Source: Leptonemataceae bacterium
GTDB lineage: Bacteria; Spirochaetota; Leptospiria; Leptospirales; Leptonemataceae
Direction: 5' to 3'
DNA: 64,000 nt
Assembly (NCBI GenBank): GCA_965227295.1
Contig: OZ245742.1
Location: 2,272,001-2,336,000, forward strand
Shown here: piece by piece, positions 1 through 64,000 of the stretch
How positions within the stretch are numbered: the stretch's first letter is position 1
How the letters are laid out: each line of letters starts with the position of its first letter
Program-made: the position numbers and the translations under genes
Notes under the pieces: generated by a model
Told to the model about the DNA's origin: nothing
What the model saw: the letters and a program-made list of their open reading frames with translations, nothing else
The model's database searches: none

Positions 1-1
1 G

Positions 2-229
2 CATGAGACAACGGGACTCATCGGTGTCCGGGCCCACTTCCAGCAAGAAGGCCGCTTTCGGCCGGTATGTTCGGATCATTTCGGCAACCGCGCTCAGACG
101 TATTTCGTACGGGGTATCGCGGCCGTACACTCCCCGACGGTACCAGGACGCGCTGAGGTTGCGCACGTTCCAGCACATGACGTCGTAACGTTCCCGAATT
201 CTACGTTTGCTGCTTCCCGGATGTGCCAA
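2..229 (-). CDS. Partial CDS running off the window edge; endonuclease/exonuclease/phosphatase (EEP)-like N-terminus
   Basis: Manual translation ...YDVMCWNVRNL...RLSAVAEMIRTYRPKAAFLLEV... fits the EEP 'xWNV...xLxEV' pattern. Not in the ORF track; start uncertain. Confidence 0.45.
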   Translation of the reverse strand, partial: MAHPGSSKRRIRERYDVMCWNVRNLSASWYRRGVYGRDTPYEIRLSAVAEMIRTYRPKAAFLLEVGPDTDESRCLM

Positions 230-398
230 TGCCGAATCTCACCGGCCTGGGCCGTTCCGGGATTGTGCTCCGTTTTAATGGACTGCCAATCGTAAATTAC
301 TGACGAGGCGAAGTGATTGATTTTAATTGATGCTTTGCGTAAATTTTTGCAAAGGATCGGGGTGGTGTTTCAGTAAGTGAAGGGTCCTGCGCCGGCCG

Positions 399-827
399 TC
401 ACACAACTCCCGTAAACACCAGCCAGTCCCCGCCCGCGGCGATGCCGTTCACGGCGACAGCGCAGTCGTAGCCGCGCCTGCGATAAAACTCGCTATCGTG
501 AAACGAAGTCGTGCTAATAATTACTCGGTGGATGTTACGTTTGCGCGCTTCGGCCTCCGCGCGATCCAGGAGCTGGCGGCCGTAGCCCCGGCCGCGAACG
601 TCGTCGTGCAACCAGAGCGTGCGCACGAAGAGCGCGCCGTAGCCGAAGTCGCCGAGCAAACCGCCGCGCGGGAAGCCGCGCGCGTCGACGACGTAGATTC
701 GCAACGGTTCCGTTTCGGCGAACGGTGCGGGGACGCGGCGAGCGTCGAAGTCGCGCAGCCCGCGTTCGATGTACGTGTCCAGGTCCGGACGATCGGCCAC
801 TTTCAGCAGCAGAGATTCTCCGGTCAT
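399..827 (-). CDS. GNAT family N-acetyltransferase
   Basis: LWLHDDVRGRGYGRQLL acetyl-CoA motif; FYRRRGY. Confidence 0.85.
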   Translation of the reverse strand: MTGESLLLKVADRPDLDTYIERGLRDFDARRVPAPFAETEPLRIYVVDARGFPRGGLLGDFGYGALFVRTLWLHDDVRGRGYGRQLLDRAEAEARKRNIHRVIISTTSFHDSEFYRRRGYDCAVAVNGIAAGGDWLVFTGVV

Positions 828-959
828 GCCGGGAGCCTCAAGGCCGAACGGCGAAAATCAAGCGGGAAGGCCGGGAGCGCGACGACGCTCCCGCAAAAAT
901 TCCAGAGAATGTAAGATACTGAACGCGCCGCCGGCCGGCGTTGTCGCTGATACTAAGAC

Positions 960-2333
960 TCAGCGGCGGTTGCCGGGGGCGCCGCCGCTAACTTGCTTCT
1001 TTGAAGACTTAGCGTTGTGACGGCCGTTGCGCCGCGGTTCCCGGTTGCCGCCGCCGGTGCGGGCTCCGCCGGGCCGCGCGCCGCCGTTCGGGCGCGATCC
1101 GCCAGAGCGAGCATTGCCGCGGGCCCCGCCGCCTTTGCCGGGCTCCGGCCGGTTCAACTCCGGCGCGTCGAAGCCTTCGATCTTTTGCGTGGGCAGGGAA
1201 CGACGAATCAAACGTTCGATACCGATCAGTAACTTCTTCTCATCGGCACTTACGAGTGAAATGGCGTGCCCCGCGGCGCCGGCCCGACCGGTGCGGCCGA
1301 TGCGGTGCACGTAGTCTTCGGCGACGTGGGGCAGTTCGTAGTTCACCACCTGCGGCAACTGTTCAATGTCGAGGCCCCGCGCGGCGATGTCCGTGGCGAC
1401 CAGGACCTGCACGCGCCCGCGTTTAAAATCGGCGAGGGCTTTGGTGCGAGCGTTCTGGGATTTGTTGCCGTGGATGGCGGTGCTCTTGATGCCGTCGCGC
1501 TCCAGCTTGCGGGCCAGGGCGTTGGCGCGATGTTTCGTGCGGGTGAATACGAGCACCTGGTACCACTTGTGATCGCGAATGAGATGGGCGAGGAGTTTGG
1601 CCTTGTGATCGGATTGTACCGGATGCACGAGCTGTTCCACGGTGGCCGCCGCCGGTTTTTCCCGGGCGATTTCGACTTCGAGCGGATCCTTCAAGATTTC
1701 ACTGGTGAGTTCGCGAATTTCCGGGGCGAAGGTCGCCGAGAACATCAGGTTCTGACGATCTTTCGGCAGCAGTTTCACGATGCGACGGATGTCCGGGATG
1801 AAGCCCATATCCATCATGCGATCGGCTTCGTCGAGGATCAGAATTTCCACGTGGGAAAGATCGGCGGCGCCGCGAGCCTGGAGGTCCAGGAGGCGGCCCG
1901 GGGTGGCGATGAGAATGTCGACGCCGGCCTTGAGCCTGGAGATTTGCGGGTTGATGTTTACGCCGCCGAAGACCACCGTAGATTTCAGTGAAAGAAACTT
2001 ACCGTAAACGGCGACGCTCTCGGCCACCTGGGCGGCGAGTTCGCGGGTGGGCACGAGGATGAGCGCGCGCACGTGGCGGCGCGGTTTGCGCGGGCCGCGT
2101 TGATTTTGCGAGCCGCGAGGTTGAGGGGCCGCGGCATCCGAAAGGATGTGCAGCGTCGGTAACGTAAAGCCGGCGGTTTTGCCGGTGCCGGTTTGGGCGG
2201 CGGCGAGCAGATCGCGGCCGGTGAGCACGGCCGGAATGGCCTGTGCCTGGATGGGTGTGGGGTTGGTATAGCCTTGTGCGTCGATCGCGCGGAGAAGCGG
2301 ATCGGACAGGCCGAGTTCGGAAAAAGCGGACAT
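960..2333 (-). CDS. rhlE: DEAD-box ATP-dependent RNA helicase (RhlE-like)
   Basis: Q motif, [31 protein letters not shown], and a basic Gly/Arg-rich tail. Confidence 0.93.
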
Positions 2334-2470
2334 GGATTCCTGGCGAACGTTCGCGTCAGCGCCAGGCGATCGTTCTAAAAGTTAAAATCGTTTCGGGAGA
2401 AACGCACGAACCGGGGTGGCGTGTTGGTTCGTGTTACCACGATTTTGCAGATGGGGTTTCCCGGCGAGTG

Positions 2471-3067
2471 TTATTTTGTGACGCGCGACGAGCCGTAGAG
2501 CTGCCGGGCGTCTACCGTAAAACCGGGAAGGATGTCGCTTTCGATGGCGCCGTTCGGGGATTTCACCCGCGCGTTTTGCCAGGCCCGGCCGGTGTTCGCG
2601 CGCTTTTCGAAAGCACGCTGCGCGGGATCGAGAATCCAGTACTCGCGCACGCCGTGCTGTAAGTACAGTTCCGCCTTGCGGCCGCGATCGTACTGTGCCG
2701 TGGAGGGCGACAGTACCTCGCAGACGAGATCCGGGGCGCCGTAGATGTAGTCGCCGACGATGCCCAGACGTTCGTTGGCGATGAAGCTAACATCCGGCCG
2801 AAGTATATTAAGGCCGTCGTTGAGGTGGACGTCGACCTCGGGCACCGCCTGACCGACGGGATGAACGTCGAGGTAGTTCATGAGCAACTGGCTGAACCGA
2901 ATCTCGGCCTGGCCGTGTCGGTAGACGAAACTGGCGCTCACTCGCATGACCCCGTCGATGAGTTCGTACTGGAACCCGTCGTCGGGGAGCCGGAGGTACT
3001 CCTGCGGTGGGCATGCCTGGCCGTCGTACCGCGGCCGGGCATGTGTCTTGCGCACGGTGGCGAGCAT
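2471..3067 (-). CDS. Uma2/DUF820 family endonuclease
   Basis: YELIDG, RPDVSF, GAPDLVCEVLSPST, K..LY...GVREYWILDP. Confidence 0.9.
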   Translation of the reverse strand: MLATVRKTHARPRYDGQACPPQEYLRLPDDGFQYELIDGVMRVSASFVYRHGQAEIRFSQLLMNYLDVHPVGQAVPEVDVHLNDGLNILRPDVSFIANERLGIVGDYIYGAPDLVCEVLSPSTAQYDRGRKAELYLQHGVREYWILDPAQRAFEKRANTGRAWQNARVKSPNGAIESDILPGFTVDARQLYGSSRVTK

Positions 3068-3268
3068 AGAGAATCCTACCGTTTTTCCCGACGATGGTCA
3101 AGCAAGATGGTTCCGAAAGCCGCGTTCGTTCCGCGTTTTTTTCGGTATCGGGAAGAAAGTGTCGGTGTTTCGGAGGACGTTCCGGTCACGAAGACCGCAC
3201 AGGAGAGGACGAGAGCCGTGATTGATTGCATGACTCCCGTCCTCTCGCAATTCAGAAGCAAGTGCGGA

Positions 3269-3688
3269 TCAATATCCGCCCTTGTTTTTGTTGCCTTTGT
3301 TTTCTTTGCGCTTCTCGCGCATCTCTTTCATCGCCGCCTTACAGGTGTTCGAGAGCTTATCCTTGTTCTCTTTGAAACACGCGCGCAGGCCCTTGCCCGG
3401 TTCGGCGTCGGGGCAGAGCTTTGCTTTGTCCGCCTGGCAAGCCTCGCGAACTTTCATCATCATCTCGTGATGTTTTTTCATCTTTGCCTGGCATTCCGGA
3501 GAGAACTTGTCCTTGTTCTCTTTGATGCACTCGCGCAGACGGCCGTCGCCCGGCTTGATGCCTTCGCAGATCGTCTCCACTTCTTCGAAGCACGGGCCCT
3601 TCGGACCTTTGCGATCTTCGGCAAGCAGCGGCAGTGCTACAGCGGCACTGAGAATGGCGGTGAGTAAAATCGATTTCCAGTGATTCAT
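3269..3688 (-). CDS. Secreted cysteine-rich repeat protein (two C-x6-C...G....C.......S..C repeats)
   Basis: Signal peptide MNHWKSILLTAILSAAVALPLLA after an AAGGAG RBS; CFEEVETICEGIKPGDGRLREC and CQADKAKLCPDAEPGKGLRAC repeats. Confidence 0.75.
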   Translation of the reverse strand: MNHWKSILLTAILSAAVALPLLAEDRKGPKGPCFEEVETICEGIKPGDGRLRECIKENKDKFSPECQAKMKKHHEMMMKVREACQADKAKLCPDAEPGKGLRACFKENKDKLSNTCKAAMKEMREKRKENKGNKNKGGY

Positions 3689-3788
3689 GCGAATCTCCTT
3701 ATTCGTCATTGTTGTATAGAGAGACGGCTCTCGTCGCACGGATGTGCTGATATTTCCCGGGCGTTGTGTAAAGTAATGTAAAAACGAC

Positions 3789-6700
3789 TCATTTCGCCGC
3801 GGTGATTTTCCCGGGCCCGCCGGCGGCACCCACGATTTCCATATCCTGACGCATCTCCTCGACGGACTTGCCCGCGACCTTGCGACCGAGGTACTCTTTC
3901 ACGTCGAGGGCCATGCTGTACATGATCGGGACCATGCCCAGAGTCAGCACCGTGGAAAACGCGAGGCCCCAGGCAAACGACAGCGCCATGGGCACGAGAA
4001 ACGGATCGAAGCCGCCCAGGCCGTAAGCCGTGGGCAACAGGCCGAGGACAGTGGTGAGTGTCGTCAGCAACACCGCACGGAAACGCAGGCTCGAAGCTTC
4101 CAGCGCCACTTCGATGTTGGAAAGCTCCGGTTGTTCCACGCGAATGCGGTTCGCGAAGTCGACGAGTACGATGGAGTCGTTCACCACGACGCCGGCGAGA
4201 CCGATGATGCCCATCAACGCCAGGAACGAAAACGGTTCGCCGTGAGCCGCGAAGGCGAAGATCACGCCGATCATCGCGAAGGGCACGGCGGCCAGTACCA
4301 CGAAAGGCTGCGTTAGCGAACGGAAGAGGGAAGCGAGAATCATGAAGATGACGATGACGCCCACCGCCGCCGCCCGGCCCAGGCTGCCCAGGGACTCCTC
4401 GGTATCCTTGTTCTCGCCGCCGAACTGCACCTGGTAGGACGGATACTGGTCCGGAATATCTTTTGCGGCCTCGCGGATTTTTTCCGTAGCTTCTGCTGAG
4501 GTGATCTTATTCTCGTCCACGTTCGCGGTGACGCTGATCAACCGACGACCGTCCAGGTGCAGGATGGCCGTGATGCCTTTCGTGCGTTCGAAGGCCGCCA
4601 TGCTCGAAACCGGAATGAGATTACCGAGCTGGTTCTGAACGTAGATTTTGTTCAGCGAGTTCAGATCGTTGCGGTTTTTTTCGGCGAAGCGCACGCGAAT
4701 GTCGACTTCCTCCTCCGGCGTTTTGATCGACGTCGCCACCGTACCTTCGAAGGCCGTGTTCACCGCCGAGGCGATCTGCGCCACCGAAAGATTCGTGCGC
4801 GCCGCGACGGCCTCGTCGATCTTCAAACGGATTTCGTCTTTGCCCGCCTGGTTCGAGTCGTCGATGTCCACGATGCCGTCGATGGAAGCGAGGACTTCTT
4901 TGTACCTGTCGGCGATCTCATCGAGCACTTCCATGTTGTCGCCCATGATCTCGATGGCCACGGGTTTACCCACCGGCGGACCGCCCTGCATCTTTTCGAA
5001 CTCGATGTTCTCCACGCGGCCGCGCAGGTCGGCGAACTGCGAGGGGATGTCGTATGCGAGCGGGAGCTGCGTGATGGCCTGGGCGACCTTGCCTTCGTCG
5101 AGCATACGCTTTATGTTCTCGAGGTCGCGGGCTTTTTTATCGCGCAGGGCCTCGGGCGTGAGCATCCACTCGGTTTGATTGCGCAGGTGATCGATGATGA
5201 TCTGCGCCGGCAGGTCCCGATCCAGTTCCGCTTCGAGGTAGATCTTGAGCATGCCGTAGTTCGAGCCGCGCTTCGTAAACGGATCGTTGGCTTCTTTTTG
5301 CTGAATGCCGGAACGGGCGAGGAAGGTATCCAGCTCGCTTTCCGGTAGCTTCTCGATCTCGATGCCGACGGCGTGCAGAAAACGTTGCGTTTCTTCTTTG
5401 GTGGTGCCCGAGGGCAGAGTGACTTTGACGTAGAGCTGATCCACCGCGGCCGGGAACAACTTGAACTTACCGAACACGGCCTGCACGAAGATGGCGAAGA
5501 TGAACAGCATGAACATGCCGGCAATGACCAGGCCGCGGTGCCGCAGCATCCACCACAGCGAACTGCGATAGAAACCGTCGCGCAAACGTTCGAAGGCGTT
5601 GCGCACGAAGTCCAGGCTGCCCAGGATGGAGCCCAGCACCGAACGTTTGCCGGAGTTCTGCTTCCCGGGATCCTGGGCCTGGCCGTCGCCGCCGTAAGCC
5701 GGGCTGTACTTGTTCATGTCGTAGACGTGCGAGGGCAGAATCAAAAAGCACTCGAGGAGCGAAGCGATCAGCGCCAGGATCACCACGAGGGGAATCGTAT
5801 AGACGAACTTACCGAAGATGCCGGTCATGAACATCATGGGCGCGAAGGCCGCGCACGTCGTGGCGATGGTGGCCATTACGGGAGAAACAACTTCCGCGCT
5901 GCCCTTTGAGCAGGCCTCCCACAACGGATAACCTTCTTCCATGTAACGATAGATGTTTTCGCTGACGATGATGGCGTCATCGACGACGATCCCGATCACG
6001 AGCACCAGGCCGAACATGGAGATGAGGTTCATGGTCACGCCCAGATACTGCATGGCGATGAAGGTCATGCCGAAGGCGATGGGAATGCCCAACGCGACCA
6101 TGACCGAGGTGCGCCAGCCCATGAAGAAAAACAGCGACAGGATGACCAGGGCGAGACCGACGATGCCGTTGGAGATGAGAACACCCAGGCGTCGTTTTAC
6201 GAAGTACGAGATGTCGTTGACGGCGACGAGCTCAATGCCCTCGGGCACGTTCTTGCGGAAGCGTTCGACGATGTCGTTGGTTTTGTCGACAACGTTGATG
6301 ATGTCCCCGGCCTCGCGTTTGACGACGACCAGGCTGATGGACGGATGATTCAGCGTGGTTTCTAAGTAGTCCGGTTCTTCGAAGTCGTCGCGAACCTGCG
6401 CGACGTCGGCAACCTTAACGTCGTAGCCGACCTCGTTCGAGCGAACGTAGGTGCGTCGAATCTCTTCGGCGTTTTCGTACTCGCCCACGGTGCGCACGAT
6501 CACCTCGCGTTTGCCCAGGTTGATCTCACCGCCCGGCAGACTGACGTTGCGCGCCTTCAGTGCGTTGTTGATGGCGCCGGTGCCGAGGTAATACCGTTGC
6601 AAAAGATCCGGATCGGTTTCGACGAAGATTTCGCGGTCGCGCCAGCCCTTGCGTTCCACCCGGGCGACCTCGTCGAGTTCGAGGAAGCGGTTCTCCAGGC

Positions 6701-7196
6701 GCCGCGCCAGTTCGCGCAGTTCGCCGTAGCTGAGCGGATACACGCCGTTCACCGGCTTCATCACCAGCGACCATTCAATCACCGGCGTGCGCGACGTGCC
6801 GATCTCGATGATGAGCGGGTCCTCGGCGTCTTCGGGCAGATCTTCCGTGCGATCGACGGCACTGCGAATGTCGTCGATGACCTTCTGCGTATCCTTTTCG
6901 TCGGGATCGATCTGGATGACGATGCCGGAGCGGCTTTCGATGGAACTGGAACGATACTCCTCCAGTCCGTCGACTTCTTTGATGGATTCTTCGAGGGGAA
7001 TCGTGACGAGCTTTTCGACTTCCTGCGGCGACGCGCCCGGATAGATCGTGTTTACCGAGACGATGTCGAAGTCGATGTTCGGAAAGGCCTCCCGGTTCAT
7101 GGTGAGGGCGATGAAACCGCCCACGCCGATCAGGATAACCGTCAGCAAGTTGACGAAGATGCTTCTATTTAAGAAATAATCAATCAGTCCCTGCAT
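3789..7196 (-). CDS. RND efflux transporter permease (AcrB/AcrD/AcrF family)
   Basis: 1135 aa; YPGASPQEVE, GIVVDDAIIVSEN, GVVVNDSIVLV, RFRAVLLT. Confidence 0.95.
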   Translation of the reverse strand: MQGLIDYFLNRSIFVNLLTVILIGVGGFIALTMNREAFPNIDFDIVSVNTIYPGASPQEVEKLVTIPLEESIKEVDGLEEYRSSSIESRSGIVIQIDPDEKDTQKVIDDIRSAVDRTEDLPEDAEDPLIIEIGTSRTPVIEWSLVMKPVNGVYPLSYGELRELARRLENRFLELDEVARVERKGWRDREIFVETDPDLLQRYYLGTGAINNALKARNVSLPGGEINLGKREVIVRTVGEYENAEEIRRTYVRSNEVGYDVKVADVAQVRDDFEEPDYLETTLNHPSISLVVVKREAGDIINVVDKTNDIVERFRKNVPEGIELVAVNDISYFVKRRLGVLISNGIVGLALVILSLFFFMGWRTSVMVALGIPIAFGMTFIAMQYLGVTMNLISMFGLVLVIGIVVDDAIIVSENIYRYMEEGYPLWEACSKGSAEVVSPVMATIATTCAAFAPMMFMTGIFGKFVYTIPLVVILALIASLLECFLILPSHVYDMNKYSPAYGGDGQAQDPGKQNSGKRSVLGSILGSLDFVRNAFERLRDGFYRSSLWWMLRHRGLVIAGMFMLFIFAIFVQAVFGKFKLFPAAVDQLYVKVTLPSGTTKEETQRFLHAVGIEIEKLPESELDTFLARSGIQQKEANDPFTKRGSNYGMLKIYLEAELDRDLPAQIIIDHLRNQTEWMLTPEALRDKKARDLENIKRMLDEGKVAQAITQLPLAYDIPSQFADLRGRVENIEFEKMQGGPPVGKPVAIEIMGDNMEVLDEIADRYKEVLASIDGIVDIDDSNQAGKDEIRLKIDEAVAARTNLSVAQIASAVNTAFEGTVATSIKTPEEEVDIRVRFAEKNRNDLNSLNKIYVQNQLGNLIPVSSMAAFERTKGITAILHLDGRRLISVTANVDENKITSAEATEKIREAAKDIPDQYPSYQVQFGGENKDTEESLGSLGRAAAVGVIVIFMILASLFRSLTQPFVVLAAVPFAMIGVIFAFAAHGEPFSFLALMGIIGLAGVVVNDSIVLVDFANRIRVEQPELSNIEVALEASSLRFRAVLLTTLTTVLGLLPTAYGLGGFDPFLVPMALSFAWGLAFSTVLTLGMVPIMYSMALDVKEYLGRKVAGKSVEEMRQDMEIVGAAGGPGKITAAK

Positions 7197-7299
7197 GATC
7201 TTCGTTCTCCTGCCGAGCGAACCGCTGTATTATCCGTACACCGCAGCAGGTTTCGGATGTCAATTGGTTCAATGAGGGGGAATCTTACGGCGTCTGCTG

Positions 7300-7325
7300 A
7301 ATTCCGCCACCGCGGTGGCGGAATT
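7300..7325. repeat. Perfect 26-bp palindrome; relic related to the hairpin inside the 61627 element
   Basis: AATTCCGCCACCG/CGGTGGCGGAATT; compare GAATTCCGCCCCG-acaag-CGGGGCGGAATT at about 61662. Confidence 0.75.
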
Positions 7326-7489
7326 GGGCGCGGGTCATGCTCCGACGCGCTAAGGCGCGAATCCAGGCGGGGGGCGCTGGAGTCACGGTCACTCAGGGTG
7401 GGGAAGGGCTATGTTGGCGAAGCGGCGGAGATTTTCGCAAGGAGATTTTCGGTCGGTGATGCGGGTTTGCGGGAGCGATGTGGCTGGAA

Positions 7490-7748
7490 TGCCGACACCG
7501 GTCCCGATGCCGTGAAAGCCGCCCTGCGTAATATCACTTATGCCGACGCTCTGTTGAAACGAAAGATCCCAGGTATCGTTCGCGTTGTACGTCAGACCCG
7601 TGCCGACGCTGTGACCGTAACTGTACTGACCCTCGCGGCCATCCCACGCCGTACTCACGCCGCCGGTAAAACTCAGGTCGCTGCCGGTCGGTCCGAAACC
7701 CACGCCCACGTTCCACGAGGCCTGGCCCAGATTATTGTGAATGTTGCC
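7490..7748 (-). pseudogene. Toxin scaffold fragment (cassette 4 remnant; no HINT or toxin)
   Basis: Near-identical to about 20642-20900 of the full-length gene (NIHNNLGQASWNVG...GTGVG), then unrelated sequence. Confidence 0.85.
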
Positions 7749-7753
7749 TATTT

Positions 7754-7892
7754 GGGCGTGCCGGCCCGCCGCGCCGCGGAGGCGGCGGGCCGTCGCGCTG
7801 CTCCGGGCTCCGCTTCGCTTCGGTCTCGCGAAGACGCGAGACTCGCGCTATCGCGCGACCCTGCGCATCGCTCACGCTTGTGGTTCGGGGCG
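7754..7892 (+). repeat. Structured cassette-boundary element, copy A1 (Flavo-1-like)
   Basis: 139 bp, GGGCGTG...ATCGCTCACGCTTGTGGTTCGGGGCG; identical by eye to 10162-10300 and 17573-17711. Confidence 0.9.
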
Positions 7893-7980
7893 TTGATTTT
7901 TTGCGGAGAATAGAACTCGTGACTTTGTGCCAGATGGATCTTGACTATTATATTCAATCACTCGGCGTGTAACAGAGCCA

Positions 7981-8466
7981 CTATTCGTGAAGGCTTAAGT
8001 CGAAATAATAGCAATCGAGACAATTGTCTCCGTAGCGCTCCCAGAATACCCTGAAAACCGCTTCCGCGCGAGAATACCCGGCATCTGCACGTTCTTCCCT
8101 CGAGGGAGAGGCATGAAGATCAATTTGTGGACCGTGAGTCGGATACTGAGCGAACGTCTGGGAGCATATAACTTCTCTATCATGCGCAAATACGATTCGG
8201 CGCTCCCCGTCCTGTAAGGCTTCGGAAATATCCAGGTCCCGGGTTTGCTGAATATTCCATGGCGTATCAGGACCATATAGCATTAGTACCCGATCCCATT
8301 TCCCGGATACGACATCGGATAGCTTTATGATGCATTCTCCACTTGAGGTTCCAGACTCTACACATTTTGCATAGAGCTTTGAACCCAGACCACAGTCATT
8401 AGAGCCCTTGCAATACGGCTGAGCCAGAGTACAGGCAAGAACAATAAATAAGCCAAGTTTTCGCAT
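7981..8466 (-). CDS. Putative immunity protein of cassette 3 (exported/lipoprotein-like, Cys-rich)
   Basis: Directly downstream of the toxin; signal peptide MRKLGLFIVLAC; paralogous to 18537-19001 (SD...G.WD, RR..F......C, C..CY.Y.L). Confidence 0.7.
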   Translation of the reverse strand: MRKLGLFIVLACTLAQPYCKGSNDCGLGSKLYAKCVESGTSSGECIIKLSDVVSGKWDRVLMLYGPDTPWNIQQTRDLDISEALQDGERRIVFAHDREVICSQTFAQYPTHGPQIDLHASPSREERADAGYSRAEAVFRVFWERYGDNCLDCYYFDLSLHE

Positions 8467-8478
8467 CTGTTTACTATC

Positions 8479-10155
8479 CTAACCTTTGCCGGCGAAAGCT
8501 CGTTTTCGGTCAAGCCAATCCTGTTCCGCTTTGGTTCGCCCTGTTTCGTTGCGATTTAGAATTTCCGAGCGTGCTTGATCATATTCAGCCTCTGAAAGCC
8601 TGATCCGCTCAATCTTGTAGACATTGTCTGCTGCCCCGGGGGCCTGTTCATTCACAAGAACGATTTGCCACAAGCCATTTGTCCTATACTCTTCGAGCAC
8701 TTTGAGAGACATCTCTCGCATTCCGATTCCGGGATTATCCGCGCCGATTCTTCTGCCAATTTCATTGTTTTTCAAGTCTACAACAGAATCGGCGTCCCTG
8801 CGGCCTCCGTCTCGAAGTCCAATAAACTCATGATCGTCAGCGTAAGTATCTGCGACTTTCGGATTCGGCTCATGGGCATCGCCTACTTCTTGAGCGATGT
8901 CTTCACCCAAGCGCTCGGCGATAGTAGCTTGCCAGAGAGTATGCCTGAAAGCATTTCTCTGTGTGCCTTCCCCGCCCATAAAGCTGGGTTCTTTGAGGCC
9001 ACTGCCGGTGGTGAATCTGACGGCAGTGCTCGTAATGTTGTCGGTACCTGCAACGTTGAGTCCGATGATGGCGGCCTCCACGGGATTCTCCAGCGCAAAC
9101 CTCTGTGTCCGACTGAGCAAGCTCCATGTTGTATCCAAAAGCGCTGAGAGTTCTCTTTCGATGTAATCGGGTATGGAAAAATAGTCGGCCGGATCTTGAT
9201 TGTGAACAAGGACTGAAATCTCGGAAACAAAAAAATTATGCTCATTGGCTACACTCAGGTTATAAACGTTACCCGAATAGCTCAGCCTCTTGATTTCCTT
9301 TATTCCGACCCTTTTTTCACTTGCCGTGATTGCTAAATCACCTGGCTGAAGTGATCGAGCCGGGACCCATCCCCTGCCTTCTATATAGAACGGATGGGAC
9401 CATGTTGTTTCAATGACCGTATCTTCGGTTTCAAAGGTAATCTTATATATAGAGGAAGTAGTGCGAACGAAAGTGTGAGTGATCGGTTTAAACACGGGCC
9501 TCGACTCCGCCAGATTCTTGCTGAGCACAAAATCGCCAACCTGAATTTCCTCGATGCTTTTGTACCATTTCCCATTGTGGAGGAAGGCTTCAGAGGTATC
9601 CGGATGCACACGCACAAGCGTTCCCGCAACAAAACAAGTCTTAAACTCAAATTCCCCATTCTCATCAATCCAGCCGTTCACGTTACTCGCATCGCCACCG
9701 AACAAGAACGCCAGTTCATCCCCGATGCCACCGATCAACTCTGACAACCAACTATCGCCACGCGAACCGCCGATGAACCCCGCATCCATCAACGCATCCC
9801 GAATCGGTCCTTCTTCATGCGCAAGTTCCGGATTCTCGCGCAGCTTCTCCGCCTGCTCCGGCGTAAGCTTGTCGTCTTTCACGAGCTCATCAATCTTCGC
9901 GAGCCGCTGCTCTTCCCACGCCGTCACATTCCCTAACTGCTTGTCAAGTTCACTTAACTCATCGCGAATCGCATCCAACCGCTCCGGTGACGTATTCGGA
10001 TTCGCCGCTTCCAGCTCCAGTTCCGCTTTTAGCGTGTGAATCCCGAGCGCCGCCGCGTCCAGCGATTGAATCTCGAAGTCCGTCGTAATCCCCTGCGACG
10101 CCGTAACATGCCCGTCGCCGAAGTTAAACGTGGTGCCGACGCCCGTCCCGACGCT
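8479..10155 (-). CDS. Orphan toxin cassette 3: truncated scaffold + HINT + C-terminal toxin (NAFRH..WQA...HE type, DUF6973-like)
   Basis: Scaffold copy; CFVAGTLV...VLVHN HINT; GTQRNAFRHTLWQA...GDAHE; preceded in frame by TAA TGA, so probably silent. Confidence 0.85.
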   Translation of the reverse strand, partial: SVGTGVGTTFNFGDGHVTASQGITTDFEIQSLDAAALGIHTLKAELELEAANPNTSPERLDAIRDELSELDKQLGNVTAWEEQRLAKIDELVKDDKLTPEQAEKLRENPELAHEEGPIRDALMDAGFIGGSRGDSWLSELIGGIGDELAFLFGGDASNVNGWIDENGEFEFKTCFVAGTLVRVHPDTSEAFLHNGKWYKSIEEIQVGDFVLSKNLAESRPVFKPITHTFVRTTSSIYKITFETEDTVIETTWSHPFYIEGRGWVPARSLQPGDLAITASEKRVGIKEIKRLSYSGNVYNLSVANEHNFFVSEISVLVHNQDPADYFSIPDYIERELSALLDTTWSLLSRTQRFALENPVEAAIIGLNVAGTDNITSTAVRFTTGSGLKEPSFMGGEGTQRNAFRHTLWQATIAERLGEDIAQEVGDAHEPNPKVADTYADDHEFIGLRDGGRRDADSVVDLKNNEIGRRIGADNPGIGMREMSLKVLEEYRTNGLWQIVLVNEQAPGAADNVYKIERIRLSEAEYDQARSEILNRNETGRTKAEQDWLDRKRAFAGKG

Positions 10156-10161
10156 TCATTA

Positions 10162-10300
10162 GGGCGTGCCGGCCCGCCGCGCCGCGGAGGCGGCGGGCCG
10201 TCGCGCTGCTCCGGGCTCCGCTTCGCTTCGGTCTCGCGAAGACGCGAGACTCGCGCTATCGCGCGACCCTGCGCATCGCTCACGCTTGTGGTTCGGGGCG
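10162..10300 (+). repeat. Structured cassette-boundary element, copy A2
   Basis: Same 139-bp sequence as 7754-7892. Confidence 0.9.
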
Positions 10301-10364
10301 GGTCATCTTCACTTGCGCATAGCGCCGTGATTTCGGGCACATTAATCACGCATGAACACTTCTT

Positions 10365-10838
10365 TTAATGGTCCGCGTTGTCGAGATCATCAAGAAATTT
10401 CTGAGGGTTTCTGACAAATTTCGCGGCAGGAGAGGACTTCATTTCACGGAGAATTAACTTATAGTTTGCAGGAATCAACCTGCCGGACTCGGAGATAAAG
10501 ACTAGTTCGAATGTCTTTGCCAGTTCTACAATTTTGATCAAGAGAGTGTTGTCTTTTCGAAGATCAAACCTCAAACGTATCTCACTCAGATAGCCATTCT
10601 TGAAATAGCACGTTAGATCCTCGCTTTCGACGTCGCCCCAGATTTTGATGTTGGGAGACCATGAAGAAGCAGAAGGCAGAAAATCAATGGCTTTGAGCAG
10701 ATTTTCTACTTTCCCATTTTCAGCCCACCACGCTATCGAATGAAACGTGTCTTGATCAATGACCATGGGCCATTCGGTGAGATTTGATTCCACAGATTCG
10801 CGAGGAACGAGATAGAATGTAGTTTGCCATGTCGCCAT
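10365..10838 (-). CDS. Hypothetical protein, likely orphan immunity protein
   Basis: 157-aa AT-richer ORF within the toxin array, same strand. Confidence 0.6.
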   Translation of the reverse strand: MATWQTTFYLVPRESVESNLTEWPMVIDQDTFHSIAWWAENGKVENLLKAIDFLPSASSWSPNIKIWGDVESEDLTCYFKNGYLSEIRLRFDLRKDNTLLIKIVELAKTFELVFISESGRLIPANYKLILREMKSSPAAKFVRNPQKFLDDLDNADH

Positions 10839-10867
10839 GCGACTACTTCTCTCCAGCCTGGACCCGG

Positions 10868-11272
10868 CTACTTTTTTTGGATATCCTTTGTAGCTCGCTT
10901 AAGAAACCGCATTATCTCGAAAAGGTCGGACGTGGATCCGTCTTTGCCCCGGTGCACTGGAAGCAAGCGTTGCGAAGAGTTGGGCAGGTCGATCGTAAGG
11001 TATTCCGCAGTTGATTTTGACTCCGGGAACTGTATGTCCTTAATGTCCTCGTATCGAATCAATTGCCAGTGCAGGTCGGTCCGAATATGGACCCCAATCG
11101 TCGTAATCAATAAGGCGGAATCCAGAGTGTCCTCATGATTTCTAAAAATGCCGACGATTTTTTCTCCCTCTGTACACTCCGGCAAGGCGGACTGATCTAT
11201 GCGGATTCTCTCCGCCGGAGTATAACGCGACATGGGCCGGAGAATTCTGTGTGCACGTGATTCAACGTTCAT
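10868..11272 (-). CDS. Hypothetical protein, likely orphan immunity protein
   Basis: ORF from MNVESRAHRIL, preceded by what may be a short toxin-tip remnant (...KGIEAEFSQSQNKEKIEIPL*). Confidence 0.55.
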   Translation of the reverse strand: MNVESRAHRILRPMSRYTPAERIRIDQSALPECTEGEKIVGIFRNHEDTLDSALLITTIGVHIRTDLHWQLIRYEDIKDIQFPESKSTAEYLTIDLPNSSQRLLPVHRGKDGSTSDLFEIMRFLKRATKDIQKK

Positions 11273-11391
11273 ATGGTCCCTATAGCGGAATTTCGATCTT
11301 TTCTTTGTTCTGAGACTGAGAGAATTCTGCCTCAATACCCTTGCGCTTGAGCATTTCTTTAAGCAATCGACGTGGTTGTTAATTTGCGATC

Positions 11392-11793
11392 TCAGGCTGA
11401 TACAAAGTACTGACCACGATCCATGGCATCGGAGTCCATTTCTATGATCGTTTGACCGCCAGAAGGATCATATCGGATCCATTGGGTGTCATTCGTCGAA
11501 TTTTCGTCCGGGGCAGCAACCTGGGTCTGAAGAAGGCTTGCAATCTGTCCGTAGAGTGCTGTGGGCGTTTTTGAACGAAGTATATTGTTGTCAAAAAAGA
11601 GATCAATGAATGTGCGGAAATCGCCGGCAATCGGATAAAAAACGAACCAAACCGGAGACTCTCGATGTTCGGATATCTCTTCGATATTTCTCACAGCAAG
11701 GACTTGATTCGCAGGCGTATTCGTGATTGTGGATATGCACTGCCTGAGTTCAGTTGCTTCGAATGTTCCTTCGAGGATAAAGTTCAAATTCAT
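11392..11793 (-). CDS. Putative immunity protein of cassette 2
   Basis: ATG overlaps the toxin stop (ATGA); no signal peptide. Confidence 0.7.
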   Translation of the reverse strand: MNLNFILEGTFEATELRQCISTITNTPANQVLAVRNIEEISEHRESPVWFVFYPIAGDFRTFIDLFFDNNILRSKTPTALYGQIASLLQTQVAAPDENSTNDTQWIRYDPSGGQTIIEMDSDAMDRGQYFVSA

Positions 11794-13634
11794 TTTTTTG
11801 CCAACTTCCAAACTTCTCGCGCTCTGTTGATATCTTCAAGGGGAATCTTCATTCTATCCAATATGTCACGCGAATATGGTGTGTCACCGAGCTGGTTGAG
11901 CACTCCGAGTGCCTTAAACTGAGCACGGTTGAGAAAGTGGAAGCCATCACCGGCAACGGGGAAAAGCGTACCGTTCGGCTTGATGCCGTATATTCTTCCA
12001 TTAATGATAAAATGGTCATTTAGGAGAATACCATTCCCTGCGTTAATTTCCGCGACGTCTGCATCAACGTCAACCCACGACTCGATTACGGTGTTTTTAT
12101 CCTTGGCTACTGTTCTCTGATTGACCCGATCTAGTGAGTGGCGGGATGCTGGTTTTCGAAATTCCTCACCACGTCTCTCCGGGTCTTCCGTGTAGTTGTC
12201 ACCCTGACGATCGCGTTCATTGCGTTCCTCCTGGCTCTCATCCGAATAGCGCGCTGGTGGAGGTTTCACTTCCTCTCCGGAATCGGGTACGCTTCCATCG
12301 CCCGGACGCCCGTCTTCAGGGTCGCCACTTATTAGCTCCGGCGGTTTATCATCCGCCGTGCACCACATTACACAAGCAGTACCGGCCCGGATAAGTCCCA
12401 GGGCTACCAGAGCATTAACTCCTGCTGTCCAAATCCAGTTGGCGTAATTGTGAACGAGAATGGAAGAATCCGAAACGAAATAGGTATGGCTTCCGGCAAC
12501 TTCGAAATTGTAGACCGTGGCCCGGCCCGGCTCAATAGTAATTCTGACAATCTCAAGGGAGGCTCCGGATCCAAGGAGAGAGAGCTGTCCCTCACGAAGC
12601 TTCTCCGCTTTTACCCAGCCTGCTCCAACGATATAAAATGGGTGGTTCCAGGTAGTTTTAACTTCGACTCCGTTGGAATAAAGAATTCTATAAATCTGAT
12701 CCGCTTCTCTGGCATATGTCTTCGTAACGGGAGCGTAGAGAGTCTTGCCGGCAACTTCATCGAAGCTGAGGACACGATCGCCGGCCTCAATGTTTTCGAT
12801 GAGTTTATAGGACTCTGCGTTTCGTTTGAAAGCTCCCGCGGTTTCTGGATGTACTTGCACAAGCGTACCGGCCACGAAACACGTCCGAAACTGGAACTCC
12901 CCATTCTCATCGATCCAGCCGTTCACGTTACTCGCATCGCCACCGAACAAGAACGCCAGCTCATCCCCGATGCCACCGAGCAACTCCGACAACCAACCTT
13001 CCCGCGAACCGCCGATAAACCCCGCATCAATCAACGCATCCCGAATCGGCCCTTCTTCATGTGCCAGTTCCGGATTTTCGCGTAGCTTCTCCGCCTGCTC
13101 CGGCGTAAGCTTGCCGTCTTCCAGGAGTTCATCAATCTTCGCGAGTCGCTGTTCCTCCCACGCCGTTACATTCCCTAACTGCTTATCAAGATCACGTAAC
13201 TCATCGCGGATTTGCTCCAGCCGCTCCGGCGACGTATTCGGATTCGCCGCTTCCAGCTCCAGTTCCGCTTTTAGCGTGTGAATCCCGAGCGCTGCCTTTT
13301 CCAGCGATTGAATCTCGAAGTCCGTCGTAATTCCCTGCGACGCCGTAACATGTCCGTCTCCGAAGTTAAACGTTGTGCCGACACCCGTCCCGATGCCGTG
13401 AAAGCCGGCCTGCGTAATGTCGCTCACACCGACGCTCTGCTGAAACGAAAGATCCCACGTATCGTTCGCATTGTACGTCAGCCCCGTGCCGACGCTGTGA
13501 CCGTAACTGTATTGACCCTCGCGTCCATCCCACGCCGTACTCACGCCGCCGGTAAAGCTCAGGTCGCTGCCCGTCGGTCCGAAACCCATGCCCACGTTCC
13601 ACGAGGCCTGGCCCAGGTTATTGTGAATGTTGCT
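11790..13634 (-). CDS. Orphan toxin cassette 2: truncated scaffold + HINT + unrecognised toxin domain
   Basis: Scaffold from SNIHNNLG; CFVAGTLV...ILVHN; hydrophobic segment, acidic linker, then ...GRIYGIKPNGTLFPVAGDG... tip. Confidence 0.85.
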   Translation of the reverse strand, partial: SNIHNNLGQASWNVGMGFGPTGSDLSFTGGVSTAWDGREGQYSYGHSVGTGLTYNANDTWDLSFQQSVGVSDITQAGFHGIGTGVGTTFNFGDGHVTASQGITTDFEIQSLEKAALGIHTLKAELELEAANPNTSPERLEQIRDELRDLDKQLGNVTAWEEQRLAKIDELLEDGKLTPEQAEKLRENPELAHEEGPIRDALIDAGFIGGSREGWLSELLGGIGDELAFLFGGDASNVNGWIDENGEFQFRTCFVAGTLVQVHPETAGAFKRNAESYKLIENIEAGDRVLSFDEVAGKTLYAPVTKTYAREADQIYRILYSNGVEVKTTWNHPFYIVGAGWVKAEKLREGQLSLLGSGASLEIVRITIEPGRATVYNFEVAGSHTYFVSDSSILVHNYANWIWTAGVNALVALGLIRAGTACVMWCTADDKPPELISGDPEDGRPGDGSVPDSGEEVKPPPARYSDESQEERNERDRQGDNYTEDPERRGEEFRKPASRHSLDRVNQRTVAKDKNTVIESWVDVDADVAEINAGNGILLNDHFIINGRIYGIKPNGTLFPVAGDGFHFLNRAQFKALGVLNQLGDTPYSRDILDRMKIPLEDINRAREVWKLAKK

Positions 13635-13639
13635 TATTT

Positions 13640-13763
13640 GGGCGTTCCGGCCGGCGCCAGGCCCAGGCGCCGGCCGTCGTGCTGCTCCGGGCTCCGCTTC
13701 GCTGCGGTCTCGCGAAGACGCGAGACTGGCGCTGCGCGCCACCCTGCGCATCACTAACGCTTG
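13640..13763 (+). repeat. Structured cassette-boundary element, divergent copy A3
   Basis: GGGCGTT...ATCACTAACGC; same layout as A1 with compensatory changes in four stems. Confidence 0.85.
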
Positions 13764-14039
13764 CGAATCCAACGTTAGTCGCGAAGAACCGAACGACCCC
13801 GTGGGTCGCGGTGCGAATTCCGCACACGTGTGCGAAATTCAGCATATCACTTCGGCAGAGGCGGACCTCTGCTAACCTATCTCGCCGCAATGTGTCCGTT
13901 CAGACTCCCTGCGCGCCTGTTAAAGATCCCCTGATCTCATCCGAAACACGGCCCTCACAGCAGTTATTTCGGCGTGCCTGTTGAGCACATTTCGTCAATA
14001 ATGCTACATGCAATATACGTTTGCAACTCTAATCGTACC

Positions 14040-14614
14040 GCTTGAAAGACAATCCTGCCTGGGGACCGCACGAAATTCAGCGAGAAATGATTGCGCTGGG
14101 TTTTCTCGAACGCCATCCTGCACAGACGTTTCTCAATCTGCATCGCGACCGCATTGCGGCAATGGATTTCTTTGTGGTGTATCTCTGAAACTTCGTACCC
14201 GTGTATGTTTTTTTTAGTCATCGGCCATGCTATGGCAGGCATAATGTTCTGCACGTGAATGTTACGAGGCATCCCACGTTCGCACGGGTGAAGCAGCAGT
14301 TGCGCGCGGCGTTTCCGGGCGATCACGATGCACGGTTTCTCGTTCACGACAACGAGCCCGTGTTTCAGGCGTGCCGGAGATTTATGGAAACCTGCCTGGA
14401 TATTGCGCCGCTGCGAACTGCGCTGTGCTCGCCGTGGCAAAATGGAATCGCGGAACGTTTCGTGAAGATTGCACGGAACATGTGTACGGATCACATTGTG
14501 CCGTTGAGTGAGCGGCACTTGTTGAAAGTCATGCGCGAGTTTGCGCAGTACTACAACGATGACCGTGGTCATTCACTTTCAAACTCGGACATTCTCGGCT
14601 CTCATCTTATCTAA
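14040..14614 (+). mobile_element. Degraded IS transposase, integrase core (rve; IS3/IS481-like) pseudogene
   Basis: DNPAWG..IQ.E, AMDFFVV, HVNVTRHPT, FLVHDN, SPWQNGIAERFV, YYN..R.H; contains a stop and frameshifts. Confidence 0.8.
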
Positions 14615-14955
14615 GTTGTGATCAGGGTCCATTCGCAGTAGGGTAAAGGTAAAAGATGGAGTGTTGCCTGAGCGGCGAAGCCTTCGATTTGGAAGAGAAT
14701 CTTGAGAAAAGGGCCATGGTGCCCTTCCAGGATTTCGATCTCCTCCGCCTTTTCAGAGGAAATCAAAGCTATGGTCCTTCCTCCGGTTCTGAGAATTACC
14801 TGAAAGGAGTCTTCCACTCCACTGAAGGAAAATTCCAACTCCGTATTTTCCTTCTCGTAGGAGAGTAAGAAGCGGTAAAATGATTCTTCTACGTTCTTTT
14901 CTATTGGCTCAATATCCAGCGCCTCAAGAAACTCTAATTCCGTGGGATGTTTCAT
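14611..14955 (-). CDS. Putative orphan immunity protein
   Basis: 114 aa, acidic; follows the decayed toxin tip at 14959-15260. Confidence 0.6.
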   Translation of the reverse strand: MKHPTELEFLEALDIEPIEKNVEESFYRFLLSYEKENTELEFSFSGVEDSFQVILRTGGRTIALISSEKAEEIEILEGHHGPFLKILFQIEGFAAQATLHLLPLPYCEWTLITT

Positions 14956-14958
14956 CCT

Positions 14959-15260
14959 TTATGGTGCTCCTCTAAACGGTATCGTTGTGGAAAGCTTGCG
15001 TGTCCCGTCATCTTCAGCATGTCCTAATTTCTTGGCCAGTGCACGGGCTCCCTCGTGAATACGCGGATCGAGACTGTGCAGTGCTGGCCAGAACTCGGCT
15101 TAGCATCCGTTGAGCGTATGCAGCCGATCCTGCGCCGCCGCCAATCCCAAGTCCTACCAGCCATTGGCCGGGGCCGGTAGACGTTAACCATAAAGAGGCA
15201 GGACCGCAAAACGCCCAACACCCAATGGTGGTTCCCGCCAGTCCGGCTCCGATGAACTCT
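14959..15260 (-). pseudogene. Decayed toxin C-terminal fragment
   Basis: Manual translation EFIGAGLAGTTIGCWAFCGPASLWL...GLGIGGGAGSAA, then a frameshift to GARALAKKLGHA...PFRGAP*. Confidence 0.5.
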
Positions 15261-15371
15261 TATAGAACCTTGAATTCCGGTCATAGCCGCTTCGCTTGCT
15301 GCTACTTTCAAGACCGCAATCTCGGGGCCCTTACTTCCACCTTGCGAATCGTACCTGCTACCATGTTTTGT

Positions 15372-15785
15372 TTATTGATCGGAAAGAAAGAACAGATGCG
15401 AGTCGGGGAGGCGCTTTACTATAGCGGCTTTTTCCAGGCATGCGAGAGCATCGGCAACAAGCTTATGATTCTGCCATTCTGGAAAGTGTGCTACATGATT
15501 CGAAGCAAATCGGTAGAGGCGCCATGCGTCAAACCCGTCAACTCGACCATTGGGACCAAAGTCGAAATCAACTATTTCGCCTCCCTTAAGGTCTTCAATC
15601 GTACAACCCATTCCATGGAAAGTTATCGTCCAATGTTTCCCTGGAACCTCCTCACCCGAGCGTATCAGGCGCTTTCTATGTGCTCGCAATAAATCACTTT
15701 CAGAAAACGCATCCGTCAATTCCTGAAATACAGATGTTGTCGTACGTACATATTCATTTATGAGCGGAATCAGATCTAAATTCAT
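15372..15785 (-). CDS. Putative immunity protein of cassette 1 (DUF6896-like)
   Basis: FHGMGC...VDFDFGPNGRVDGFDAWRL; starts 2 nt after the toxin stop. Confidence 0.7.
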   Translation of the reverse strand: MNLDLIPLINEYVRTTTSVFQELTDAFSESDLLRAHRKRLIRSGEEVPGKHWTITFHGMGCTIEDLKGGEIVDFDFGPNGRVDGFDAWRLYRFASNHVAHFPEWQNHKLVADALACLEKAAIVKRLPDSHLFFLSDQ

Positions 15786-15787
15786 TT

Positions 15788-17566
15788 CTACCTCAGCTTG
15801 TCGGGGCCGGCTTCGACGGCGTGCCAGAGAATTTCATCAAGTGACCCGTACTTGTACTTCGTCAAAGCCTCAGCCTCATCGAGGACTTTGTAATGTACAT
15901 CAATTTTCGCACGTGCTGCTGCGGCAACGCGGTGATGGCCATCAAGAACATACTTACGGCCGTGGATGATGACTACTTCGATTGGATCCCCAATCCAGCC
16001 ATCTTGACGCATGCTTGCTGCCAGCTTCCTGACTGTATCCGAAGAAGCATTACCTCCAATGGAATGAGTCTTAAAGAACTCAGACGGTCCGGCTGTTCGT
16101 ATGGCGGGAACGATGCCCTGCCGCCCGGCAAACAACCTCGCGGCCCCGGCAGTCGTCAGCCTGAATCCAGTCCGTAGCGCCGAACCGATACCCCACACGG
16201 TCAGATAGTAATCGACCATACTCGGCACTTCGTCAATCGCACTACCGCCGAGAACCACGCCGTCTTTGCTCACGAATTCGAACGAATCACCGAAGTCATA
16301 CACCGCGCCGATCGAATCCCAGAGTTCCATCGGTACATTGTTAGCGTGCAGAAATTCTCTGCGTTCGATCTCGGTCAGCGCGGCTTCGATTTCTTCCTCC
16401 GGAACATTGACCGACTCAAGGAACATGCGCGTATTAGCAGCCACGTCGCCGTCACCATCGAGGATGCCGTTGTCGGCCATATGCAGGGCCTGCTGGACGA
16501 GATTGCGTTCGAGCAGGTCCGGATCGGGAGCGTCCGGGAAAGCGTGCTTCGGCGCCGTGCGGACCTGGCCGCTGTCAATCTTCTGTTGCACCCATCGATC
16601 GTAAGCATCGCCCGGGGCGTTGTGGACGAGCAGGTCCGACGTCGTCACATGATAGCTATGAGCGTTTGCTACTTCGAAGTTGTAGACGGTTTCGTTACCT
16701 TGCCCAATCTCGATCCCGACGATTTGATTCGTGCCGGTACTCGTCTGCGAGCGATCACCGACAGTGAGCCGTTCCGCCTGAGTCCAGCCTTTCCCCGCGA
16801 TCCAGAACGGGTGGTCATGCGTCGCCTGCACGGTCATTCCGTCTTCATAGGAAATCGTAAAGATACGATCAGAAGATCTTACGAACGTTCGCAGCACCCG
16901 GTTCCACTCAAGTCGGCCGGTCCTTTCGTCCCACGAAAGGACCACGTCGCCTCGAACGACCTCTTCGATCTTCTTGTAATACCTGCCCTGGATTTCGATC
17001 GCCGCATATGTTGCCGGAGCGACCCGCACGAGTGTGCCGGCCACAAAACAGGTGTTAAATTCAAACTCCCCGTTCTCATCAATCCAGCCGTTCACGTTGC
17101 TTGCATCGCCACCAAACAAGAACGCCAGCTCATCCCCGATGCCACCGAGCAACTCCGACAACCAGCCTTCCCGCGAACCGCCGATAAACCCCGCATCAAT
17201 CAACGCATCCCGAATCGGTCCTTCTTCATGCGCAAGTTCCGGATTCTCGCGCAGCTTCTCCGCCTGCTCCGGCGTAAGCTTGTCGTCTTTCACGAGCTCA
17301 TCAATCTTCGCGAGTCGCTGCTCTTCCCACGCCGTTACATTTCCTAACTGCTTATCAAGATCACTTAACTCATCGCGAATCTCATCCAACCGCTCCAGCG
17401 ACGTATTCGGATTGGCCGCTTCCAGCTCCAGTTCCGCTTTTAGCGTATGAATCCCGAGCGCCGCCTTTTCCAGCGATTGAACCTCGAAGTCCGTTGTAAT
17501 TCCCTGCGACGCCGTAACATGTCCGTCTCCGAAGTTAAACGTGGTCCCGACACCGGTCCCGACGCT
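15788..17566 (-). CDS. Orphan toxin cassette 1: truncated scaffold + HINT + ParB/Srx-fold toxin
   Basis: CFVAGTLV...LLVHN; SMRQDGWIGDPIEV...YVLDGHHRVAAA; preceded in frame by TAA TGA. Confidence 0.85.
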   Translation of the reverse strand, partial: SVGTGVGTTFNFGDGHVTASQGITTDFEVQSLEKAALGIHTLKAELELEAANPNTSLERLDEIRDELSDLDKQLGNVTAWEEQRLAKIDELVKDDKLTPEQAEKLRENPELAHEEGPIRDALIDAGFIGGSREGWLSELLGGIGDELAFLFGGDASNVNGWIDENGEFEFNTCFVAGTLVRVAPATYAAIEIQGRYYKKIEEVVRGDVVLSWDERTGRLEWNRVLRTFVRSSDRIFTISYEDGMTVQATHDHPFWIAGKGWTQAERLTVGDRSQTSTGTNQIVGIEIGQGNETVYNFEVANAHSYHVTTSDLLVHNAPGDAYDRWVQQKIDSGQVRTAPKHAFPDAPDPDLLERNLVQQALHMADNGILDGDGDVAANTRMFLESVNVPEEEIEAALTEIERREFLHANNVPMELWDSIGAVYDFGDSFEFVSKDGVVLGGSAIDEVPSMVDYYLTVWGIGSALRTGFRLTTAGAARLFAGRQGIVPAIRTAGPSEFFKTHSIGGNASSDTVRKLAASMRQDGWIGDPIEVVIIHGRKYVLDGHHRVAAAARAKIDVHYKVLDEAEALTKYKYGSLDEILWHAVEAGPDKLR

Positions 17567-17572
17567 TCATTA

Positions 17573-17711
17573 GGGCGTGCCGGCCCGCCGCGCCGCGGAG
17601 GCGGCGGGCCGTCGCGCTGCTCCGGGCTCCGCTTCGCTTCGGTCTCGCGAAGACGCGAGACTCGCGCTATCGCGCGACCCTGCGCATCGCTCACGCTTGT
17701 GGTTCGGGGCG
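17573..17711 (+). repeat. Structured cassette-boundary element, copy A4
   Basis: Same 139-bp sequence as 7754-7892. Confidence 0.9.
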
Positions 17712-17817
17712 CTTTCTCACAAGAACTGGTGGATTGCCGTCGCCTGGGGAGGAAGCGAAGAAAAGACGCGGAAGCAGAGTGGATTGGACCTCGTCTTTAT
17801 GGAGTCAGGACGAGTCT

Positions 17818-18279
17818 CTAAAGATTTTCAAATTCTCGCCAGCCTTTTGTTTCTGCGTCGGATAAAAGGGGATCCTCTCCACGACCACCGTCGCCAATTG
17901 CAAACTCTATTTTCTTGTCATTGGAAAATTTCTTAAGAACATCGTTGATTGTTTCAATGGGTTCTCCGGCCTGTATCATGCTCAGGCCCGAATCCACGAT
18001 AGAATGATACTGTGTGAGACAGTGTCGCTCTCTTTCGGCGACTGCGATCAATCCCCTCTGGATTGAATCCGGAGAAGCGCCCTTCAAGATAGCTGTCAGT
18101 CCAAAGGCGAGGCTTTCATCCTTAATCTCTGATGCTATTTCCTTAAGCGAGGCAAGGCCTTTTTCATCGGCCACTCTGGCAACAGACAATAGAATCGCGA
18201 TTTTGACCGGCAGGCTTTGGAATCGCAGATCGTGCTTGAGGATAGTCTTGAGTTCTTCGAGTGAATATAACTTTATCAT
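17818..18279 (-). CDS. Hypothetical protein resembling MotA cytoplasmic segments without TM helices
   Basis: GGAG RBS; ADEKGLASL...IKDESLAFGLTAILKGASPDSI and IVDSGLSMIQAGEP recall MotA ARxEGLLAL..DxFLxxGLxxxxDG and EGxxxIQxGExP. Confidence 0.5.
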   Translation of the reverse strand: MIKLYSLEELKTILKHDLRFQSLPVKIAILLSVARVADEKGLASLKEIASEIKDESLAFGLTAILKGASPDSIQRGLIAVAERERHCLTQYHSIVDSGLSMIQAGEPIETINDVLKKFSNDKKIEFAIGDGGRGEDPLLSDAETKGWREFENL

Positions 18280-18324
18280 TGATTCTCCATGCCCAATCAA
18301 TAGCTTCCTACGCGCTCTTCGATT

Positions 18325-18474
18325 ACACTTATTGCATAGAGCTTTGAACCCAGACCACATTCATTAGAGTCTGTGCAATACGGCTGAGCCAGAGTACAGG
18401 CAAGAACGATAAATAAGCCAGGTTTGCGTATCTGTTTAACATCCCAGATTCGGCTCATGGGCACCGCCTACTTC
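18325..18474 (-). pseudogene. Relic copy of the cassette-3 toxin/immunity junction
   Basis: 18325-18444 matches about 8360-8479 with ATG changed to ATA; 18447-18474 matches 8862-8889. Confidence 0.8.
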
Positions 18475-18536
18475 AGCCGACCCCCATCAGTATGAAGTCC
18501 GGTTAATAGAACGCCTGGCATCTCATTTTCGTAATC

Positions 18537-19001
18537 TCAGGGTTCAGGATAAAGTGCATAGAAGTAACAGCCCTCACATGATTGCGGCAGTTTTTCGCGC
18601 ACAATCCGATATGTAGCATCCCGGGCGGCTCTGTTGCCCTGGCCCGGCAGAAATCCCATGGAAATAGTGGACTGGCGCAGACCATACTGCGGATATTCAA
18701 TGGAGCAAACGAGTGATGTTCCCTTTACAAAGAGCAATCGTCTCTTTGAATCCGGTATGTCCTCTGAATACGGGAATTCTAATATCGCGCTAACTTCGTC
18801 TGAGAACATTGGTCCACCAAACTCGTATATCCAATCCCAGTCTCCTCCGATCAAGTCGGACATCCTGGCCCGGCAGTTCTCGAAGTCCTCGCAGTAGGAC
18901 TCGATGCGTGGAATAAGACTACAATCGCGCATCTGTTGTTTGCACGCAGGTTCTATCGCAACCAAGAACAATACTATAATGAGCAGTACTGCCTTATACA
19001 T
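18537..19001 (-). CDS. Cognate immunity protein of the full-length toxin (exported, Cys-rich)
   Basis: Signal peptide MYKAVLLIIVLFLVAIEPAC; directly downstream of the toxin; paralog of 7981-8466. Confidence 0.75.
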   Translation of the reverse strand: MYKAVLLIIVLFLVAIEPACKQQMRDCSLIPRIESYCEDFENCRARMSDLIGGDWDWIYEFGGPMFSDEVSAILEFPYSEDIPDSKRRLLFVKGTSLVCSIEYPQYGLRQSTISMGFLPGQGNRAARDATYRIVREKLPQSCEGCYFYALYPEP

Positions 19002-19011
19002 CGTAGTTGGC

Positions 19012-22000
19012 TCAATCCCACGAAGGATGAGGGGTCTGATCTCTCGCTCTCTGTTCTGCATTTGTAAAACCGCTGTCGTTTAAGTGTATGATCGTAGCCA
19101 TCGCCTGAATATACCGGTCAGGACTCAGGCGAACCCTTTCAATTGTAAACGTATTGCCCGGGCCGGGCACAGCTTGCCAGAGGCCATTTTTGTGATATTC
19201 TGTAACTGTTGCAAGCGCAATCGTTTGCATTCCCTCTCCTCTATAGCGGGAACCGATATCGCGGCCGATTCGGTTGTTAAGCTGATCAACAATGGTGTCT
19301 GCAAGTGTTCTTCCACTCAAGCCTTGAAACACTTTTCCCTCAATGTCCAGCCCTTGGCCGGCAGTCGGATTTGGCTCGTGGGCATCTCCGATCTGAGTTG
19401 CAATATCTTCACCGAATTCAGAGGTAATCGTAGCCTGCCATAATGCATGCCTGAATGCATTTACCTCGGTGCCTTCACTACCCATGCTTGGAGTGTTCTC
19501 CAGACCGATTCTCGTAGCAAACCTCACGGAATTTGTGGTAATGTTCGTAGAACCTGATACGAAAGGGCCAATCCGGGCCGCTGCGTGTGGATTATCCCGG
19601 ATAAATTCTCCTGTGGGAGAAAGCATATTTAAATCTGGAGCATCAGAGAACATTTTTGCGATTTCGGTCCGAATGAATCTGCCCAGACCGGCATCGTAAG
19701 TATCCGTCTGATTATGTACAACAACCTGAGATGGACCTACCAAATATGTATGAAGATCCTCGACCGACAGGTTGAATACTTCAGTCTTCCTTTCTCTTGT
19801 AGAGATGGCGACCAATCCAACAACACCTCCTTGGGTCATTAGAATAGATTCGGCCGTAAGGGATTCAGCTTTGACCCAACCTTTGTCCATTACCCAGAAA
19901 GGGTGACTCCAGGTGGTTTCAATTTGGTCACCGGTTGCGAGTGTAAGAACGTAGATCTCAGATGCTTGCCTTGCGAACGTCTTCCGCACACGCTTCCATT
20001 CGAATTCACCTGTAATTACGTTCCAGGCGCGAACAATATTTCCAGTTCGAATTTCCTCGATTTCTTTGAAAAACCGTCCGTGCTTTTCTTCACTTTCGGG
20101 AGTACTCTCATGCACCTGCACAAGTGTTCCTCCAACAAAACACGTTCTAAAATGAAATTCTCCAGTTTCTTCATCAATCCAGCCGTTTACATCGCTTGCA
20201 TTGCCACCGAAGAGAAACTCCAGTTCATCCGCTGCACTTCCGAGCAGTTGTGAAATCCAATTGTCGCCGCGGGAAGGGTCCTCATACCCCGCATCAATCA
20301 ACGCATCCCGAATCGGCCCTTCTTCATGCGCCAGTTCCGGATTCTCGCGCAGCTTCTCCGCCTGCTCCGGCGTAAGCTTGTCGTCTTTCACGAGCTCATC
20401 GATCTTCGCGAGTCGCTGTTCCTCCCACGCCGTCACATTCCCTAACTGCTCCTCAAGTTCACTTAGCTCATCGCGGATCGCATCCAGCCGTTCCGGCGAT
20501 GTGCCCGGATTCGCCGCTTCGAGACGCAACTCCGCCTGAAGCGTGTGAATCCCGAGTGCCGCCTTTTCCAGCGATTGAATCTCGAAGTCCGTCGTAATGC
20601 CCTGCGACGCCGTAACATGCCCGTCGCCGAAGTTAAACGTTGTGCCGACACCCGTCCCGATGCCGTGAAAGCCGGCCTGCGTAATATCACTTATGCCGAC
20701 GCTCTGCTGAAACGAAAGATCCCACGTATCGTTCGCGTTGTACGTCAGCCCCGTGCCGACGCTGTGACCGTAGCTGTATTGACCCTCGCGTCCATCCCAC
20801 GCCGTACTCACGCCGCCGGTAAAACTCAGGTCGCTGCCGGTCGGTCCGAAACCCACGCCGACGTTCCACGAGGCCTTGCCCAGGTTATTGTGAATGTTGC
20901 TTTCGAAATTCTGATAGTACCCGAGATTTCCTCCGGCCCAGTCGCCGCTGTGCGCATCCCAGGAACTGCCGAGGCCAATGTGCCCGAACTCTCCGCCTTC
21001 GCCGAGGTCCACACCGATCGACGCGCCGTAACCGGTGATGCCCTCGTACTCGTTGTAACTGAAATTCACACCGGCACTCAAACCGAACGCGTCGCCCTCG
21101 TCGCCGCCGAGGATCGGTAGCTTAACCCCGCCGGTCATGCCGAAGCCCTGCTCAAAACTATAACTGAAACCGATCTGACCCACGCCGCCGGTGTAATAAC
21201 TCAACGCGCCCTGGGCCGCGCCGCTGGCGAGGCCCGCGAGCGCGCCGGTCGTGCCGCCGTGCAGCGACCCAAGATAACTCTGCTTCGCCGAATAATACGC
21301 CGCGGTAACCGCCGCCGCCGTCGCGTTTCCGATGCCCGGTAAAATCGAACTCACCACCTGTAACGTCGTAAACGCCGTCGTCTCCACCGCCTGGAGCGCC
21401 ACCTGGCCGTCGTCGTGATACTGCGCGTTCCGCCACGCATACGTCGGCGAACTCATGGCGGCGAGCGTATGTCCGGCGGCGCTCAGTTGCGGGCTGCCGC
21501 TGTAAGCCAGCGCATTGCCGAGAACCACGAACGGCCCGCCGACCATGTCCTCCGGCCGCAACCGCATGGCACTCCGGCGCTGGTCTCTAAGCTGCGCCTT
21601 GCTATATTCTTGTGACAACCAGTTAGAAAGACCGGGGATCCCCAGCGCATCCTCGACCAGGCTCAGGCTGTAGCTCACCGCCGCGTAGCCCAGATCGCCG
21701 CCGCTGCCGAGCAGGGCGCCCCACGCCCCCGCGGGAATGCCCGTCACGTCTTCCAGCGCCTGGGTCATCGGCGCCATCAGCGCGCTGCGCACCGAACCGG
21801 TGGCGGCGCCCAGGGCCGTGCCGCCGGTCGCCATGCTGAAGATCATCTCTTCCAGCAACTCCGCCTGCTGGATCAGGCCGGACCGCGAACCCTCGAACTG
21901 CTGCACGCGATTGTCGCGCAGTTGGTCCGCCGCGTACATCGTCTGGCCAATGTTCTGAAACTGATCGTTCGCGTCGTCGTAGAGTTCGTCTAACCCGTCC

Positions 22001-24555
22001 GCGTACGAACCTAAGACCGCGCCCGCGTCCCAATCATCAAAAAGGTGGCCCGTCTCCGGTAGCGCGCTGTAGCCCGCCCCGGCGATGTTCAACGTCTGCG
22101 TCGTTTCCCCCGCGACGTAGGCTTCTTCCAGCGTCGCGTCGCCGCCGATGTAGTAAGCCTCACCGTTTTTAATCGTGCGTGTCGCAAGCAACCGCCCGTT
22201 GCGTTCTTCCACGGTCCACACCGCGTCGGTGCTGTCCTCGCGTTCTTCCTGAATGATCTGATCCGCCGTCTTCTCGTCGAGGTCGATCTCGTGCCGGAGC
22301 ACGTACCGCATCAACGTATCAACATCCAGCTCATCCCCCTGGCCGACCTGCTCCATAATGCGTTCGATGATCTCCGCGCGAGAAAGATCTTCGAGCGCAT
22401 CGGCTTCCACGCCTTCGATTTGTGCGAGCACCCAGTCGAGAAAGATGCTCGTATCGTTCGCGTCGGCGTAACGATCCGTCGTGATCATGTCGATCGTCAT
22501 CGCCTGGATCTTCGCGCGCTCGCGTTCGTAACCGAGCTGCATCGCGTTCGTGAGAGCAAGATTGCCCGAACCCGCAAGACTGCGCCGTGCGCCGTTTTCG
22601 AACGCCGCCAGTCGCGCAACGTCGGGAATGCCGTTGTCGATGACGCTCAGATAACCGGACGTAATCTGCGGCCCTTCGAGATAGTTTAGATTCGTTATGA
22701 GTTTCGCCGCGTCGGGCGCGTCCTCGATGGCGGCGATGTTACGCACGGCAGCGCGCACGATCTCGCGCTGTTTCTCCGGCGCGTATTGCTGCGCCGCGGC
22801 CACGCTTGCGCGGCTGTCCCGCCAGGTCTTCCGGCCGGCTTTTTTCGTATCCGCGGCCTGCGCCATCCAGCGACTCTTCGCCGTCGCGAGCAGTGCAGCG
22901 TTCTCTTCATAAGTACTGCGGGCCTGCCCGCGAAATTGATCCGCCTGCGTGAGCCATTGCTGATAGTTCGCTTCGTATTGCGCGCGCTGAGTTTCCCAGG
23001 CCTGCGCCGCCGGAAGATACTGCGAATCCCACTGCGCGATCATCGCGTCGAGATCGTTCATGTATCCCTGCCAGCGATTCACATTTGCCTGCGCGTTATG
23101 GTCGACGTAACGATACGAAACATCGATGCGCGCTTCGGCTTCGCTGTGAATGTCCGTGCACTGAGTAAACGATATGCCGCCGAGGCCGCCGCCACCGCCC
23201 GGGCACAGATAGCTGAAACGATACTCGTAAGCGCCCGCGCCCGCAACGCTGTAAAGCTCCTGGGTATTCGTAAGCTGTCCCGGCAGGCCGATCGGATACA
23301 AACCCGCGGGCGAGTAGCCCTGCGCATCGGCACTCAAAATTTGAATGCTGCGGTGTCCCGGCTCGCCGGACCACGCGCGTACCTGATTGATCAACGTGGA
23401 ATGATTTCCATTATAGTAATCGCGAATGGCGATCAGTTCGCTGATGCTGTGCGTCGCGGCGGCACCGAGACTCCCGAGCGGCACGGCGGTATTCGGCAGG
23501 CTAATGTCCTGAGTAACCCGACCGGCCCAGACGTCGCGCTCGCTCTCGGCGTCCGCGCGGCGGGCGATCAGTTCATCGCGCATCAACGTCGCGATGCTGG
23601 AAAGCGGCGCATTTGCGGCCAGCTGCGCCTGCAGGGTCGCAATGGTCGCCTGGATCTGCAGGCCGGCGGCGTTCAGGTTGTTCCAGTCGGGACTACAGCT
23701 GTAGCTCGCGTCACAGTTCTCGTCGTGAAAGACGGCGTGATTGCTCACAAACGAGTCGAGGGAAGTCAACTGACCGGCAAGGCCCTGGCGCACGTGATCT
23801 TCGGCGGCCCGCACCGACGCTAAGTTCTCTTCGAATTGACTTTGGGCCGCGGCCAGATTCGCGAGGAAGTTTCGGTAGTCGTTGTACTGCCCGGCTTCGG
23901 CCGCACGGAACTGTGAGAGCCCCTGCTGCACTTCCAGGTCGTACCGGCGTTCCCAGGCGCGTTCCCCGGCGGCCAATCGTTCTAATATATTTTCAAACGA
24001 AGTTTGATCAAAACTGTCTTCGATCGCCTCCGCGTTACGTTCGATCTCAACCTCGCTGCGTTGATTGCGCGCGACTTCCAGGCCTTCGGCAATCGCCGCG
24101 AGATAATCCTGCCGACCCGCGGCGGTGTCGATGTCGATCTGAGATTCCCACGCGGCAAAGGCGGCGGCGCGCTGGAGTTCCAGTTGTGCCCGCAGATAGC
24201 TCCGATATTCGGCCGTGTTGTGAAAGGCGTCGCTGTGATTGACGCCGCTCAGATAACTCTGGATCTCGGCGTCGACCGCGGCTTCCCAGCGCGCCGTCCA
24301 GATGGCGCGCATGTCCGCAATGTTTTGTTCGTAGCCGCTCAGATCATCCGCGTCCGCCGCGGCCTGCTCGCGTTCGCCGGACGCCTCGCCGGGATACTGT
24401 GAAGGGTCCAGATTCGGCACGGGTACGGCCTGCGCTGCCAGAGGGGCCGTGGATATAGTGGATATAAACAACATCACGCCGGCGGTCAGCGCCGCGGTCG
24501 CCCGGCGAAAGAGGGACCTGTATTTATAAGAACGGCTTTTCATGTGAGTTACCAA
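19012..24555 (-). CDS. Full-length secreted polymorphic toxin (TIGR04388-like large protein) with HINT domain (19711-20142) and NAFRH-type C-terminal toxin
   Basis: 1847 aa; signal peptide ending PLAAQAVPVPNL; helical N-region; Gly-rich beta region; CFVGGTLV...VVVHN; GTEVNAFRHALWQA...GDAHE. Confidence 0.88.
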   Translation of the reverse strand: MVTHMKSRSYKYRSLFRRATAALTAGVMLFISTISTAPLAAQAVPVPNLDPSQYPGEASGEREQAAADADDLSGYEQNIADMRAIWTARWEAAVDAEIQSYLSGVNHSDAFHNTAEYRSYLRAQLELQRAAAFAAWESQIDIDTAAGRQDYLAAIAEGLEVARNQRSEVEIERNAEAIEDSFDQTSFENILERLAAGERAWERRYDLEVQQGLSQFRAAEAGQYNDYRNFLANLAAAQSQFEENLASVRAAEDHVRQGLAGQLTSLDSFVSNHAVFHDENCDASYSCSPDWNNLNAAGLQIQATIATLQAQLAANAPLSSIATLMRDELIARRADAESERDVWAGRVTQDISLPNTAVPLGSLGAAATHSISELIAIRDYYNGNHSTLINQVRAWSGEPGHRSIQILSADAQGYSPAGLYPIGLPGQLTNTQELYSVAGAGAYEYRFSYLCPGGGGGLGGISFTQCTDIHSEAEARIDVSYRYVDHNAQANVNRWQGYMNDLDAMIAQWDSQYLPAAQAWETQRAQYEANYQQWLTQADQFRGQARSTYEENAALLATAKSRWMAQAADTKKAGRKTWRDSRASVAAAQQYAPEKQREIVRAAVRNIAAIEDAPDAAKLITNLNYLEGPQITSGYLSVIDNGIPDVARLAAFENGARRSLAGSGNLALTNAMQLGYERERAKIQAMTIDMITTDRYADANDTSIFLDWVLAQIEGVEADALEDLSRAEIIERIMEQVGQGDELDVDTLMRYVLRHEIDLDEKTADQIIQEEREDSTDAVWTVEERNGRLLATRTIKNGEAYYIGGDATLEEAYVAGETTQTLNIAGAGYSALPETGHLFDDWDAGAVLGSYADGLDELYDDANDQFQNIGQTMYAADQLRDNRVQQFEGSRSGLIQQAELLEEMIFSMATGGTALGAATGSVRSALMAPMTQALEDVTGIPAGAWGALLGSGGDLGYAAVSYSLSLVEDALGIPGLSNWLSQEYSKAQLRDQRRSAMRLRPEDMVGGPFVVLGNALAYSGSPQLSAAGHTLAAMSSPTYAWRNAQYHDDGQVALQAVETTAFTTLQVVSSILPGIGNATAAAVTAAYYSAKQSYLGSLHGGTTGALAGLASGAAQGALSYYTGGVGQIGFSYSFEQGFGMTGGVKLPILGGDEGDAFGLSAGVNFSYNEYEGITGYGASIGVDLGEGGEFGHIGLGSSWDAHSGDWAGGNLGYYQNFESNIHNNLGKASWNVGVGFGPTGSDLSFTGGVSTAWDGREGQYSYGHSVGTGLTYNANDTWDLSFQQSVGISDITQAGFHGIGTGVGTTFNFGDGHVTASQGITTDFEIQSLEKAALGIHTLQAELRLEAANPGTSPERLDAIRDELSELEEQLGNVTAWEEQRLAKIDELVKDDKLTPEQAEKLRENPELAHEEGPIRDALIDAGYEDPSRGDNWISQLLGSAADELEFLFGGNASDVNGWIDEETGEFHFRTCFVGGTLVQVHESTPESEEKHGRFFKEIEEIRTGNIVRAWNVITGEFEWKRVRKTFARQASEIYVLTLATGDQIETTWSHPFWVMDKGWVKAESLTAESILMTQGGVVGLVAISTRERKTEVFNLSVEDLHTYLVGPSQVVVHNQTDTYDAGLGRFIRTEIAKMFSDAPDLNMLSPTGEFIRDNPHAAARIGPFVSGSTNITTNSVRFATRIGLENTPSMGSEGTEVNAFRHALWQATITSEFGEDIATQIGDAHEPNPTAGQGLDIEGKVFQGLSGRTLADTIVDQLNNRIGRDIGSRYRGEGMQTIALATVTEYHKNGLWQAVPGPGNTFTIERVRLSPDRYIQAMATIIHLNDSGFTNAEQRARDQTPHPSWD

Positions 24556-24676
24556 TTTGTTAAGAAAGTGTAAGATTGCCCGGGTATCTTCTTGCCAGAT
24601 TCAGCTATGCGCCCGGAGTGTCATAAATTATATTAGTGTAACTTTACTTTTTTTGTGAAGCGCACGATAGAATCAA

Positions 24677-25216
24677 ATGCATATTCTTCAGCACATACGC
24701 CGCTCCCTCGCCGGGTTGTTATTTCGGCCGTCGGTCTTTTTCGGAACGCGTGAGTTCGACCGCCCGCGTCTCGTCGCGCTGACCGTTTTTCTCGTGATTT
24801 GCAGTGTCGCACTATGGATCGCGGGCGGGCGGCCGACGTTCGTGCTCGGGTGGACGTTGATCGTTGCGGTGATATCGGTGTTGCGGTTCATTGTGTTACT
24901 GGTGCTGGAGAACGAACGGCCGGCCTTGCGCGACACCATCCTCATTACAGCCTTCTCCCTGTTGCCGCTTATGATCTGCGGCCTGGTAATCGGCTTCATC
25001 AACGCGATTCATCCGCCGACAGACTGGAGTATACGTTTAAAATGGTTCGCGTTTCCGGCCCTCGTCGCAATCGTGTGGGAAGCCGTGCTGGCCGTCACCG
25101 GGCTGCGCGTTCGCATCGAACAAAACCTCGGGCGGGCCGTACTGACCTGGATGACGGTGTGGTGCTTCGCCGTCGGAGGCGCGGCGTTTCTGATCGCGGG
25201 CGTCGTCATTCGATAG
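24677..25216 (+). CDS. Membrane protein (Yip1-like, about 5 TM)
   Basis: Hydrophobic helices; LLFRPSVFF N-terminal pattern. Confidence 0.6.
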   Translation: MHILQHIRRSLAGLLFRPSVFFGTREFDRPRLVALTVFLVICSVALWIAGGRPTFVLGWTLIVAVISVLRFIVLLVLENERPALRDTILITAFSLLPLMICGLVIGFINAIHPPTDWSIRLKWFAFPALVAIVWEAVLAVTGLRVRIEQNLGRAVLTWMTVWCFAVGGAAFLIAGVVIR

Positions 25217-25262
25217 ACGTTGCGCTCGACCGTTATCGATTGCTGATTAAATTACCATGTTA

Positions 25263-25808
25263 TCATTTCCCTGGTCGCTTTAACTCCCGCAGCGTCTCCT
25301 CAATCCACGCCAGCTCCGCCTCCGTCGACAGCACGCCCTTGCGCAGCGTAATCAACCAGAACGGCGCGTCCGGATTCCCGGAGGCGTTCTTGCGAATGTC
25401 CGCGGCGATTTTTTCGTACGTATCCAGCGTGCGACGCATGCGCAGGCGTTTCTCTTCCAGGAACTCGGCGTGCAACGGTTCGTCGGCAATGCGGGCGCCG
25501 AAAAAAAGTTTCAGCAACATCTCGTCGCGCACCTGGAACTCGTCCGGCGGTTCGCGCAGGTACTCGTCCAGGGCGCGCCCGCCGGCCGCGGTCATCCGGT
25601 AGAGCCGTCGGCCGGCCTGGTCCTCATCTTTCGCGCGCACGAGCCCCTGTTCTTCGAGTTCTTTCAGCATGGGATAAATCTGCCCGAAGCTTTCGTTCCA
25701 GAAGTAACCGATGCTGCCGTCGATGAACTTCTTAATGTCGTACCCGGACGCCGGCCCGTGACTGAGCACGCCGAGTAACGCGAACTTTGTTTTACTGCGC
25801 CTGGCCAT
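25263..25808 (-). CDS. PadR family transcriptional regulator
   Basis: ALLGVLSHGPASGYDIKK...FWNESFGQIYPMLKELEEQGLV; RDEMLLKLFF. Confidence 0.92.
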   Translation of the reverse strand: MARRSKTKFALLGVLSHGPASGYDIKKFIDGSIGYFWNESFGQIYPMLKELEEQGLVRAKDEDQAGRRLYRMTAAGGRALDEYLREPPDEFQVRDEMLLKLFFGARIADEPLHAEFLEEKRLRMRRTLDTYEKIAADIRKNASGNPDAPFWLITLRKGVLSTEAELAWIEETLRELKRPGK

Positions 25809-25818
25809 GACGAAAGAT

Positions 25819-27360
25819 TCAACGCCCGGCGAACCAGTCACCGTGAAAACTGAGCGGCGAATGATGGCGCAGATGCACGCAGGCCCGCGGACCCGCGCCG
25901 ACGTTCCCGGCGTCGAGGATCGCAAGCAAGCTGCGCTTCGTGTCGCCGTCGTAGACGAGACTCAACAGATAGCCGTGCTCCCCGCCGGGAGCGAAGACCG
26001 GTTCGCCGCAGTACCGACCGGGGCCGAAGTCGTAGAAATCCGTCGCGCCGTTCTCCGTATTCAAGCGCACAATGCGCGACCAGAACGCATCCGCCGACCC
26101 CCGCGACGCGAGATAAGCGTCACGATGACGATGGCAAACCTCTTCCGGTCGCACCATGGGAAACTCGTAGTCGTCGTCGCCGGCCAGGGTTTCGCAGCGC
26201 AGACTGCCCGTGCGACCCGCGGGAATCACGTAGCGCCGCAGGCGTCCGTGAAAGGCGTCGTCGTCTTCCGGTGCGAACTCTCCGCGCATCAGGGCGAAGA
26301 GCGGCGAATCGTCACCGGTGCCGAGGCCTGCCGGTTGATCCGATCCCACAAAGTCGGCGATGATTTCCCCGCTCGCCGTTTCGTAGGCGTTCAACGTATG
26401 CCAGCACCAGGCGGCCGGCGCTTCGAAGACGCGCGGTACTTCCCGGCATTCGCGATCGACGACGAGTACGCGGTTGCCGCGCTCCGCCTGCCAGGTAATG
26501 GCGTCCGTAAAGGCGATGTTGCCGCCCAGAAAACGCATGAGCCGTGACGGAGGCACGACCGCCGGGTGCAGCACGAACACGAGATGATGCTCCGTGACCA
26601 ACCAGTCGTGCAGATAGTACATGGCGTCCAGCGGCAAGAATCGTTTCACTAACAGCTTGTGATTCGCATCGAAGATCGTCACCTGAATGAAGTTCTCTTT
26701 GCCGTAGACCATGCCGAAGTGCAGCCACTCGCCGCTCTTCCCGTCGATCTTGCCGTGGGCCGCAAACGAGTTGCCGGGGTTCGGCGCGCCCGCGGTGTTC
26801 GTCGTCGCCGGCAGGTCCCGAAAAGACTCCGCCAGGCCGCGGGTTTCCAGGCTGTGCGCATCGATCTCGTACGGCGGCACGCCCTCGTCGAAGGCGAAGA
26901 GTGCGTCCCCGCGCCGCCGCACGGATACGCCGGCCTGATTGCGCATGGCCCGGGCGCCGAAGTTGCGAAACATACCGCCGGGGGCCAGGGTCGACCAGGT
27001 GGCGTAGAGGAAACGATCGGCGGCTTCTTCGGCGACGAACTTTTCCGTACGCGTAAAACGATTGCGATAGCGTACGCGGGCGTTGCCGTCGGCGCCGTCT
27101 TCGAAATCGAAGGCCTGCACCATGCCGTCGCCGTCGAGCAACATGCGTTTGCGCCGGCCGTTTCGATCAAAGCGGCCCGGACCGTTGCGATACAAACTGC
27201 CGCGCAGGTCACGCGGAAGTTCGCCTTCGATTTCAGCGAAGTAATCGTGTTCTTGGCCGAGGGTGGTGGCGAGACCGGCGAAGCGCAGCGGGTGTTCGTC
27301 GAGTCCCGGCCAGCGCTCGCGATGCATTTTCAGCGGTCCGCGATTGTGAAAGATGGTCAT
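25819..27360 (-). CDS. Carotenoid cleavage oxygenase family dioxygenase
   Basis: IEGELPRDLRGSLYRNGPG, DGDGMV, His ligands (AHGK, HDW, WHTLN, FHG), GEPVFAP. Confidence 0.93.
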   Translation of the reverse strand: MTIFHNRGPLKMHRERWPGLDEHPLRFAGLATTLGQEHDYFAEIEGELPRDLRGSLYRNGPGRFDRNGRRKRMLLDGDGMVQAFDFEDGADGNARVRYRNRFTRTEKFVAEEAADRFLYATWSTLAPGGMFRNFGARAMRNQAGVSVRRRGDALFAFDEGVPPYEIDAHSLETRGLAESFRDLPATTNTAGAPNPGNSFAAHGKIDGKSGEWLHFGMVYGKENFIQVTIFDANHKLLVKRFLPLDAMYYLHDWLVTEHHLVFVLHPAVVPPSRLMRFLGGNIAFTDAITWQAERGNRVLVVDRECREVPRVFEAPAAWCWHTLNAYETASGEIIADFVGSDQPAGLGTGDDSPLFALMRGEFAPEDDDAFHGRLRRYVIPAGRTGSLRCETLAGDDDYEFPMVRPEEVCHRHRDAYLASRGSADAFWSRIVRLNTENGATDFYDFGPGRYCGEPVFAPGGEHGYLLSLVYDGDTKRSLLAILDAGNVGAGPRACVHLRHHSPLSFHGDWFAGR

Positions 27361-28052
27361 GGGCTTGTCTCCTGAAGTGGTGCGACCCGGGGCCGCGTAG
27401 TATTTAATGAGAGCAGGTTAGCGCTACGGGCGGCGGCTTTCTGCAACGCGATGAGCAACGTCACCCCGGCAATGCACACAGCCAGCAGGAAGATTTCGTA
27501 CGTGAGGTCGCGACCGAAGACGTTGTTGCCGCCGTCGTTGAGTTTCAGCAGCAACGCGAAGATCAGAAACGCGGGGAGAATCACCGTGGAAAAATGCAGA
27601 ATGAGAATGCGGGCACGTAGACGCGGTGTAAAGATGCGGCCGGACTCGCGAATCAGTTCGTCGCCCGGATACAGGGCCGGCATGAGGAAACGACGCACGA
27701 GATACTCCGCGCCGTAGTAGGACGGCACGAAGATCACACCGGCCTGGGTAAACAGCTGCAGGCCGATGAAAGCCAGGTGATCCATCTGTAGCTCAAGGCC
27801 GCGCACGCCGATAGCGATCAGCGTAAATACAAAGCCGGCGATCCATCCCGCCGAGCCGATCAACGAAGAACTGAGCGGCAGGTTCGCGAGGCGTCTGCGC
27901 GTTGCCGCCGGCAGAGCGGACGGATCCTGCGCGCGAAAAAAACGCACCAGCGGCGGCACCACGAAGACGCCGAAGAGCGCCACCACCACCGGAAAGGGCA
28001 GGGCAAACGACATCATACGCGTAACGGAAGCTTCGGCGATCCAGTATGTCAT
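27357..28052 (-). CDS. Membrane protein, possibly the TM sensor part of a truncated signalling protein
   Basis: About 5 TM helices; stop overlaps the oxygenase start. Confidence 0.6.
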   Translation of the reverse strand: MTYWIAEASVTRMMSFALPFPVVVALFGVFVVPPLVRFFRAQDPSALPAATRRRLANLPLSSSLIGSAGWIAGFVFTLIAIGVRGLELQMDHLAFIGLQLFTQAGVIFVPSYYGAEYLVRRFLMPALYPGDELIRESGRIFTPRLRARILILHFSTVILPAFLIFALLLKLNDGGNNVFGRDLTYEIFLLAVCIAGVTLLIALQKAAARSANLLSLNTTRPRVAPLQETSP

Positions 28053-28055
28053 CCT

Positions 28056-28084
28056 CGCAGATATATCTAAAAGATATATCTGCG
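28056..28084. promoter_or_regulatory. Palindromic operator, candidate PadR site
   Basis: CGCAGATATATCT-aaa-AGATATATCTGCG perfect 13-bp inverted repeat between a TTGACC box and the operon start. Confidence 0.7.
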
Positions 28085-28101
28085 CACTGGCGGGTCAACA
28101 C

Positions 28102-28132
28102 AAAAAAATCCAGGCGGAGGCCGCCTGGATTT
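28102..28132 (-). terminator. Intrinsic terminator after the NlpC/P60 gene
   Basis: AAATCCAGGCGG-cct-CCGCCTGGA followed by a T run on the minus strand. Confidence 0.75.
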
Positions 28133-28148
28133 CGGAGGAGTGTGGAGA

Positions 28149-28646
28149 TCAGCGCGCCGTGCGGGCGCCGCGAAAGCGATCCTGCCAGTAGGGCACGTCG
28201 AAGCGTTCCAGACGGACGGTGTCCCCGGACTTCGGGGCGTGGATGAACCAGCGTCCGCCGGTGTTCGGGGCGCCGGCCTGGTCCGCGTCGCCCAGGAAGA
28301 CGCCGACGTGGGTAATGCCGTCGGCCCCGGGATCGGCGGAGAAGAAGACCAGGTCCCCGCGGCGCGGCTCCCCGGGCACGATGGCCAGCCGATCGAACTG
28401 CTCGCCGGTGCTGCGCGGGATGCGCGTCCCGGCAATGCGATACGTATACATGGCAAAGCCGGAGCAGTCGAAGCCGCCCGGATCACTGCCGCCGTACAGG
28501 TACGGGCTGCCTTCGAATTCCCGGGCCAGCTCGGCCACGTCGGGCCGCGCCGGGGGGTAGTTTTCCCGGCCCTGGGCAAACGTAATCGCGACGACGCCGA
28601 ACGCCGTCAGAGTCGCGATCCAGAAGTGTTGGAACAAGGTCTTCAT
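28149..28646 (-). CDS. NlpC/P60 (C40) peptidoglycan peptidase
   Basis: Signal peptide; PYLYGG...GFDCSG, GDLVFF, HVGV, FIHA. Confidence 0.93.
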   Translation of the reverse strand: MKTLFQHFWIATLTAFGVVAITFAQGRENYPPARPDVAELAREFEGSPYLYGGSDPGGFDCSGFAMYTYRIAGTRIPRSTGEQFDRLAIVPGEPRRGDLVFFSADPGADGITHVGVFLGDADQAGAPNTGGRWFIHAPKSGDTVRLERFDVPYWQDRFRGARTAR

Positions 28647-28847
28647 GCTCGCCTCCGTATGAGACGAGAGTTGCAACGGATGTACCTGGCGAAAAAACGG
28701 CGAAATTGGGTGATTTCTGTTTAGAAAGTGGAATGTTTTTATGTCAGAATGAAGTGATTTTAACTCAGTAGAATGGGTGCAGGACTTTTTGGGCGTCTGC
28801 CCCGCCGCGGTTGTAGGGGGGCACCGAAGGATCGCAATGGCTTCTTC

Positions 28848-28964
28848 GCGCCAGGGATTGGAAGGGTCGCGGCGCAGCCGCGAGTCCGGAGCGTAGCGGA
28901 GGACCGAAGCGCGTAGCGCGGAGCCCTGGAAAGCCCGGTCGCCGCCGAAGGCGGCGAGGCGCCC
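28848..28964 (-). repeat. Flavo-1-like structured element, free-standing copy
   Basis: Reverse complement TTTGGGCGCC-hairpin-CCGGGCTTTCCAGGGCTCCG...GCTTCGGTCC...CAATCCCTGGCGC. Confidence 0.75.
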
Positions 28965-29080
28965 AAAAAATTCATTTCAATTTCACCATGATTTTTAGTT
29001 AAGAGATCGTTTGCCGTCGGCTGCGGTTTTAGCCACGGAGGGCTTTATGCTGCGGAGGCCAGGAGGGCCGAGAGCAGCAC

Positions 29081-29135
29081 TCCGCGCCAGGCGCTCCGGA
29101 CTGGCGCTTCGCGCCACCCCTCCAATCGCTAACGC
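29081..29135 (+). repeat. 3' half of the same element
   Basis: TCCGGACTGGCGCTTCGCGCCACCCCTCCAATCGCTAACGC. Confidence 0.65.
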
Positions 29136-29179
29136 AAGAGTTGCTAATTTGGAGCCGCTCCGTCCAGGTCGTTCGCGTA

Positions 29180-30247
29180 TTACTCATCTCCCTCCCAGTC
29201 CCAGAAGAAGTCCGCGTTCGTTAACTCTTCTTCACTGGAAGTTTGTGATTCCGCCGCCGGATTGATCTCGGGGTCGCGGTCGAACAGGCGCACCTGTTCT
29301 TCGAGGTCGACGACCTCGGATTCCCAGTACTCCATGGAACCCCAGTTCGGGAAGGCGTGTGTGAAGGCCGGGTCGTCCCGGCGGCGGGCGATCCAGGCGG
29401 TGTAGTGAATGTAGCGGAGCGCGCGCAACGGTTCAATGAGTCTCAGCCAGGCGTCGTCGAACTCGCGGAACGTACGGTAGGCGTCCAGAAACACCCGGCG
29501 CTGACGCAGGCCCTCCACGTCCCGGGCCGGCACGAGCATCCAGACGTCCTGCACGGCCGGGCCGACCAGGAAATCGTCGAAGTCCAGGAAGAACCAGCCG
29601 TCGTTCCCGTGCAGCAGATTCGCAATGTGGCAGTCGCCGTGGATGCGATGCACCGGCACGCCGTCGCTTAAGTTATTGTAAACGGAAATTACGCCCTCGA
29701 CCGCGCTGCGATAACGCGCGGCCAGGTGCGTGGGGATGAGGTCGTGTTCTTCCAGGTAGGCCAGGGGCGCGCGGGCGTAACGTTCGGTATCCAGAGTAAT
29801 GCGATGCTCCGCCGGTCGCGCGGCGCCGACGTTGTGGATGCGCGCGACCAGGCGGCCCAGGATTTCCAACTGATCGTCGGAGAACTCGTCGGCCATGCGT
29901 CCGCCGGTGCGCGGCCAGATCGCGTACAAGATGTCCTCGGTCTCGCGCAGGCTATCGTCGCCGTCCGGGAACAACAACGGGGCGCAGACGGGAATCTCGT
30001 TGGCGCGCAGTTCGAACAGGAAGCCGTGCTCTTCTTCGATTTGCGCCCGGGACCAACGGCCGGGACGGTAAAATTTTGCAATGACGTGGCGTTGTTCTGC
30101 GTCTTCGAATTCGCAGCGCACGTCGTAGACGCGGTTCTCCAACGAGTTCAACTGCTGGCAGTGTCCCGTGGGTTCGAAGCCGCCGGCCGCCACGGCGTCC
30201 AGCACACGATCCGGTGTCAGCGCAAAGAAAGTATCAGAGTCCGCCAT
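29180..30247 (-). CDS. srkA: Stress response Ser/Thr kinase SrkA/RdoA (YihE)
   Basis: LNSLENRVY, KFYRPGRWS, IEEEH.F, HGDCH..N, DFDD, GPAVQD.WM, RRDDPAF. Confidence 0.92.
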   Translation of the reverse strand: MADSDTFFALTPDRVLDAVAAGGFEPTGHCQQLNSLENRVYDVRCEFEDAEQRHVIAKFYRPGRWSRAQIEEEHGFLFELRANEIPVCAPLLFPDGDDSLRETEDILYAIWPRTGGRMADEFSDDQLEILGRLVARIHNVGAARPAEHRITLDTERYARAPLAYLEEHDLIPTHLAARYRSAVEGVISVYNNLSDGVPVHRIHGDCHIANLLHGNDGWFFLDFDDFLVGPAVQDVWMLVPARDVEGLRQRRVFLDAYRTFREFDDAWLRLIEPLRALRYIHYTAWIARRRDDPAFTHAFPNWGSMEYWESEVVDLEEQVRLFDRDPEINPAAESQTSSEEELTNADFFWDWEGDE

Positions 30248-30361
30248 GCAGCGGATAGGAAGATGCGGTGTACGTTGACGGTCAATTTTTTTTGTGGTAC
30301 GTTAGAGAGCGCCCTGTTGCCCGGTTTCACCGTGGATGTCGACCGGTTCTACGCCGACTGA

Positions 30362-31780
30362 TCAGCCGTCCTCCGTCCCGTTTCGCGCCCACTTCTTCTG
30401 GTTCACCGCCGACTTCATGTTCTCGAGGGCGTCCAGGGAAATCGCGCGGAACAACTCGTCCGCCGGAGAGCCGCGACCTTCTTTCATAATATCATCCAGT
30501 ACGAAGTTAACGATCTCCCCGATGATCTCCTCGCCCCGATCGCCGTCCAGAGACTCCGCCAGGGTGTCGTTGATGCCGTCGAAGACCGCCACGCCGATTT
30601 CCCGCGTGAGCCGCTCTTTAATGAAGTCCGGCACGAACTGGAGCGACGGCACGCGCCGGGCCGCGTCTTCCAGGCTCTTGCCGAGCAACTGTCGCGTCCG
30701 TTCCTGGCCGGGTCGCTGCGCCGACATGCGCTGCACGTAACCGACGATGAGTGTCTTGAGTTCCTCCCGTCGCGGCTCGAGCGCCCTCAGGAAAATGTCG
30801 ATGCTCGCGCCGCTCTTGATTTCGTCCTGCATCTCGGAGAGAATGCGCGCCGCCACGCGGTCGGAGATCTCCTCCGTAATGATCGCCGAGTAGCTCTTAA
30901 CGGCGCGGCTGATGAAGTCGTCCCCGACCTTCGTGAGATCGCTGCGGTGCAGACGTACATAAATCGAAAGCACGCGGAACAAACGAAAGATGCGAAACTC
31001 CGCGAACGGGATGAGCCCGAGCACGTCGTACCAGTTGTAGATCGGAAAGAGCCACCAGCGCACGAGAGTACGCCGGCGCACGGCCAGAAACCAGCGTACC
31101 AAAAACTCAATCAAGAACACAATCAAGAACGGTGCGTCCAGGCGCAGGAAGTGGTCTTCGTACCGGCCGCTCAAATCCCGCCGGCGCTCGAAGTTCATTT
31201 CGAAGAGCGGCCGGACTCGTTCACGAAAGTAGGCCGCGCGTTCCTTCGCGGAATCCGGGGCCGTCCAGAAGGCTTCCGAGGCCGTGGCGAAGGCCGGCAC
31301 ACTGTTCTTCGGCGTGCGCGCGTCTTCGAAAATGCCGAGGCCGCTGAAGCCGCGGTCCGGTTCCGGTCCCTCCGCCGGGGGGAGCTCGCCGCCGGCGTAC
31401 TCGCGCATCGCGTCGGCGGCCCGGCGCAGATTCGCACTCTGGCCGGACTCCGCGAAGGGATTGTTCTCCGCGAAACTGCGGGAGAGTTCGATGAGTTCCC
31501 CGGCCAGGGCCTCGCGTTCCGCGGCCTGGTCCGCCTCGAAGTAACGTTCGGCGCGATTCAAATATTCCCGGGTCTGCGGATCGTCCTCGACGCCTTTGAC
31601 GGGGTCGTAGATCTCCACGACGATCGGACTATACGCAAACAAATACGGTCGCAGATAAAAATACGTCCAGTCGAAGCCGATCAACAGCACGTTGATGACG
31701 GCGATGAGGATCATGAACAGGTCCCAGGCCAGGCGCAGGCTGAAACCGCGTTCGCGAATTTGCTTGAGGTCGAGCACCAT
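30362..31780 (-). CDS. Ion-transport-like membrane protein
   Basis: WDLFMILIAVIN; FLIEFLVRW...NWYDVLG..P...FRIFRLFRVL S4-like segment. Confidence 0.7.
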   Translation of the reverse strand: MVLDLKQIRERGFSLRLAWDLFMILIAVINVLLIGFDWTYFYLRPYLFAYSPIVVEIYDPVKGVEDDPQTREYLNRAERYFEADQAAEREALAGELIELSRSFAENNPFAESGQSANLRRAADAMREYAGGELPPAEGPEPDRGFSGLGIFEDARTPKNSVPAFATASEAFWTAPDSAKERAAYFRERVRPLFEMNFERRRDLSGRYEDHFLRLDAPFLIVFLIEFLVRWFLAVRRRTLVRWWLFPIYNWYDVLGLIPFAEFRIFRLFRVLSIYVRLHRSDLTKVGDDFISRAVKSYSAIITEEISDRVAARILSEMQDEIKSGASIDIFLRALEPRREELKTLIVGYVQRMSAQRPGQERTRQLLGKSLEDAARRVPSLQFVPDFIKERLTREIGVAVFDGINDTLAESLDGDRGEEIIGEIVNFVLDDIMKEGRGSPADELFRAISLDALENMKSAVNQKKWARNGTEDG

Positions 31781-31831
31781 TGTATTAGAAGATACCGTGC
31801 TTTCGGTGTTCCGGCGAGCCAGGGGGAGTCG

Positions 31832-32626
31832 ATGAACTATGATCTCGAAGTGAAACATCAGCCGGCGGCGGCCGGAAAAAATGCGCCGCCGTTGCTGTTC
31901 GTACATGGAGCCTGGCACGGCGCCTGGTGTTGGGCGGAGCACTTTCTGCCGTACTTTGCAGCCCAGGGCTTCGATGCGTACGCCCTCAGTTTGCGCGGTC
32001 ACGGCGAAAGCTCCGGTCGCGAGGGGCTGCGCTGGTTCAGTATCCGCGACTACGTCGACGACGTGGAGCGCATCATCGGCACGCTGCCGGCGCCGCCGGT
32101 GTTGATCGGCCACAGCATGGGCGGCCTCGTGGTGCAAAAGTACCTCGAGCGCGCGGCGGTACCCGGAGCCGTGCTCGTGGCGCCGGTTCCCACCGAGGGC
32201 GTGTGGCGCACGGTGCTGCGGCTGCTCGGCAGTGATCCCGTGGGCGTTTTGCTGGTGCTTGCGCGTTTGAGCCTGGAACCGCTGGTGCGCTCGTCGCGCT
32301 GGAGTCGCGAGCATTTCTTTTCGAAGGATATCCATCCCGCCGACCTGGCGCGTTATCACGAGCGCATGCAAAGTGAATCTTTTCGTGCCTTAGTGGATAT
32401 GCTGCTCCTCGCTCTGCCGCGGCCGAAGCGCGTCCATCGCGTGCCCATGCTTGTTCTGGGCGCCGAGGACGATACCATCTTCCGACCCGCCCAGGTGCGC
32501 CGCACCGCCGCTCGTTACGGCGCCGCCCTGCGCATGTTTGAAGACACGGCCCATGACATGATGCTCGAACGCAAGCACCAGGCCGTCGCCGATGTCATGA
32601 TCGAGTGGATCCGGGAGCAGGTCTGA
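31832..32626 (+). CDS. Alpha/beta hydrolase
   Basis: FVHGAWHGAWCW, GHSMGG, HDMML. Confidence 0.92.
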   Translation: MNYDLEVKHQPAAAGKNAPPLLFVHGAWHGAWCWAEHFLPYFAAQGFDAYALSLRGHGESSGREGLRWFSIRDYVDDVERIIGTLPAPPVLIGHSMGGLVVQKYLERAAVPGAVLVAPVPTEGVWRTVLRLLGSDPVGVLLVLARLSLEPLVRSSRWSREHFFSKDIHPADLARYHERMQSESFRALVDMLLLALPRPKRVHRVPMLVLGAEDDTIFRPAQVRRTAARYGAALRMFEDTAHDMMLERKHQAVADVMIEWIREQV

Positions 32627-33681
32627 TGCGTCGCGGCCTGCTGTGTTTTTTCTGCGCGTTGCCGTTGTTCGCCGAGCCCGGGCAGATCCGCCCCACGAAT
32701 CTCTGGGAGGACGTCGCCTACCGTCCCGTGGCCGGCCGGGAGGGCTACGTGCAGGCCTGGAACGTCAACGTCCGCAGCGGCGCGCGGCGCATCTATCTAA
32801 CTTACGTTGTAAGTAACTTAGGACCGGGCGACCTGAACAGCGGCGTGGTCGTCCTGCTCTACGACGAAACCACGGGGCAGAGCCGCAGTCATACGGCCGA
32901 GTTTGCGGAGGAGGATCTGGAAGGCCGGCCGGGAGTCTTCGGCCACGCCAGCGGTTACAACTACATCTATCCGGTGCCGGAAGGCCTGCGCGTCTTCGTT
33001 AAGATGCCCGGCAAGGTGGAACTGGATCTCGTGTTCTCGGATCTGCGGCCCGGCGTCGCGATTTCCGGCGGTCCCTTTCGCTGCACGCGGAACGACGGCG
33101 ATTTTTTCCGCGCGGACATTCCGGTGGCGCATGCGAACGTGCGGGGCACGCTGCAAGTGAACGGCGAAACATCCCGGGACATTCGCGGCACGGGCGGCCT
33201 TGAGTATTTGCGCACGAACTGCTCGCCGGACGTCTACGCCCGCAGCTTCAGTCTCATGCGAACCTACGAGGATCGGAACGGACTCTACGCCGGCCTCATG
33301 GACCCCGCCCCCGGCGCGCGCCCGGGCGGGGGCTTTGATCGTTACGCCTGGATGGAGCGCGGCCGGGTGCGTCGGTCGGGTTTGATCGTGGCGGTGGAAA
33401 CAAGTGAATCGCGGCGCGCGCCGATTTCGGGCTACGACGTGCCCATGCTGCGGGAGATGCGCACGCAGGACGGCTGCACGATCGAAGAACGCAAACTTCA
33501 ATTCGCCGGCGGTTACTCGGTGCTCGCGAACGTTTCGCGCATTCTGCGCTGGTTCCTGCACGCGTTTTTCGCGAAGCCCTACGTGTTGCACTACGACGCC
33601 CGGATCATTCTGCGATGCCCGGACGGAGTCACGGCGGAGTTCCCGAACGGCCAGAGCACGCACTACTTCTTGAACGAGTGA
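32626..33681 (+). CDS. Secreted hypothetical protein (beta-rich, possibly AttH/lipocalin-like)
   Basis: Signal peptide MRRGLLCFFCALPLFA; translationally coupled to the hydrolase. Confidence 0.6.
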   Translation: MRRGLLCFFCALPLFAEPGQIRPTNLWEDVAYRPVAGREGYVQAWNVNVRSGARRIYLTYVVSNLGPGDLNSGVVVLLYDETTGQSRSHTAEFAEEDLEGRPGVFGHASGYNYIYPVPEGLRVFVKMPGKVELDLVFSDLRPGVAISGGPFRCTRNDGDFFRADIPVAHANVRGTLQVNGETSRDIRGTGGLEYLRTNCSPDVYARSFSLMRTYEDRNGLYAGLMDPAPGARPGGGFDRYAWMERGRVRRSGLIVAVETSESRRAPISGYDVPMLREMRTQDGCTIEERKLQFAGGYSVLANVSRILRWFLHAFFAKPYVLHYDARIILRCPDGVTAEFPNGQSTHYFLNE

Positions 33682-34204
33682 CGCTAACCGGACAGCAAGT
33701 CTTGAACTACCGAAACGTTTTTATTCGTTCGCACACGCCCCGGATCGTGGTGTAAGTGGCGGCCAGTTTGGCTTAAGCCTTGTATGGGTACGGCTGGTTC
33801 CAGGCGACCACGGAGATTATGCCGGGGAAATGTGGGGTGCGCACCGGAACGGCGTCTTCTTCGTAAGAATCGCTTCGGTAACTGAGTCGCAAAACAACGT
33901 CCGGGTCGAACGCAGCATCCGCGAGCAAAACGACTATCCACAACTCCCGCATCGCCGTAGCCAAATGAATCCCTTCACCATTGCGCAACTTACTGTGTGT
34001 ATCTCACGGCAAACGCCGCGAACCGCAGCTCTTGAACGACCGGAAAGTTTTCAATGGTTCGAGCACGCCACGAATCGTGATGTAAGTTAAGGCCAGTTTG
34101 GATTAAGCCTTTTATGGGTACAGCTGGTTCCAGCAGATGGACGGAGGTCATGCCGGGGAACATGGTAAGGCGCACCGGAACGGCGTCTTCATCGTAAAGA
34201 TTCG
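33678..34204 (+). repeat. Long-unit tandem repeat array B1 (period 330 bp)
   Basis: Anchor CTTGAAC at 33701 and 34031. Confidence 0.88.
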
Positions 34205-34290
34205 CATGATCAGAACACCGTTACGATTTTTTAGAACACGCCCCGCCCGGACTGCGTCAAAGCCGGGAACGTTCTCTGGGAGTCCTGAAT

Positions 34291-35040
34291 ATGCTGCGCC
34301 GAATCATACCCGCCCTTACCCTGATCACCGCAATCCTCTGCACCGCCTGCGGAACCGCGCGCGGATTCTCCGCCGGTAAACTCGGTCCGGTCACCGGCGA
34401 AAAACGAGAAATCGACGACGCCTACATTCGCGAAAAACTCGCGCGCAGGCCTCAGGCATCGGTGCCCCTGCGCGTCGGCGTTTATTTTATTCCGCCGCGA
34501 CCTGACTACGATCATGAATACGAGACACCCGTGGAAGCCGCCTGGCGCGTCGACGGCGACGACCGTGACGCGCTGCTGAACATCGGCGAAGAGTTGCGCA
34601 AGGCCGGCGTGGTCTCGCAATTCTTTTTGATGAGTGACGCCGTCCTGGAACTCAGCATGCAGACGAACCTCCAGCGTGAGTCGGATGATCTGCTTGCCCT
34701 GCGGCGCATGGCCGCCCTCCACAATGCCGACGCGGTGCTGGTGATCGGCGGGCGCAGCGAGGTTCGCGAGCGTGCGAATTTGCTCTCGGCGTTGTATTTG
34801 ACCGTGGCGGGCATGTTCGTCATTCCCGGTTCGGAGCGGGATGCGAGCTTTACCTGGCGCGGGACCCTGTGGGACGTGCGCAACGAGTATCTCTACGCCG
34901 TTGCTGAACACGAGGCCTCGGCCGCTAATATACGCCCGCTGGCACTTACGAACGAAGAAGAGCTAATTGAAGAAGCCAAAGACGCGGCCATGAAAAAGTT
35001 CTCCGCGGAACTCCAGGCCCAGATCAGCCGGTTGAAGTAA
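34291..35040 (+). CDS. Lipoprotein (rhombotarget lipoprotein-like)
   Basis: Lipobox LCTAC; PLRVGVYF; NLLSALYLTVAGMFVIPG; LWDVRN. Confidence 0.65.
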   Translation: MLRRIIPALTLITAILCTACGTARGFSAGKLGPVTGEKREIDDAYIREKLARRPQASVPLRVGVYFIPPRPDYDHEYETPVEAAWRVDGDDRDALLNIGEELRKAGVVSQFFLMSDAVLELSMQTNLQRESDDLLALRRMAALHNADAVLVIGGRSEVRERANLLSALYLTVAGMFVIPGSERDASFTWRGTLWDVRNEYLYAVAEHEASAANIRPLALTNEEELIEEAKDAAMKKFSAELQAQISRLK

Positions 35041-36172
35041 ACAACCGGCGTCCGGCTATGCGAAACCGGCAAACGCCGCGAACCGTAGCTCTTGAACTAC
35101 CGGAAAGTTTTCAATGGTTCGAGCACGCCCCGAATCGTGCTGTAAGTTAAGGCCAGTTTGGATTAACACTTTTTTGGGTACAGCTGGTTCCAGGCGACCA
35201 CGGAGGTCATGCCGGGAATGTGGTAAGGCGCACCGGAACGGCGTCTTCGCCGTAAGAAACGGTACCGTACGTTCTCGGTGTCTGAGCCTCACAGATTGGA
35301 AGTGCACATCAAGCGAAGCCGCACAACCAGCGTCCGGGTCGAACGCAGCATTATTAACAAAACGAAAATCCACAACTCCCGCTCAGCCGTAGCCAAAAAA
35401 TCCCCTTCACCATTGCGCAACTTACTGTGTGTATCTCACGGCAAACGCCGCGAACCGCAGCTCTTGAACTACCGGAAAGTTTTCAATGGTTCGAGCACGC
35501 CCCGAATCGTGATGTAAGTTAAGGCCAGTTTGGATTAAGCCTTTTTTGGGTGCAGCTGGTTCCAGCAGATGGGCGGAGGTCATGCCGGGGAACATGGTAA
35601 GGCGCACCGGAACGGCGTCTTCGCCGTAAGAAACGACCGGTGTCTGGGCCTCACAGATTGGAAGTGCACATCAAGCGAATCCGCACCCCGGAGCCCCGCT
35701 CTATTCGCGGGGCGGAGCGGGTGCGGGTTCGCGATAGCTGAGTCGCACAACCAGCGTCCGGGTCGAACGCAGCATTCTTCGCAAAACGAAAATCCACAAC
35801 TCCCGCTTCGCCGTAGCCAAATCAATCCCCTCACCATTGCGCAACTTACCTTGCATCTCGCGGCAAACGTCGCGAGACACAGCTCTTGAACTACCGGAAA
35901 CGTTTTTGTTTGTTCGAGCACGCCCCGAATCGTGACGTAAGTGGCGGTCAGTGTGCATTAAGGCTTTTATGATTACGGCTGGTTCCAGCTAACGTGCGGA
36001 GGTCATGCCGGGGAAATGTGGAGCGCGCACCGGAACGGCGTCTTCGCCGTAAGAAACGGTACCGTACGTTCTCGGTGTCTGAGCCTCACAAATTGAAAGT
36101 GCACATCAAGCGAATCCGCACCCCGGAGCCCCGCTCTATCCGCGGGGCGGAGCGGGTGCGGGTGCGCGCTAA
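35041..36172 (+). repeat. Long-unit tandem repeat array B2 (periods 372 and 422 bp)
   Basis: Anchor at 35091, 35463 and 35885; insert after CGTAAGAA. Confidence 0.9.
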
Positions 36173-36173
36173 C

Positions 36174-36575
36174 TCAACTGCCCCGCTGCGGAATGCGCAT
36201 GGGTTTGCCCTTGTCGTTCAACGCCACGTAAGTAATTTCGCAGGCGATCACTTCGCGGAAGGTTTCGTTCTCCGGATCGAAGGCGAGGATCTTGCCGTCG
36301 ACGCGTACCGTGGTCCGGCTGATCTCGTTGATGCGACTGTAGATTTGCAGGATGTCTCCCAGGAACGCCGGGTTGCGGAAGCGGATGTTGTCCATGGAAA
36401 GCGTGGCGAAGCGTTTGTACTTCAGAACCTTGCAGGCGTACATGTACAGGTCTTTGTCGAGCCACGCGGTGAGCTGTCCGCCGAAAATGTGATGATTCGG
36501 ATTCAGATGTTCCGTCATGACCAGGTGCTGGCTGGCCAGGGCATAGTCTTCGAGATTGAATTCGCTTTCAGGCAT
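36174..36575 (-). CDS. Acyl-CoA thioesterase (hotdog fold)
   Basis: HLNPNHHIFGGQLTAWLD; F..P..LGD; TYVALNDKGKP. Confidence 0.9.
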   Translation of the reverse strand: MPESEFNLEDYALASQHLVMTEHLNPNHHIFGGQLTAWLDKDLYMYACKVLKYKRFATLSMDNIRFRNPAFLGDILQIYSRINEISRTTVRVDGKILAFDPENETFREVIACEITYVALNDKGKPMRIPQRGS

Positions 36576-36752
36576 GGGTTACGCCGGCGCCTGTAAATTG
36601 ATGAAACACCGGATGGTTTCAGGGCGCAGCGGTCGAGGGTGTCTGTCAAGCGGTTCCCGGATTTTGGTGGACCGAGGAGGGGCCGGGTGGTTCCTTCGTT
36701 GTCCTCCGCCCGTTTTTAGCGTTACTTACGAAACGAGACGGGCCCGCGGCTT

Positions 36753-39700
36753 ATGCGCCATTCCAGCACACTTACGGATCGCATTCTTAAAGATCGTTAC
36801 GAGGTTCGAGAACTCCTCGGCGAAGGCGGCATGGGCCGGGTCTTTCGCGTATGGGATCGCCGGTCCCGGGAAGACCTGGCGCTGAAGCTCATCGATACCC
36901 GCAACAAGAAGTTTCCCCTGGAAACGGTGCTGCGTTTTCGCTCCGAGGCGGAGACACTCAAGTCCCTGCGGCATCCGTCCATCATTCGTTACGTCGACTA
37001 CTTCGAGGACGACGACCAGCACGCCCTGGTCACGGAGTTCATCGATGCGCCGACGTTGCGCGAGTACCTCGACGATCTGCTCGACCAGCAGCACGCCGGC
37101 ATCGATACCGCGCTTATGATCCTGCGCGGCGTCGGTGAGGCCCTGGTTTACCTGCACGACCGCGGCCTGGTACATCACGACCTGAAGTCCTCGAACATTC
37201 TGACGGAGGTGCGCGGGCTTCCGGAAGACGCCCCGGCCGACATCAGCGGGCTGCGCATCCTGGACTTCGGTCTCTCGCATCTTGTAGGTGCCGACACCGG
37301 TTCGCATTTCGCCGGGACCCTCGCGTACATGGCGCCCGAGCAAACGGGCATGTTGCACAAGCTCGTCGATCACCGCGCGGATCTCTACTCCCTGGGCGTG
37401 ATCCTGTACGAAGTGCTCACCGGCCGCCTTCCGTTTACGGCCAACGATCCCGCCGTACTCATGCACCAGCACGTCGCCGTCACTCCGCAAAAGCCGTCGG
37501 AGTTGCGCGCGGACATTCCGCCCATCCTGGAAGAGCTGGTGCTCAAGCTGTTGAGCAAAGATCCGGAAGATCGTTATCGGACGACGGCCGGGCTCGTCCG
37601 CGACCTGGATCGATACGATCGTCTGCACGGCGACGGCGAGGACCCGGCACACATTCGTTTTCCCCTGGGCGACGAGGATCACTGGGAAAGCTTTCCGCGC
37701 CGCAATCCCTTCCTGAATCGCGAATCGGAACTGGAGCTCCTGCGCGCTACCATCGAACACGCGCGCACCTCGGAACGCGGCACGCTGGTGTTGCTCGACG
37801 GCGCTCGTTCCGTGGGCAAGACGGAACTGCTGAATCGCATCTACAACGACGAGCAGCAGGGCCGGCGCGGCGTGAAGTGGTTCTACTCACCGCGGCGTGA
37901 AGAAACGGAGAAACCGTACAAGGCCATCACCGACCTCTTACAAAACTTTCTGCAATTCCTGCGCACCATCCCCGAAGCGCGTCAGTACAAAATCGTTTCA
38001 TCGATCCAGTCGCACTTCGGCGATCGCTTTCGGTTGTTCGTGGATTTGCTTCCGGAACTTCGGGGCTGGATCGACAGCGAACAGTCGGACAATGCCGACG
38101 GCGACGACGCGCGCACGGAGGGCCCGAGTGCCCTCGTCACGAACCCCGAGTACGCCGACGTGGCCTTTGAGTTCTTTCGCGTGGTGGCCGCCTATCAGCA
38201 GGGCCTCACAATCTTTGTCGACGACTTTCACTACATGGAAGCGAGCACGGCCCGGGCTTTTCTGGAACGCATCTCGGGCGCCGACGACCTGGGCGGCGCT
38301 CCGGTGGTCCTGATCTTCGCCTACAACTACGATCTGTTGCCCGAGGTACACCGGGACGCCGTGCGCCGGGCCCTCGCTCCGCGCGAAAGCGGCACCGCGG
38401 ATTCCCACGTCCCGCGGCTCCTGCGCCTGGAACCGCTGTCGGAAGCGGTCTGCGCCGAGTTGTTGCACCAACTGTTTTCGCGTAAGCTGGACGATCTTTC
38501 CGCCTTGCTGGAACCGCTTTACTCGACCACGGGGGGCAATCCCGGGGCCTTGCGCATTCTCCTGCAAAACCTGATTGATCGTAAGTTAATATTTTTTGAT
38601 TCTAAGGGTGGCGGCACCTGGCGGACCCGGTTCGCCGAAGCGCTGGAGTACATCCGCGAACGCCAGGGCGCCCGGGGCGCGTCGTTGTGGGTACTCGAGG
38701 ACTTCTCGGACGATGAGGTCGAGTACCTCAAGCAGGCCGCGGTCTTCCAGCGGGCCTTCACCCTGGCCGCGCTGCGAGCCGTGTTGCTGCTCGAAGCCCC
38801 GCCCGAAACGGACAAGGCCGAACACGAAGGCGACGACTCCGACAACGGCGCCGCACGCCGGGACGCGCACCTGCTCGCAACCCTGGATCGCGCGGTGCAA
38901 GCTCAGATCCTCGCCGTGGATACCTCCCGGCTGTACTCGTTCCGCGATCCGGCGCTGCGCGTGCATTTATTGGAACAATTGCCCGAGGGGCAACGGCGCA
39001 TCGTACACAAGATGATTGCGCACTTTCTCGAAACCTCGGTGCTGCCGGATTCGCCGGCGGCGGTCTACGACATCGCCCATCACGAGGAGTACGCCGGAGA
39101 CTTCGACCGGGCCCTGGATTTTTACGAGCGCGCCGCTAAGTTGACCGAAAACGAACTCTACACGAATCGCCAGTCGCAGATCTACTACGAACTCGCGCAT
39201 CGTGTCATCGGCAAGATGCCGGACGATCGTGTACCCGTGGAGCGACGCTTCGAGATTCTCTTTCGTTCGATCATGCACGATCTGAATCTCAATCCGTCGC
39301 GGCCGGAGCTGGAAGATCGTCTGGCGTTGCTGGCGGAACTGGCCGGTGACGAGCGCGTGCGGACCCAACGCTTGCTTTCGGCGCGAACGCTCTTTTTGTT
39401 CATGCGCGGGCGCAAAAAGGAGATGGTGGAAACCGGCGAATCCTTGCTGGCCATCGCCTCGCCGGAAAATCCCGAGGACGCCGCGCACATCCTGCCCACG
39501 TATCTGCTCCTGGGCACGACGCCCACCGGTAAATCGTTCGAAGAGCGCGCCGACCTGTTGCGCACCGGTCTCGACATTGCCATGCGTCTGGAGCGGCCGG
39601 ACATCACGCAGGGCCCCATGGTCGCGTACATGAACATCCTCGCGTACCTCGGCAGATTCGAAGAAGCCGAACAGGAACTGCAACGTCTCACCGCCGATTT

Positions 39701-41828
39701 AAAGCGCATGCATTCGCCCCTGGCGAACGTCGGCCCGCTCTTCGCCCACGGCATTCTGGACGGCGAGCGCGGCGACTTTCCGGCGCTGCTCGCGCGCACC
39801 GAGGGCATCGACCTCGAAGAACTGCCCATGCCCGCGGTATCCCGGCGCTTTATTCTGGCTCACCACGCGCGGGCCCTGGGCATGACCGGGCGATCCAAAG
39901 AGGCCCTGCAAATCTTCGATCAAATCCTCATCCGCGAAGAGAACACGGCACAACGCGGCGAGCGTTCCTTAGCTTTACACGGGCGTGTGTTACTGGCCCT
40001 GCGCATGGACGAACCGGAGACGGCGCTGGAGTACCTGGAGCAGGCGCGCAAACACATGGCGTTGCGTCCGGACCCGTACGTCGAAGCGCTGTTCGAACTG
40101 CTCGCGTGTTTTGCGTACCTGCGATTGGGCCAGGTTCGGGACGCGGCCGCGGCCCTGGCCCAGGGCCGGAGCATCGGCGACCCGCTGGACTCGCCGCTGT
40201 TGCACGCGCACCTGGACTTCGGGGCGGCCAAACTCGGCTGGTTTCAGGAACGCGACGAGAAGTACTTAAAAGAAGGCGAGGCCGTTCTCGAACGTTTCGT
40301 CGACATGAGCGTCGCCGGCTATTACGAAATCTATCGCGAGGACTACAAAACCTGGCGGAACATCTACAGCGACTCGTCCTCGCATACGGTGCTCTCCGGG
40401 GAAAACCGCGAGCTGGTGCAGCTCATGGAGATCAACCGCAAGATCTCCTCGACCCTCGACACGGACCTGTTGCTCGAAGAGGTGCTGCGCGGCGCCATGC
40501 AGATTACCGGCGCGCGGCAGGGGTATCTGTTCACCTGCGACGATCCCGAAGACGCGCTCGGACAAAACACGCCGCTGCCGCAGTTGCAATTGTCCCGGGA
40601 CGCCCACGGCGCGGCGGTGCCCCCGGAAGAGAACGTCTTCAGCCGGACGATCGTACACGAGGTCATAACTTCTCGTGAGTCAGTGTTAACGCGAGACGCG
40701 CGCTCCGAGCGGCGCTGGGAACCTTCGAAGAGCGTGCAGTTGCATCATCTGCGTTCCGTGCTCACCTCGCCCATCCTGCTGCACAATCGTTTGCTGGGTG
40801 TCCTCTATCTCGACAACCGGGAGGCGTCTTCGGTCTTTACCGTGCGCGACCGCGAGATCCTCGAGAACTTTGCGACTCAGTCCGCCATCGCCATGAACAA
40901 CGCGCGGCTCTTCGAGCGCGAACAGAACGCCCGCCGGCAGACCGAGGCGACGCTGGCGACGTTCGCGCGTTTCGTGCCGCGGCAATTCACCGAACGTTTT
41001 GCCGAGGGCAACGTGGAGTTGCTCCAGACCGGCCTGTCGCGCCAGGAGTCGCTGTCGGTGTTGTTCTCCGACGTGCGCGGCTTTACGTCGCTTTCGGAAC
41101 TGCTGGGGTCCGAAAAGACCTTTACGTTACTCAACGAGTACCTCGACCGCATGGAACAACCCATCCGCGGGCGTGACGGCTTCGTCGACAAGTTCATCGG
41201 CGACGCGGTCATGGCCCTCTTCGACGGCCCGCCCCGGGAATCCGCCGTCAAGGCCGTGCGCGCCGGCATTGAAATGCAGACCGCGCTGGTCATGTTCAAC
41301 GACGAGCGCGCGCGCCATGGGGAAGCGCCCCTGTCCATCGGCCTCGGCGTGAATACCGGCGAAGTGATGATCGGCGTGGTGGGTTCCCGCGAGCGGATGG
41401 ATACGACAGTGATGGGCGACACCGTGAATACGGCCTCGCGCATTGAATCTCTGACGAAGTACTATCGTTGCTCGTTTCTCATCGGCGAGGATACCTACAA
41501 CCTGGTCAAAGTTCAGGACGATCTGCAGTTGCGGTTCATCGACGCGGTGCAGGTGAAAGGCAAGGACCAGAGCACGAAGATCTACGAGGTCTTCAATCAC
41601 GATGCGCCGGAAATTCGCGAAAAGAAACTGCAGCACCGCGAGCTGTTTACGGAAGGCCTGCTGTGTTACGAGAGCGGAGACTGGGCCGGTGCGATCCGTT
41701 GTTTCGAAGAGTACGCCGGGATCTTTCCGGACGACGCCGTGGTGAAACCGTTCCTGGAACGCTGCGAACTCTTTCAAACGCTGCCGCCGGAAAACTGGAC
41801 CGGCGTCTACCGCCTCGAAGAAAAGTAA
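36753..41828 (+). CDS. Multidomain Ser/Thr kinase - AAA ATPase - helical repeats - GAF - class III adenylate cyclase
   Basis: [77 protein letters not shown]. Confidence 0.93.
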
Positions 41829-41836
41829 GAGCCTTC

Positions 41837-44332
41837 ATGTTGCGTGCGACATTGTTTTGCGCCGTCCTGTTCGTGGTGACGGTTTCCCTCGGGGCGGAAC
41901 CCGCCGTGGTCCCCCTGCCGCCGGAGGAGGGCGCGCCCGTTTCTCTCGGCCCGCGTCTCGAGTACCTCATCGATCCCGGAGGCGAGTTGTCTTTCGACGA
42001 GGTGCGTTCCGGCGTCGTCGACGATCGTTTTCACGCCTGGGACCGGGAGGTCCTCGGCCGCGGTATTACCACCGCGACGGTGTGGGTGCGTTTCGCGCTG
42101 GCCCCGGGCCGGCGGCCGAAAGATGCGGAGAGCCCGGAACGTTACGTCGTCGAGGCACTGTTTCCGCGTCTGGAATACATTGATTTTTACGAACCGCGTG
42201 CGGACGGTTCTTATGTTCATATCAGTGGAGGTTTACGCACCGAGGAGAAGGATCGCATGCACCGGGCCCCGCGCTTTCACTTTCCCGTGAAGCTGTCGGG
42301 AGGCGGCAGCCGGCCGTACTACATGAGCTTTCGTTCGGCCAGCTCCATGATCATCGGCCTGAATCTGCTCGGCGAATCGCGCCGCGTTTCGGAAAGCGCG
42401 TACCGTAACTTTGCCCAGGGAGTCTTCGCGGGGTTGCTGTTGCTGATGATCATTTACAACAGCTTCTTGCTGTTTACGGTGCGTGACATCGCCTTCGTTT
42501 ACTTCATCATCATGCTCGTCGGCTTTCAGGCTTTCGGCCTCGCAATGATGGGCACGGCGGATCGCTACTTATGGCCGGGGCAGCCGGACTGGGCCCTCAA
42601 GGCTCCGCTGGTATTCTCGGGAATTGTGCACATCGCCACGGCGCAGTTCGCCCGGGTCTTTCTGGTAACGCGGCGCTGGCTGTTCATTGAGTGGTTCTTT
42701 CGTCTGGTCCTCGTGCTCGGCGTCTTCATGATTGCCGGTGCCTTTCTCAACTTTCGTTTCGCGAACCAGGTGGCGGTCTACGGCGGCATGACCAGTGCGT
42801 TGACGAGTTTCGGCTGCGCAGTATTCGTCTGGGAACGGGGTTACCGGCCGGCGCGTTTTCTCGTCGGTGCCTGGTTGCTTTCCGTAACCGCCGGTTTCTT
42901 TTTTGGGTTGGTCCTCAGCGGCTATCTGCCGGCGACGTTCTTTTTTCGCTACAGCCTCCAGTTCGCGGGTACCATCTCCCTGGTGCTGATCTCCCTGGCG
43001 CTGACGGATCGCATTAACATCTACCGGGAAGAATATAAGCAAAAACTCGAAGAGACCGTTCGGGAGCGTACCGCGGACCTGAGTCGCAACGTGCGTGAGT
43101 TGACCCGCGCCCGGGAGGCCGCCGAGTCCGCAAGCCGGGCCAAGACCGCCTTCCTTGCGAACATGTCCCACGAAATTCGCACGCCCATGAACGCGATCCT
43201 CGGCGCCAGTGAACTGCTCGAAGAGACCGAACTTTCCGGCGAGCAGAACCGCTACATTCGTTTGTTGCGCGGCTCCGGAGAAACATTGCTGGGTTTAATC
43301 GATGACATCCTGGATCTTTCGCGCATCGAAGCGGAGAAGCTGAGCCTCGATCACGTGCGTTTTTCTCCGGTCTACGTCGTTGTCCGCGTCACCGAACTTC
43401 TGGCCGTGGCGGCCCGGGACAAGGGCATCGAGGTCCACTGGCACGTGGCGACGGAGGTGCCGGAAGCGGTGCTCGGAGATCCTGGAAGGTTGCGCCAAAT
43501 TTTGATCAACCTGGTCGGCAACGCGGTAAAGTTTACGACCCGGGGATCCATCGAGGTTCGCTGCCGCGTGATTGCGGAAGAGAGCAGCGCGGATTCGGTC
43601 TTTCTGGAATTCTCCGTCAAGGATACGGGGGCCGGCATCCCGGCGGAGAAACACGCGGAAATCTTCGAGGCCTTTACCCAGGCGGATGTTTCCACCACGC
43701 GGCAGTACGGGGGGACGGGACTCGGCCTGGCCATCTCCCGGCGCCTGGCCCGCCTGCTCGGCGGCGACATGATCGTAGAGAGCGAACCGAACGTCGGCAG
43801 CGTGTTCACGTTTACCTGCCGCTTCGAGGTTTCCACCGAACCGGCCCGGGATTCCGGGGCGAAAGACGATAGCGATCCCGGGGGCGACGACGAAACCCGG
43901 GTCGGCTTTCCGGAACGCAGCGGCAACCGTGTCGTCGCTGATCGGGATCAACCCGTACGCATTCTGCTCGTCGAGGATAACGAGGACAACCGCCAGTTGG
44001 TGCTCGCATTTCTTAAGAAGCATTCGTACGATATTAGCATCGCAGAGCACGGTCGGGAGGCCCTCGATCTCTTTCACGCGAGCGAGTTCGACCTGGTGCT
44101 CATGGATATGCAGATGCCGATTATGGACGGTTACGAGGCGACGCGCAGCATGCGCGAGTGGGAACGCCGTCGCCCGGATCGCCGTCGCACGCCCATCGTT
44201 GCGCTGAGCGCCCATGCCATGCAGGAGGACATCGACCGCGTCCTCGCCGTCGGCTGCGACGCGTATCTTACGAAACCAGTGAAGAAGGCGGCGTTGGTCG
44301 AGGCGATCGAAAAATACAGCTACGGTAACTGA
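41837..44332 (+). CDS. 7TM-DISM hybrid sensor histidine kinase with receiver domain
   Basis: DISMED2-like periplasmic domain and 7 [43 protein letters not shown]. Confidence 0.93.
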
Positions 44333-45386
44333 ATCGCAAACCGACGTCCGGGTCGAGGCGGACTGTCTTAACAAAACGAAAAGCCACAACTCCCGCTCAG
44401 CTGTAGCCAGATCAATCCCTTAACCATTGCGCAGCTTACCTTGTGTGTCTCACGACTAACGCCGCGAACCACAGCTCTTGAGCTACCGGAAAGTTTTATT
44501 CATTCGAGTACGCCCCGAATCGTGATGTAATTTGAGGCCAGTTTGTATTAAGACTCTTATGGGTACAACTGGTTCCAGGCGACCACGGAGGTTGGGCAGG
44601 GGAATGTGGTAAGGCGCACCGGCAGAACTTTCGCATCGGCGGAAGTTCTGAACCGCCGGCTTTCCGCATCGGCGGAAAGCATAAGTCCCCGGCGTCTTCT
44701 TCGTAAGAACCGCTGCGGTAGCTGAGTCGCAAACCGACGTCCGGGTCGAACGCAGCATGCTTTGCAAAACGAAAGTCCACAACTCCCGCTTCGCCGTAGC
44801 CAAAAAAAACCTTTCACGATTGCGCAACTTACCTTGTGTGTCTCACGGTAAACGTCGCGAGACACAGCTCTTGAACTACCGGAAAGTTTTATTCATTCGA
44901 GTACGCCCCGAATCGTGATGTAATTTGAGGCCAGTTTGCATTAAGCCTTTTATGGGTACAACTGGTTCCAGGCGACCACGGAGGTTGGGCAGGGGAATGT
45001 GGTAAGGCGCACCGGCAGAACTTTCGCATCGGCGGAAGTTCTGAACCGCCGGCTTTCCGCATCGGCGGAAAGCATAAGTCCCCGGCGTCTTCTTCGTAAG
45101 AACCGCTGCGGTAGCTGAGTCGCAAACCGACGTCCGGGTCGAACGCAGCATGCTTTGCAAAACGAAAGTCCACAACTCCCGCTCAGCCGTAGCCAAAAAA
45201 TCCCCTTCCCCATTTCGCAGCTTACTTCTTGTTTCTCACGGCCGATGCAACGAACCACAGCTCTTGAACTACCGGAAATGCTTTATTCGTTCGAACACGC
45301 CCCGAACCGTGGTGTAAGTAGCGGTTAGTGTACATTAAGACCTTTATGGTCACGGCTGGTTCCAGCTATCGTAAGAACCGCTGCGG
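44323..45386 (+). repeat. Long-unit tandem repeat array B3 (period 393 bp)
   Basis: Anchor at 44477, 44870 and 45263; double-hairpin insert within GCGCACCGG..CGGCGTC. Confidence 0.9.
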
Positions 45387-45411
45387 GAATTGTTGCTTGC
45401 CTGTCGGATTC

Positions 45412-46158
45412 TCAGCGCGCCGTTAAGATCAACGGTTCGCCTCTGGTGATCACGACGGTATGCTCAAACTGCGCGGTGTAAGAACGATCGGGCGTGCGCA
45501 GGGTCCAGCCGTCGTCGGCTTCCCGGGCGTACTCGGCGCCGGTGGAGATGAACGTCTCGACGGCGAGCACCAGGCCCTCGGTGGCCAGGCGGCGATCAGA
45601 GGGGTCTTTGTAGTTCACGATGTCGTGGGGTTCCTCGTGCAGCCCGCGGCCCACACCGTGCCCGGCCAGATTGCGAATGACCTTATAGCCGCGTTTCTTC
45701 GCGCCGGCTTCGATGACGCTGCCGATGCGGTTGAGGCGATTGCCCGCGCGAATCGCTCCCAGAGCTTCGCTTAAGATATCTTCAGATGCAGTTACCAGGC
45801 GTTGCAGCTCCGCGCGCCGCGGTTCGATGACCGTCGTGGCGCCGGAGTCCGCGAAGTAGCCGTCCAGTTCCAGGGAGACATCGACGTTCAGGAGGTCGCC
45901 GGGACGGATCTTCTTGTCGCCGGGAATGCCGTGGGCGATCTCGTGGTTCAAAGATATGCACGTGGCCCCGGGGAAATCGTAGGTCAACTCCGGGGCCGAG
46001 CGCGCGCCCTGTGCTTCGAAGTGTTCCCGGGCAAGCTCGTCGAGTTCTCGCTTACTCATCCCGGACCGCGCGCTCGCGAGCATGAGTTTGATGGTATCGG
46101 CCACAACACGACCCACGCGACGCAGGCCGATCAAATCATCTTCGTTTTCTACTGACAT
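45412..46158 (-). CDS. map: Type I methionyl aminopeptidase
   Basis: CISLNHEIAHGIP, DVS....YFAD, GHGVG..LHE, AVETF, AQFEHT. Confidence 0.95.
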   Translation of the reverse strand: MSVENEDDLIGLRRVGRVVADTIKLMLASARSGMSKRELDELAREHFEAQGARSAPELTYDFPGATCISLNHEIAHGIPGDKKIRPGDLLNVDVSLELDGYFADSGATTVIEPRRAELQRLVTASEDILSEALGAIRAGNRLNRIGSVIEAGAKKRGYKVIRNLAGHGVGRGLHEEPHDIVNYKDPSDRRLATEGLVLAVETFISTGAEYAREADDGWTLRTPDRSYTAQFEHTVVITRGEPLILTAR

Positions 46159-46176
46159 ACTTGCACACCAGTTTTG

Positions 46177-46288
46177 ACTCCGAGGACCGAGGTACCGAGG
46201 AAAAGAATGGGGAGGTGGTCATAGCCTGAAAGCGTTCAGGCTATGATCGCCCTCGTTGTTTGAAACTCGGTAGCTCGGTCCTCGGAGT
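46177..46288. repeat. Nested inverted-repeat element (MITE-like hairpin)
   Basis: 23-bp terminal IR with 1 mismatch (ACTCCGAGGACCGAGGTACCGAG) enclosing TCATAGCCTGAA-agcg-TTCAGGCTATGA. Confidence 0.75.
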
Positions 46289-46296
46289 TGTAATTT

Positions 46297-47712
46297 TTAT
46301 TTCGCCAGCGCTCGCTCCACTGCGATTTTCGCGCCGTCGTAGACGCCGCGTTCCGCCGCGCGGATGACGGCCAGGTTCATTTCAATAAAGACATCGTCCT
46401 CGTCGCACAACAGGCCGATGTAACGCACCGCGTCCTCCGGCTCCCGGCATTCCACCGTGCCCTCGCCGAGTTCCATGGCGCGGATTGCCGACGCCGCCTC
46501 GTGATCGCCGACCCGGCGCAGGAACAGCTTCGGTAACGGGAAGAAGGCGAGCTCCGACGGCTTGGTCGCCAGGATGTCCGAACAACGCATGAGCACGTCG
46601 GTGGCGGCGAAGGCGGCGAAGTGCGACGATTCGAAGTGAAAGATCGTAACGGGTTTCGTGCCCGGCGGATCGTCCTTGCCGATGGCGTGGCCTTCGGCGA
46701 AGGTCTGGAGTTTCGACCAGGAGTCCACCACGGAGTATTCGACGCGCAGTTCTTCGAGATTCTTGCGGAAGGCCTTGAAGACCGGACGATGATCCCCGGC
46801 ATTCAGGAAGAGTCTAATTTCACCTTCCCGTAACTTACCCTGAAGTGCCTCTAAGACTTCGCCGACGTACTTCTTCTGCGCGCCGGCCCCGCCGATAGGC
46901 AGCAGGATGCGCCGCGGCCGGTTGTCCTGCGCGCGCTGGATGCGGGCCTCGGAATCCGCCACGGCGTTTTCGACGAGTTCGCGAGACACCCAGTGCCCGG
47001 CCACGTCGAGTTCTTTTGCGGGCACGCCCATCTCCCGGAAGCGCGCGTAGGACGCGGGGCCCTGGACCAGGTTCACGGCGCCGGGGGCCAGGACGAAGTG
47101 TTGCGGATGATTGTCCGGCACCAGGTTGATGACGTTCGGGAATCCGGAGTGCACCGCGATTTGCGCGTGCAGCGGGTAGGCCGAGACCACGGGCAAATCT
47201 TTCGGCAGATCGCGCATGAGACTCGTGAGTTCCCGGGCGAGCATGTCGGAGAAAAACAGCGAGTTGATGTTCCCGCGGGACATGAGTACGCCCCAGGCCC
47301 ACTCGAAGGGGCCGCCGAAGTCGGCGGAGAGGCGGGAGAAGAACGAGTAGGCCTGATCGATCTCGCGGATCATGTCGGCACCGGGGGCCTGGATGTTCAA
47401 AAGATCGTGGAGGTAGACGTCGCGACCTTTCTGCATGGCCCAGGTGGCGACGGCGTAGGCGATGCGATAGTGGCCGTAGCCCATGCGCACCGTGCCCGCG
47501 ATGAAGCCGTTCTCGGAGACGCCGCCCTCGCCGCGTTCCACCATGTTCAGGTTGTTCACCAGCGTCGAAGGTTTCGCGGTCAACGGGAGGCGCTCCCCGG
47601 GTTTCGTGAGGGGGTAGCGCATCAACAAACCCTGGCGGATGACGCCCAGGGTTTGCAGGGAAAGCAGGTCGGCCTCGTGGCCGTAGATGATGTTGGATTC
47701 CGGTTCGCTCAT
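46297..47712 (-). CDS. Glycosyltransferase-fold hypothetical protein (DUF6938-like)
   Basis: RMGYGHYR.A, GGAGAQ and DILATKPSEL resemble GT-B/UgtP-like motifs. Confidence 0.65.
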   Translation of the reverse strand: MSEPESNIIYGHEADLLSLQTLGVIRQGLLMRYPLTKPGERLPLTAKPSTLVNNLNMVERGEGGVSENGFIAGTVRMGYGHYRIAYAVATWAMQKGRDVYLHDLLNIQAPGADMIREIDQAYSFFSRLSADFGGPFEWAWGVLMSRGNINSLFFSDMLARELTSLMRDLPKDLPVVSAYPLHAQIAVHSGFPNVINLVPDNHPQHFVLAPGAVNLVQGPASYARFREMGVPAKELDVAGHWVSRELVENAVADSEARIQRAQDNRPRRILLPIGGAGAQKKYVGEVLEALQGKLREGEIRLFLNAGDHRPVFKAFRKNLEELRVEYSVVDSWSKLQTFAEGHAIGKDDPPGTKPVTIFHFESSHFAAFAATDVLMRCSDILATKPSELAFFPLPKLFLRRVGDHEAASAIRAMELGEGTVECREPEDAVRYIGLLCDEDDVFIEMNLAVIRAAERGVYDGAKIAVERALAK

Positions 47713-47819
47713 TGGTTGCTCGGTGAATGGTTTCGCCAATTGTGGGGCCGTACTGGATGAAAGCAAGAGAATCCTGTGTCGTTCGGGAACGCCGGTGAGC
47801 CGGATAGCTGCGATTCAAC

Positions 47820-48245
47820 CTACCTCTGTAACCGTTTGATAAAAATGATTTCCGGCACGTCCTGTATTGGAGCAAAATCGTTGATGATGCCGGCGTGCTC
47901 AAAGCCGATCTGCCGGTGCCATGTTTGCGGTTCCGGCTCATCTTGCTGAGAGGAACTCATGATGACTGATTGTCCGTTTTCGAAAGCATAGTCCTCCAAA
48001 AACTTGACGATGGATTTTCCGATTCCTTGTCTGCGATGTTCCTGCTCGACGAGGACCATATCGATGCAGGGAATTTCCGACCAGAATAAGGTGAACCGTA
48101 GGAATCCGAGGTGAGTGTCGCCTTGTTTTGCGACTATGTACTCCTGCCGCTTGATTTTTTCTTCTACCTTACCCTTCGAAAGATGATCGTTGTTTGAGAG
48201 ATAGTCGATATCTCCTGACGTGGCGAAGCCGATAATTGGATTCAT
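47820..48245 (-). CDS. GNAT family N-acetyltransferase
   Basis: VEQEHRRQGIGK; WHRQIGF. Confidence 0.85.
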   Translation of the reverse strand: MNPIIGFATSGDIDYLSNNDHLSKGKVEEKIKRQEYIVAKQGDTHLGFLRFTLFWSEIPCIDMVLVEQEHRRQGIGKSIVKFLEDYAFENGQSVIMSSSQQDEPEPQTWHRQIGFEHAGIINDFAPIQDVPEIIFIKRLQR

Positions 48246-48406
48246 TGCGCTGGTATCCAGGAATCATGGGTGAACCTGTGAGAATTTCAAGAGTTTTCAC
48301 CGGGCATATTCTGCATTCTTGCATCAGCCGGAGGGGGGGGAGAGTTTATGGAATCCGACTTGACGCATCTTTCCTGTGTGCCATTCTTCTGAACAGGAAG
48401 CGAGTC

Positions 48407-48676
48407 ATGAGCGAAATTACCGTATCAATTCCGGATCATCTGCTGCTTACGCTGAATCTCAGCAAAGACGAACTCGGCACGGCCATGAAGCTCGAGTACG
48501 CGGCCCGGTTGTTCGCGGAGAAGCGGTTGTCCCTCGGTCAGGCCGCCGCCCTCTCCGGCAAATCCGTGGCCGGCTTTATGGACTTCGCTTCGGAGAAAGG
48601 CATCCCCGTGATCAACCATGATCCGCAAGACATCCGCCGTGAGCTTGAGGATTTGGCCTCGCTGAAGCCGGCTTGA
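48407..48676 (+). CDS. UPF0175 family antitoxin-like protein
   Basis: LFAEKRLSLGQAAALSG.....F......GIP. Confidence 0.85.
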   Translation: MSEITVSIPDHLLLTLNLSKDELGTAMKLEYAARLFAEKRLSLGQAAALSGKSVAGFMDFASEKGIPVINHDPQDIRRELEDLASLKPA

Positions 48677-48936
48677 TGCGCGTCATCGCAGACGCCTCCC
48701 CGCTGATGGCGCTGGTCACGATCGGGAAAATCGATTTGCTGGATCGTTTTTCCGCGACGGTGCATATTCCGCCTGCGGTGTTTCAAGAGATTGCCATACC
48801 CGAAAAGCCGTTCGCCCGCCTGTTGTCTGAATGGGCCCGCGACAAGGAGGCCGCTTTAGATACTCCCAAAGTTGCGGATGGTCTGGAATTAGCGCTGGGA
48901 CGTGGCGAGTCCGAGGGGGAAGTTGAACTTCTATGA
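48676..48936 (+). pseudogene. Truncated DUF3368/PIN-domain toxin
   Basis: VIADASPL..L..IG..DLL, IPPAVFQE, LGRGESE, then ends; lacks the downstream DD..R region. Confidence 0.75.
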
Positions 48937-49165
48937 ATTTGAGTAAACTTAAGGCTGAACTGGCTTCTCGGTATCTGTATGACACCGTATCGAGAAGATA
49001 GAGGATAATTCAAAGGGAGAACGTTGGCCGGATATTCTTGCCACAAAGTCCGATGGAAATAGGGTACGAATAGAGGTTGCCCAGAGGTATCGGGATGAGG
49101 GCGCAGGCGATGAGGGATCGCAGAGTCGCCGACGCTTTCAGGCCTGGAAAGACTTTGCATTTCGC

Positions 49166-49531
49166 TTGCGCCAGAAAATCAGGTCGTCTGAAACAGACCA
49201 TCCCAATGGCCCATACTTTTATGGTTGCTTGAGTCTCAAAGAAGAAGGGTTCAAAGATCTTATTGCAGAGAGGGAGAGGCGCGATAAGGCGAAGACGGAC
49301 TATTTCATAATCGCTGACGAGATTTCGGAGACGATACTGGCGGCATTGAAAGATATGCCCCGGAGTCCGGATTGGCAGCAATTGCCGATTGATACTGCTC
49401 GGAATAAATACATAGCGTCTGCCAGGGTGAAGGCATTTCCGGAAAAGGATATACTCTGGTGGGAACAGAGTTTGCTGACTTCAATCGCCTCTCGGGAAGA
49501 GATCGCAGATGCCGTGGCTGAGCGGGCGTAG
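49166..49531 (+). pseudogene. AT-richer gene fragment of unknown function
   Basis: Open 121-aa 3' part; upstream frames from about 48933 are interrupted by stops. Confidence 0.35.
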
Positions 49532-49676
49532 CCCTGGAAAGCGCGGTGCCCCGCCGCCACCGCCGCCGGGCAGACGCCCAACAGGACTCAACTTTCCCCC
49601 ATTTCCGCGAGTGACTTTTGATTGCCTGCCTCGTCTATCTTCTATATAGAAGCATTGTAGGAACACTTACAGCGTT

Positions 49677-50762
49677 ATGTCCCGGAAGCCCAAGACATCC
49701 CCGAAACCCCCACCGCGCCGCGCCGCCAAACCCGCGCAGGCATCGGTCCAATCAACCCGACCGCCGAAGAAATCCTTCCGCCTGCTGCTGCTTCTGATTC
49801 CCGCCGTCGTTTTGATCGGTGGCGGCGGCGCGCTCCTGGCGTTCGCGCTGCCGGGTGCCGCCCCGGGCGACGGCAGCCGCACATTGAACTACGAGGTCCG
49901 TCCCGGCGTCGGCGCCTACACCGTCGCGAAAGAGCTACAGACCGAGGGCATGATCGCTTCGGCGGATTGGTTCCGCATGTGGCTGCGAATCACCGGGCAG
50001 AGCGGCGCCATTAAGGTCGGCGTTTACGAACTGAACGACGGCATGTCGGCGCAGACCGTCGCTGCAATTCTTACGGAAGGTCGCGTGCGGCTCACCGCGC
50101 TCACGATCCCCGAGGGCTGGAACCACCGGCAAATCGGCGACTACCTGGCCGAGAAGGGATTCGTCGAAGACCGCGAGGAGTGGCTGCGCATTTCCCGCGA
50201 TCCGGAAGTCCGCACGAAGTACGGCATCCCCGACGACACCACCGAGGGTTATCTTTTTCCGGACACCTACATGGTGGCAGAGGGAACGAGCGCCGAACGC
50301 ATTCACGTGATCATGATCGAACACTTCTTCGAGATCCTCGAAGAGGTTGCCGGCACACGTAAGGTTACGCCAGACATTCGCAAACGCATCCTGCTCGCTT
50401 CGATCGTTGAGCGCGAGGCCGTGCGTCCGGAAGAGCGGCCGCTCATGGCGCAGGTGTTCTTGAATCGCCTGGAGCGGAACATGCGTCTCGAAAGTTGCGC
50501 CACGATTCAGTACCTGTTCGAAAAACCCAGGCGCCGTCTCTACGAGAAGGATTTGCAAATCCCGTCGCCCTACAACACGTATCGCAACGCCGGGCTGCCG
50601 CCGGGGCCCATCTCAAATCCCGGCCGGGCCGCCATTGAGGCCGCCTTTGAGCCGAAGCCGAGTGATTTTCTCTTTTTTGTCCTTAAACCGGACGGCTCGC
50701 ACCATTTCTCGGCGACCTATGCCGAGCATTTGAACGCCAAAAAGAAGTACATCGACTCCTGA
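49677..50762 (+). CDS. mltG: Endolytic transglycosylase MltG
   Basis: TIPEG, EGYLFPDTY, LASIVEREA, SPYNTY...GLPPGPISNPG. Confidence 0.95.
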   Translation: MSRKPKTSPKPPPRRAAKPAQASVQSTRPPKKSFRLLLLLIPAVVLIGGGGALLAFALPGAAPGDGSRTLNYEVRPGVGAYTVAKELQTEGMIASADWFRMWLRITGQSGAIKVGVYELNDGMSAQTVAAILTEGRVRLTALTIPEGWNHRQIGDYLAEKGFVEDREEWLRISRDPEVRTKYGIPDDTTEGYLFPDTYMVAEGTSAERIHVIMIEHFFEILEEVAGTRKVTPDIRKRILLASIVEREAVRPEERPLMAQVFLNRLERNMRLESCATIQYLFEKPRRRLYEKDLQIPSPYNTYRNAGLPPGPISNPGRAAIEAAFEPKPSDFLFFVLKPDGSHHFSATYAEHLNAKKKYIDS

Positions 50763-50782
50763 AATCCGCCGATACATCCCAT

Positions 50783-51277
50783 GTGAAAGCGGAAACTGTC
50801 GAACGAGCGAAATCATTGCCGGATAAACAGGACCAGAAACAGACCGGCGGAGCGCAGGCGAAAGACCTCAGCAACGTCGCGTCGCGTTTGAAAGCGCATC
50901 TCACCGAACTCGAACGCGAGTACGTGCGCCTGGAAGCCGAGCTGAAGAAAAAGAAAGCGGCCCGGGCGGATCGTGAAGCCGCCGACGGTGACGAACGTGC
51001 GCGCCTGGACGAGCTGCACTACAGCGTTAAGAAGTCCGAGGCCTACGCCAAAAAGCAGCGCGAGTTCCTCGACAAACTGAAAGTCTTTCACGAGCGCAAC
51101 GAATCACTGCTCAACACCATCGCCGATCGCTTAGGTGACCTTGAGCGTGAGTTTGTCGACGGCGCCCCCGAGCAGGCCGGCGACCGCGAACGCCTGCGCG
51201 GCGAACTGGTGTCCATGCTCTCCGAACTACAGACCATGCGCCAACGCCGTGAGACGTTGCTACAGAAATTGCAATAG
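50783..51277 (+). CDS. Coiled-coil hypothetical protein
   Basis: 164-aa charged heptad-rich ORF. Confidence 0.65.
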   Translation: MKAETVERAKSLPDKQDQKQTGGAQAKDLSNVASRLKAHLTELEREYVRLEAELKKKKAARADREAADGDERARLDELHYSVKKSEAYAKKQREFLDKLKVFHERNESLLNTIADRLGDLEREFVDGAPEQAGDRERLRGELVSMLSELQTMRQRRETLLQKLQ

Positions 51278-51397
51278 TCAAGTCGCTTCTTCCGCGCGGG
51301 GTCACGCCCAAACTAACTTCAGAACATCTACACTTAGATTCGGAGCGTTCCCGAGTCGAAGCCATCTTAAACAGCGCGTTCCCGAGTCGCAGCAGTC

Positions 51398-52012
51398 TTA
51401 ACCGGTCAGCACCGGCATATCCGCCAGGTACTGCTCAATCCCGCTCATGATCATCTCGACGGCCACGCCGCCGATGAACAGGGCGTTGGTGCGCATGAGG
51501 ATCGCGAAGTACTTGCCCAGCAAGGTTTCCGACGCCCCGCTCAGCCGATCGAAGATCACGTGATACAACACCAGCACCACGAAGTTCACGGCCAGCACCC
51601 CGCCGATCAGGCCCAGGGAGATCGGAGCCGGGTGTTCCCGACCGATCAATAACGCCACCCAGATGGTTCCCGGCCCCACCATGTACGGCAGCGAGATTTG
51701 CGTGGCCAGTTCGGAGATGTCGCCGCGAAAGAGCAGGTTGCTGCCCGCGCCCTGGGTCACGTAACGATAAGCGATGTAGAGCATGATCAAGCCGCCGAAG
51801 ATTTGCAACGAGGCCAGGCGGACCTGGAAGATCGTGCTCATGATGAAGTCGCCGAAGAGCGCGAAGATTACGAAGACCCCGTACGACAACAGCGTGGCGC
51901 GCAAATGCACGCCCATGAATTCCCGCGGGCGCAGGCGTTGCATGAGCTCACTGAGATACAGCGTCTGCGCGAAGGGGTTGAGGATCACGAGCATTAAGAG
52001 AAATTCTTGCAT
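51398..52012 (-). CDS. MarC family membrane protein
   Basis: VILNPF, IFGGLI, PYMVGPGTI; 6 TM. Confidence 0.88.
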   Translation of the reverse strand: MQEFLLMLVILNPFAQTLYLSELMQRLRPREFMGVHLRATLLSYGVFVIFALFGDFIMSTIFQVRLASLQIFGGLIMLYIAYRYVTQGAGSNLLFRGDISELATQISLPYMVGPGTIWVALLIGREHPAPISLGLIGGVLAVNFVVLVLYHVIFDRLSGASETLLGKYFAILMRTNALFIGGVAVEMIMSGIEQYLADMPVLTG

Positions 52013-52014
52013 GT

Positions 52015-53157
52015 TCAGCCGCTTATGGTGTCGTCGATAGGATTGTCCTCGATGAACTCGTCAAGAACATAAACTTCTACCGGATCGGTCTTACCGCGAA
52101 TTTCCATGGTGCCCGCCGGCCGCACGCTGACGTGGTCTTTCACGGCCTCGTAGGTCGCGGCGTCCATGACGATGTCCACGCCGCCCTCGATGACCTTCGT
52201 CTGCTCCTGGAGTCGTGCCGCCAGGTTTACCGGATCGCCGAGCACCGAGTACTCCATGCGTCGCCAGCTCCCGACGTTGCCCGCGAAGATGTTGCCCGTG
52301 GCAATGCCGATGCCGATGCGCAACGGATCGCCGCCCGGCGTGCCGCCGGTGTGTTCGTTGAAGATCTTCACGTAGTTGCGCATGTAAGCCGCGGTCTTCA
52401 CGCAGTTGTAGACGTCGTTTTCGCCCGGCTGCGGACAACCGAACGTGGCCAGGATGCCGTCGCCGGTGAGTTTGTTTACCGAACCCAGGTTGCCGAAGAC
52501 CAGGTCCATCATGTCCGTAAAGATGGTACTCAGGAAGTCCGCGAATTCGTTGGGATCCATGTGTTCGGCGATGCCCGTGCTGTTGCGGATGTCCATGAAC
52601 AGCAACGAGGCGTCGAGCTTGGTGCCGCCCAGTTCGGCCTTAATTTCTTCTGAAAGAATCTTTTCGACGAGGTCGCTGGAGAAGTACTTCGATAGCAGGC
52701 CCTTCTCACGCTCCAGCTTCGCGTTGACGTCGTTCAGCCGGCGCTTGTACTTGAGCAGCTCCAGAGAGTTCTGAATCTTGAGCGTCAGCTCGGCCATGCG
52801 AATGGGCTTCGCAATGAACTCGGTCGCCCCGCTCGACAGACAGACGATGGTCGTTTCTTCGGAGTCGTCCGAGGACATGATCATGACCGGGACGTCGGCG
52901 GTCTCCGGGGCTTCGCGGATCTCTTTGAGAACGACCATGCCCGGCGTGTTCGGCAAATACAGATCCAGCAACACGAGGTCCGGCACCCAGGTTTTGAGAA
53001 GATCCAGGGCCTCCGGGCCGTCGTCGGCGGCGCGGACCTCGTAGCCCAGCATGCCGACGTACTGGCGGACCAATGCGAGTTGATCAGGATCGTCCTCGAT
53101 CACGAGGATACGATCCGCGGTGCCCGTTGCAGTTGTCGAATTGTGCACTTCGTTCAC
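52015..53157 (-). CDS. Response regulator receiver + adenylate/guanylate cyclase
   Basis: IEDD, PDLVLLD, KP; FMDIRNST, KLTGDG, GDPVNLAAR. Confidence 0.92.
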   Translation of the reverse strand: MNEVHNSTTATGTADRILVIEDDPDQLALVRQYVGMLGYEVRAADDGPEALDLLKTWVPDLVLLDLYLPNTPGMVVLKEIREAPETADVPVMIMSSDDSEETTIVCLSSGATEFIAKPIRMAELTLKIQNSLELLKYKRRLNDVNAKLEREKGLLSKYFSSDLVEKILSEEIKAELGGTKLDASLLFMDIRNSTGIAEHMDPNEFADFLSTIFTDMMDLVFGNLGSVNKLTGDGILATFGCPQPGENDVYNCVKTAAYMRNYVKIFNEHTGGTPGGDPLRIGIGIATGNIFAGNVGSWRRMEYSVLGDPVNLAARLQEQTKVIEGGVDIVMDAATYEAVKDHVSVRPAGTMEIRGKTDPVEVYVLDEFIEDNPIDDTISG

Positions 53158-53160
53158 GGT

Positions 53161-54003
53161 TCAACCGCTGACGACTTGTTTATAGAAGGGATGGTCCTGA
53201 ATCAAAGCGTAGCGGCCCTCGCCGAACTCTTTGGCCAGGAGATCTTCGGCCTGGTAATGTGCGACGAGCGCATCTTTGCGGGATAGGTCGCGTTCGAAGA
53301 GGGGAATGCCGATCAGCTCTCGCGCGACGAGGCTGCCCAGGGCGGAAAGGCGCACCAGGTCGGACATCTCGCCGATGCGGGCGGCGTCGAATTCGTGTTC
53401 GGAGATGATTTCTTTGAGTTGCTCCGGCAGCTTCCAGGTATTAAAAACCGTGCGGCCGATTTCCACGTGGTCGGTCTTGAACGTTTCCCGCTCCATCTCC
53501 ACGAAGTCCCGGTCGCGTTTCTCCGCCGTTTCCAGGAGGAGCTTGTATTGTTTCGACTGGTTCAATGCGAAGATGGTCATGCCGATTTTATGCAGCAGGC
53601 CGCCGACGAAGATCTCGTCCTTGAATTCCTTGTGGCCCAGCTTCTGGCACAGCTCCTGGGCGACCAGGGCCGCGACGATGGGAAACTCCTGTAAGTACTT
53701 TACGAGCATTTCGCCTTTGAGCGAGCCCGAGATGCTCTGCGTGGAGAGCAGGATGACGAGGTTCTTTACCGTCTTTAAGCCGAGCAGGGTGATGGCGTCG
53801 CGCAGGGTCTTGACCTTGCCGGAGCGACCGTAGAACGCGGAGTTGGAGATGCGCAGAATCTCCGCGCTGACACCCTTGTCCGGCGTAATGATTTGTTCCA
53901 GGGAGTAGCTGCTGGCCTTGTCCGAGTTCGGGTCGAACTGCATGACCTGGATGGCCACCATCGATAGTGGAGGAATTTTAGTTTCGGAAAGGTTCTCGTT
54001 CAT
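53161..54003 (-). CDS. HDOD domain protein
   Basis: ILRISNSAFYG, AITLLG, GLLHKIG, DHVEIG....WKLP. Confidence 0.9.
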   Translation of the reverse strand: MNENLSETKIPPLSMVAIQVMQFDPNSDKASSYSLEQIITPDKGVSAEILRISNSAFYGRSGKVKTLRDAITLLGLKTVKNLVILLSTQSISGSLKGEMLVKYLQEFPIVAALVAQELCQKLGHKEFKDEIFVGGLLHKIGMTIFALNQSKQYKLLLETAEKRDRDFVEMERETFKTDHVEIGRTVFNTWKLPEQLKEIISEHEFDAARIGEMSDLVRLSALGSLVARELIGIPLFERDLSRKDALVAHYQAEDLLAKEFGEGRYALIQDHPFYKQVVSG

Positions 54004-54107
54004 ATGGTTACGGCAACGCGCGGTAAATCAGCCTGTGGACGCATCCTGAGATTACTCCGGGAATCCAACAATACTTTTTCGTCGCGTAAATGCGTGCACC
54101 TCATGAG

Positions 54108-56417
54108 CTACCTGTCTTCCGCCAGCTTGCAATAGATGCGCATGTCCTCCAGGTCAAGGCGGTCCAGTTCCAACTGCCACTCTTCGCCGAGAAACGCCGG
54201 TCGGCCCAGGGCCTTGATGTACGCGGAGAAGCGGTCCGGCAGGAGCAACTCGCGTTCGTCGGTCAGATGAAAGGCCATGACCACCGCTTCGGCGGGCAGC
54301 CCCTCGATTTCCAGAAAGACCCGATCGAATTTGATTCCGGTAATGAACCCGGTGAATTTGGTGATACCTTCCTGGCGTACGTAACGCAGGACTTTCAGTT
54401 TGAAGATGTCCCGCTCGGCTTCCATGGCCGTGCGTTCCTGTTCGCTCGTGTGAATTGCCAGCTCATCGACGTCGTCCCGGGTGTAGGGTTGCTTCTTGCG
54501 CTGGATCAACGCCTGCAACGAACGATGGACCACCAGGTCCGGGTAGCGGCGAATGGGTGACGTGAAGTGACAGTAGTTCTCGAAGCCCAGGCCCCAGTGA
54601 CCCCGCGGGTCCGGGGAATACACCGCCTGCATAAACGACCTCAGCATGAGCACGTGAAAGGTATGCAGCAGTCGTTCTCCGCCGACGTGTTTTTCGACAA
54701 TGCGCATCACTTTTTGTAACGACGTGCCGCTGGTGTCCTTGAGTTCGGCGGGGATGTTGTATGAACCGAAGAACTGGTTCAGGTTCTCGGCCTTGCGCGG
54801 GTCCATGGGATCGTGGACGCGATACAAGGTATGCGCCTTGTGTTTCTTTAAGTACGCCGCGACGCAGGTGTTCGCGGAGAGCATGCACTCTTCGATCAAC
54901 ATGGACGACTTCAGTCGCTCGCGATAGTTGATGCTTTCCACGCTGTTGTTCTTGCCGACCTTGATCTTCGCCTCGGGAATGTCCAGGTCGATGCGGCCGA
55001 ACTTCATGCGCCGTTTGCGTTGGGATTGCGCGAGCTTCCAGATCTTGCGCACCATATCCGCGATCTCACGATCCGGGAATTCGTGCGGCGTCTGATCGTC
55101 GTCGTCCGGTTTCGGCGCGGGCCGTTTGCCTTTGCGTCCCGCGGCTTCCGGCGGCGGCGGGATTTCGTTCGCGCCTTCGAGAATGTTCTCGGCGGTTTCG
55201 TAGGTCAGGCGCCGGTCCACGCGGATCACGGACTTGTAGAATTCAGCCGCCGTAAGTTTGCCGTCGCTCAGGCGAATCTCCATCTCCGCCGTAAAGGCCA
55301 GGCGATTCGTATGCGCTACGAGCGAACACAGATTTTCCGAAAGCGCGGGCGGCAGCATGGGCACCACCCAGTTCGCCAGGTAGTACGAGGTCGCGCGGCG
55401 CCGGGCCTCTTTGTCCAGCTCCGAGTTCTGTTCCACGTAGTAACTCACGTCGGCGATGTGCACGAAGAGTTTCACCGTGCCGCGTTTGTGTTTTACGAAC
55501 GTCAACGCATCGTCGAAGTCTTTGGACTCCGCGCCGTCGATGGTGATGGTCGGCAGGTCGCGCAGGTCCCGGCGGTTGTTCCAGTCGCGTACGTTCTTGC
55601 GATTCGGCTCTTCGTCGGCCTTCGGAATTTTCACGTTCGGATAGGCCGTTTGCAGATCATACTTCAACATGATGCGCGCGAAGTCCGGATCGAGGTCCGA
55701 GTCGTCCTCGAAGCGTTCGAAGATCGCCTCCTGCAACTGCGCGCCCTGGTGATAGACGCGTTTGCCGGTAAGCTTCACGATTACGATGATGTCCGGTTCC
55801 AGGCGCTCCACCGCGTCGGCGGAAAGTCGCGAGACGTCCGCCGCGGCGACCAGGCGTGAAGGCAGGTCCAGGACTTCCCCGGCCACGCCGCCGGCCTTCG
55901 GCCGCGTGAGCAAACGCATGCGGTGAAACGAACGCGAACGATTGACGACGTCCAGGACCTCGCCTTCGAAGCGGTCCCGGGTGCGATCCTTGAGGCGAAT
56001 GAGCACCTGATCTCCGGAGAGCGCGTCTTTGGTGTGCGGCGGGGCCACGAAGACGTCCCGGGCATCGCTACCGGTGCCGCGGACGTTGACGAAGGCGACG
56101 CCCTTGGGACTGAAAGAAATCTTGCCGCGGAGCAAGAACGGTTTGCGCACCTGGTAGAGGCCGTTGCCCACGGAGCGCAAGGCGTCGAGTTCTTCCAGGG
56201 CTGAGAGCAGTTCTTCGAGGTACTCTTTGGCGTCGGCCGACATTTGCGGTTCGCGTTTGTTTTTCTTGTTCGGCTTGCCGCCTTTGCGGTCGCCCTTGCG
56301 GCCTTTGTTCGAGTTGGACCATTCGGCCAGTTCCCGGCGCAGTTCACGGAGTTTGATCTTCTGGCCGGCGTGTTTTTCTAAGTAACGCAGTAATGGTGCT
56401 GCTGAGGGTAGTTTCAT
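54108..56417 (-). CDS. rnr: Ribonuclease R (RNB family)
   Basis: TIDGAESKDFDDA, HIADVS, PMLP, HFTSPIRRYPDL. Confidence 0.92.
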   Translation of the reverse strand: MKLPSAAPLLRYLEKHAGQKIKLRELRRELAEWSNSNKGRKGDRKGGKPNKKNKREPQMSADAKEYLEELLSALEELDALRSVGNGLYQVRKPFLLRGKISFSPKGVAFVNVRGTGSDARDVFVAPPHTKDALSGDQVLIRLKDRTRDRFEGEVLDVVNRSRSFHRMRLLTRPKAGGVAGEVLDLPSRLVAAADVSRLSADAVERLEPDIIVIVKLTGKRVYHQGAQLQEAIFERFEDDSDLDPDFARIMLKYDLQTAYPNVKIPKADEEPNRKNVRDWNNRRDLRDLPTITIDGAESKDFDDALTFVKHKRGTVKLFVHIADVSYYVEQNSELDKEARRRATSYYLANWVVPMLPPALSENLCSLVAHTNRLAFTAEMEIRLSDGKLTAAEFYKSVIRVDRRLTYETAENILEGANEIPPPPEAAGRKGKRPAPKPDDDDQTPHEFPDREIADMVRKIWKLAQSQRKRRMKFGRIDLDIPEAKIKVGKNNSVESINYRERLKSSMLIEECMLSANTCVAAYLKKHKAHTLYRVHDPMDPRKAENLNQFFGSYNIPAELKDTSGTSLQKVMRIVEKHVGGERLLHTFHVLMLRSFMQAVYSPDPRGHWGLGFENYCHFTSPIRRYPDLVVHRSLQALIQRKKQPYTRDDVDELAIHTSEQERTAMEAERDIFKLKVLRYVRQEGITKFTGFITGIKFDRVFLEIEGLPAEAVVMAFHLTDERELLLPDRFSAYIKALGRPAFLGEEWQLELDRLDLEDMRIYCKLAEDR

Positions 56418-56455
56418 AGTGTTTGTCTTTTTGTTTAAGTTTGATTTCGGTGATG

Positions 56456-57181
56456 TTAGCCCGGAGTCAGGCCTTCCGGGAATTTTGCCCGGGCCGGGTC
56501 TTCGCGTAGATACACCGGCAGGACTTCGCCGAAGCTGCGCGCCACGCCGAAAGCGGCGAGTTCGCAGAGGAGGCGCGCGGAGGGAACCCGCGGCCAGGCC
56601 TCGAGTAAATCCGCACGTGCTCCGTGACGCACGTACGCGCGTACGGCGCCGAGGTCGTCGGCGAAGTAGCGCGGTGTCTGCCCGCGTTCCGCGCAACGAT
56701 CCATGAGTTCGTTCGGGGCGATGTCCAGGAGTTCGACGTCGTGATGCCCGGTGTTCCGGGCAGCGTCCGTCGACATGACGCAGGCGTAGGTGCGCTGCTG
56801 TTTGCCGTCGATGAGCACGGCCAGGTCCGAAGTCCCGGCTTCCATCTCGCAGGCAATGCAGTAAGCATAATACCGTAACGAAGAAACGGCACGCACCGGG
56901 ATGTCCCAGAGCTGCGCCAGATTACGAACCAGGCCCACGCTGATGCGCAGTCCCGTAAACGATCCGGGACCGACGGCCGTTGCGATCCAGTCGGGCCGCT
57001 GGATCTTGCTTTCGCGCAGCACCTCGCGCACCACCGGCACGAGTTGCTGAAACGATTCCCGCGGCGCTTCGAAGGAACGCTCCACGGATTGTCCGCCGTC
57101 GATGAGGCCCACGGTGATCCAGCGATTCGTGGCGTCCACGGCCAGACAACTTCCGGCCGGCTGTTGCAGGGCACGACTCAT
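56456..57181 (-). CDS. tsaB: tRNA t6A biosynthesis protein TsaB
   Basis: LAVDAT; GPGSFTGLRI; PVYLR. Confidence 0.92.
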   Translation of the reverse strand: MSRALQQPAGSCLAVDATNRWITVGLIDGGQSVERSFEAPRESFQQLVPVVREVLRESKIQRPDWIATAVGPGSFTGLRISVGLVRNLAQLWDIPVRAVSSLRYYAYCIACEMEAGTSDLAVLIDGKQQRTYACVMSTDAARNTGHHDVELLDIAPNELMDRCAERGQTPRYFADDLGAVRAYVRHGARADLLEAWPRVPSARLLCELAAFGVARSFGEVLPVYLREDPARAKFPEGLTPG

Positions 57182-57711
57182 GTTCCGTAGAACGCGAAGA
57201 CGCGCCCCTCCTCATCGAAGTCGTACTGCCCCGAGCCGGCGCCGTGCGCATCGTCGATGCTTACGTGCAAACGAAAGATCGGTACGGTGTCCGCGGACGG
57301 ATAGTAGTCCCGGCCGCGTTCCCACCACTCGACGGCATGCAATTGCGGGCGATCCGCTCCGACCGCGGCGTCGCGAAAGCGCCCGGCCCAGCGATCGGCG
57401 AAGTCCAGTTGTTCGAGTTCCGCGGGAGTACTCAGGCGGTACAGATCATAATGATACAAATCGCAAACCTTTCCTTCGTAGATGTTAAGCAGATTGAACG
57501 TGGGGCTGTTGATCAACCCGGCCACGCCCAGGCTCGTTCCCAGGGAACGTACGAAGGCGGTCTTGCCGGCGCCCAGTTCGCCTTCGAGAAACAGGAGCGT
57601 CAGCCGGCGCGGGTGCAGATACTCGGCAAAGATCTTCGCGGCCAGCCGTTCCGTGCCGGCGAGATCCGCCGTGCGTTCTTCCAGCAAGAGCTTCGCAGGA
57701 GCCGGGGTCAC
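57178..57711 (-). CDS. tsaE: tRNA t6A biosynthesis ATPase TsaE
   Basis: LEGELGAGKTAFV, SPTFNL, HYDLYRL, VEW. Confidence 0.93.
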   Translation of the reverse strand: MTPAPAKLLLEERTADLAGTERLAAKIFAEYLHPRRLTLLFLEGELGAGKTAFVRSLGTSLGVAGLINSPTFNLLNIYEGKVCDLYHYDLYRLSTPAELEQLDFADRWAGRFRDAAVGADRPQLHAVEWWERGRDYYPSADTVPIFRLHVSIDDAHGAGSGQYDFDEEGRVFAFYGT

Positions 57712-58148
57712 GACGGCGGCCGTCCCCGGCGACGGCCCTGGCCTTGCGAGCCGGCACTGCGCCGACGCCGGGCCGCTGTCTTCCGCGCGGGCGCACTGCC
57801 GTCTCGTGTGTCTCGTTGCACGCCGGCCTGCCGGGCGAAGCTGCGTTCCGACGCGGGTTCCGGGCGCGAACGTTCCGCCGGGGCCCGACGCCGTGGCCGC
57901 CGGAGGTCTTCGTCCACCGACGGCTCGCGCAATCGCCCGAGCACGATGTAGGACGCGCCGAGATACGCCAGCACGACGATCAGCAAAAAGAACGCGCTCG
58001 CCGCGCCCAGGTAGTCCGGGTCGAGGGTGTCCGGTATGATCAACAGCGCCGGATCGTACCAGGCGATGAGATGATAGAACAGGACGTAGAAGACGAGGCC
58101 GTAGACGGTGAAGACGATCGTAAACAGTATTTTCTGAACGGAAGTCAC
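57708..58148 (-). CDS. Small 2-TM membrane protein
   Basis: Two hydrophobic helices and a basic tail; GTGA overlap with tsaE. Confidence 0.6.
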   Translation of the reverse strand: MTSVQKILFTIVFTVYGLVFYVLFYHLIAWYDPALLIIPDTLDPDYLGAASAFFLLIVVLAYLGASYIVLGRLREPSVDEDLRRPRRRAPAERSRPEPASERSFARQAGVQRDTRDGSAPARKTAARRRRSAGSQGQGRRRGRPPS

Positions 58149-58193
58149 GGGGAATCGTTGCCGCGCCGCGCCTCCGCTCAGACGGTGCCCGGC

Positions 58194-58724
58194 ATGATGG
58201 TGATGACGGGCGGCATCTCCCAATTCGTAGCGTTTCTGTGGGGCGGCGGGCCGGTGATGGCGTTTCTGATTGTACTCTCCGTGCTGATTCTCGCAACCGG
58301 CGTGTACTGCTACCATCAATTCATAACGCTCCGGACGGTCAATCATCCCGTGCACGCGCGTATGCAGGAATTGCTCCGCCTGTATCCCCGCCTGGACGCC
58401 GACGACGCCTTCGACCTGGCCGTCTACGGACTGCGCCGGGCGGTCCACTGGCTCGCCTACCTGGCGCACATCGCCACGCTCTCGGGTTTGCTGGGCACGG
58501 TCCTGGGGATCCGCGAAAGTTTCAGCCGTCTCTCCGGGGCGAACACCGCCATGTTGCAGATCATCGCGTCGGGGATCGATCAGGCCATCGCCACGACCAT
58601 CGTGGGCCTGAGTCTGGCCATACCGGCGCTGTTGTTGCACTATTACTTTCGCGATCAACTGCGCCGCGCGGAACTGGAACTCCCGCTCCAGTTCGAACAG
58701 CGCGGACCGGAGATGGGGACGTGA
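58194..58724 (+). CDS. MotA/TolQ/ExbB family protein
   Basis: GGPVM..L; GLLGTVLGI..SF; GI.QA..TT..GL..AIPA. Confidence 0.88.
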   Translation: MMVMTGGISQFVAFLWGGGPVMAFLIVLSVLILATGVYCYHQFITLRTVNHPVHARMQELLRLYPRLDADDAFDLAVYGLRRAVHWLAYLAHIATLSGLLGTVLGIRESFSRLSGANTAMLQIIASGIDQAIATTIVGLSLAIPALLLHYYFRDQLRRAELELPLQFEQRGPEMGT

Positions 58725-59140
58725 GTCGTCGGCGCCGCCGCCGCGCCGAGAACGGCGAGGGCGGCGAAGATCTGCCGCTTACATCCATGCTGGACGCGGT
58801 GTTTATTCTGCTCATTTTTTTGATGATTGCTGTCAATTTTCAGGAGTCGGCTCTAACCCTGGATTTGCCCGAGGTGGCCGAAGCGCCGGGGACGGGCGAC
58901 GACGTCTACGCCACGGTGCTGGTGGATGCGGAGGAACGCATCTTCGTGAGCGGCGGCGGTTTACAACTGCGCGAGGTGCAGGACGCGGAACTCCGCAATG
59001 TTGCGGAGGGCTGGTCGCGGCGAGCGATTCGCCTGGAAGCGGACGCCGCGGCGAACTTCGCCGCGGTGGTGCGGGTGTTCGACGCTTTGCGATCCGCGGG
59101 GGTGGAGCGCTTGCGCATCGGTGTGCGCGAAGCGCGGTAG
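58721..59140 (+). CDS. ExbD/TolR family protein
   Basis: LTSMLDAVFILLIFLMI; LDLP; AD.......VV.V.D. Confidence 0.88.
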   Translation: MSRRRRRRAENGEGGEDLPLTSMLDAVFILLIFLMIAVNFQESALTLDLPEVAEAPGTGDDVYATVLVDAEERIFVSGGGLQLREVQDAELRNVAEGWSRRAIRLEADAAANFAAVVRVFDALRSAGVERLRIGVREAR

Positions 59141-59244
59141 CAGCCGGCCGCGAGTCACGGGAAGGTTTGCAATATTTTCTCTGTACGTTGTTGTTCTTCT
59201 CAGGCCGGCGGTTATGATCGGAACAACGACGGTGTATTAGAGAA

Positions 59245-60399
59245 ATGTTAAGATTTTTTGCGCGACAGCTACAGCTTCCGATTTTGTCGGCCGTGTTCTT
59301 TGCGTCGTTCTTGTTCGTACACACCTCACTCTCCGCGCAAATCACCTGCACCGGTACCGCGTGCGACTATATTCCGCTGACGCCGGAAGAGTACAATCAG
59401 GCCTTCTACGAGATTCAGAATCAGTACACCCGTGGTCTGTTTGACGATATGGCCGAGGCCCTGGTCATCGCAAACATCACCACGCCGTACATCGGCACCG
59501 TAAATTTACAGGGCGTAACCTTCGGTGCAAACGTCGGCGCCGGTTATACGGAAGGCAATGAGATAGACATCGACGTGCCCGGCGTCGGCATCATTGAGGA
59601 TATTCCGTCCGGCGGTGCGGCCATCAACGGCCGGCTCTTCGGCGGCGTGAACCTCGGCTGGTTGCTCAGCCAACCCTTCGATCCGTACGCCGAAGACGAG
59701 AACGGCGATCGTCGTACGCCGTCGCTCCTGGCCCTGTCGCGCTTCGACGTTTATTTCGGCGGCTTCAAACACACGCAAACGTTCAGTGACGAGTACAACA
59801 TCGACGGACGTCTGCGGGCCACGGTGCGTTCCGAGAGTTTCGAAGTACGCTATCATCTTATAGAAGGCAGCGAGGTCTTCGGCGGTCCGCTGTTGCGCTT
59901 TCGCGGTGTCTCCCTCGGCGCGGGGTACGCGAGCAGTGCCCAGCGCCTCCGTTTCGCTCAAGAAGATACCGAACCCCTGGGCCTGAACCTGGTGGAAGGC
60001 GTGCGCCTGGAGTGGATCGGCCAGAACGTGGCCCTGCTCGAAAACAACGTGCGCAGTACCATGATCGAATTGCACACGGGCATTCAGTTGCTGTATTTTT
60101 TGAATCTCACCATCGGCGGCGGCATTGCGAAAAGCAAAGGCCAGACCGATTTCTTCCTGACCCGCTACGGTCCCGTATACGTCTCGGGCTCGGATCCGCT
60201 GTCGGCGCTACTGGGAAACAATTCCCAGGGGAACGCGCTGCTCACCCTGAGCCTGCTCGAACAGGGCGAAGTACCTGAAGACCTGCATTACCTCAAGGGC
60301 GGCGTGGAGTTCAATCTCTGGGCGCTGAAGATCGGCATTCAGGGCACTATGACCCGCGCGAACTACGGGGCGAACGTCGGGTTGCGCTTCGAGTTTTAG
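59245..60399 (+). CDS. Outer-membrane beta-barrel-like protein (Lsa36-like)
   Basis: Signal peptide then AQITCTGTAC; amphipathic strands; terminal Phe. Confidence 0.65.
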   Translation: MLRFFARQLQLPILSAVFFASFLFVHTSLSAQITCTGTACDYIPLTPEEYNQAFYEIQNQYTRGLFDDMAEALVIANITTPYIGTVNLQGVTFGANVGAGYTEGNEIDIDVPGVGIIEDIPSGGAAINGRLFGGVNLGWLLSQPFDPYAEDENGDRRTPSLLALSRFDVYFGGFKHTQTFSDEYNIDGRLRATVRSESFEVRYHLIEGSEVFGGPLLRFRGVSLGAGYASSAQRLRFAQEDTEPLGLNLVEGVRLEWIGQNVALLENNVRSTMIELHTGIQLLYFLNLTIGGGIAKSKGQTDFFLTRYGPVYVSGSDPLSALLGNNSQGNALLTLSLLEQGEVPEDLHYLKGGVEFNLWALKIGIQGTMTRANYGANVGLRFEF

Positions 60400-60644
60400 T
60401 CATGGTCGCGTTTGCGCTCGCTCGCCGCCTGCGTGAGTTGATGGAGATGGAACAACTCTACGCCGATGAGGACCTGGACCTCGGTCGCCTGGCCGACGCA
60501 TCAAGCGTGAGCGGCCACCAGCTTTCGGAGTAGGTCGCAGCGTCCGGGAGTATACCGCCGGACGTCCATGCGGATCACACCGGACGACCCGGCCCTTTGC
60601 ATGATGCATACTCCTCTCATGCAGACGAGCTGTCTGCGGGAGGT

Positions 60645-61571
60645 ATGCAAATGGACTTAGACTCTTTATCGTTTTTCGAAGCCGTGCCCTACGTCTTCCT
60701 GTCCGACACGATCTTCTGGCTGGTGCGTTACGCGCTCTTCGCGGGCGCGGCCTTTGTGTTCGTGTATTTCGTTGCGCGGAAATTGTTTCCGGCCCGGCGC
60801 ATCCAGAAGCGTGAGCCCGGCGAAGGCCGGCGCCTCAAGGAGATCGGCTGGTCCGTCGCGACGATTTTGATGTTCGCGACCATGGCCCTGGGCATCTACG
60901 CGCTCAAGCGCAGTGATACCACGTTGCTCTACATGGACATCAATGAGTACGGCTGGCTGTACTACGGCTGTTCCTGGATCGCGCTGATCCTGATTCACGA
61001 CGCCTACTTTTACTGGATGCATCGTTTCATGCACTGGGGGCCGGTCTATCGATATGTGCACTCGGTGCATCATCGTTCCACGAATCCGTCGCCGCTCGCG
61101 GCGCTGGCGTTTCATCCCCTCGAAGCGCTGCTTGAGTTTTCGTTCATGTTCCCGTTGCTCTTCGTGCTCCCGATGCACTTCTCGATCCTGGCGTTGTATC
61201 CTTCGCTTATGTTTCTTTCGAACGTCTACGGGCACCTCGGCTACGAGTTTCTGCCTTCCGGTTTTGCGCGCTCGAAGATCGGCCGTTATTTGCTGACGTC
61301 GTCGTTGCACAATGCGCATCATAAGAAGTTCTTCGTGAACTACGGCTTCTACTTTTACTGGTGGGACCGCTGGTTCGGCACGATCGACCCGGAGTACGAG
61401 AACGACTTTCGGAAAGATGCGGACGGCTTCAGGCATTTGAATCTTACGTTAGCGATTGGAGGGGCGCGCGGTAGCGCGCGTCCGGAGCGTAGCGGAGGAA
61501 CGGAAGTGAATTCATCTCTTCCCCACCGAGCGCGTAGCGCGGAGGGGAACGCCCTTATAAGCATTAACTGA
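60645..61571 (+). CDS. Sterol desaturase / fatty acid hydroxylase family
   Basis: His boxes YWMHRFMH, HSVHH, HPLE, HNAHH; NYG...WDR.FGT; the tail is read through a repeat element. Confidence 0.9.
   Translation: MQMDLDSLSFFEAVPYVFLSDTIFWLVRYALFAGAAFVFVYFVARKLFPARRIQKREPGEGRRLKEIGWSVATILMFATMALGIYALKRSDTTLLYMDINEYGWLYYGCSWIALILIHDAYFYWMHRFMHWGPVYRYVHSVHHRSTNPSPLAALAFHPLEALLEFSFMFPLLFVLPMHFSILALYPSLMFLSNVYGHLGYEFLPSGFARSKIGRYLLTSSLHNAHHKKFFVNYGFYFYWWDRWFGTIDPEYENDFRKDADGFRHLNLTLAIGGARGSARPERSGGTEVNSSLPHRARSAEGNALISIN
61447..61554 (-). repeat. Degenerate Flavo-1-like element
   Basis: Reverse complement GGGCGTT...TCCGCGCTACGCGCT...TCCTCCGCTACGCTCCGGAC...CCCTCCAATCGCTAACG. Confidence 0.65.
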
Positions 61572-61626
61572 TGATAAGTTTGCCGATCTGATTCTTAATA
61601 TAGCCAAATTATCAAAATGCTTATTT

Positions 61627-61783
61627 GGGCGCCCCGCCACTGCGTGTGAGGGGGAACACATGAATTCCGCCCCGACAAGCGGGGCGGAATTGGTCGGGCT
61701 GCTACAGGCTCCGCTTCGCTTCGGTCCTGCGCCTTCGGCTTCGGACTCGCGCCTGTCGGCGCGACCTTGCGCATCCCTGGCGC
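61627..61783 (+). repeat. Flavo-1-like element with enlarged first hairpin
   Basis: GCTTATTT-GGGCGCC...GTCGGGCTGCTACAGGCTCCGCTTCGCTTCGGTC...GCATCCCTGGCGC. Confidence 0.78.
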
Positions 61784-61809
61784 GAAGAACTGGATTTCGG
61801 TGAGTTTTC

Positions 61810-63582
61810 TCACCCAATCAACTGGCCGCCGCCGTCGGCCTGCTGCGCTTTGATCATCTCCATGGTTTCCATGGCCTCGGATTCTTTTTCCATGACGAGC
61901 GCCCGGCCGGCGTTGCCGAGCTTCGCGAGAATCTTCGAGAGCAGGCGCAGGTTGCGCCAGGATTCCGGCCGGCGCAGGCGATAGCGTTCGCACCAGTCCG
62001 CCGCCGTTTCGTAGCGGCGGTCGCCCAGCAGGATGCGCGCGCCGGCGTAGAGAAAATCGGTGTCGTGCGGGAAGTCGTCGAGATACTTTTCGGCGGAATC
62101 CGCGGCCTCGGCGTGACGACCGAGCTTGTAATATGCTTTCGCCATATGTTTGTGCAGCTTCGTACGAAAGCCGTCGCCGCCGAATTTCAGCAGTTCCCCG
62201 GCTTCTTCGAGTTTCGCGAGGACCGCCTCGTAGTCCGGTGAATCGCCGGAGGCAAGTTTGCGGGCCTCAGCCAGAAGATCGTGAAACTTCTGCGGCGGCT
62301 GCTTCGGCAAGGCCTGACCTTCGCCGTAGGATACGCGCATGAGCGACAGGTCGTCGGTGAGTTGGCCGACCTTGCGAATTTCGCTGACGATGCCCTCGAG
62401 CCGGCCGTCGGCCGTTTCCACGTGGCGCAGAAAGAGCGAATCGTCGGCGTTGATTTCCCGATCGCCTTCTTCGTCCGTGCCGATGAGCAGGTCGTCCCGG
62501 CCGTCGGAGCCGATCAAGAGGACGTCGCCGTGTTGCAGCGGGAAGACCTGGATTTTTACGTGCCGGTCGTTCACGTCGGGATAACCGATCTTCTGTAGCG
62601 GGTCGTCGTCTTCGATGAAGTTCGCCCGCCCGTCGCGGTAGAGAGCCATGCCCGGATGTTCGGCGTTGATGTAGTACATGGTGCCCGTGCGATCGTCGAT
62701 GACGCCGAGGACGAGGGAGATGAGCATCGTGGCGTCGAAAGACTCGAAGACGCGTTGCAATTCGACCAGGCTGTGCTTGATCCAGAGCTCCGGCGTTTGC
62801 GACTGCACTTCCAGGGAGATTTTGGAACGTTCCATGTTCGCTTCGAAGATGGACCCCAGCACGAGCACACCGCCGGCGCCCTGCAGGGACTTGCCCATGG
62901 CGTCGGCGTTCAAAAAGACCGTACAGTTGCGCCCGCTCAACTGAAACGTATGCGCGACACAGAGATCCCCGCCCAGTTGGCCGTCCCACTTCTTGAATCG
63001 AAACTGCTTCTTCTGGAGCAGGTAGTACTCCACCGAAACGGAGTCGCTGCGCACGAAGTTGCCGCCGAGCGGTTTGATCAACTGCGCCGTGAGAAAGTAG
63101 TCGCCGTCCTGCTCGAACTTCATCTTCGAAGTGGCCAGGAGATGGTCCTCGATTTCCCGGGACAGCGTGGTCACCTTTTCCAGGTTGGCCTGGTTCTTCT
63201 TAAGTTCTGTTGTGATGGAGTTAAACGCCGCGGCAAACTCGTCGATCTCGCCGCCGTGGCTGCCGACGGGCGTTGCGCTGAGGTCGGCGAACTCCTTTTG
63301 TTCGGCCAGGGTGCCGGCGGCCCGGGCTTCCCGGCCGACCCGGCGAATGGGCGTGACGACCAGCTTCATGAGAATGAGCACGGAGACCAGAGCGCCGGCC
63401 AGGCAGGCGCCGGCAAACACCGCGAGGAAGAGCATGTCTTCCGTGGACGGGAGCAGCAGGCGCGCCGCAAAGAACACGCCGACGCAGTAGGCGACGAGCA
63501 GGACCGGAACGACAATTACGGCCAGGGAAAAACCGCGGTACCAGGGCACGGTCGGGGGGACGGCTGCGTTCGACGAACTCAT
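61810..63582 (-). CDS. SpoIIE/PP2C-type phosphatase with TM, HAMP and TPR regions
   Basis: LGGD, DAMGKS, NAEHP, GSDGRDD, DDLSL. Confidence 0.88.
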   Translation of the reverse strand: MSSSNAAVPPTVPWYRGFSLAVIVVPVLLVAYCVGVFFAARLLLPSTEDMLFLAVFAGACLAGALVSVLILMKLVVTPIRRVGREARAAGTLAEQKEFADLSATPVGSHGGEIDEFAAAFNSITTELKKNQANLEKVTTLSREIEDHLLATSKMKFEQDGDYFLTAQLIKPLGGNFVRSDSVSVEYYLLQKKQFRFKKWDGQLGGDLCVAHTFQLSGRNCTVFLNADAMGKSLQGAGGVLVLGSIFEANMERSKISLEVQSQTPELWIKHSLVELQRVFESFDATMLISLVLGVIDDRTGTMYYINAEHPGMALYRDGRANFIEDDDPLQKIGYPDVNDRHVKIQVFPLQHGDVLLIGSDGRDDLLIGTDEEGDREINADDSLFLRHVETADGRLEGIVSEIRKVGQLTDDLSLMRVSYGEGQALPKQPPQKFHDLLAEARKLASGDSPDYEAVLAKLEEAGELLKFGGDGFRTKLHKHMAKAYYKLGRHAEAADSAEKYLDDFPHDTDFLYAGARILLGDRRYETAADWCERYRLRRPESWRNLRLLSKILAKLGNAGRALVMEKESEAMETMEMIKAQQADGGGQLIG

Positions 63583-63642
63583 CGGAGAGCGGATGTTGTG
63601 AACGGCCGCACACGGCGCGGCAAGCGAAAAAGTGGTTGGGAG

Positions 63643-64000
63643 TCAGCTCCGACGTTGGCGAGAACGCTTCAGGCGGTCTCTGGTTTTCGCGTCGAGTTTT
63701 TCCACGGCCGCGCGGAACGCCGTCGCCGAAATGGACGAAAGATGGTGTTCGAGGAAGGCCAGGGTGTCCTCGGGATAGACGTGCCCGGTTTCCCGCAGGG
63801 TCCAGCCGAGCCCCTTTTGCACGTAGATTTTTTCATCGTCGAGGAGTCGGCGGAGCAGCGGAAAGATCTTCGACTTTGCCGGGCTGCGCTTTCGCAGAAA
63901 GGCGTAACACAACAGGCTGACCACGGACTGCCGCCGCAGCCAGGGATTCGGCGAGGCATTCCAGTCTTTCAGAACGGGGTAGACGATCTGCGGCGCGCGT
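63643..64000 (-). CDS. DNA alkylation repair protein (AlkD-like), partial
   Basis: PWLRRQSVV, DDEKIYVQKGLGWTLRE, RAAVEKL. Confidence 0.85.
   Translation of the reverse strand, partial: RAPQIVYPVLKDWNASPNPWLRRQSVVSLLCYAFLRKRSPAKSKIFPLLRRLLDDEKIYVQKGLGWTLRETGHVYPEDTLAFLEHHLSSISATAFRAAVEKLDAKTRDRLKRSRQRRS

What the first reader, a model, noticed from the sequence alone, without database searches (positions are those of the whole stretch)
7490..24555. Polymorphic toxin cassette array in which every cassette is delimited by a structured non-coding element: candidate integron-like shuffling system
Seen: reading the minus strand, the order is full toxin+immunity, element, cassette 1 (ParB-fold), element, cassette 2 (unknown tip), element, cassette 3 (NAFRH-type), element, scaffold stub. 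All four 5'-truncated scaffold copies begin within 6-10 nt of the element. Three element copies look identical over 139 bp while flanking toxin and immunity sequence is unrelated. Known: orphan CT/immunity modules occur in Rhs/CDI/Maf loci, and Leptospira TIGR04388 proteins vary after the intein-like domain. I am not aware of a folded element being described as their cassette boundary. Inference: the element is a recombination or processing site, functionally like attC, that builds or reorders the cassettes. A cassette could become element-to-element excisable and be loaded into the expressed gene through scaffold homology. No candidate recombinase is in this window.
Basis: partly seen in the sequence, partly recalled or inferred. 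Interest (0 to 1): 0.88.

Follow-up and report, generated by a model that had tools for sequence, protein, structure and literature searches.

The report
Hairpin-marked toxin cassette building system
In this bacterium and its relatives, spare toxin tips are stored as shortened gene copies that almost always start right behind the same kind of folded DNA element, often next to a one-ended transposase, which points to a dedicated, so far undescribed way of stocking toxin arsenals.

Summary
In detail: four copies of a folded ~125-nt element each sit 4-7 nt before a 5'-truncated copy of a TIGR04388/HINT toxin scaffold. The element is genome-wide (235 hits), but boundary enrichment is strong. All 11 truncated toxin ORFs in the genome follow it; none of 17 full-length ones do. 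Across Leptospirales, it or a related structured element precedes about 40 further distinct breakpoints in 18 genomes, in both TIGR04388-like and SpvB-RHS scaffolds. It is not an integron: there are no paired attC boxes and no integron integrase. Of 86 copies of this family, 57 lie within 6 kb of toxin sequence, all on the opposite strand. They keep one TG end but lack the second inverted repeat seen in other phyla. A second DDE family and a DUF1016_N-SNase gene occupy the same positions. Best model (0.5): an asymmetric transposon whose ends join into scaffolds and make cassettes and stubs, later shuffled by homology. Which enzyme makes the element-scaffold joint is not shown. Earlier scan notes had the repeat family (Flavo-1-like) but not the toxin link.

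The parts
19012..24555 (-). Full-length TIGR04388-family polymorphic toxin, PT-HINT at aa 1496-1615, DUF6973 tip
18537..19061 (-). Putative immunity gene of the full toxin (no family hit)
   Evidence: position-based inference
18324..18474 (-). Internally deleted remnant of cassette 3's tip (28 nt) and immunity start (121 nt, 90%), a trace of earlier rearrangement
17569..17711 (-). Element E1 (core 17573-17696)
15788..17565 (-). Cassette 1: scaffold from about aa 1299, PT-HINT, tip with weak ParB-like hit
15372..15785 (-). Cassette 1 immunity candidate, DUF6896
14045..14574 (+). Broken rve_3 (DDE) integrase, truncated at both ends with an internal deletion; 86-91% identical to the intact copy at G000:5011639-5012769
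13775..14035 (-). ~260-nt leader shared with six other cassette-linked units of the genome; at G000 768k and 5008k it directly follows a DUF1016_N-SNase gene or its remnant
13636..13774 (-). Element E2 (core 13640-13760), 86% identical to E1/E3/E4, with compensatory changes
11790..13635 (-). Cassette 2: scaffold from about aa 1219, PT-HINT, unassigned tip
11392..11811 (-). Cassette 2 immunity candidate (no family hit)
10158..10300 (-). Element E3 (core 10162-10285)
8479..10154 (-). Cassette 3: scaffold from about aa 1299, PT-HINT, DUF6973 tip
7981..8466 (-). Cassette 3 immunity candidate (no family hit)
7750..7892 (-). Element E4 (core 7754-7877)
7490..7747 (-). 258-nt scaffold stub (96%); no TG end follows it here

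Best explanation
The arrays are built by an asymmetric mobile module resident in Leptospirales toxin loci. In toxin orientation it reads [TG end][DDE integrase, opposite strand][optional DUF1016_N-SNase gene][leader][folded element B], followed by a cassette. SHOWN: B is joined to toxin scaffolds at many different positions, 0 to about 30 nt after its CGCCC end (up to about 65 nt where a linker follows). The TG end is joined, usually to the base, to the ends of scaffold stubs, to immunity-gene flanks and into neighbouring B elements or leaders. The integrase has an invariant DDE triad and a TnsB/IstA/retroviral-integrase fold. It lacks the upstream inverted repeat that relatives in other phyla have. 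Miniature TG-end + B units without the gene exist. INFERRED: the integrase uses the TG end for local strand transfers, which delete or duplicate DNA and leave stubs. B acts as a structure-recognised substitute second end whose attack on, or insertion into, a toxin gene removes the N-terminus and leaves B|scaffold-tip-immunity. Such units are then copied, moved and loaded onto full genes by RecA-type recombination through scaffold or element homology, as reported for other polymorphic toxins.
For: 11/11 truncated and 0/17 full-length toxin ORFs of G000 follow the element (two of the 11 by hand: one remnant, one with an intron in the 3' end). 13 of 16 copies of one hairpin subtype are at cassette starts vs 0 of 189 others. 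All 4 rve loci of G000 lie in cassette arrays. 57 of 86 rve copies lie within 6 kb of toxin-like sequence, 57/57 on the opposite strand. D168/D227/E262 are invariant in 15 sequences; the fold matches TnsB, IstA and retroviral integrases. A conserved TG end with changing flanks was found in 51 of 73 scorable copies. Inverted-repeat pair above shuffles: 26/42 in other phyla, 2/36 toxin-adjacent and 0/11 other Leptospirales copies. Stub|TG joints are exact in 6 cases, plus one CG variant, two with +1 nt and two with one shared base. Independent selection by HINT: element before truncated cassettes in 9 of 14 genomes. Selection by element clusters: 12 of 12 copies start truncated SpvB-RHS copies. 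Two same-genus genomes lack this rve, gave no element hit, and have all over-cut-off HINT domains in ORFs of at least 1782 aa.
Against: No activity was observed; only contigs were available and they showed no circles or alternative joints. B-side joints are imprecise and often do not end in CA, unlike a DDE end. No simple insertion with a target duplication was found. About 190 of 205 near-full-length copies in G000 are solitary and intergenic, far from any integrase, so B moves or persists without a neighbouring rve. Two distantly related DDE families, group II introns and a DUF1016_N-SNase gene all gather at B, which also fits B as a landing site. Orphan arrays without B exist (G072, G027, G011 C3, one G035 array, L111). 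Three stubs lack a TG end, including the one in this window. Kin are not independent, and the end and element patterns were derived from these same data.
Confidence: 0.5

Rival explanations
1. B is the primary, self-standing single-strand DNA element (REP/MITE-like). It is moved or cut by another enzyme, most plausibly the DUF1016_N-SNase nuclease, and drags or deletes into 3'-adjacent toxin DNA. The DDE elements merely home next to B, lose their B-side end and only make the stubs.
For: About 190 solitary copies in G000. GNA-type loops counted 1080 on the cassette-sense strand vs 24 on the other. B's own 5' boundary is sharp, with unrelated left flanks in E1/E3/E4 and in G082/G134 arrays that have no TG end. 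DUF1016_N-SNase has B downstream on its strand in 10 of 20 loci and lies back to back with either DDE family. Group II introns are inserted at B's 3' hairpin twice in G000.
Against: Miniature units keep both the TG end and B after losing the gene (G000 2367k, 2377k, 2381k; G134, G129, G100). 10 of 20 DUF1016_N-SNase loci show no downstream B within 1.5 kb. That gene was found in 39 of 156 genomes, against 65 for rve. No Y1 HUH transposase in G000.
Confidence: 0.3
2. Integron-like system: B is an attC-type site, and a tyrosine recombinase excises and reinserts B-to-B cassettes.
For: Geometry recalls an integron (enzyme divergent from an array of site-delimited cassettes). B is a strand-specific folded site kept by covariation.
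Against: No paired attC boxes in any of the 4 window copies. The 4 tyrosine recombinases of G000 are not at cassette arrays. Cassettes are 5'-truncated genes with variable 0-30 nt joints, not whole genes with precise sites.
Confidence: 0.06
3. RNA route: a group II intron reverse transcriptase copies toxin-immunity transcripts, stalls in the scaffold and template-switches onto the 3' end of B RNA, giving 5'-truncated chimeras that are then integrated.
For: Variable 5' truncation with a few unmatched, often A-rich bases at the joint. Several intron RT genes lie in or beside G000 arrays. The template-switching property is recalled, not tested.
Against: The loops are DNA-type mini-hairpins on one strand. 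The RTs are ordinary multi-copy introns also found elsewhere in the genome. The arrays of relatives were not searched for RTs. The model does not explain the TG-ended stubs.
Confidence: 0.07
4. Passive: one or two chance insertions of a common repeat, copied by tandem duplication.
For: In this window alone there are only two entry points, and three element copies are 99-100% identical. The repeat is abundant.
Against: About 50 distinct breakpoints in 19 genomes and two unrelated scaffold families. In the junctions examined the element always precedes the truncated copy on the same strand.
Confidence: 0.04

Closest known systems
Orphan toxin/immunity arrays of CDI, Rhs and MafB systems (PMC3150448, PMC4287609, PMC3482391; keyword passages read)
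   Same: A full toxin plus immunity gene followed by silent 5'-truncated CT/immunity modules that keep scaffold homology; tip exchange by recombination is proposed or reported.
   Different: In the passages I read, no cis-element or dedicated enzyme defines the cassette start; IS elements appear only as disrupting orphans (PMC3150448) or flanking islands (PMC4287609). Here one structured element family marks most starts examined, with DDE integrases in a fixed orientation.
IS481/IS3-type DDE insertion sequences (rve_3)
   Same: DDE triad, rve_3 domain, TG terminus; relatives in Actinomycetes, Myxococcota, Acidobacteriota and Proteobacteria are ordinary ~1.2-kb elements with TG...CA inverted repeats.
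   Different: Below NCBIfam cut-offs (64-70 vs 224 bits). Leptospirales copies lack the upstream inverted repeat, show no target duplication and cluster at toxin arrays.
Flavo-1 motif (Rfam RF01705; listed in the table of PMC2864571, that passage read)
   Same: A relative's junction element scores 41.6 bits against a gathering score of 42, with the same core GAT...AGC stem.
   Different: Window copies give no Rfam hit. They are longer and multibranched. Flavo-1 is listed as a Bacteroidetes candidate RNA with no link to toxin cassettes in what I read.
One-ended elements: telomeric TnsB transposons (bioRxiv 10.1101/2024.11.13.623437, abstract and outline read); IS91/ISCR and Helitrons (recalled; search listing only)
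   Same: One defined transposon end with a structurally different second boundary; capture of adjacent DNA.
   Different: Here the second boundary is an internal folded repeat, not a telomere. The enzyme is DDE, not HUH; no Y1 transposase in G000, and the Y2 search was uninformative.
Integrons (attC/IntI; recalled)
   Same: Array of site-delimited cassettes; strand-specific folded site; divergent enzyme gene.
   Different: No attC boxes, no IntI; cassettes are truncated genes with the site on their 5' side.
REP/BIME/REPIN with RAYT (recalled)
   Same: Hundreds of GC-rich palindromic intergenic copies; 19 inward-facing pairs among 205; targeted by other mobile elements.
   Different: No RAYT; a subtype is fused inside coding sequence at toxin breakpoints.

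Membership tests
Polymorphic toxin locus with orphan cassettes | Full toxin with processing domain and variable tip, followed by truncated CT/immunity modules | tested here: met
   TIGR04388 and PT-HINT; three truncated copies with different tips
Polymorphic toxin locus with orphan cassettes | Toxicity of tips and protection by the downstream genes | not testable with these tools
   Assigned by position and domain only
Integron | IntI-type tyrosine recombinase beside the array | tested here: not met
   4 PF00589 hits in G000, none at a cassette array
Integron | attC with paired RYYYAAC...GTTRRRY boxes | tested here: not met
   0 of 4 window copies have both boxes on one strand; E2 has a single box
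Integron | Cassette = whole gene with 3' site and precise joints | tested here: not met
   5'-truncated genes, site 5', joints 0-30 nt from the element end
Integron | Site folds on one strand and structure is conserved | tested here: met
Integron | Excised cassette circles | not testable with these tools
   Only contigs available
IS481/IS3-type IS | DDE catalytic triad and RNase H-type fold | tested here: met
IS481/IS3-type IS | Score above the curated family cut-off | tested here: not met
   64.4 and 69.7 bits vs 224 (IS481); 52 and 49.8 vs 160 (IS3)
IS481/IS3-type IS | Terminal inverted repeats at both ends | tested here: not met
   2/36 and 0/11 Leptospirales copies above shuffles vs 26/42 in other phyla
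IS481/IS3-type IS | Target-site duplication | tested here: inconclusive
   None seen in 3 G000 units; flanks may have been rearranged since
REP/REPIN-RAYT | High-copy intergenic palindromic repeat | tested here: met
   235 hits, 205 near full length, 19 facing pairs
REP/REPIN-RAYT | RAYT (Y1 HUH) transposase in the genome | tested here: not met
   0 hits in G000 (93.6% complete); control rang in 6 of 14 genomes
IS91/ISCR | Y2 HUH transposase | tested here: inconclusive
   0 hits, but the control did not ring either
Flavo-1 (RF01705) | Covariance-model score of at least 42 bits | tested here: inconclusive
   41.6 bits for one relative's junction copy among 10 loci; no hit for window copies

The most novel reading that the evidence does not exclude
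Leptospirales have domesticated, at least twice, one-ended DDE integrases that pair a single TG end with a folded single-strand DNA element (possibly with a DUF1016_N-SNase helper). Together they form a dedicated machine that cuts toxin genes inside their scaffold and stocks the tips, with their immunity genes, as reloadable cassettes. It would be a gene-capture platform parallel to integrons but with retroviral-type chemistry, and would give a first function for Flavo-1-like elements.
Probability: 0.35. Interest if true: 0.93.

Novelty: categorically new. Interest (0 to 1): 0.84.

Why it matters
How orphan toxin/immunity modules arise and accumulate is left open in the passages I read on CDI/Rhs/Maf (PMC3150448, PMC4287609). 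Here the cassette 5' end has a defined cis-element and candidate enzymes, so the question becomes testable with inert reporters. It would also add an asymmetric DDE element (one inverted repeat plus a folded end) and give a role to a widespread structured motif without one. The toxin arrays themselves are a known kind; the novelty is the platform that delimits them. Searches that found no description: (open-access library only; subscription papers, ISfinder/TnCentral and supplements were not seen and may name these IS).

Tried and rejected
Rfam on the window: 0 hits. First genome-contig scan with the single rve: 28 pattern matches, none confirmed; repeated with the alignment. Search for an inverted-repeat partner of the TG end: at shuffle level. 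A G000 TTTACGACACA stretch that looked like one was not supported. RAYT, IS91-type and tyrosine recombinases as local drivers: not found at arrays. Read laying: contigs only. Cassette contigs in run X1 were deeper (237-254) than the full gene's tip (204) and the flanks (179-200), but X2 was too shallow and the tool warns that depth is no copy number, so this is not used as evidence. The listed joints lie within repeats. The loose IUPAC pattern was near background in GC-rich genomes. The G000-trained nucleotide profile found the element in only 1 of 20 relative loci. The relative-trained covariance model did not hit the window copies, so the link between them rests on shared core motifs and pairing. 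Rows dropped from the 51 before counting breakpoints: element self-matches, internal divergence breaks (L055 39882, L064, both L065, L088 6117, L097, L120), one shared-leader match (L059 15041) and repeated joints; L111 is kept as a miss. The IS481 after the G082 800k array has ordinary inverted repeats and was treated as incidental. The 59 rve loci from other phyla gave no element hit and toxin-seed hits in 2; their large ORFs were not scanned for other toxin families. No complex prediction was sent, because no binding is claimed.
Full report
OBSERVATION. The minus strand of 7490-24555 carries a 1847-aa TIGR04388-family protein with PT-HINT and a DUF6973 tip, three 5'-truncated scaffold copies with their own tips and downstream small genes, and a 258-nt stub. 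Each truncated copy starts 4-7 nt after the CGCCC end of a folded element. E1, E3 and E4 are 99-100% identical over 143 nt and share their left boundary to the base despite unrelated flanks; E2 is 86% identical. The ParB assignment for cassette 1 is weak (E 0.011) and cassette 2 has no hit. Contigs of two runs from one study cover all unique segments and the left junctions, but not the order. The Leptospirales assignment is inferred from TIGR04388 and from named Leptospiraceae records that encode the linked integrase.

THE ELEMENT IS A GENOME-WIDE FAMILY. nhmmer gives 235 hits, 205 of them near full length. The fold is conserved: at the variable stem positions 170/171, 169/171 and 159/171 copies pair, against shuffled means of 129, 80 and 86; a fourth position was uninformative. 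In 24 copies from relatives six core pairs are 100% paired, with 0/500 shuffles as high (structure chosen by me, kin not independent). GNA-type loops lie on the cassette-sense strand (1080 vs 24; pattern drawn from the element), which favours single-stranded DNA. Window copies hit no Rfam family. One relative's junction copy scores 41.6 bits on Flavo-1 (gathering 42).

BOUNDARY ENRICHMENT IS REAL. Among 28 toxin-related ORFs of the genome, 11 are 5'-truncated and all follow the element: 9 were flagged automatically, one follows a remnant, and one follows a copy split by a group II intron. None of the 17 full-length ORFs has an element within -400/+700 nt. The cassette at 768k was seeded by me and is only 26% like its neighbouring toxin (E 7e-4), so at least some cassettes are not local duplicates. 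A hairpin subtype holds all 13 cassette copies: 13 of 16 vs 0 of 189.

RELATIVES. Counted by hand, about 41 distinct element|scaffold breakpoints occur in 18 other genomes. Five of them involve a second structured family, and several have an extra module or linker between element and scaffold. Two selections did not rely on the integrase. Arrays picked by short HINT ORFs show the element before truncated cassettes in 9 of 14 genomes; 4 do not (G072, G027, G011 C3, one G035 array) and 1 is at a contig edge. Clusters picked by the covariance model in G082 proved to be SpvB-FG-GAP-RHS arrays in which 12 of 12 copies start a truncated copy, at 9 positions. In G082, 22 of 34 model hits start truncated copies; in G120 most of the hits examined are intergenic (only 150 candidates per genome were scored). 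Two same-genus genomes have no element hit, no rve of this family and no short over-cut-off HINT ORF, though they do carry homologues of the second DDE family. In some relatives an element also sits upstream of full-length toxin genes.

AN ENZYME WAS MISSED. 14045-14574 (+) is a broken rve_3 gene. The family occurs at four places in G000, all in cassette arrays, with one intact copy head to head with an element. It was found in 65 of 156 Leptospirales genomes. I fetched all non-G000 hits at E <= 1.3e-30: 57 of the 86 copies in these regions have toxin-like sequence within 6 kb, 57/57 on the opposite strand. The 29 misses include contig ends and at least one undetected array, L069. The DDE triad is invariant and the model (pLDDT 78.5) matches TnsB, IstA and retroviral integrases. 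Downstream of the gene lies a sharp TG end joined to stub ends, mostly to the base, and also into elements and leaders nearby. The upstream inverted repeat, present in other phyla, is missing. Miniature TG-end + element units persist. A second, ~440-aa DDE family (22 of 156 genomes) repeats the pattern: one TG end, inverted-repeat scores at shuffle level, and toxin-like hits within about 1.5 kb in 11 of 30 loci, all on the opposite strand. A DUF1016_N-SNase gene (39 of 156 genomes) often lies between integrase and element, with the element downstream in 10 of 20 loci.

MECHANISM. The joints, orientations and domain content are shown. The chemistry is inferred. Outward-acting ends explain both products: the TG end removes DNA to its left and leaves element|stub|TG, and the element removes or replaces the N-terminal part to its right and leaves element|scaffold-tip-immunity. 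Homologous recombination would then copy units and load tips; repeated identical joints with different tips (window, G082, G143) and the remnant of cassette 3 behind the full gene's immunity gene fit this. The weak point is the element-side joint. It is imprecise, the element is abundant without integrases, and several unrelated mobile elements gather at it. I give 0.5 to the integrase using it as a second end, 0.3 to an independent element cut by another enzyme, and the rest to integron-like, retro and passive routes.

COMPARISON AND NOVELTY. The locus is a member of the known class of polymorphic toxin arrays. The delimiting platform fails the tests for integron, ordinary IS481/IS3 element and REPIN-RAYT, and is borderline for Flavo-1. 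Papers seen: keyword passages of PMC3150448, PMC4287609, PMC3482391, PMC4751964, PMC5722270 and PMC2864571; abstract and outline of 10.1101/2024.11.13.623437; others as search listings only. No supplement was read; those of PMC2864571 and PMC3482391 may bear on Flavo-1 and on recombinases near cassettes. Ten library searches returned no description of this arrangement. Earlier scan notes on this genome had the repeat family and the Flavo-1 link, not the toxin or integrase link. Verdict: real, order-wide, apparently undescribed; mechanism open between two enzyme-based models. Interest 0.84.

Noticed in passing
G000:2020604 and 2367847 (L005/L006): Identical group II intron copies (RT + maturase, no HNH; 5' end GTGTG, IIC-like by recall) are inserted in the 3' end of the element at two places.
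   Followed up: partly
G000:40139-41989 and 764646-766496 (L002, L008): Identical HNH-bearing group II intron in two toxin arrays; at 42k it interrupts the sequence just behind an rve 3' remnant.
   Followed up: partly
window 33668-36174 and 44326-45429: Another intergenic tandem repeat family of about 330-430 nt (families D2, D4, D5, D7, D8), unrelated to the element.
   Followed up: no
window 28.8-29.1 kb and 61.4-61.8 kb: Solitary or facing copies of the same element family, not at cassettes.
   Followed up: partly
G000:750677-763945 and 5013499-5026602: Two >4300-aa toxin-like genes 98% identical over about 1000 aa of the region compared, diverging in their C-terminal parts; both have element-led cassettes downstream.
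   Followed up: partly
L007:65-5266 (G000 ~4998-5003 kb): ORF with Tc-toxin TcA-type domains beside the 5008k array.
   Followed up: no
G072 C5/C8 (L220, L221): HINT arrays with a different repeated ~110-nt sequence between genes and no element of this family.
   Followed up: no
L059, L100, L123, G029 array (L217/L218): A second structured family (closing G-rich/C-rich hairpin) takes the element's place before cassettes, often followed by short tandem heptamer-like repeats.
   Followed up: partly
G000:5063716-5126838: Cluster of five full-length TIGR04388-like genes with no truncated cassettes or elements.
   Followed up: no
second DDE family: Many copies carry one internal stop codon; decay or programmed read-through was not examined.
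   Followed up: no
L226:16345-16800 (G100): TG ends and an element are followed by an apparently intact small gene rather than a truncated scaffold.
   Followed up: no
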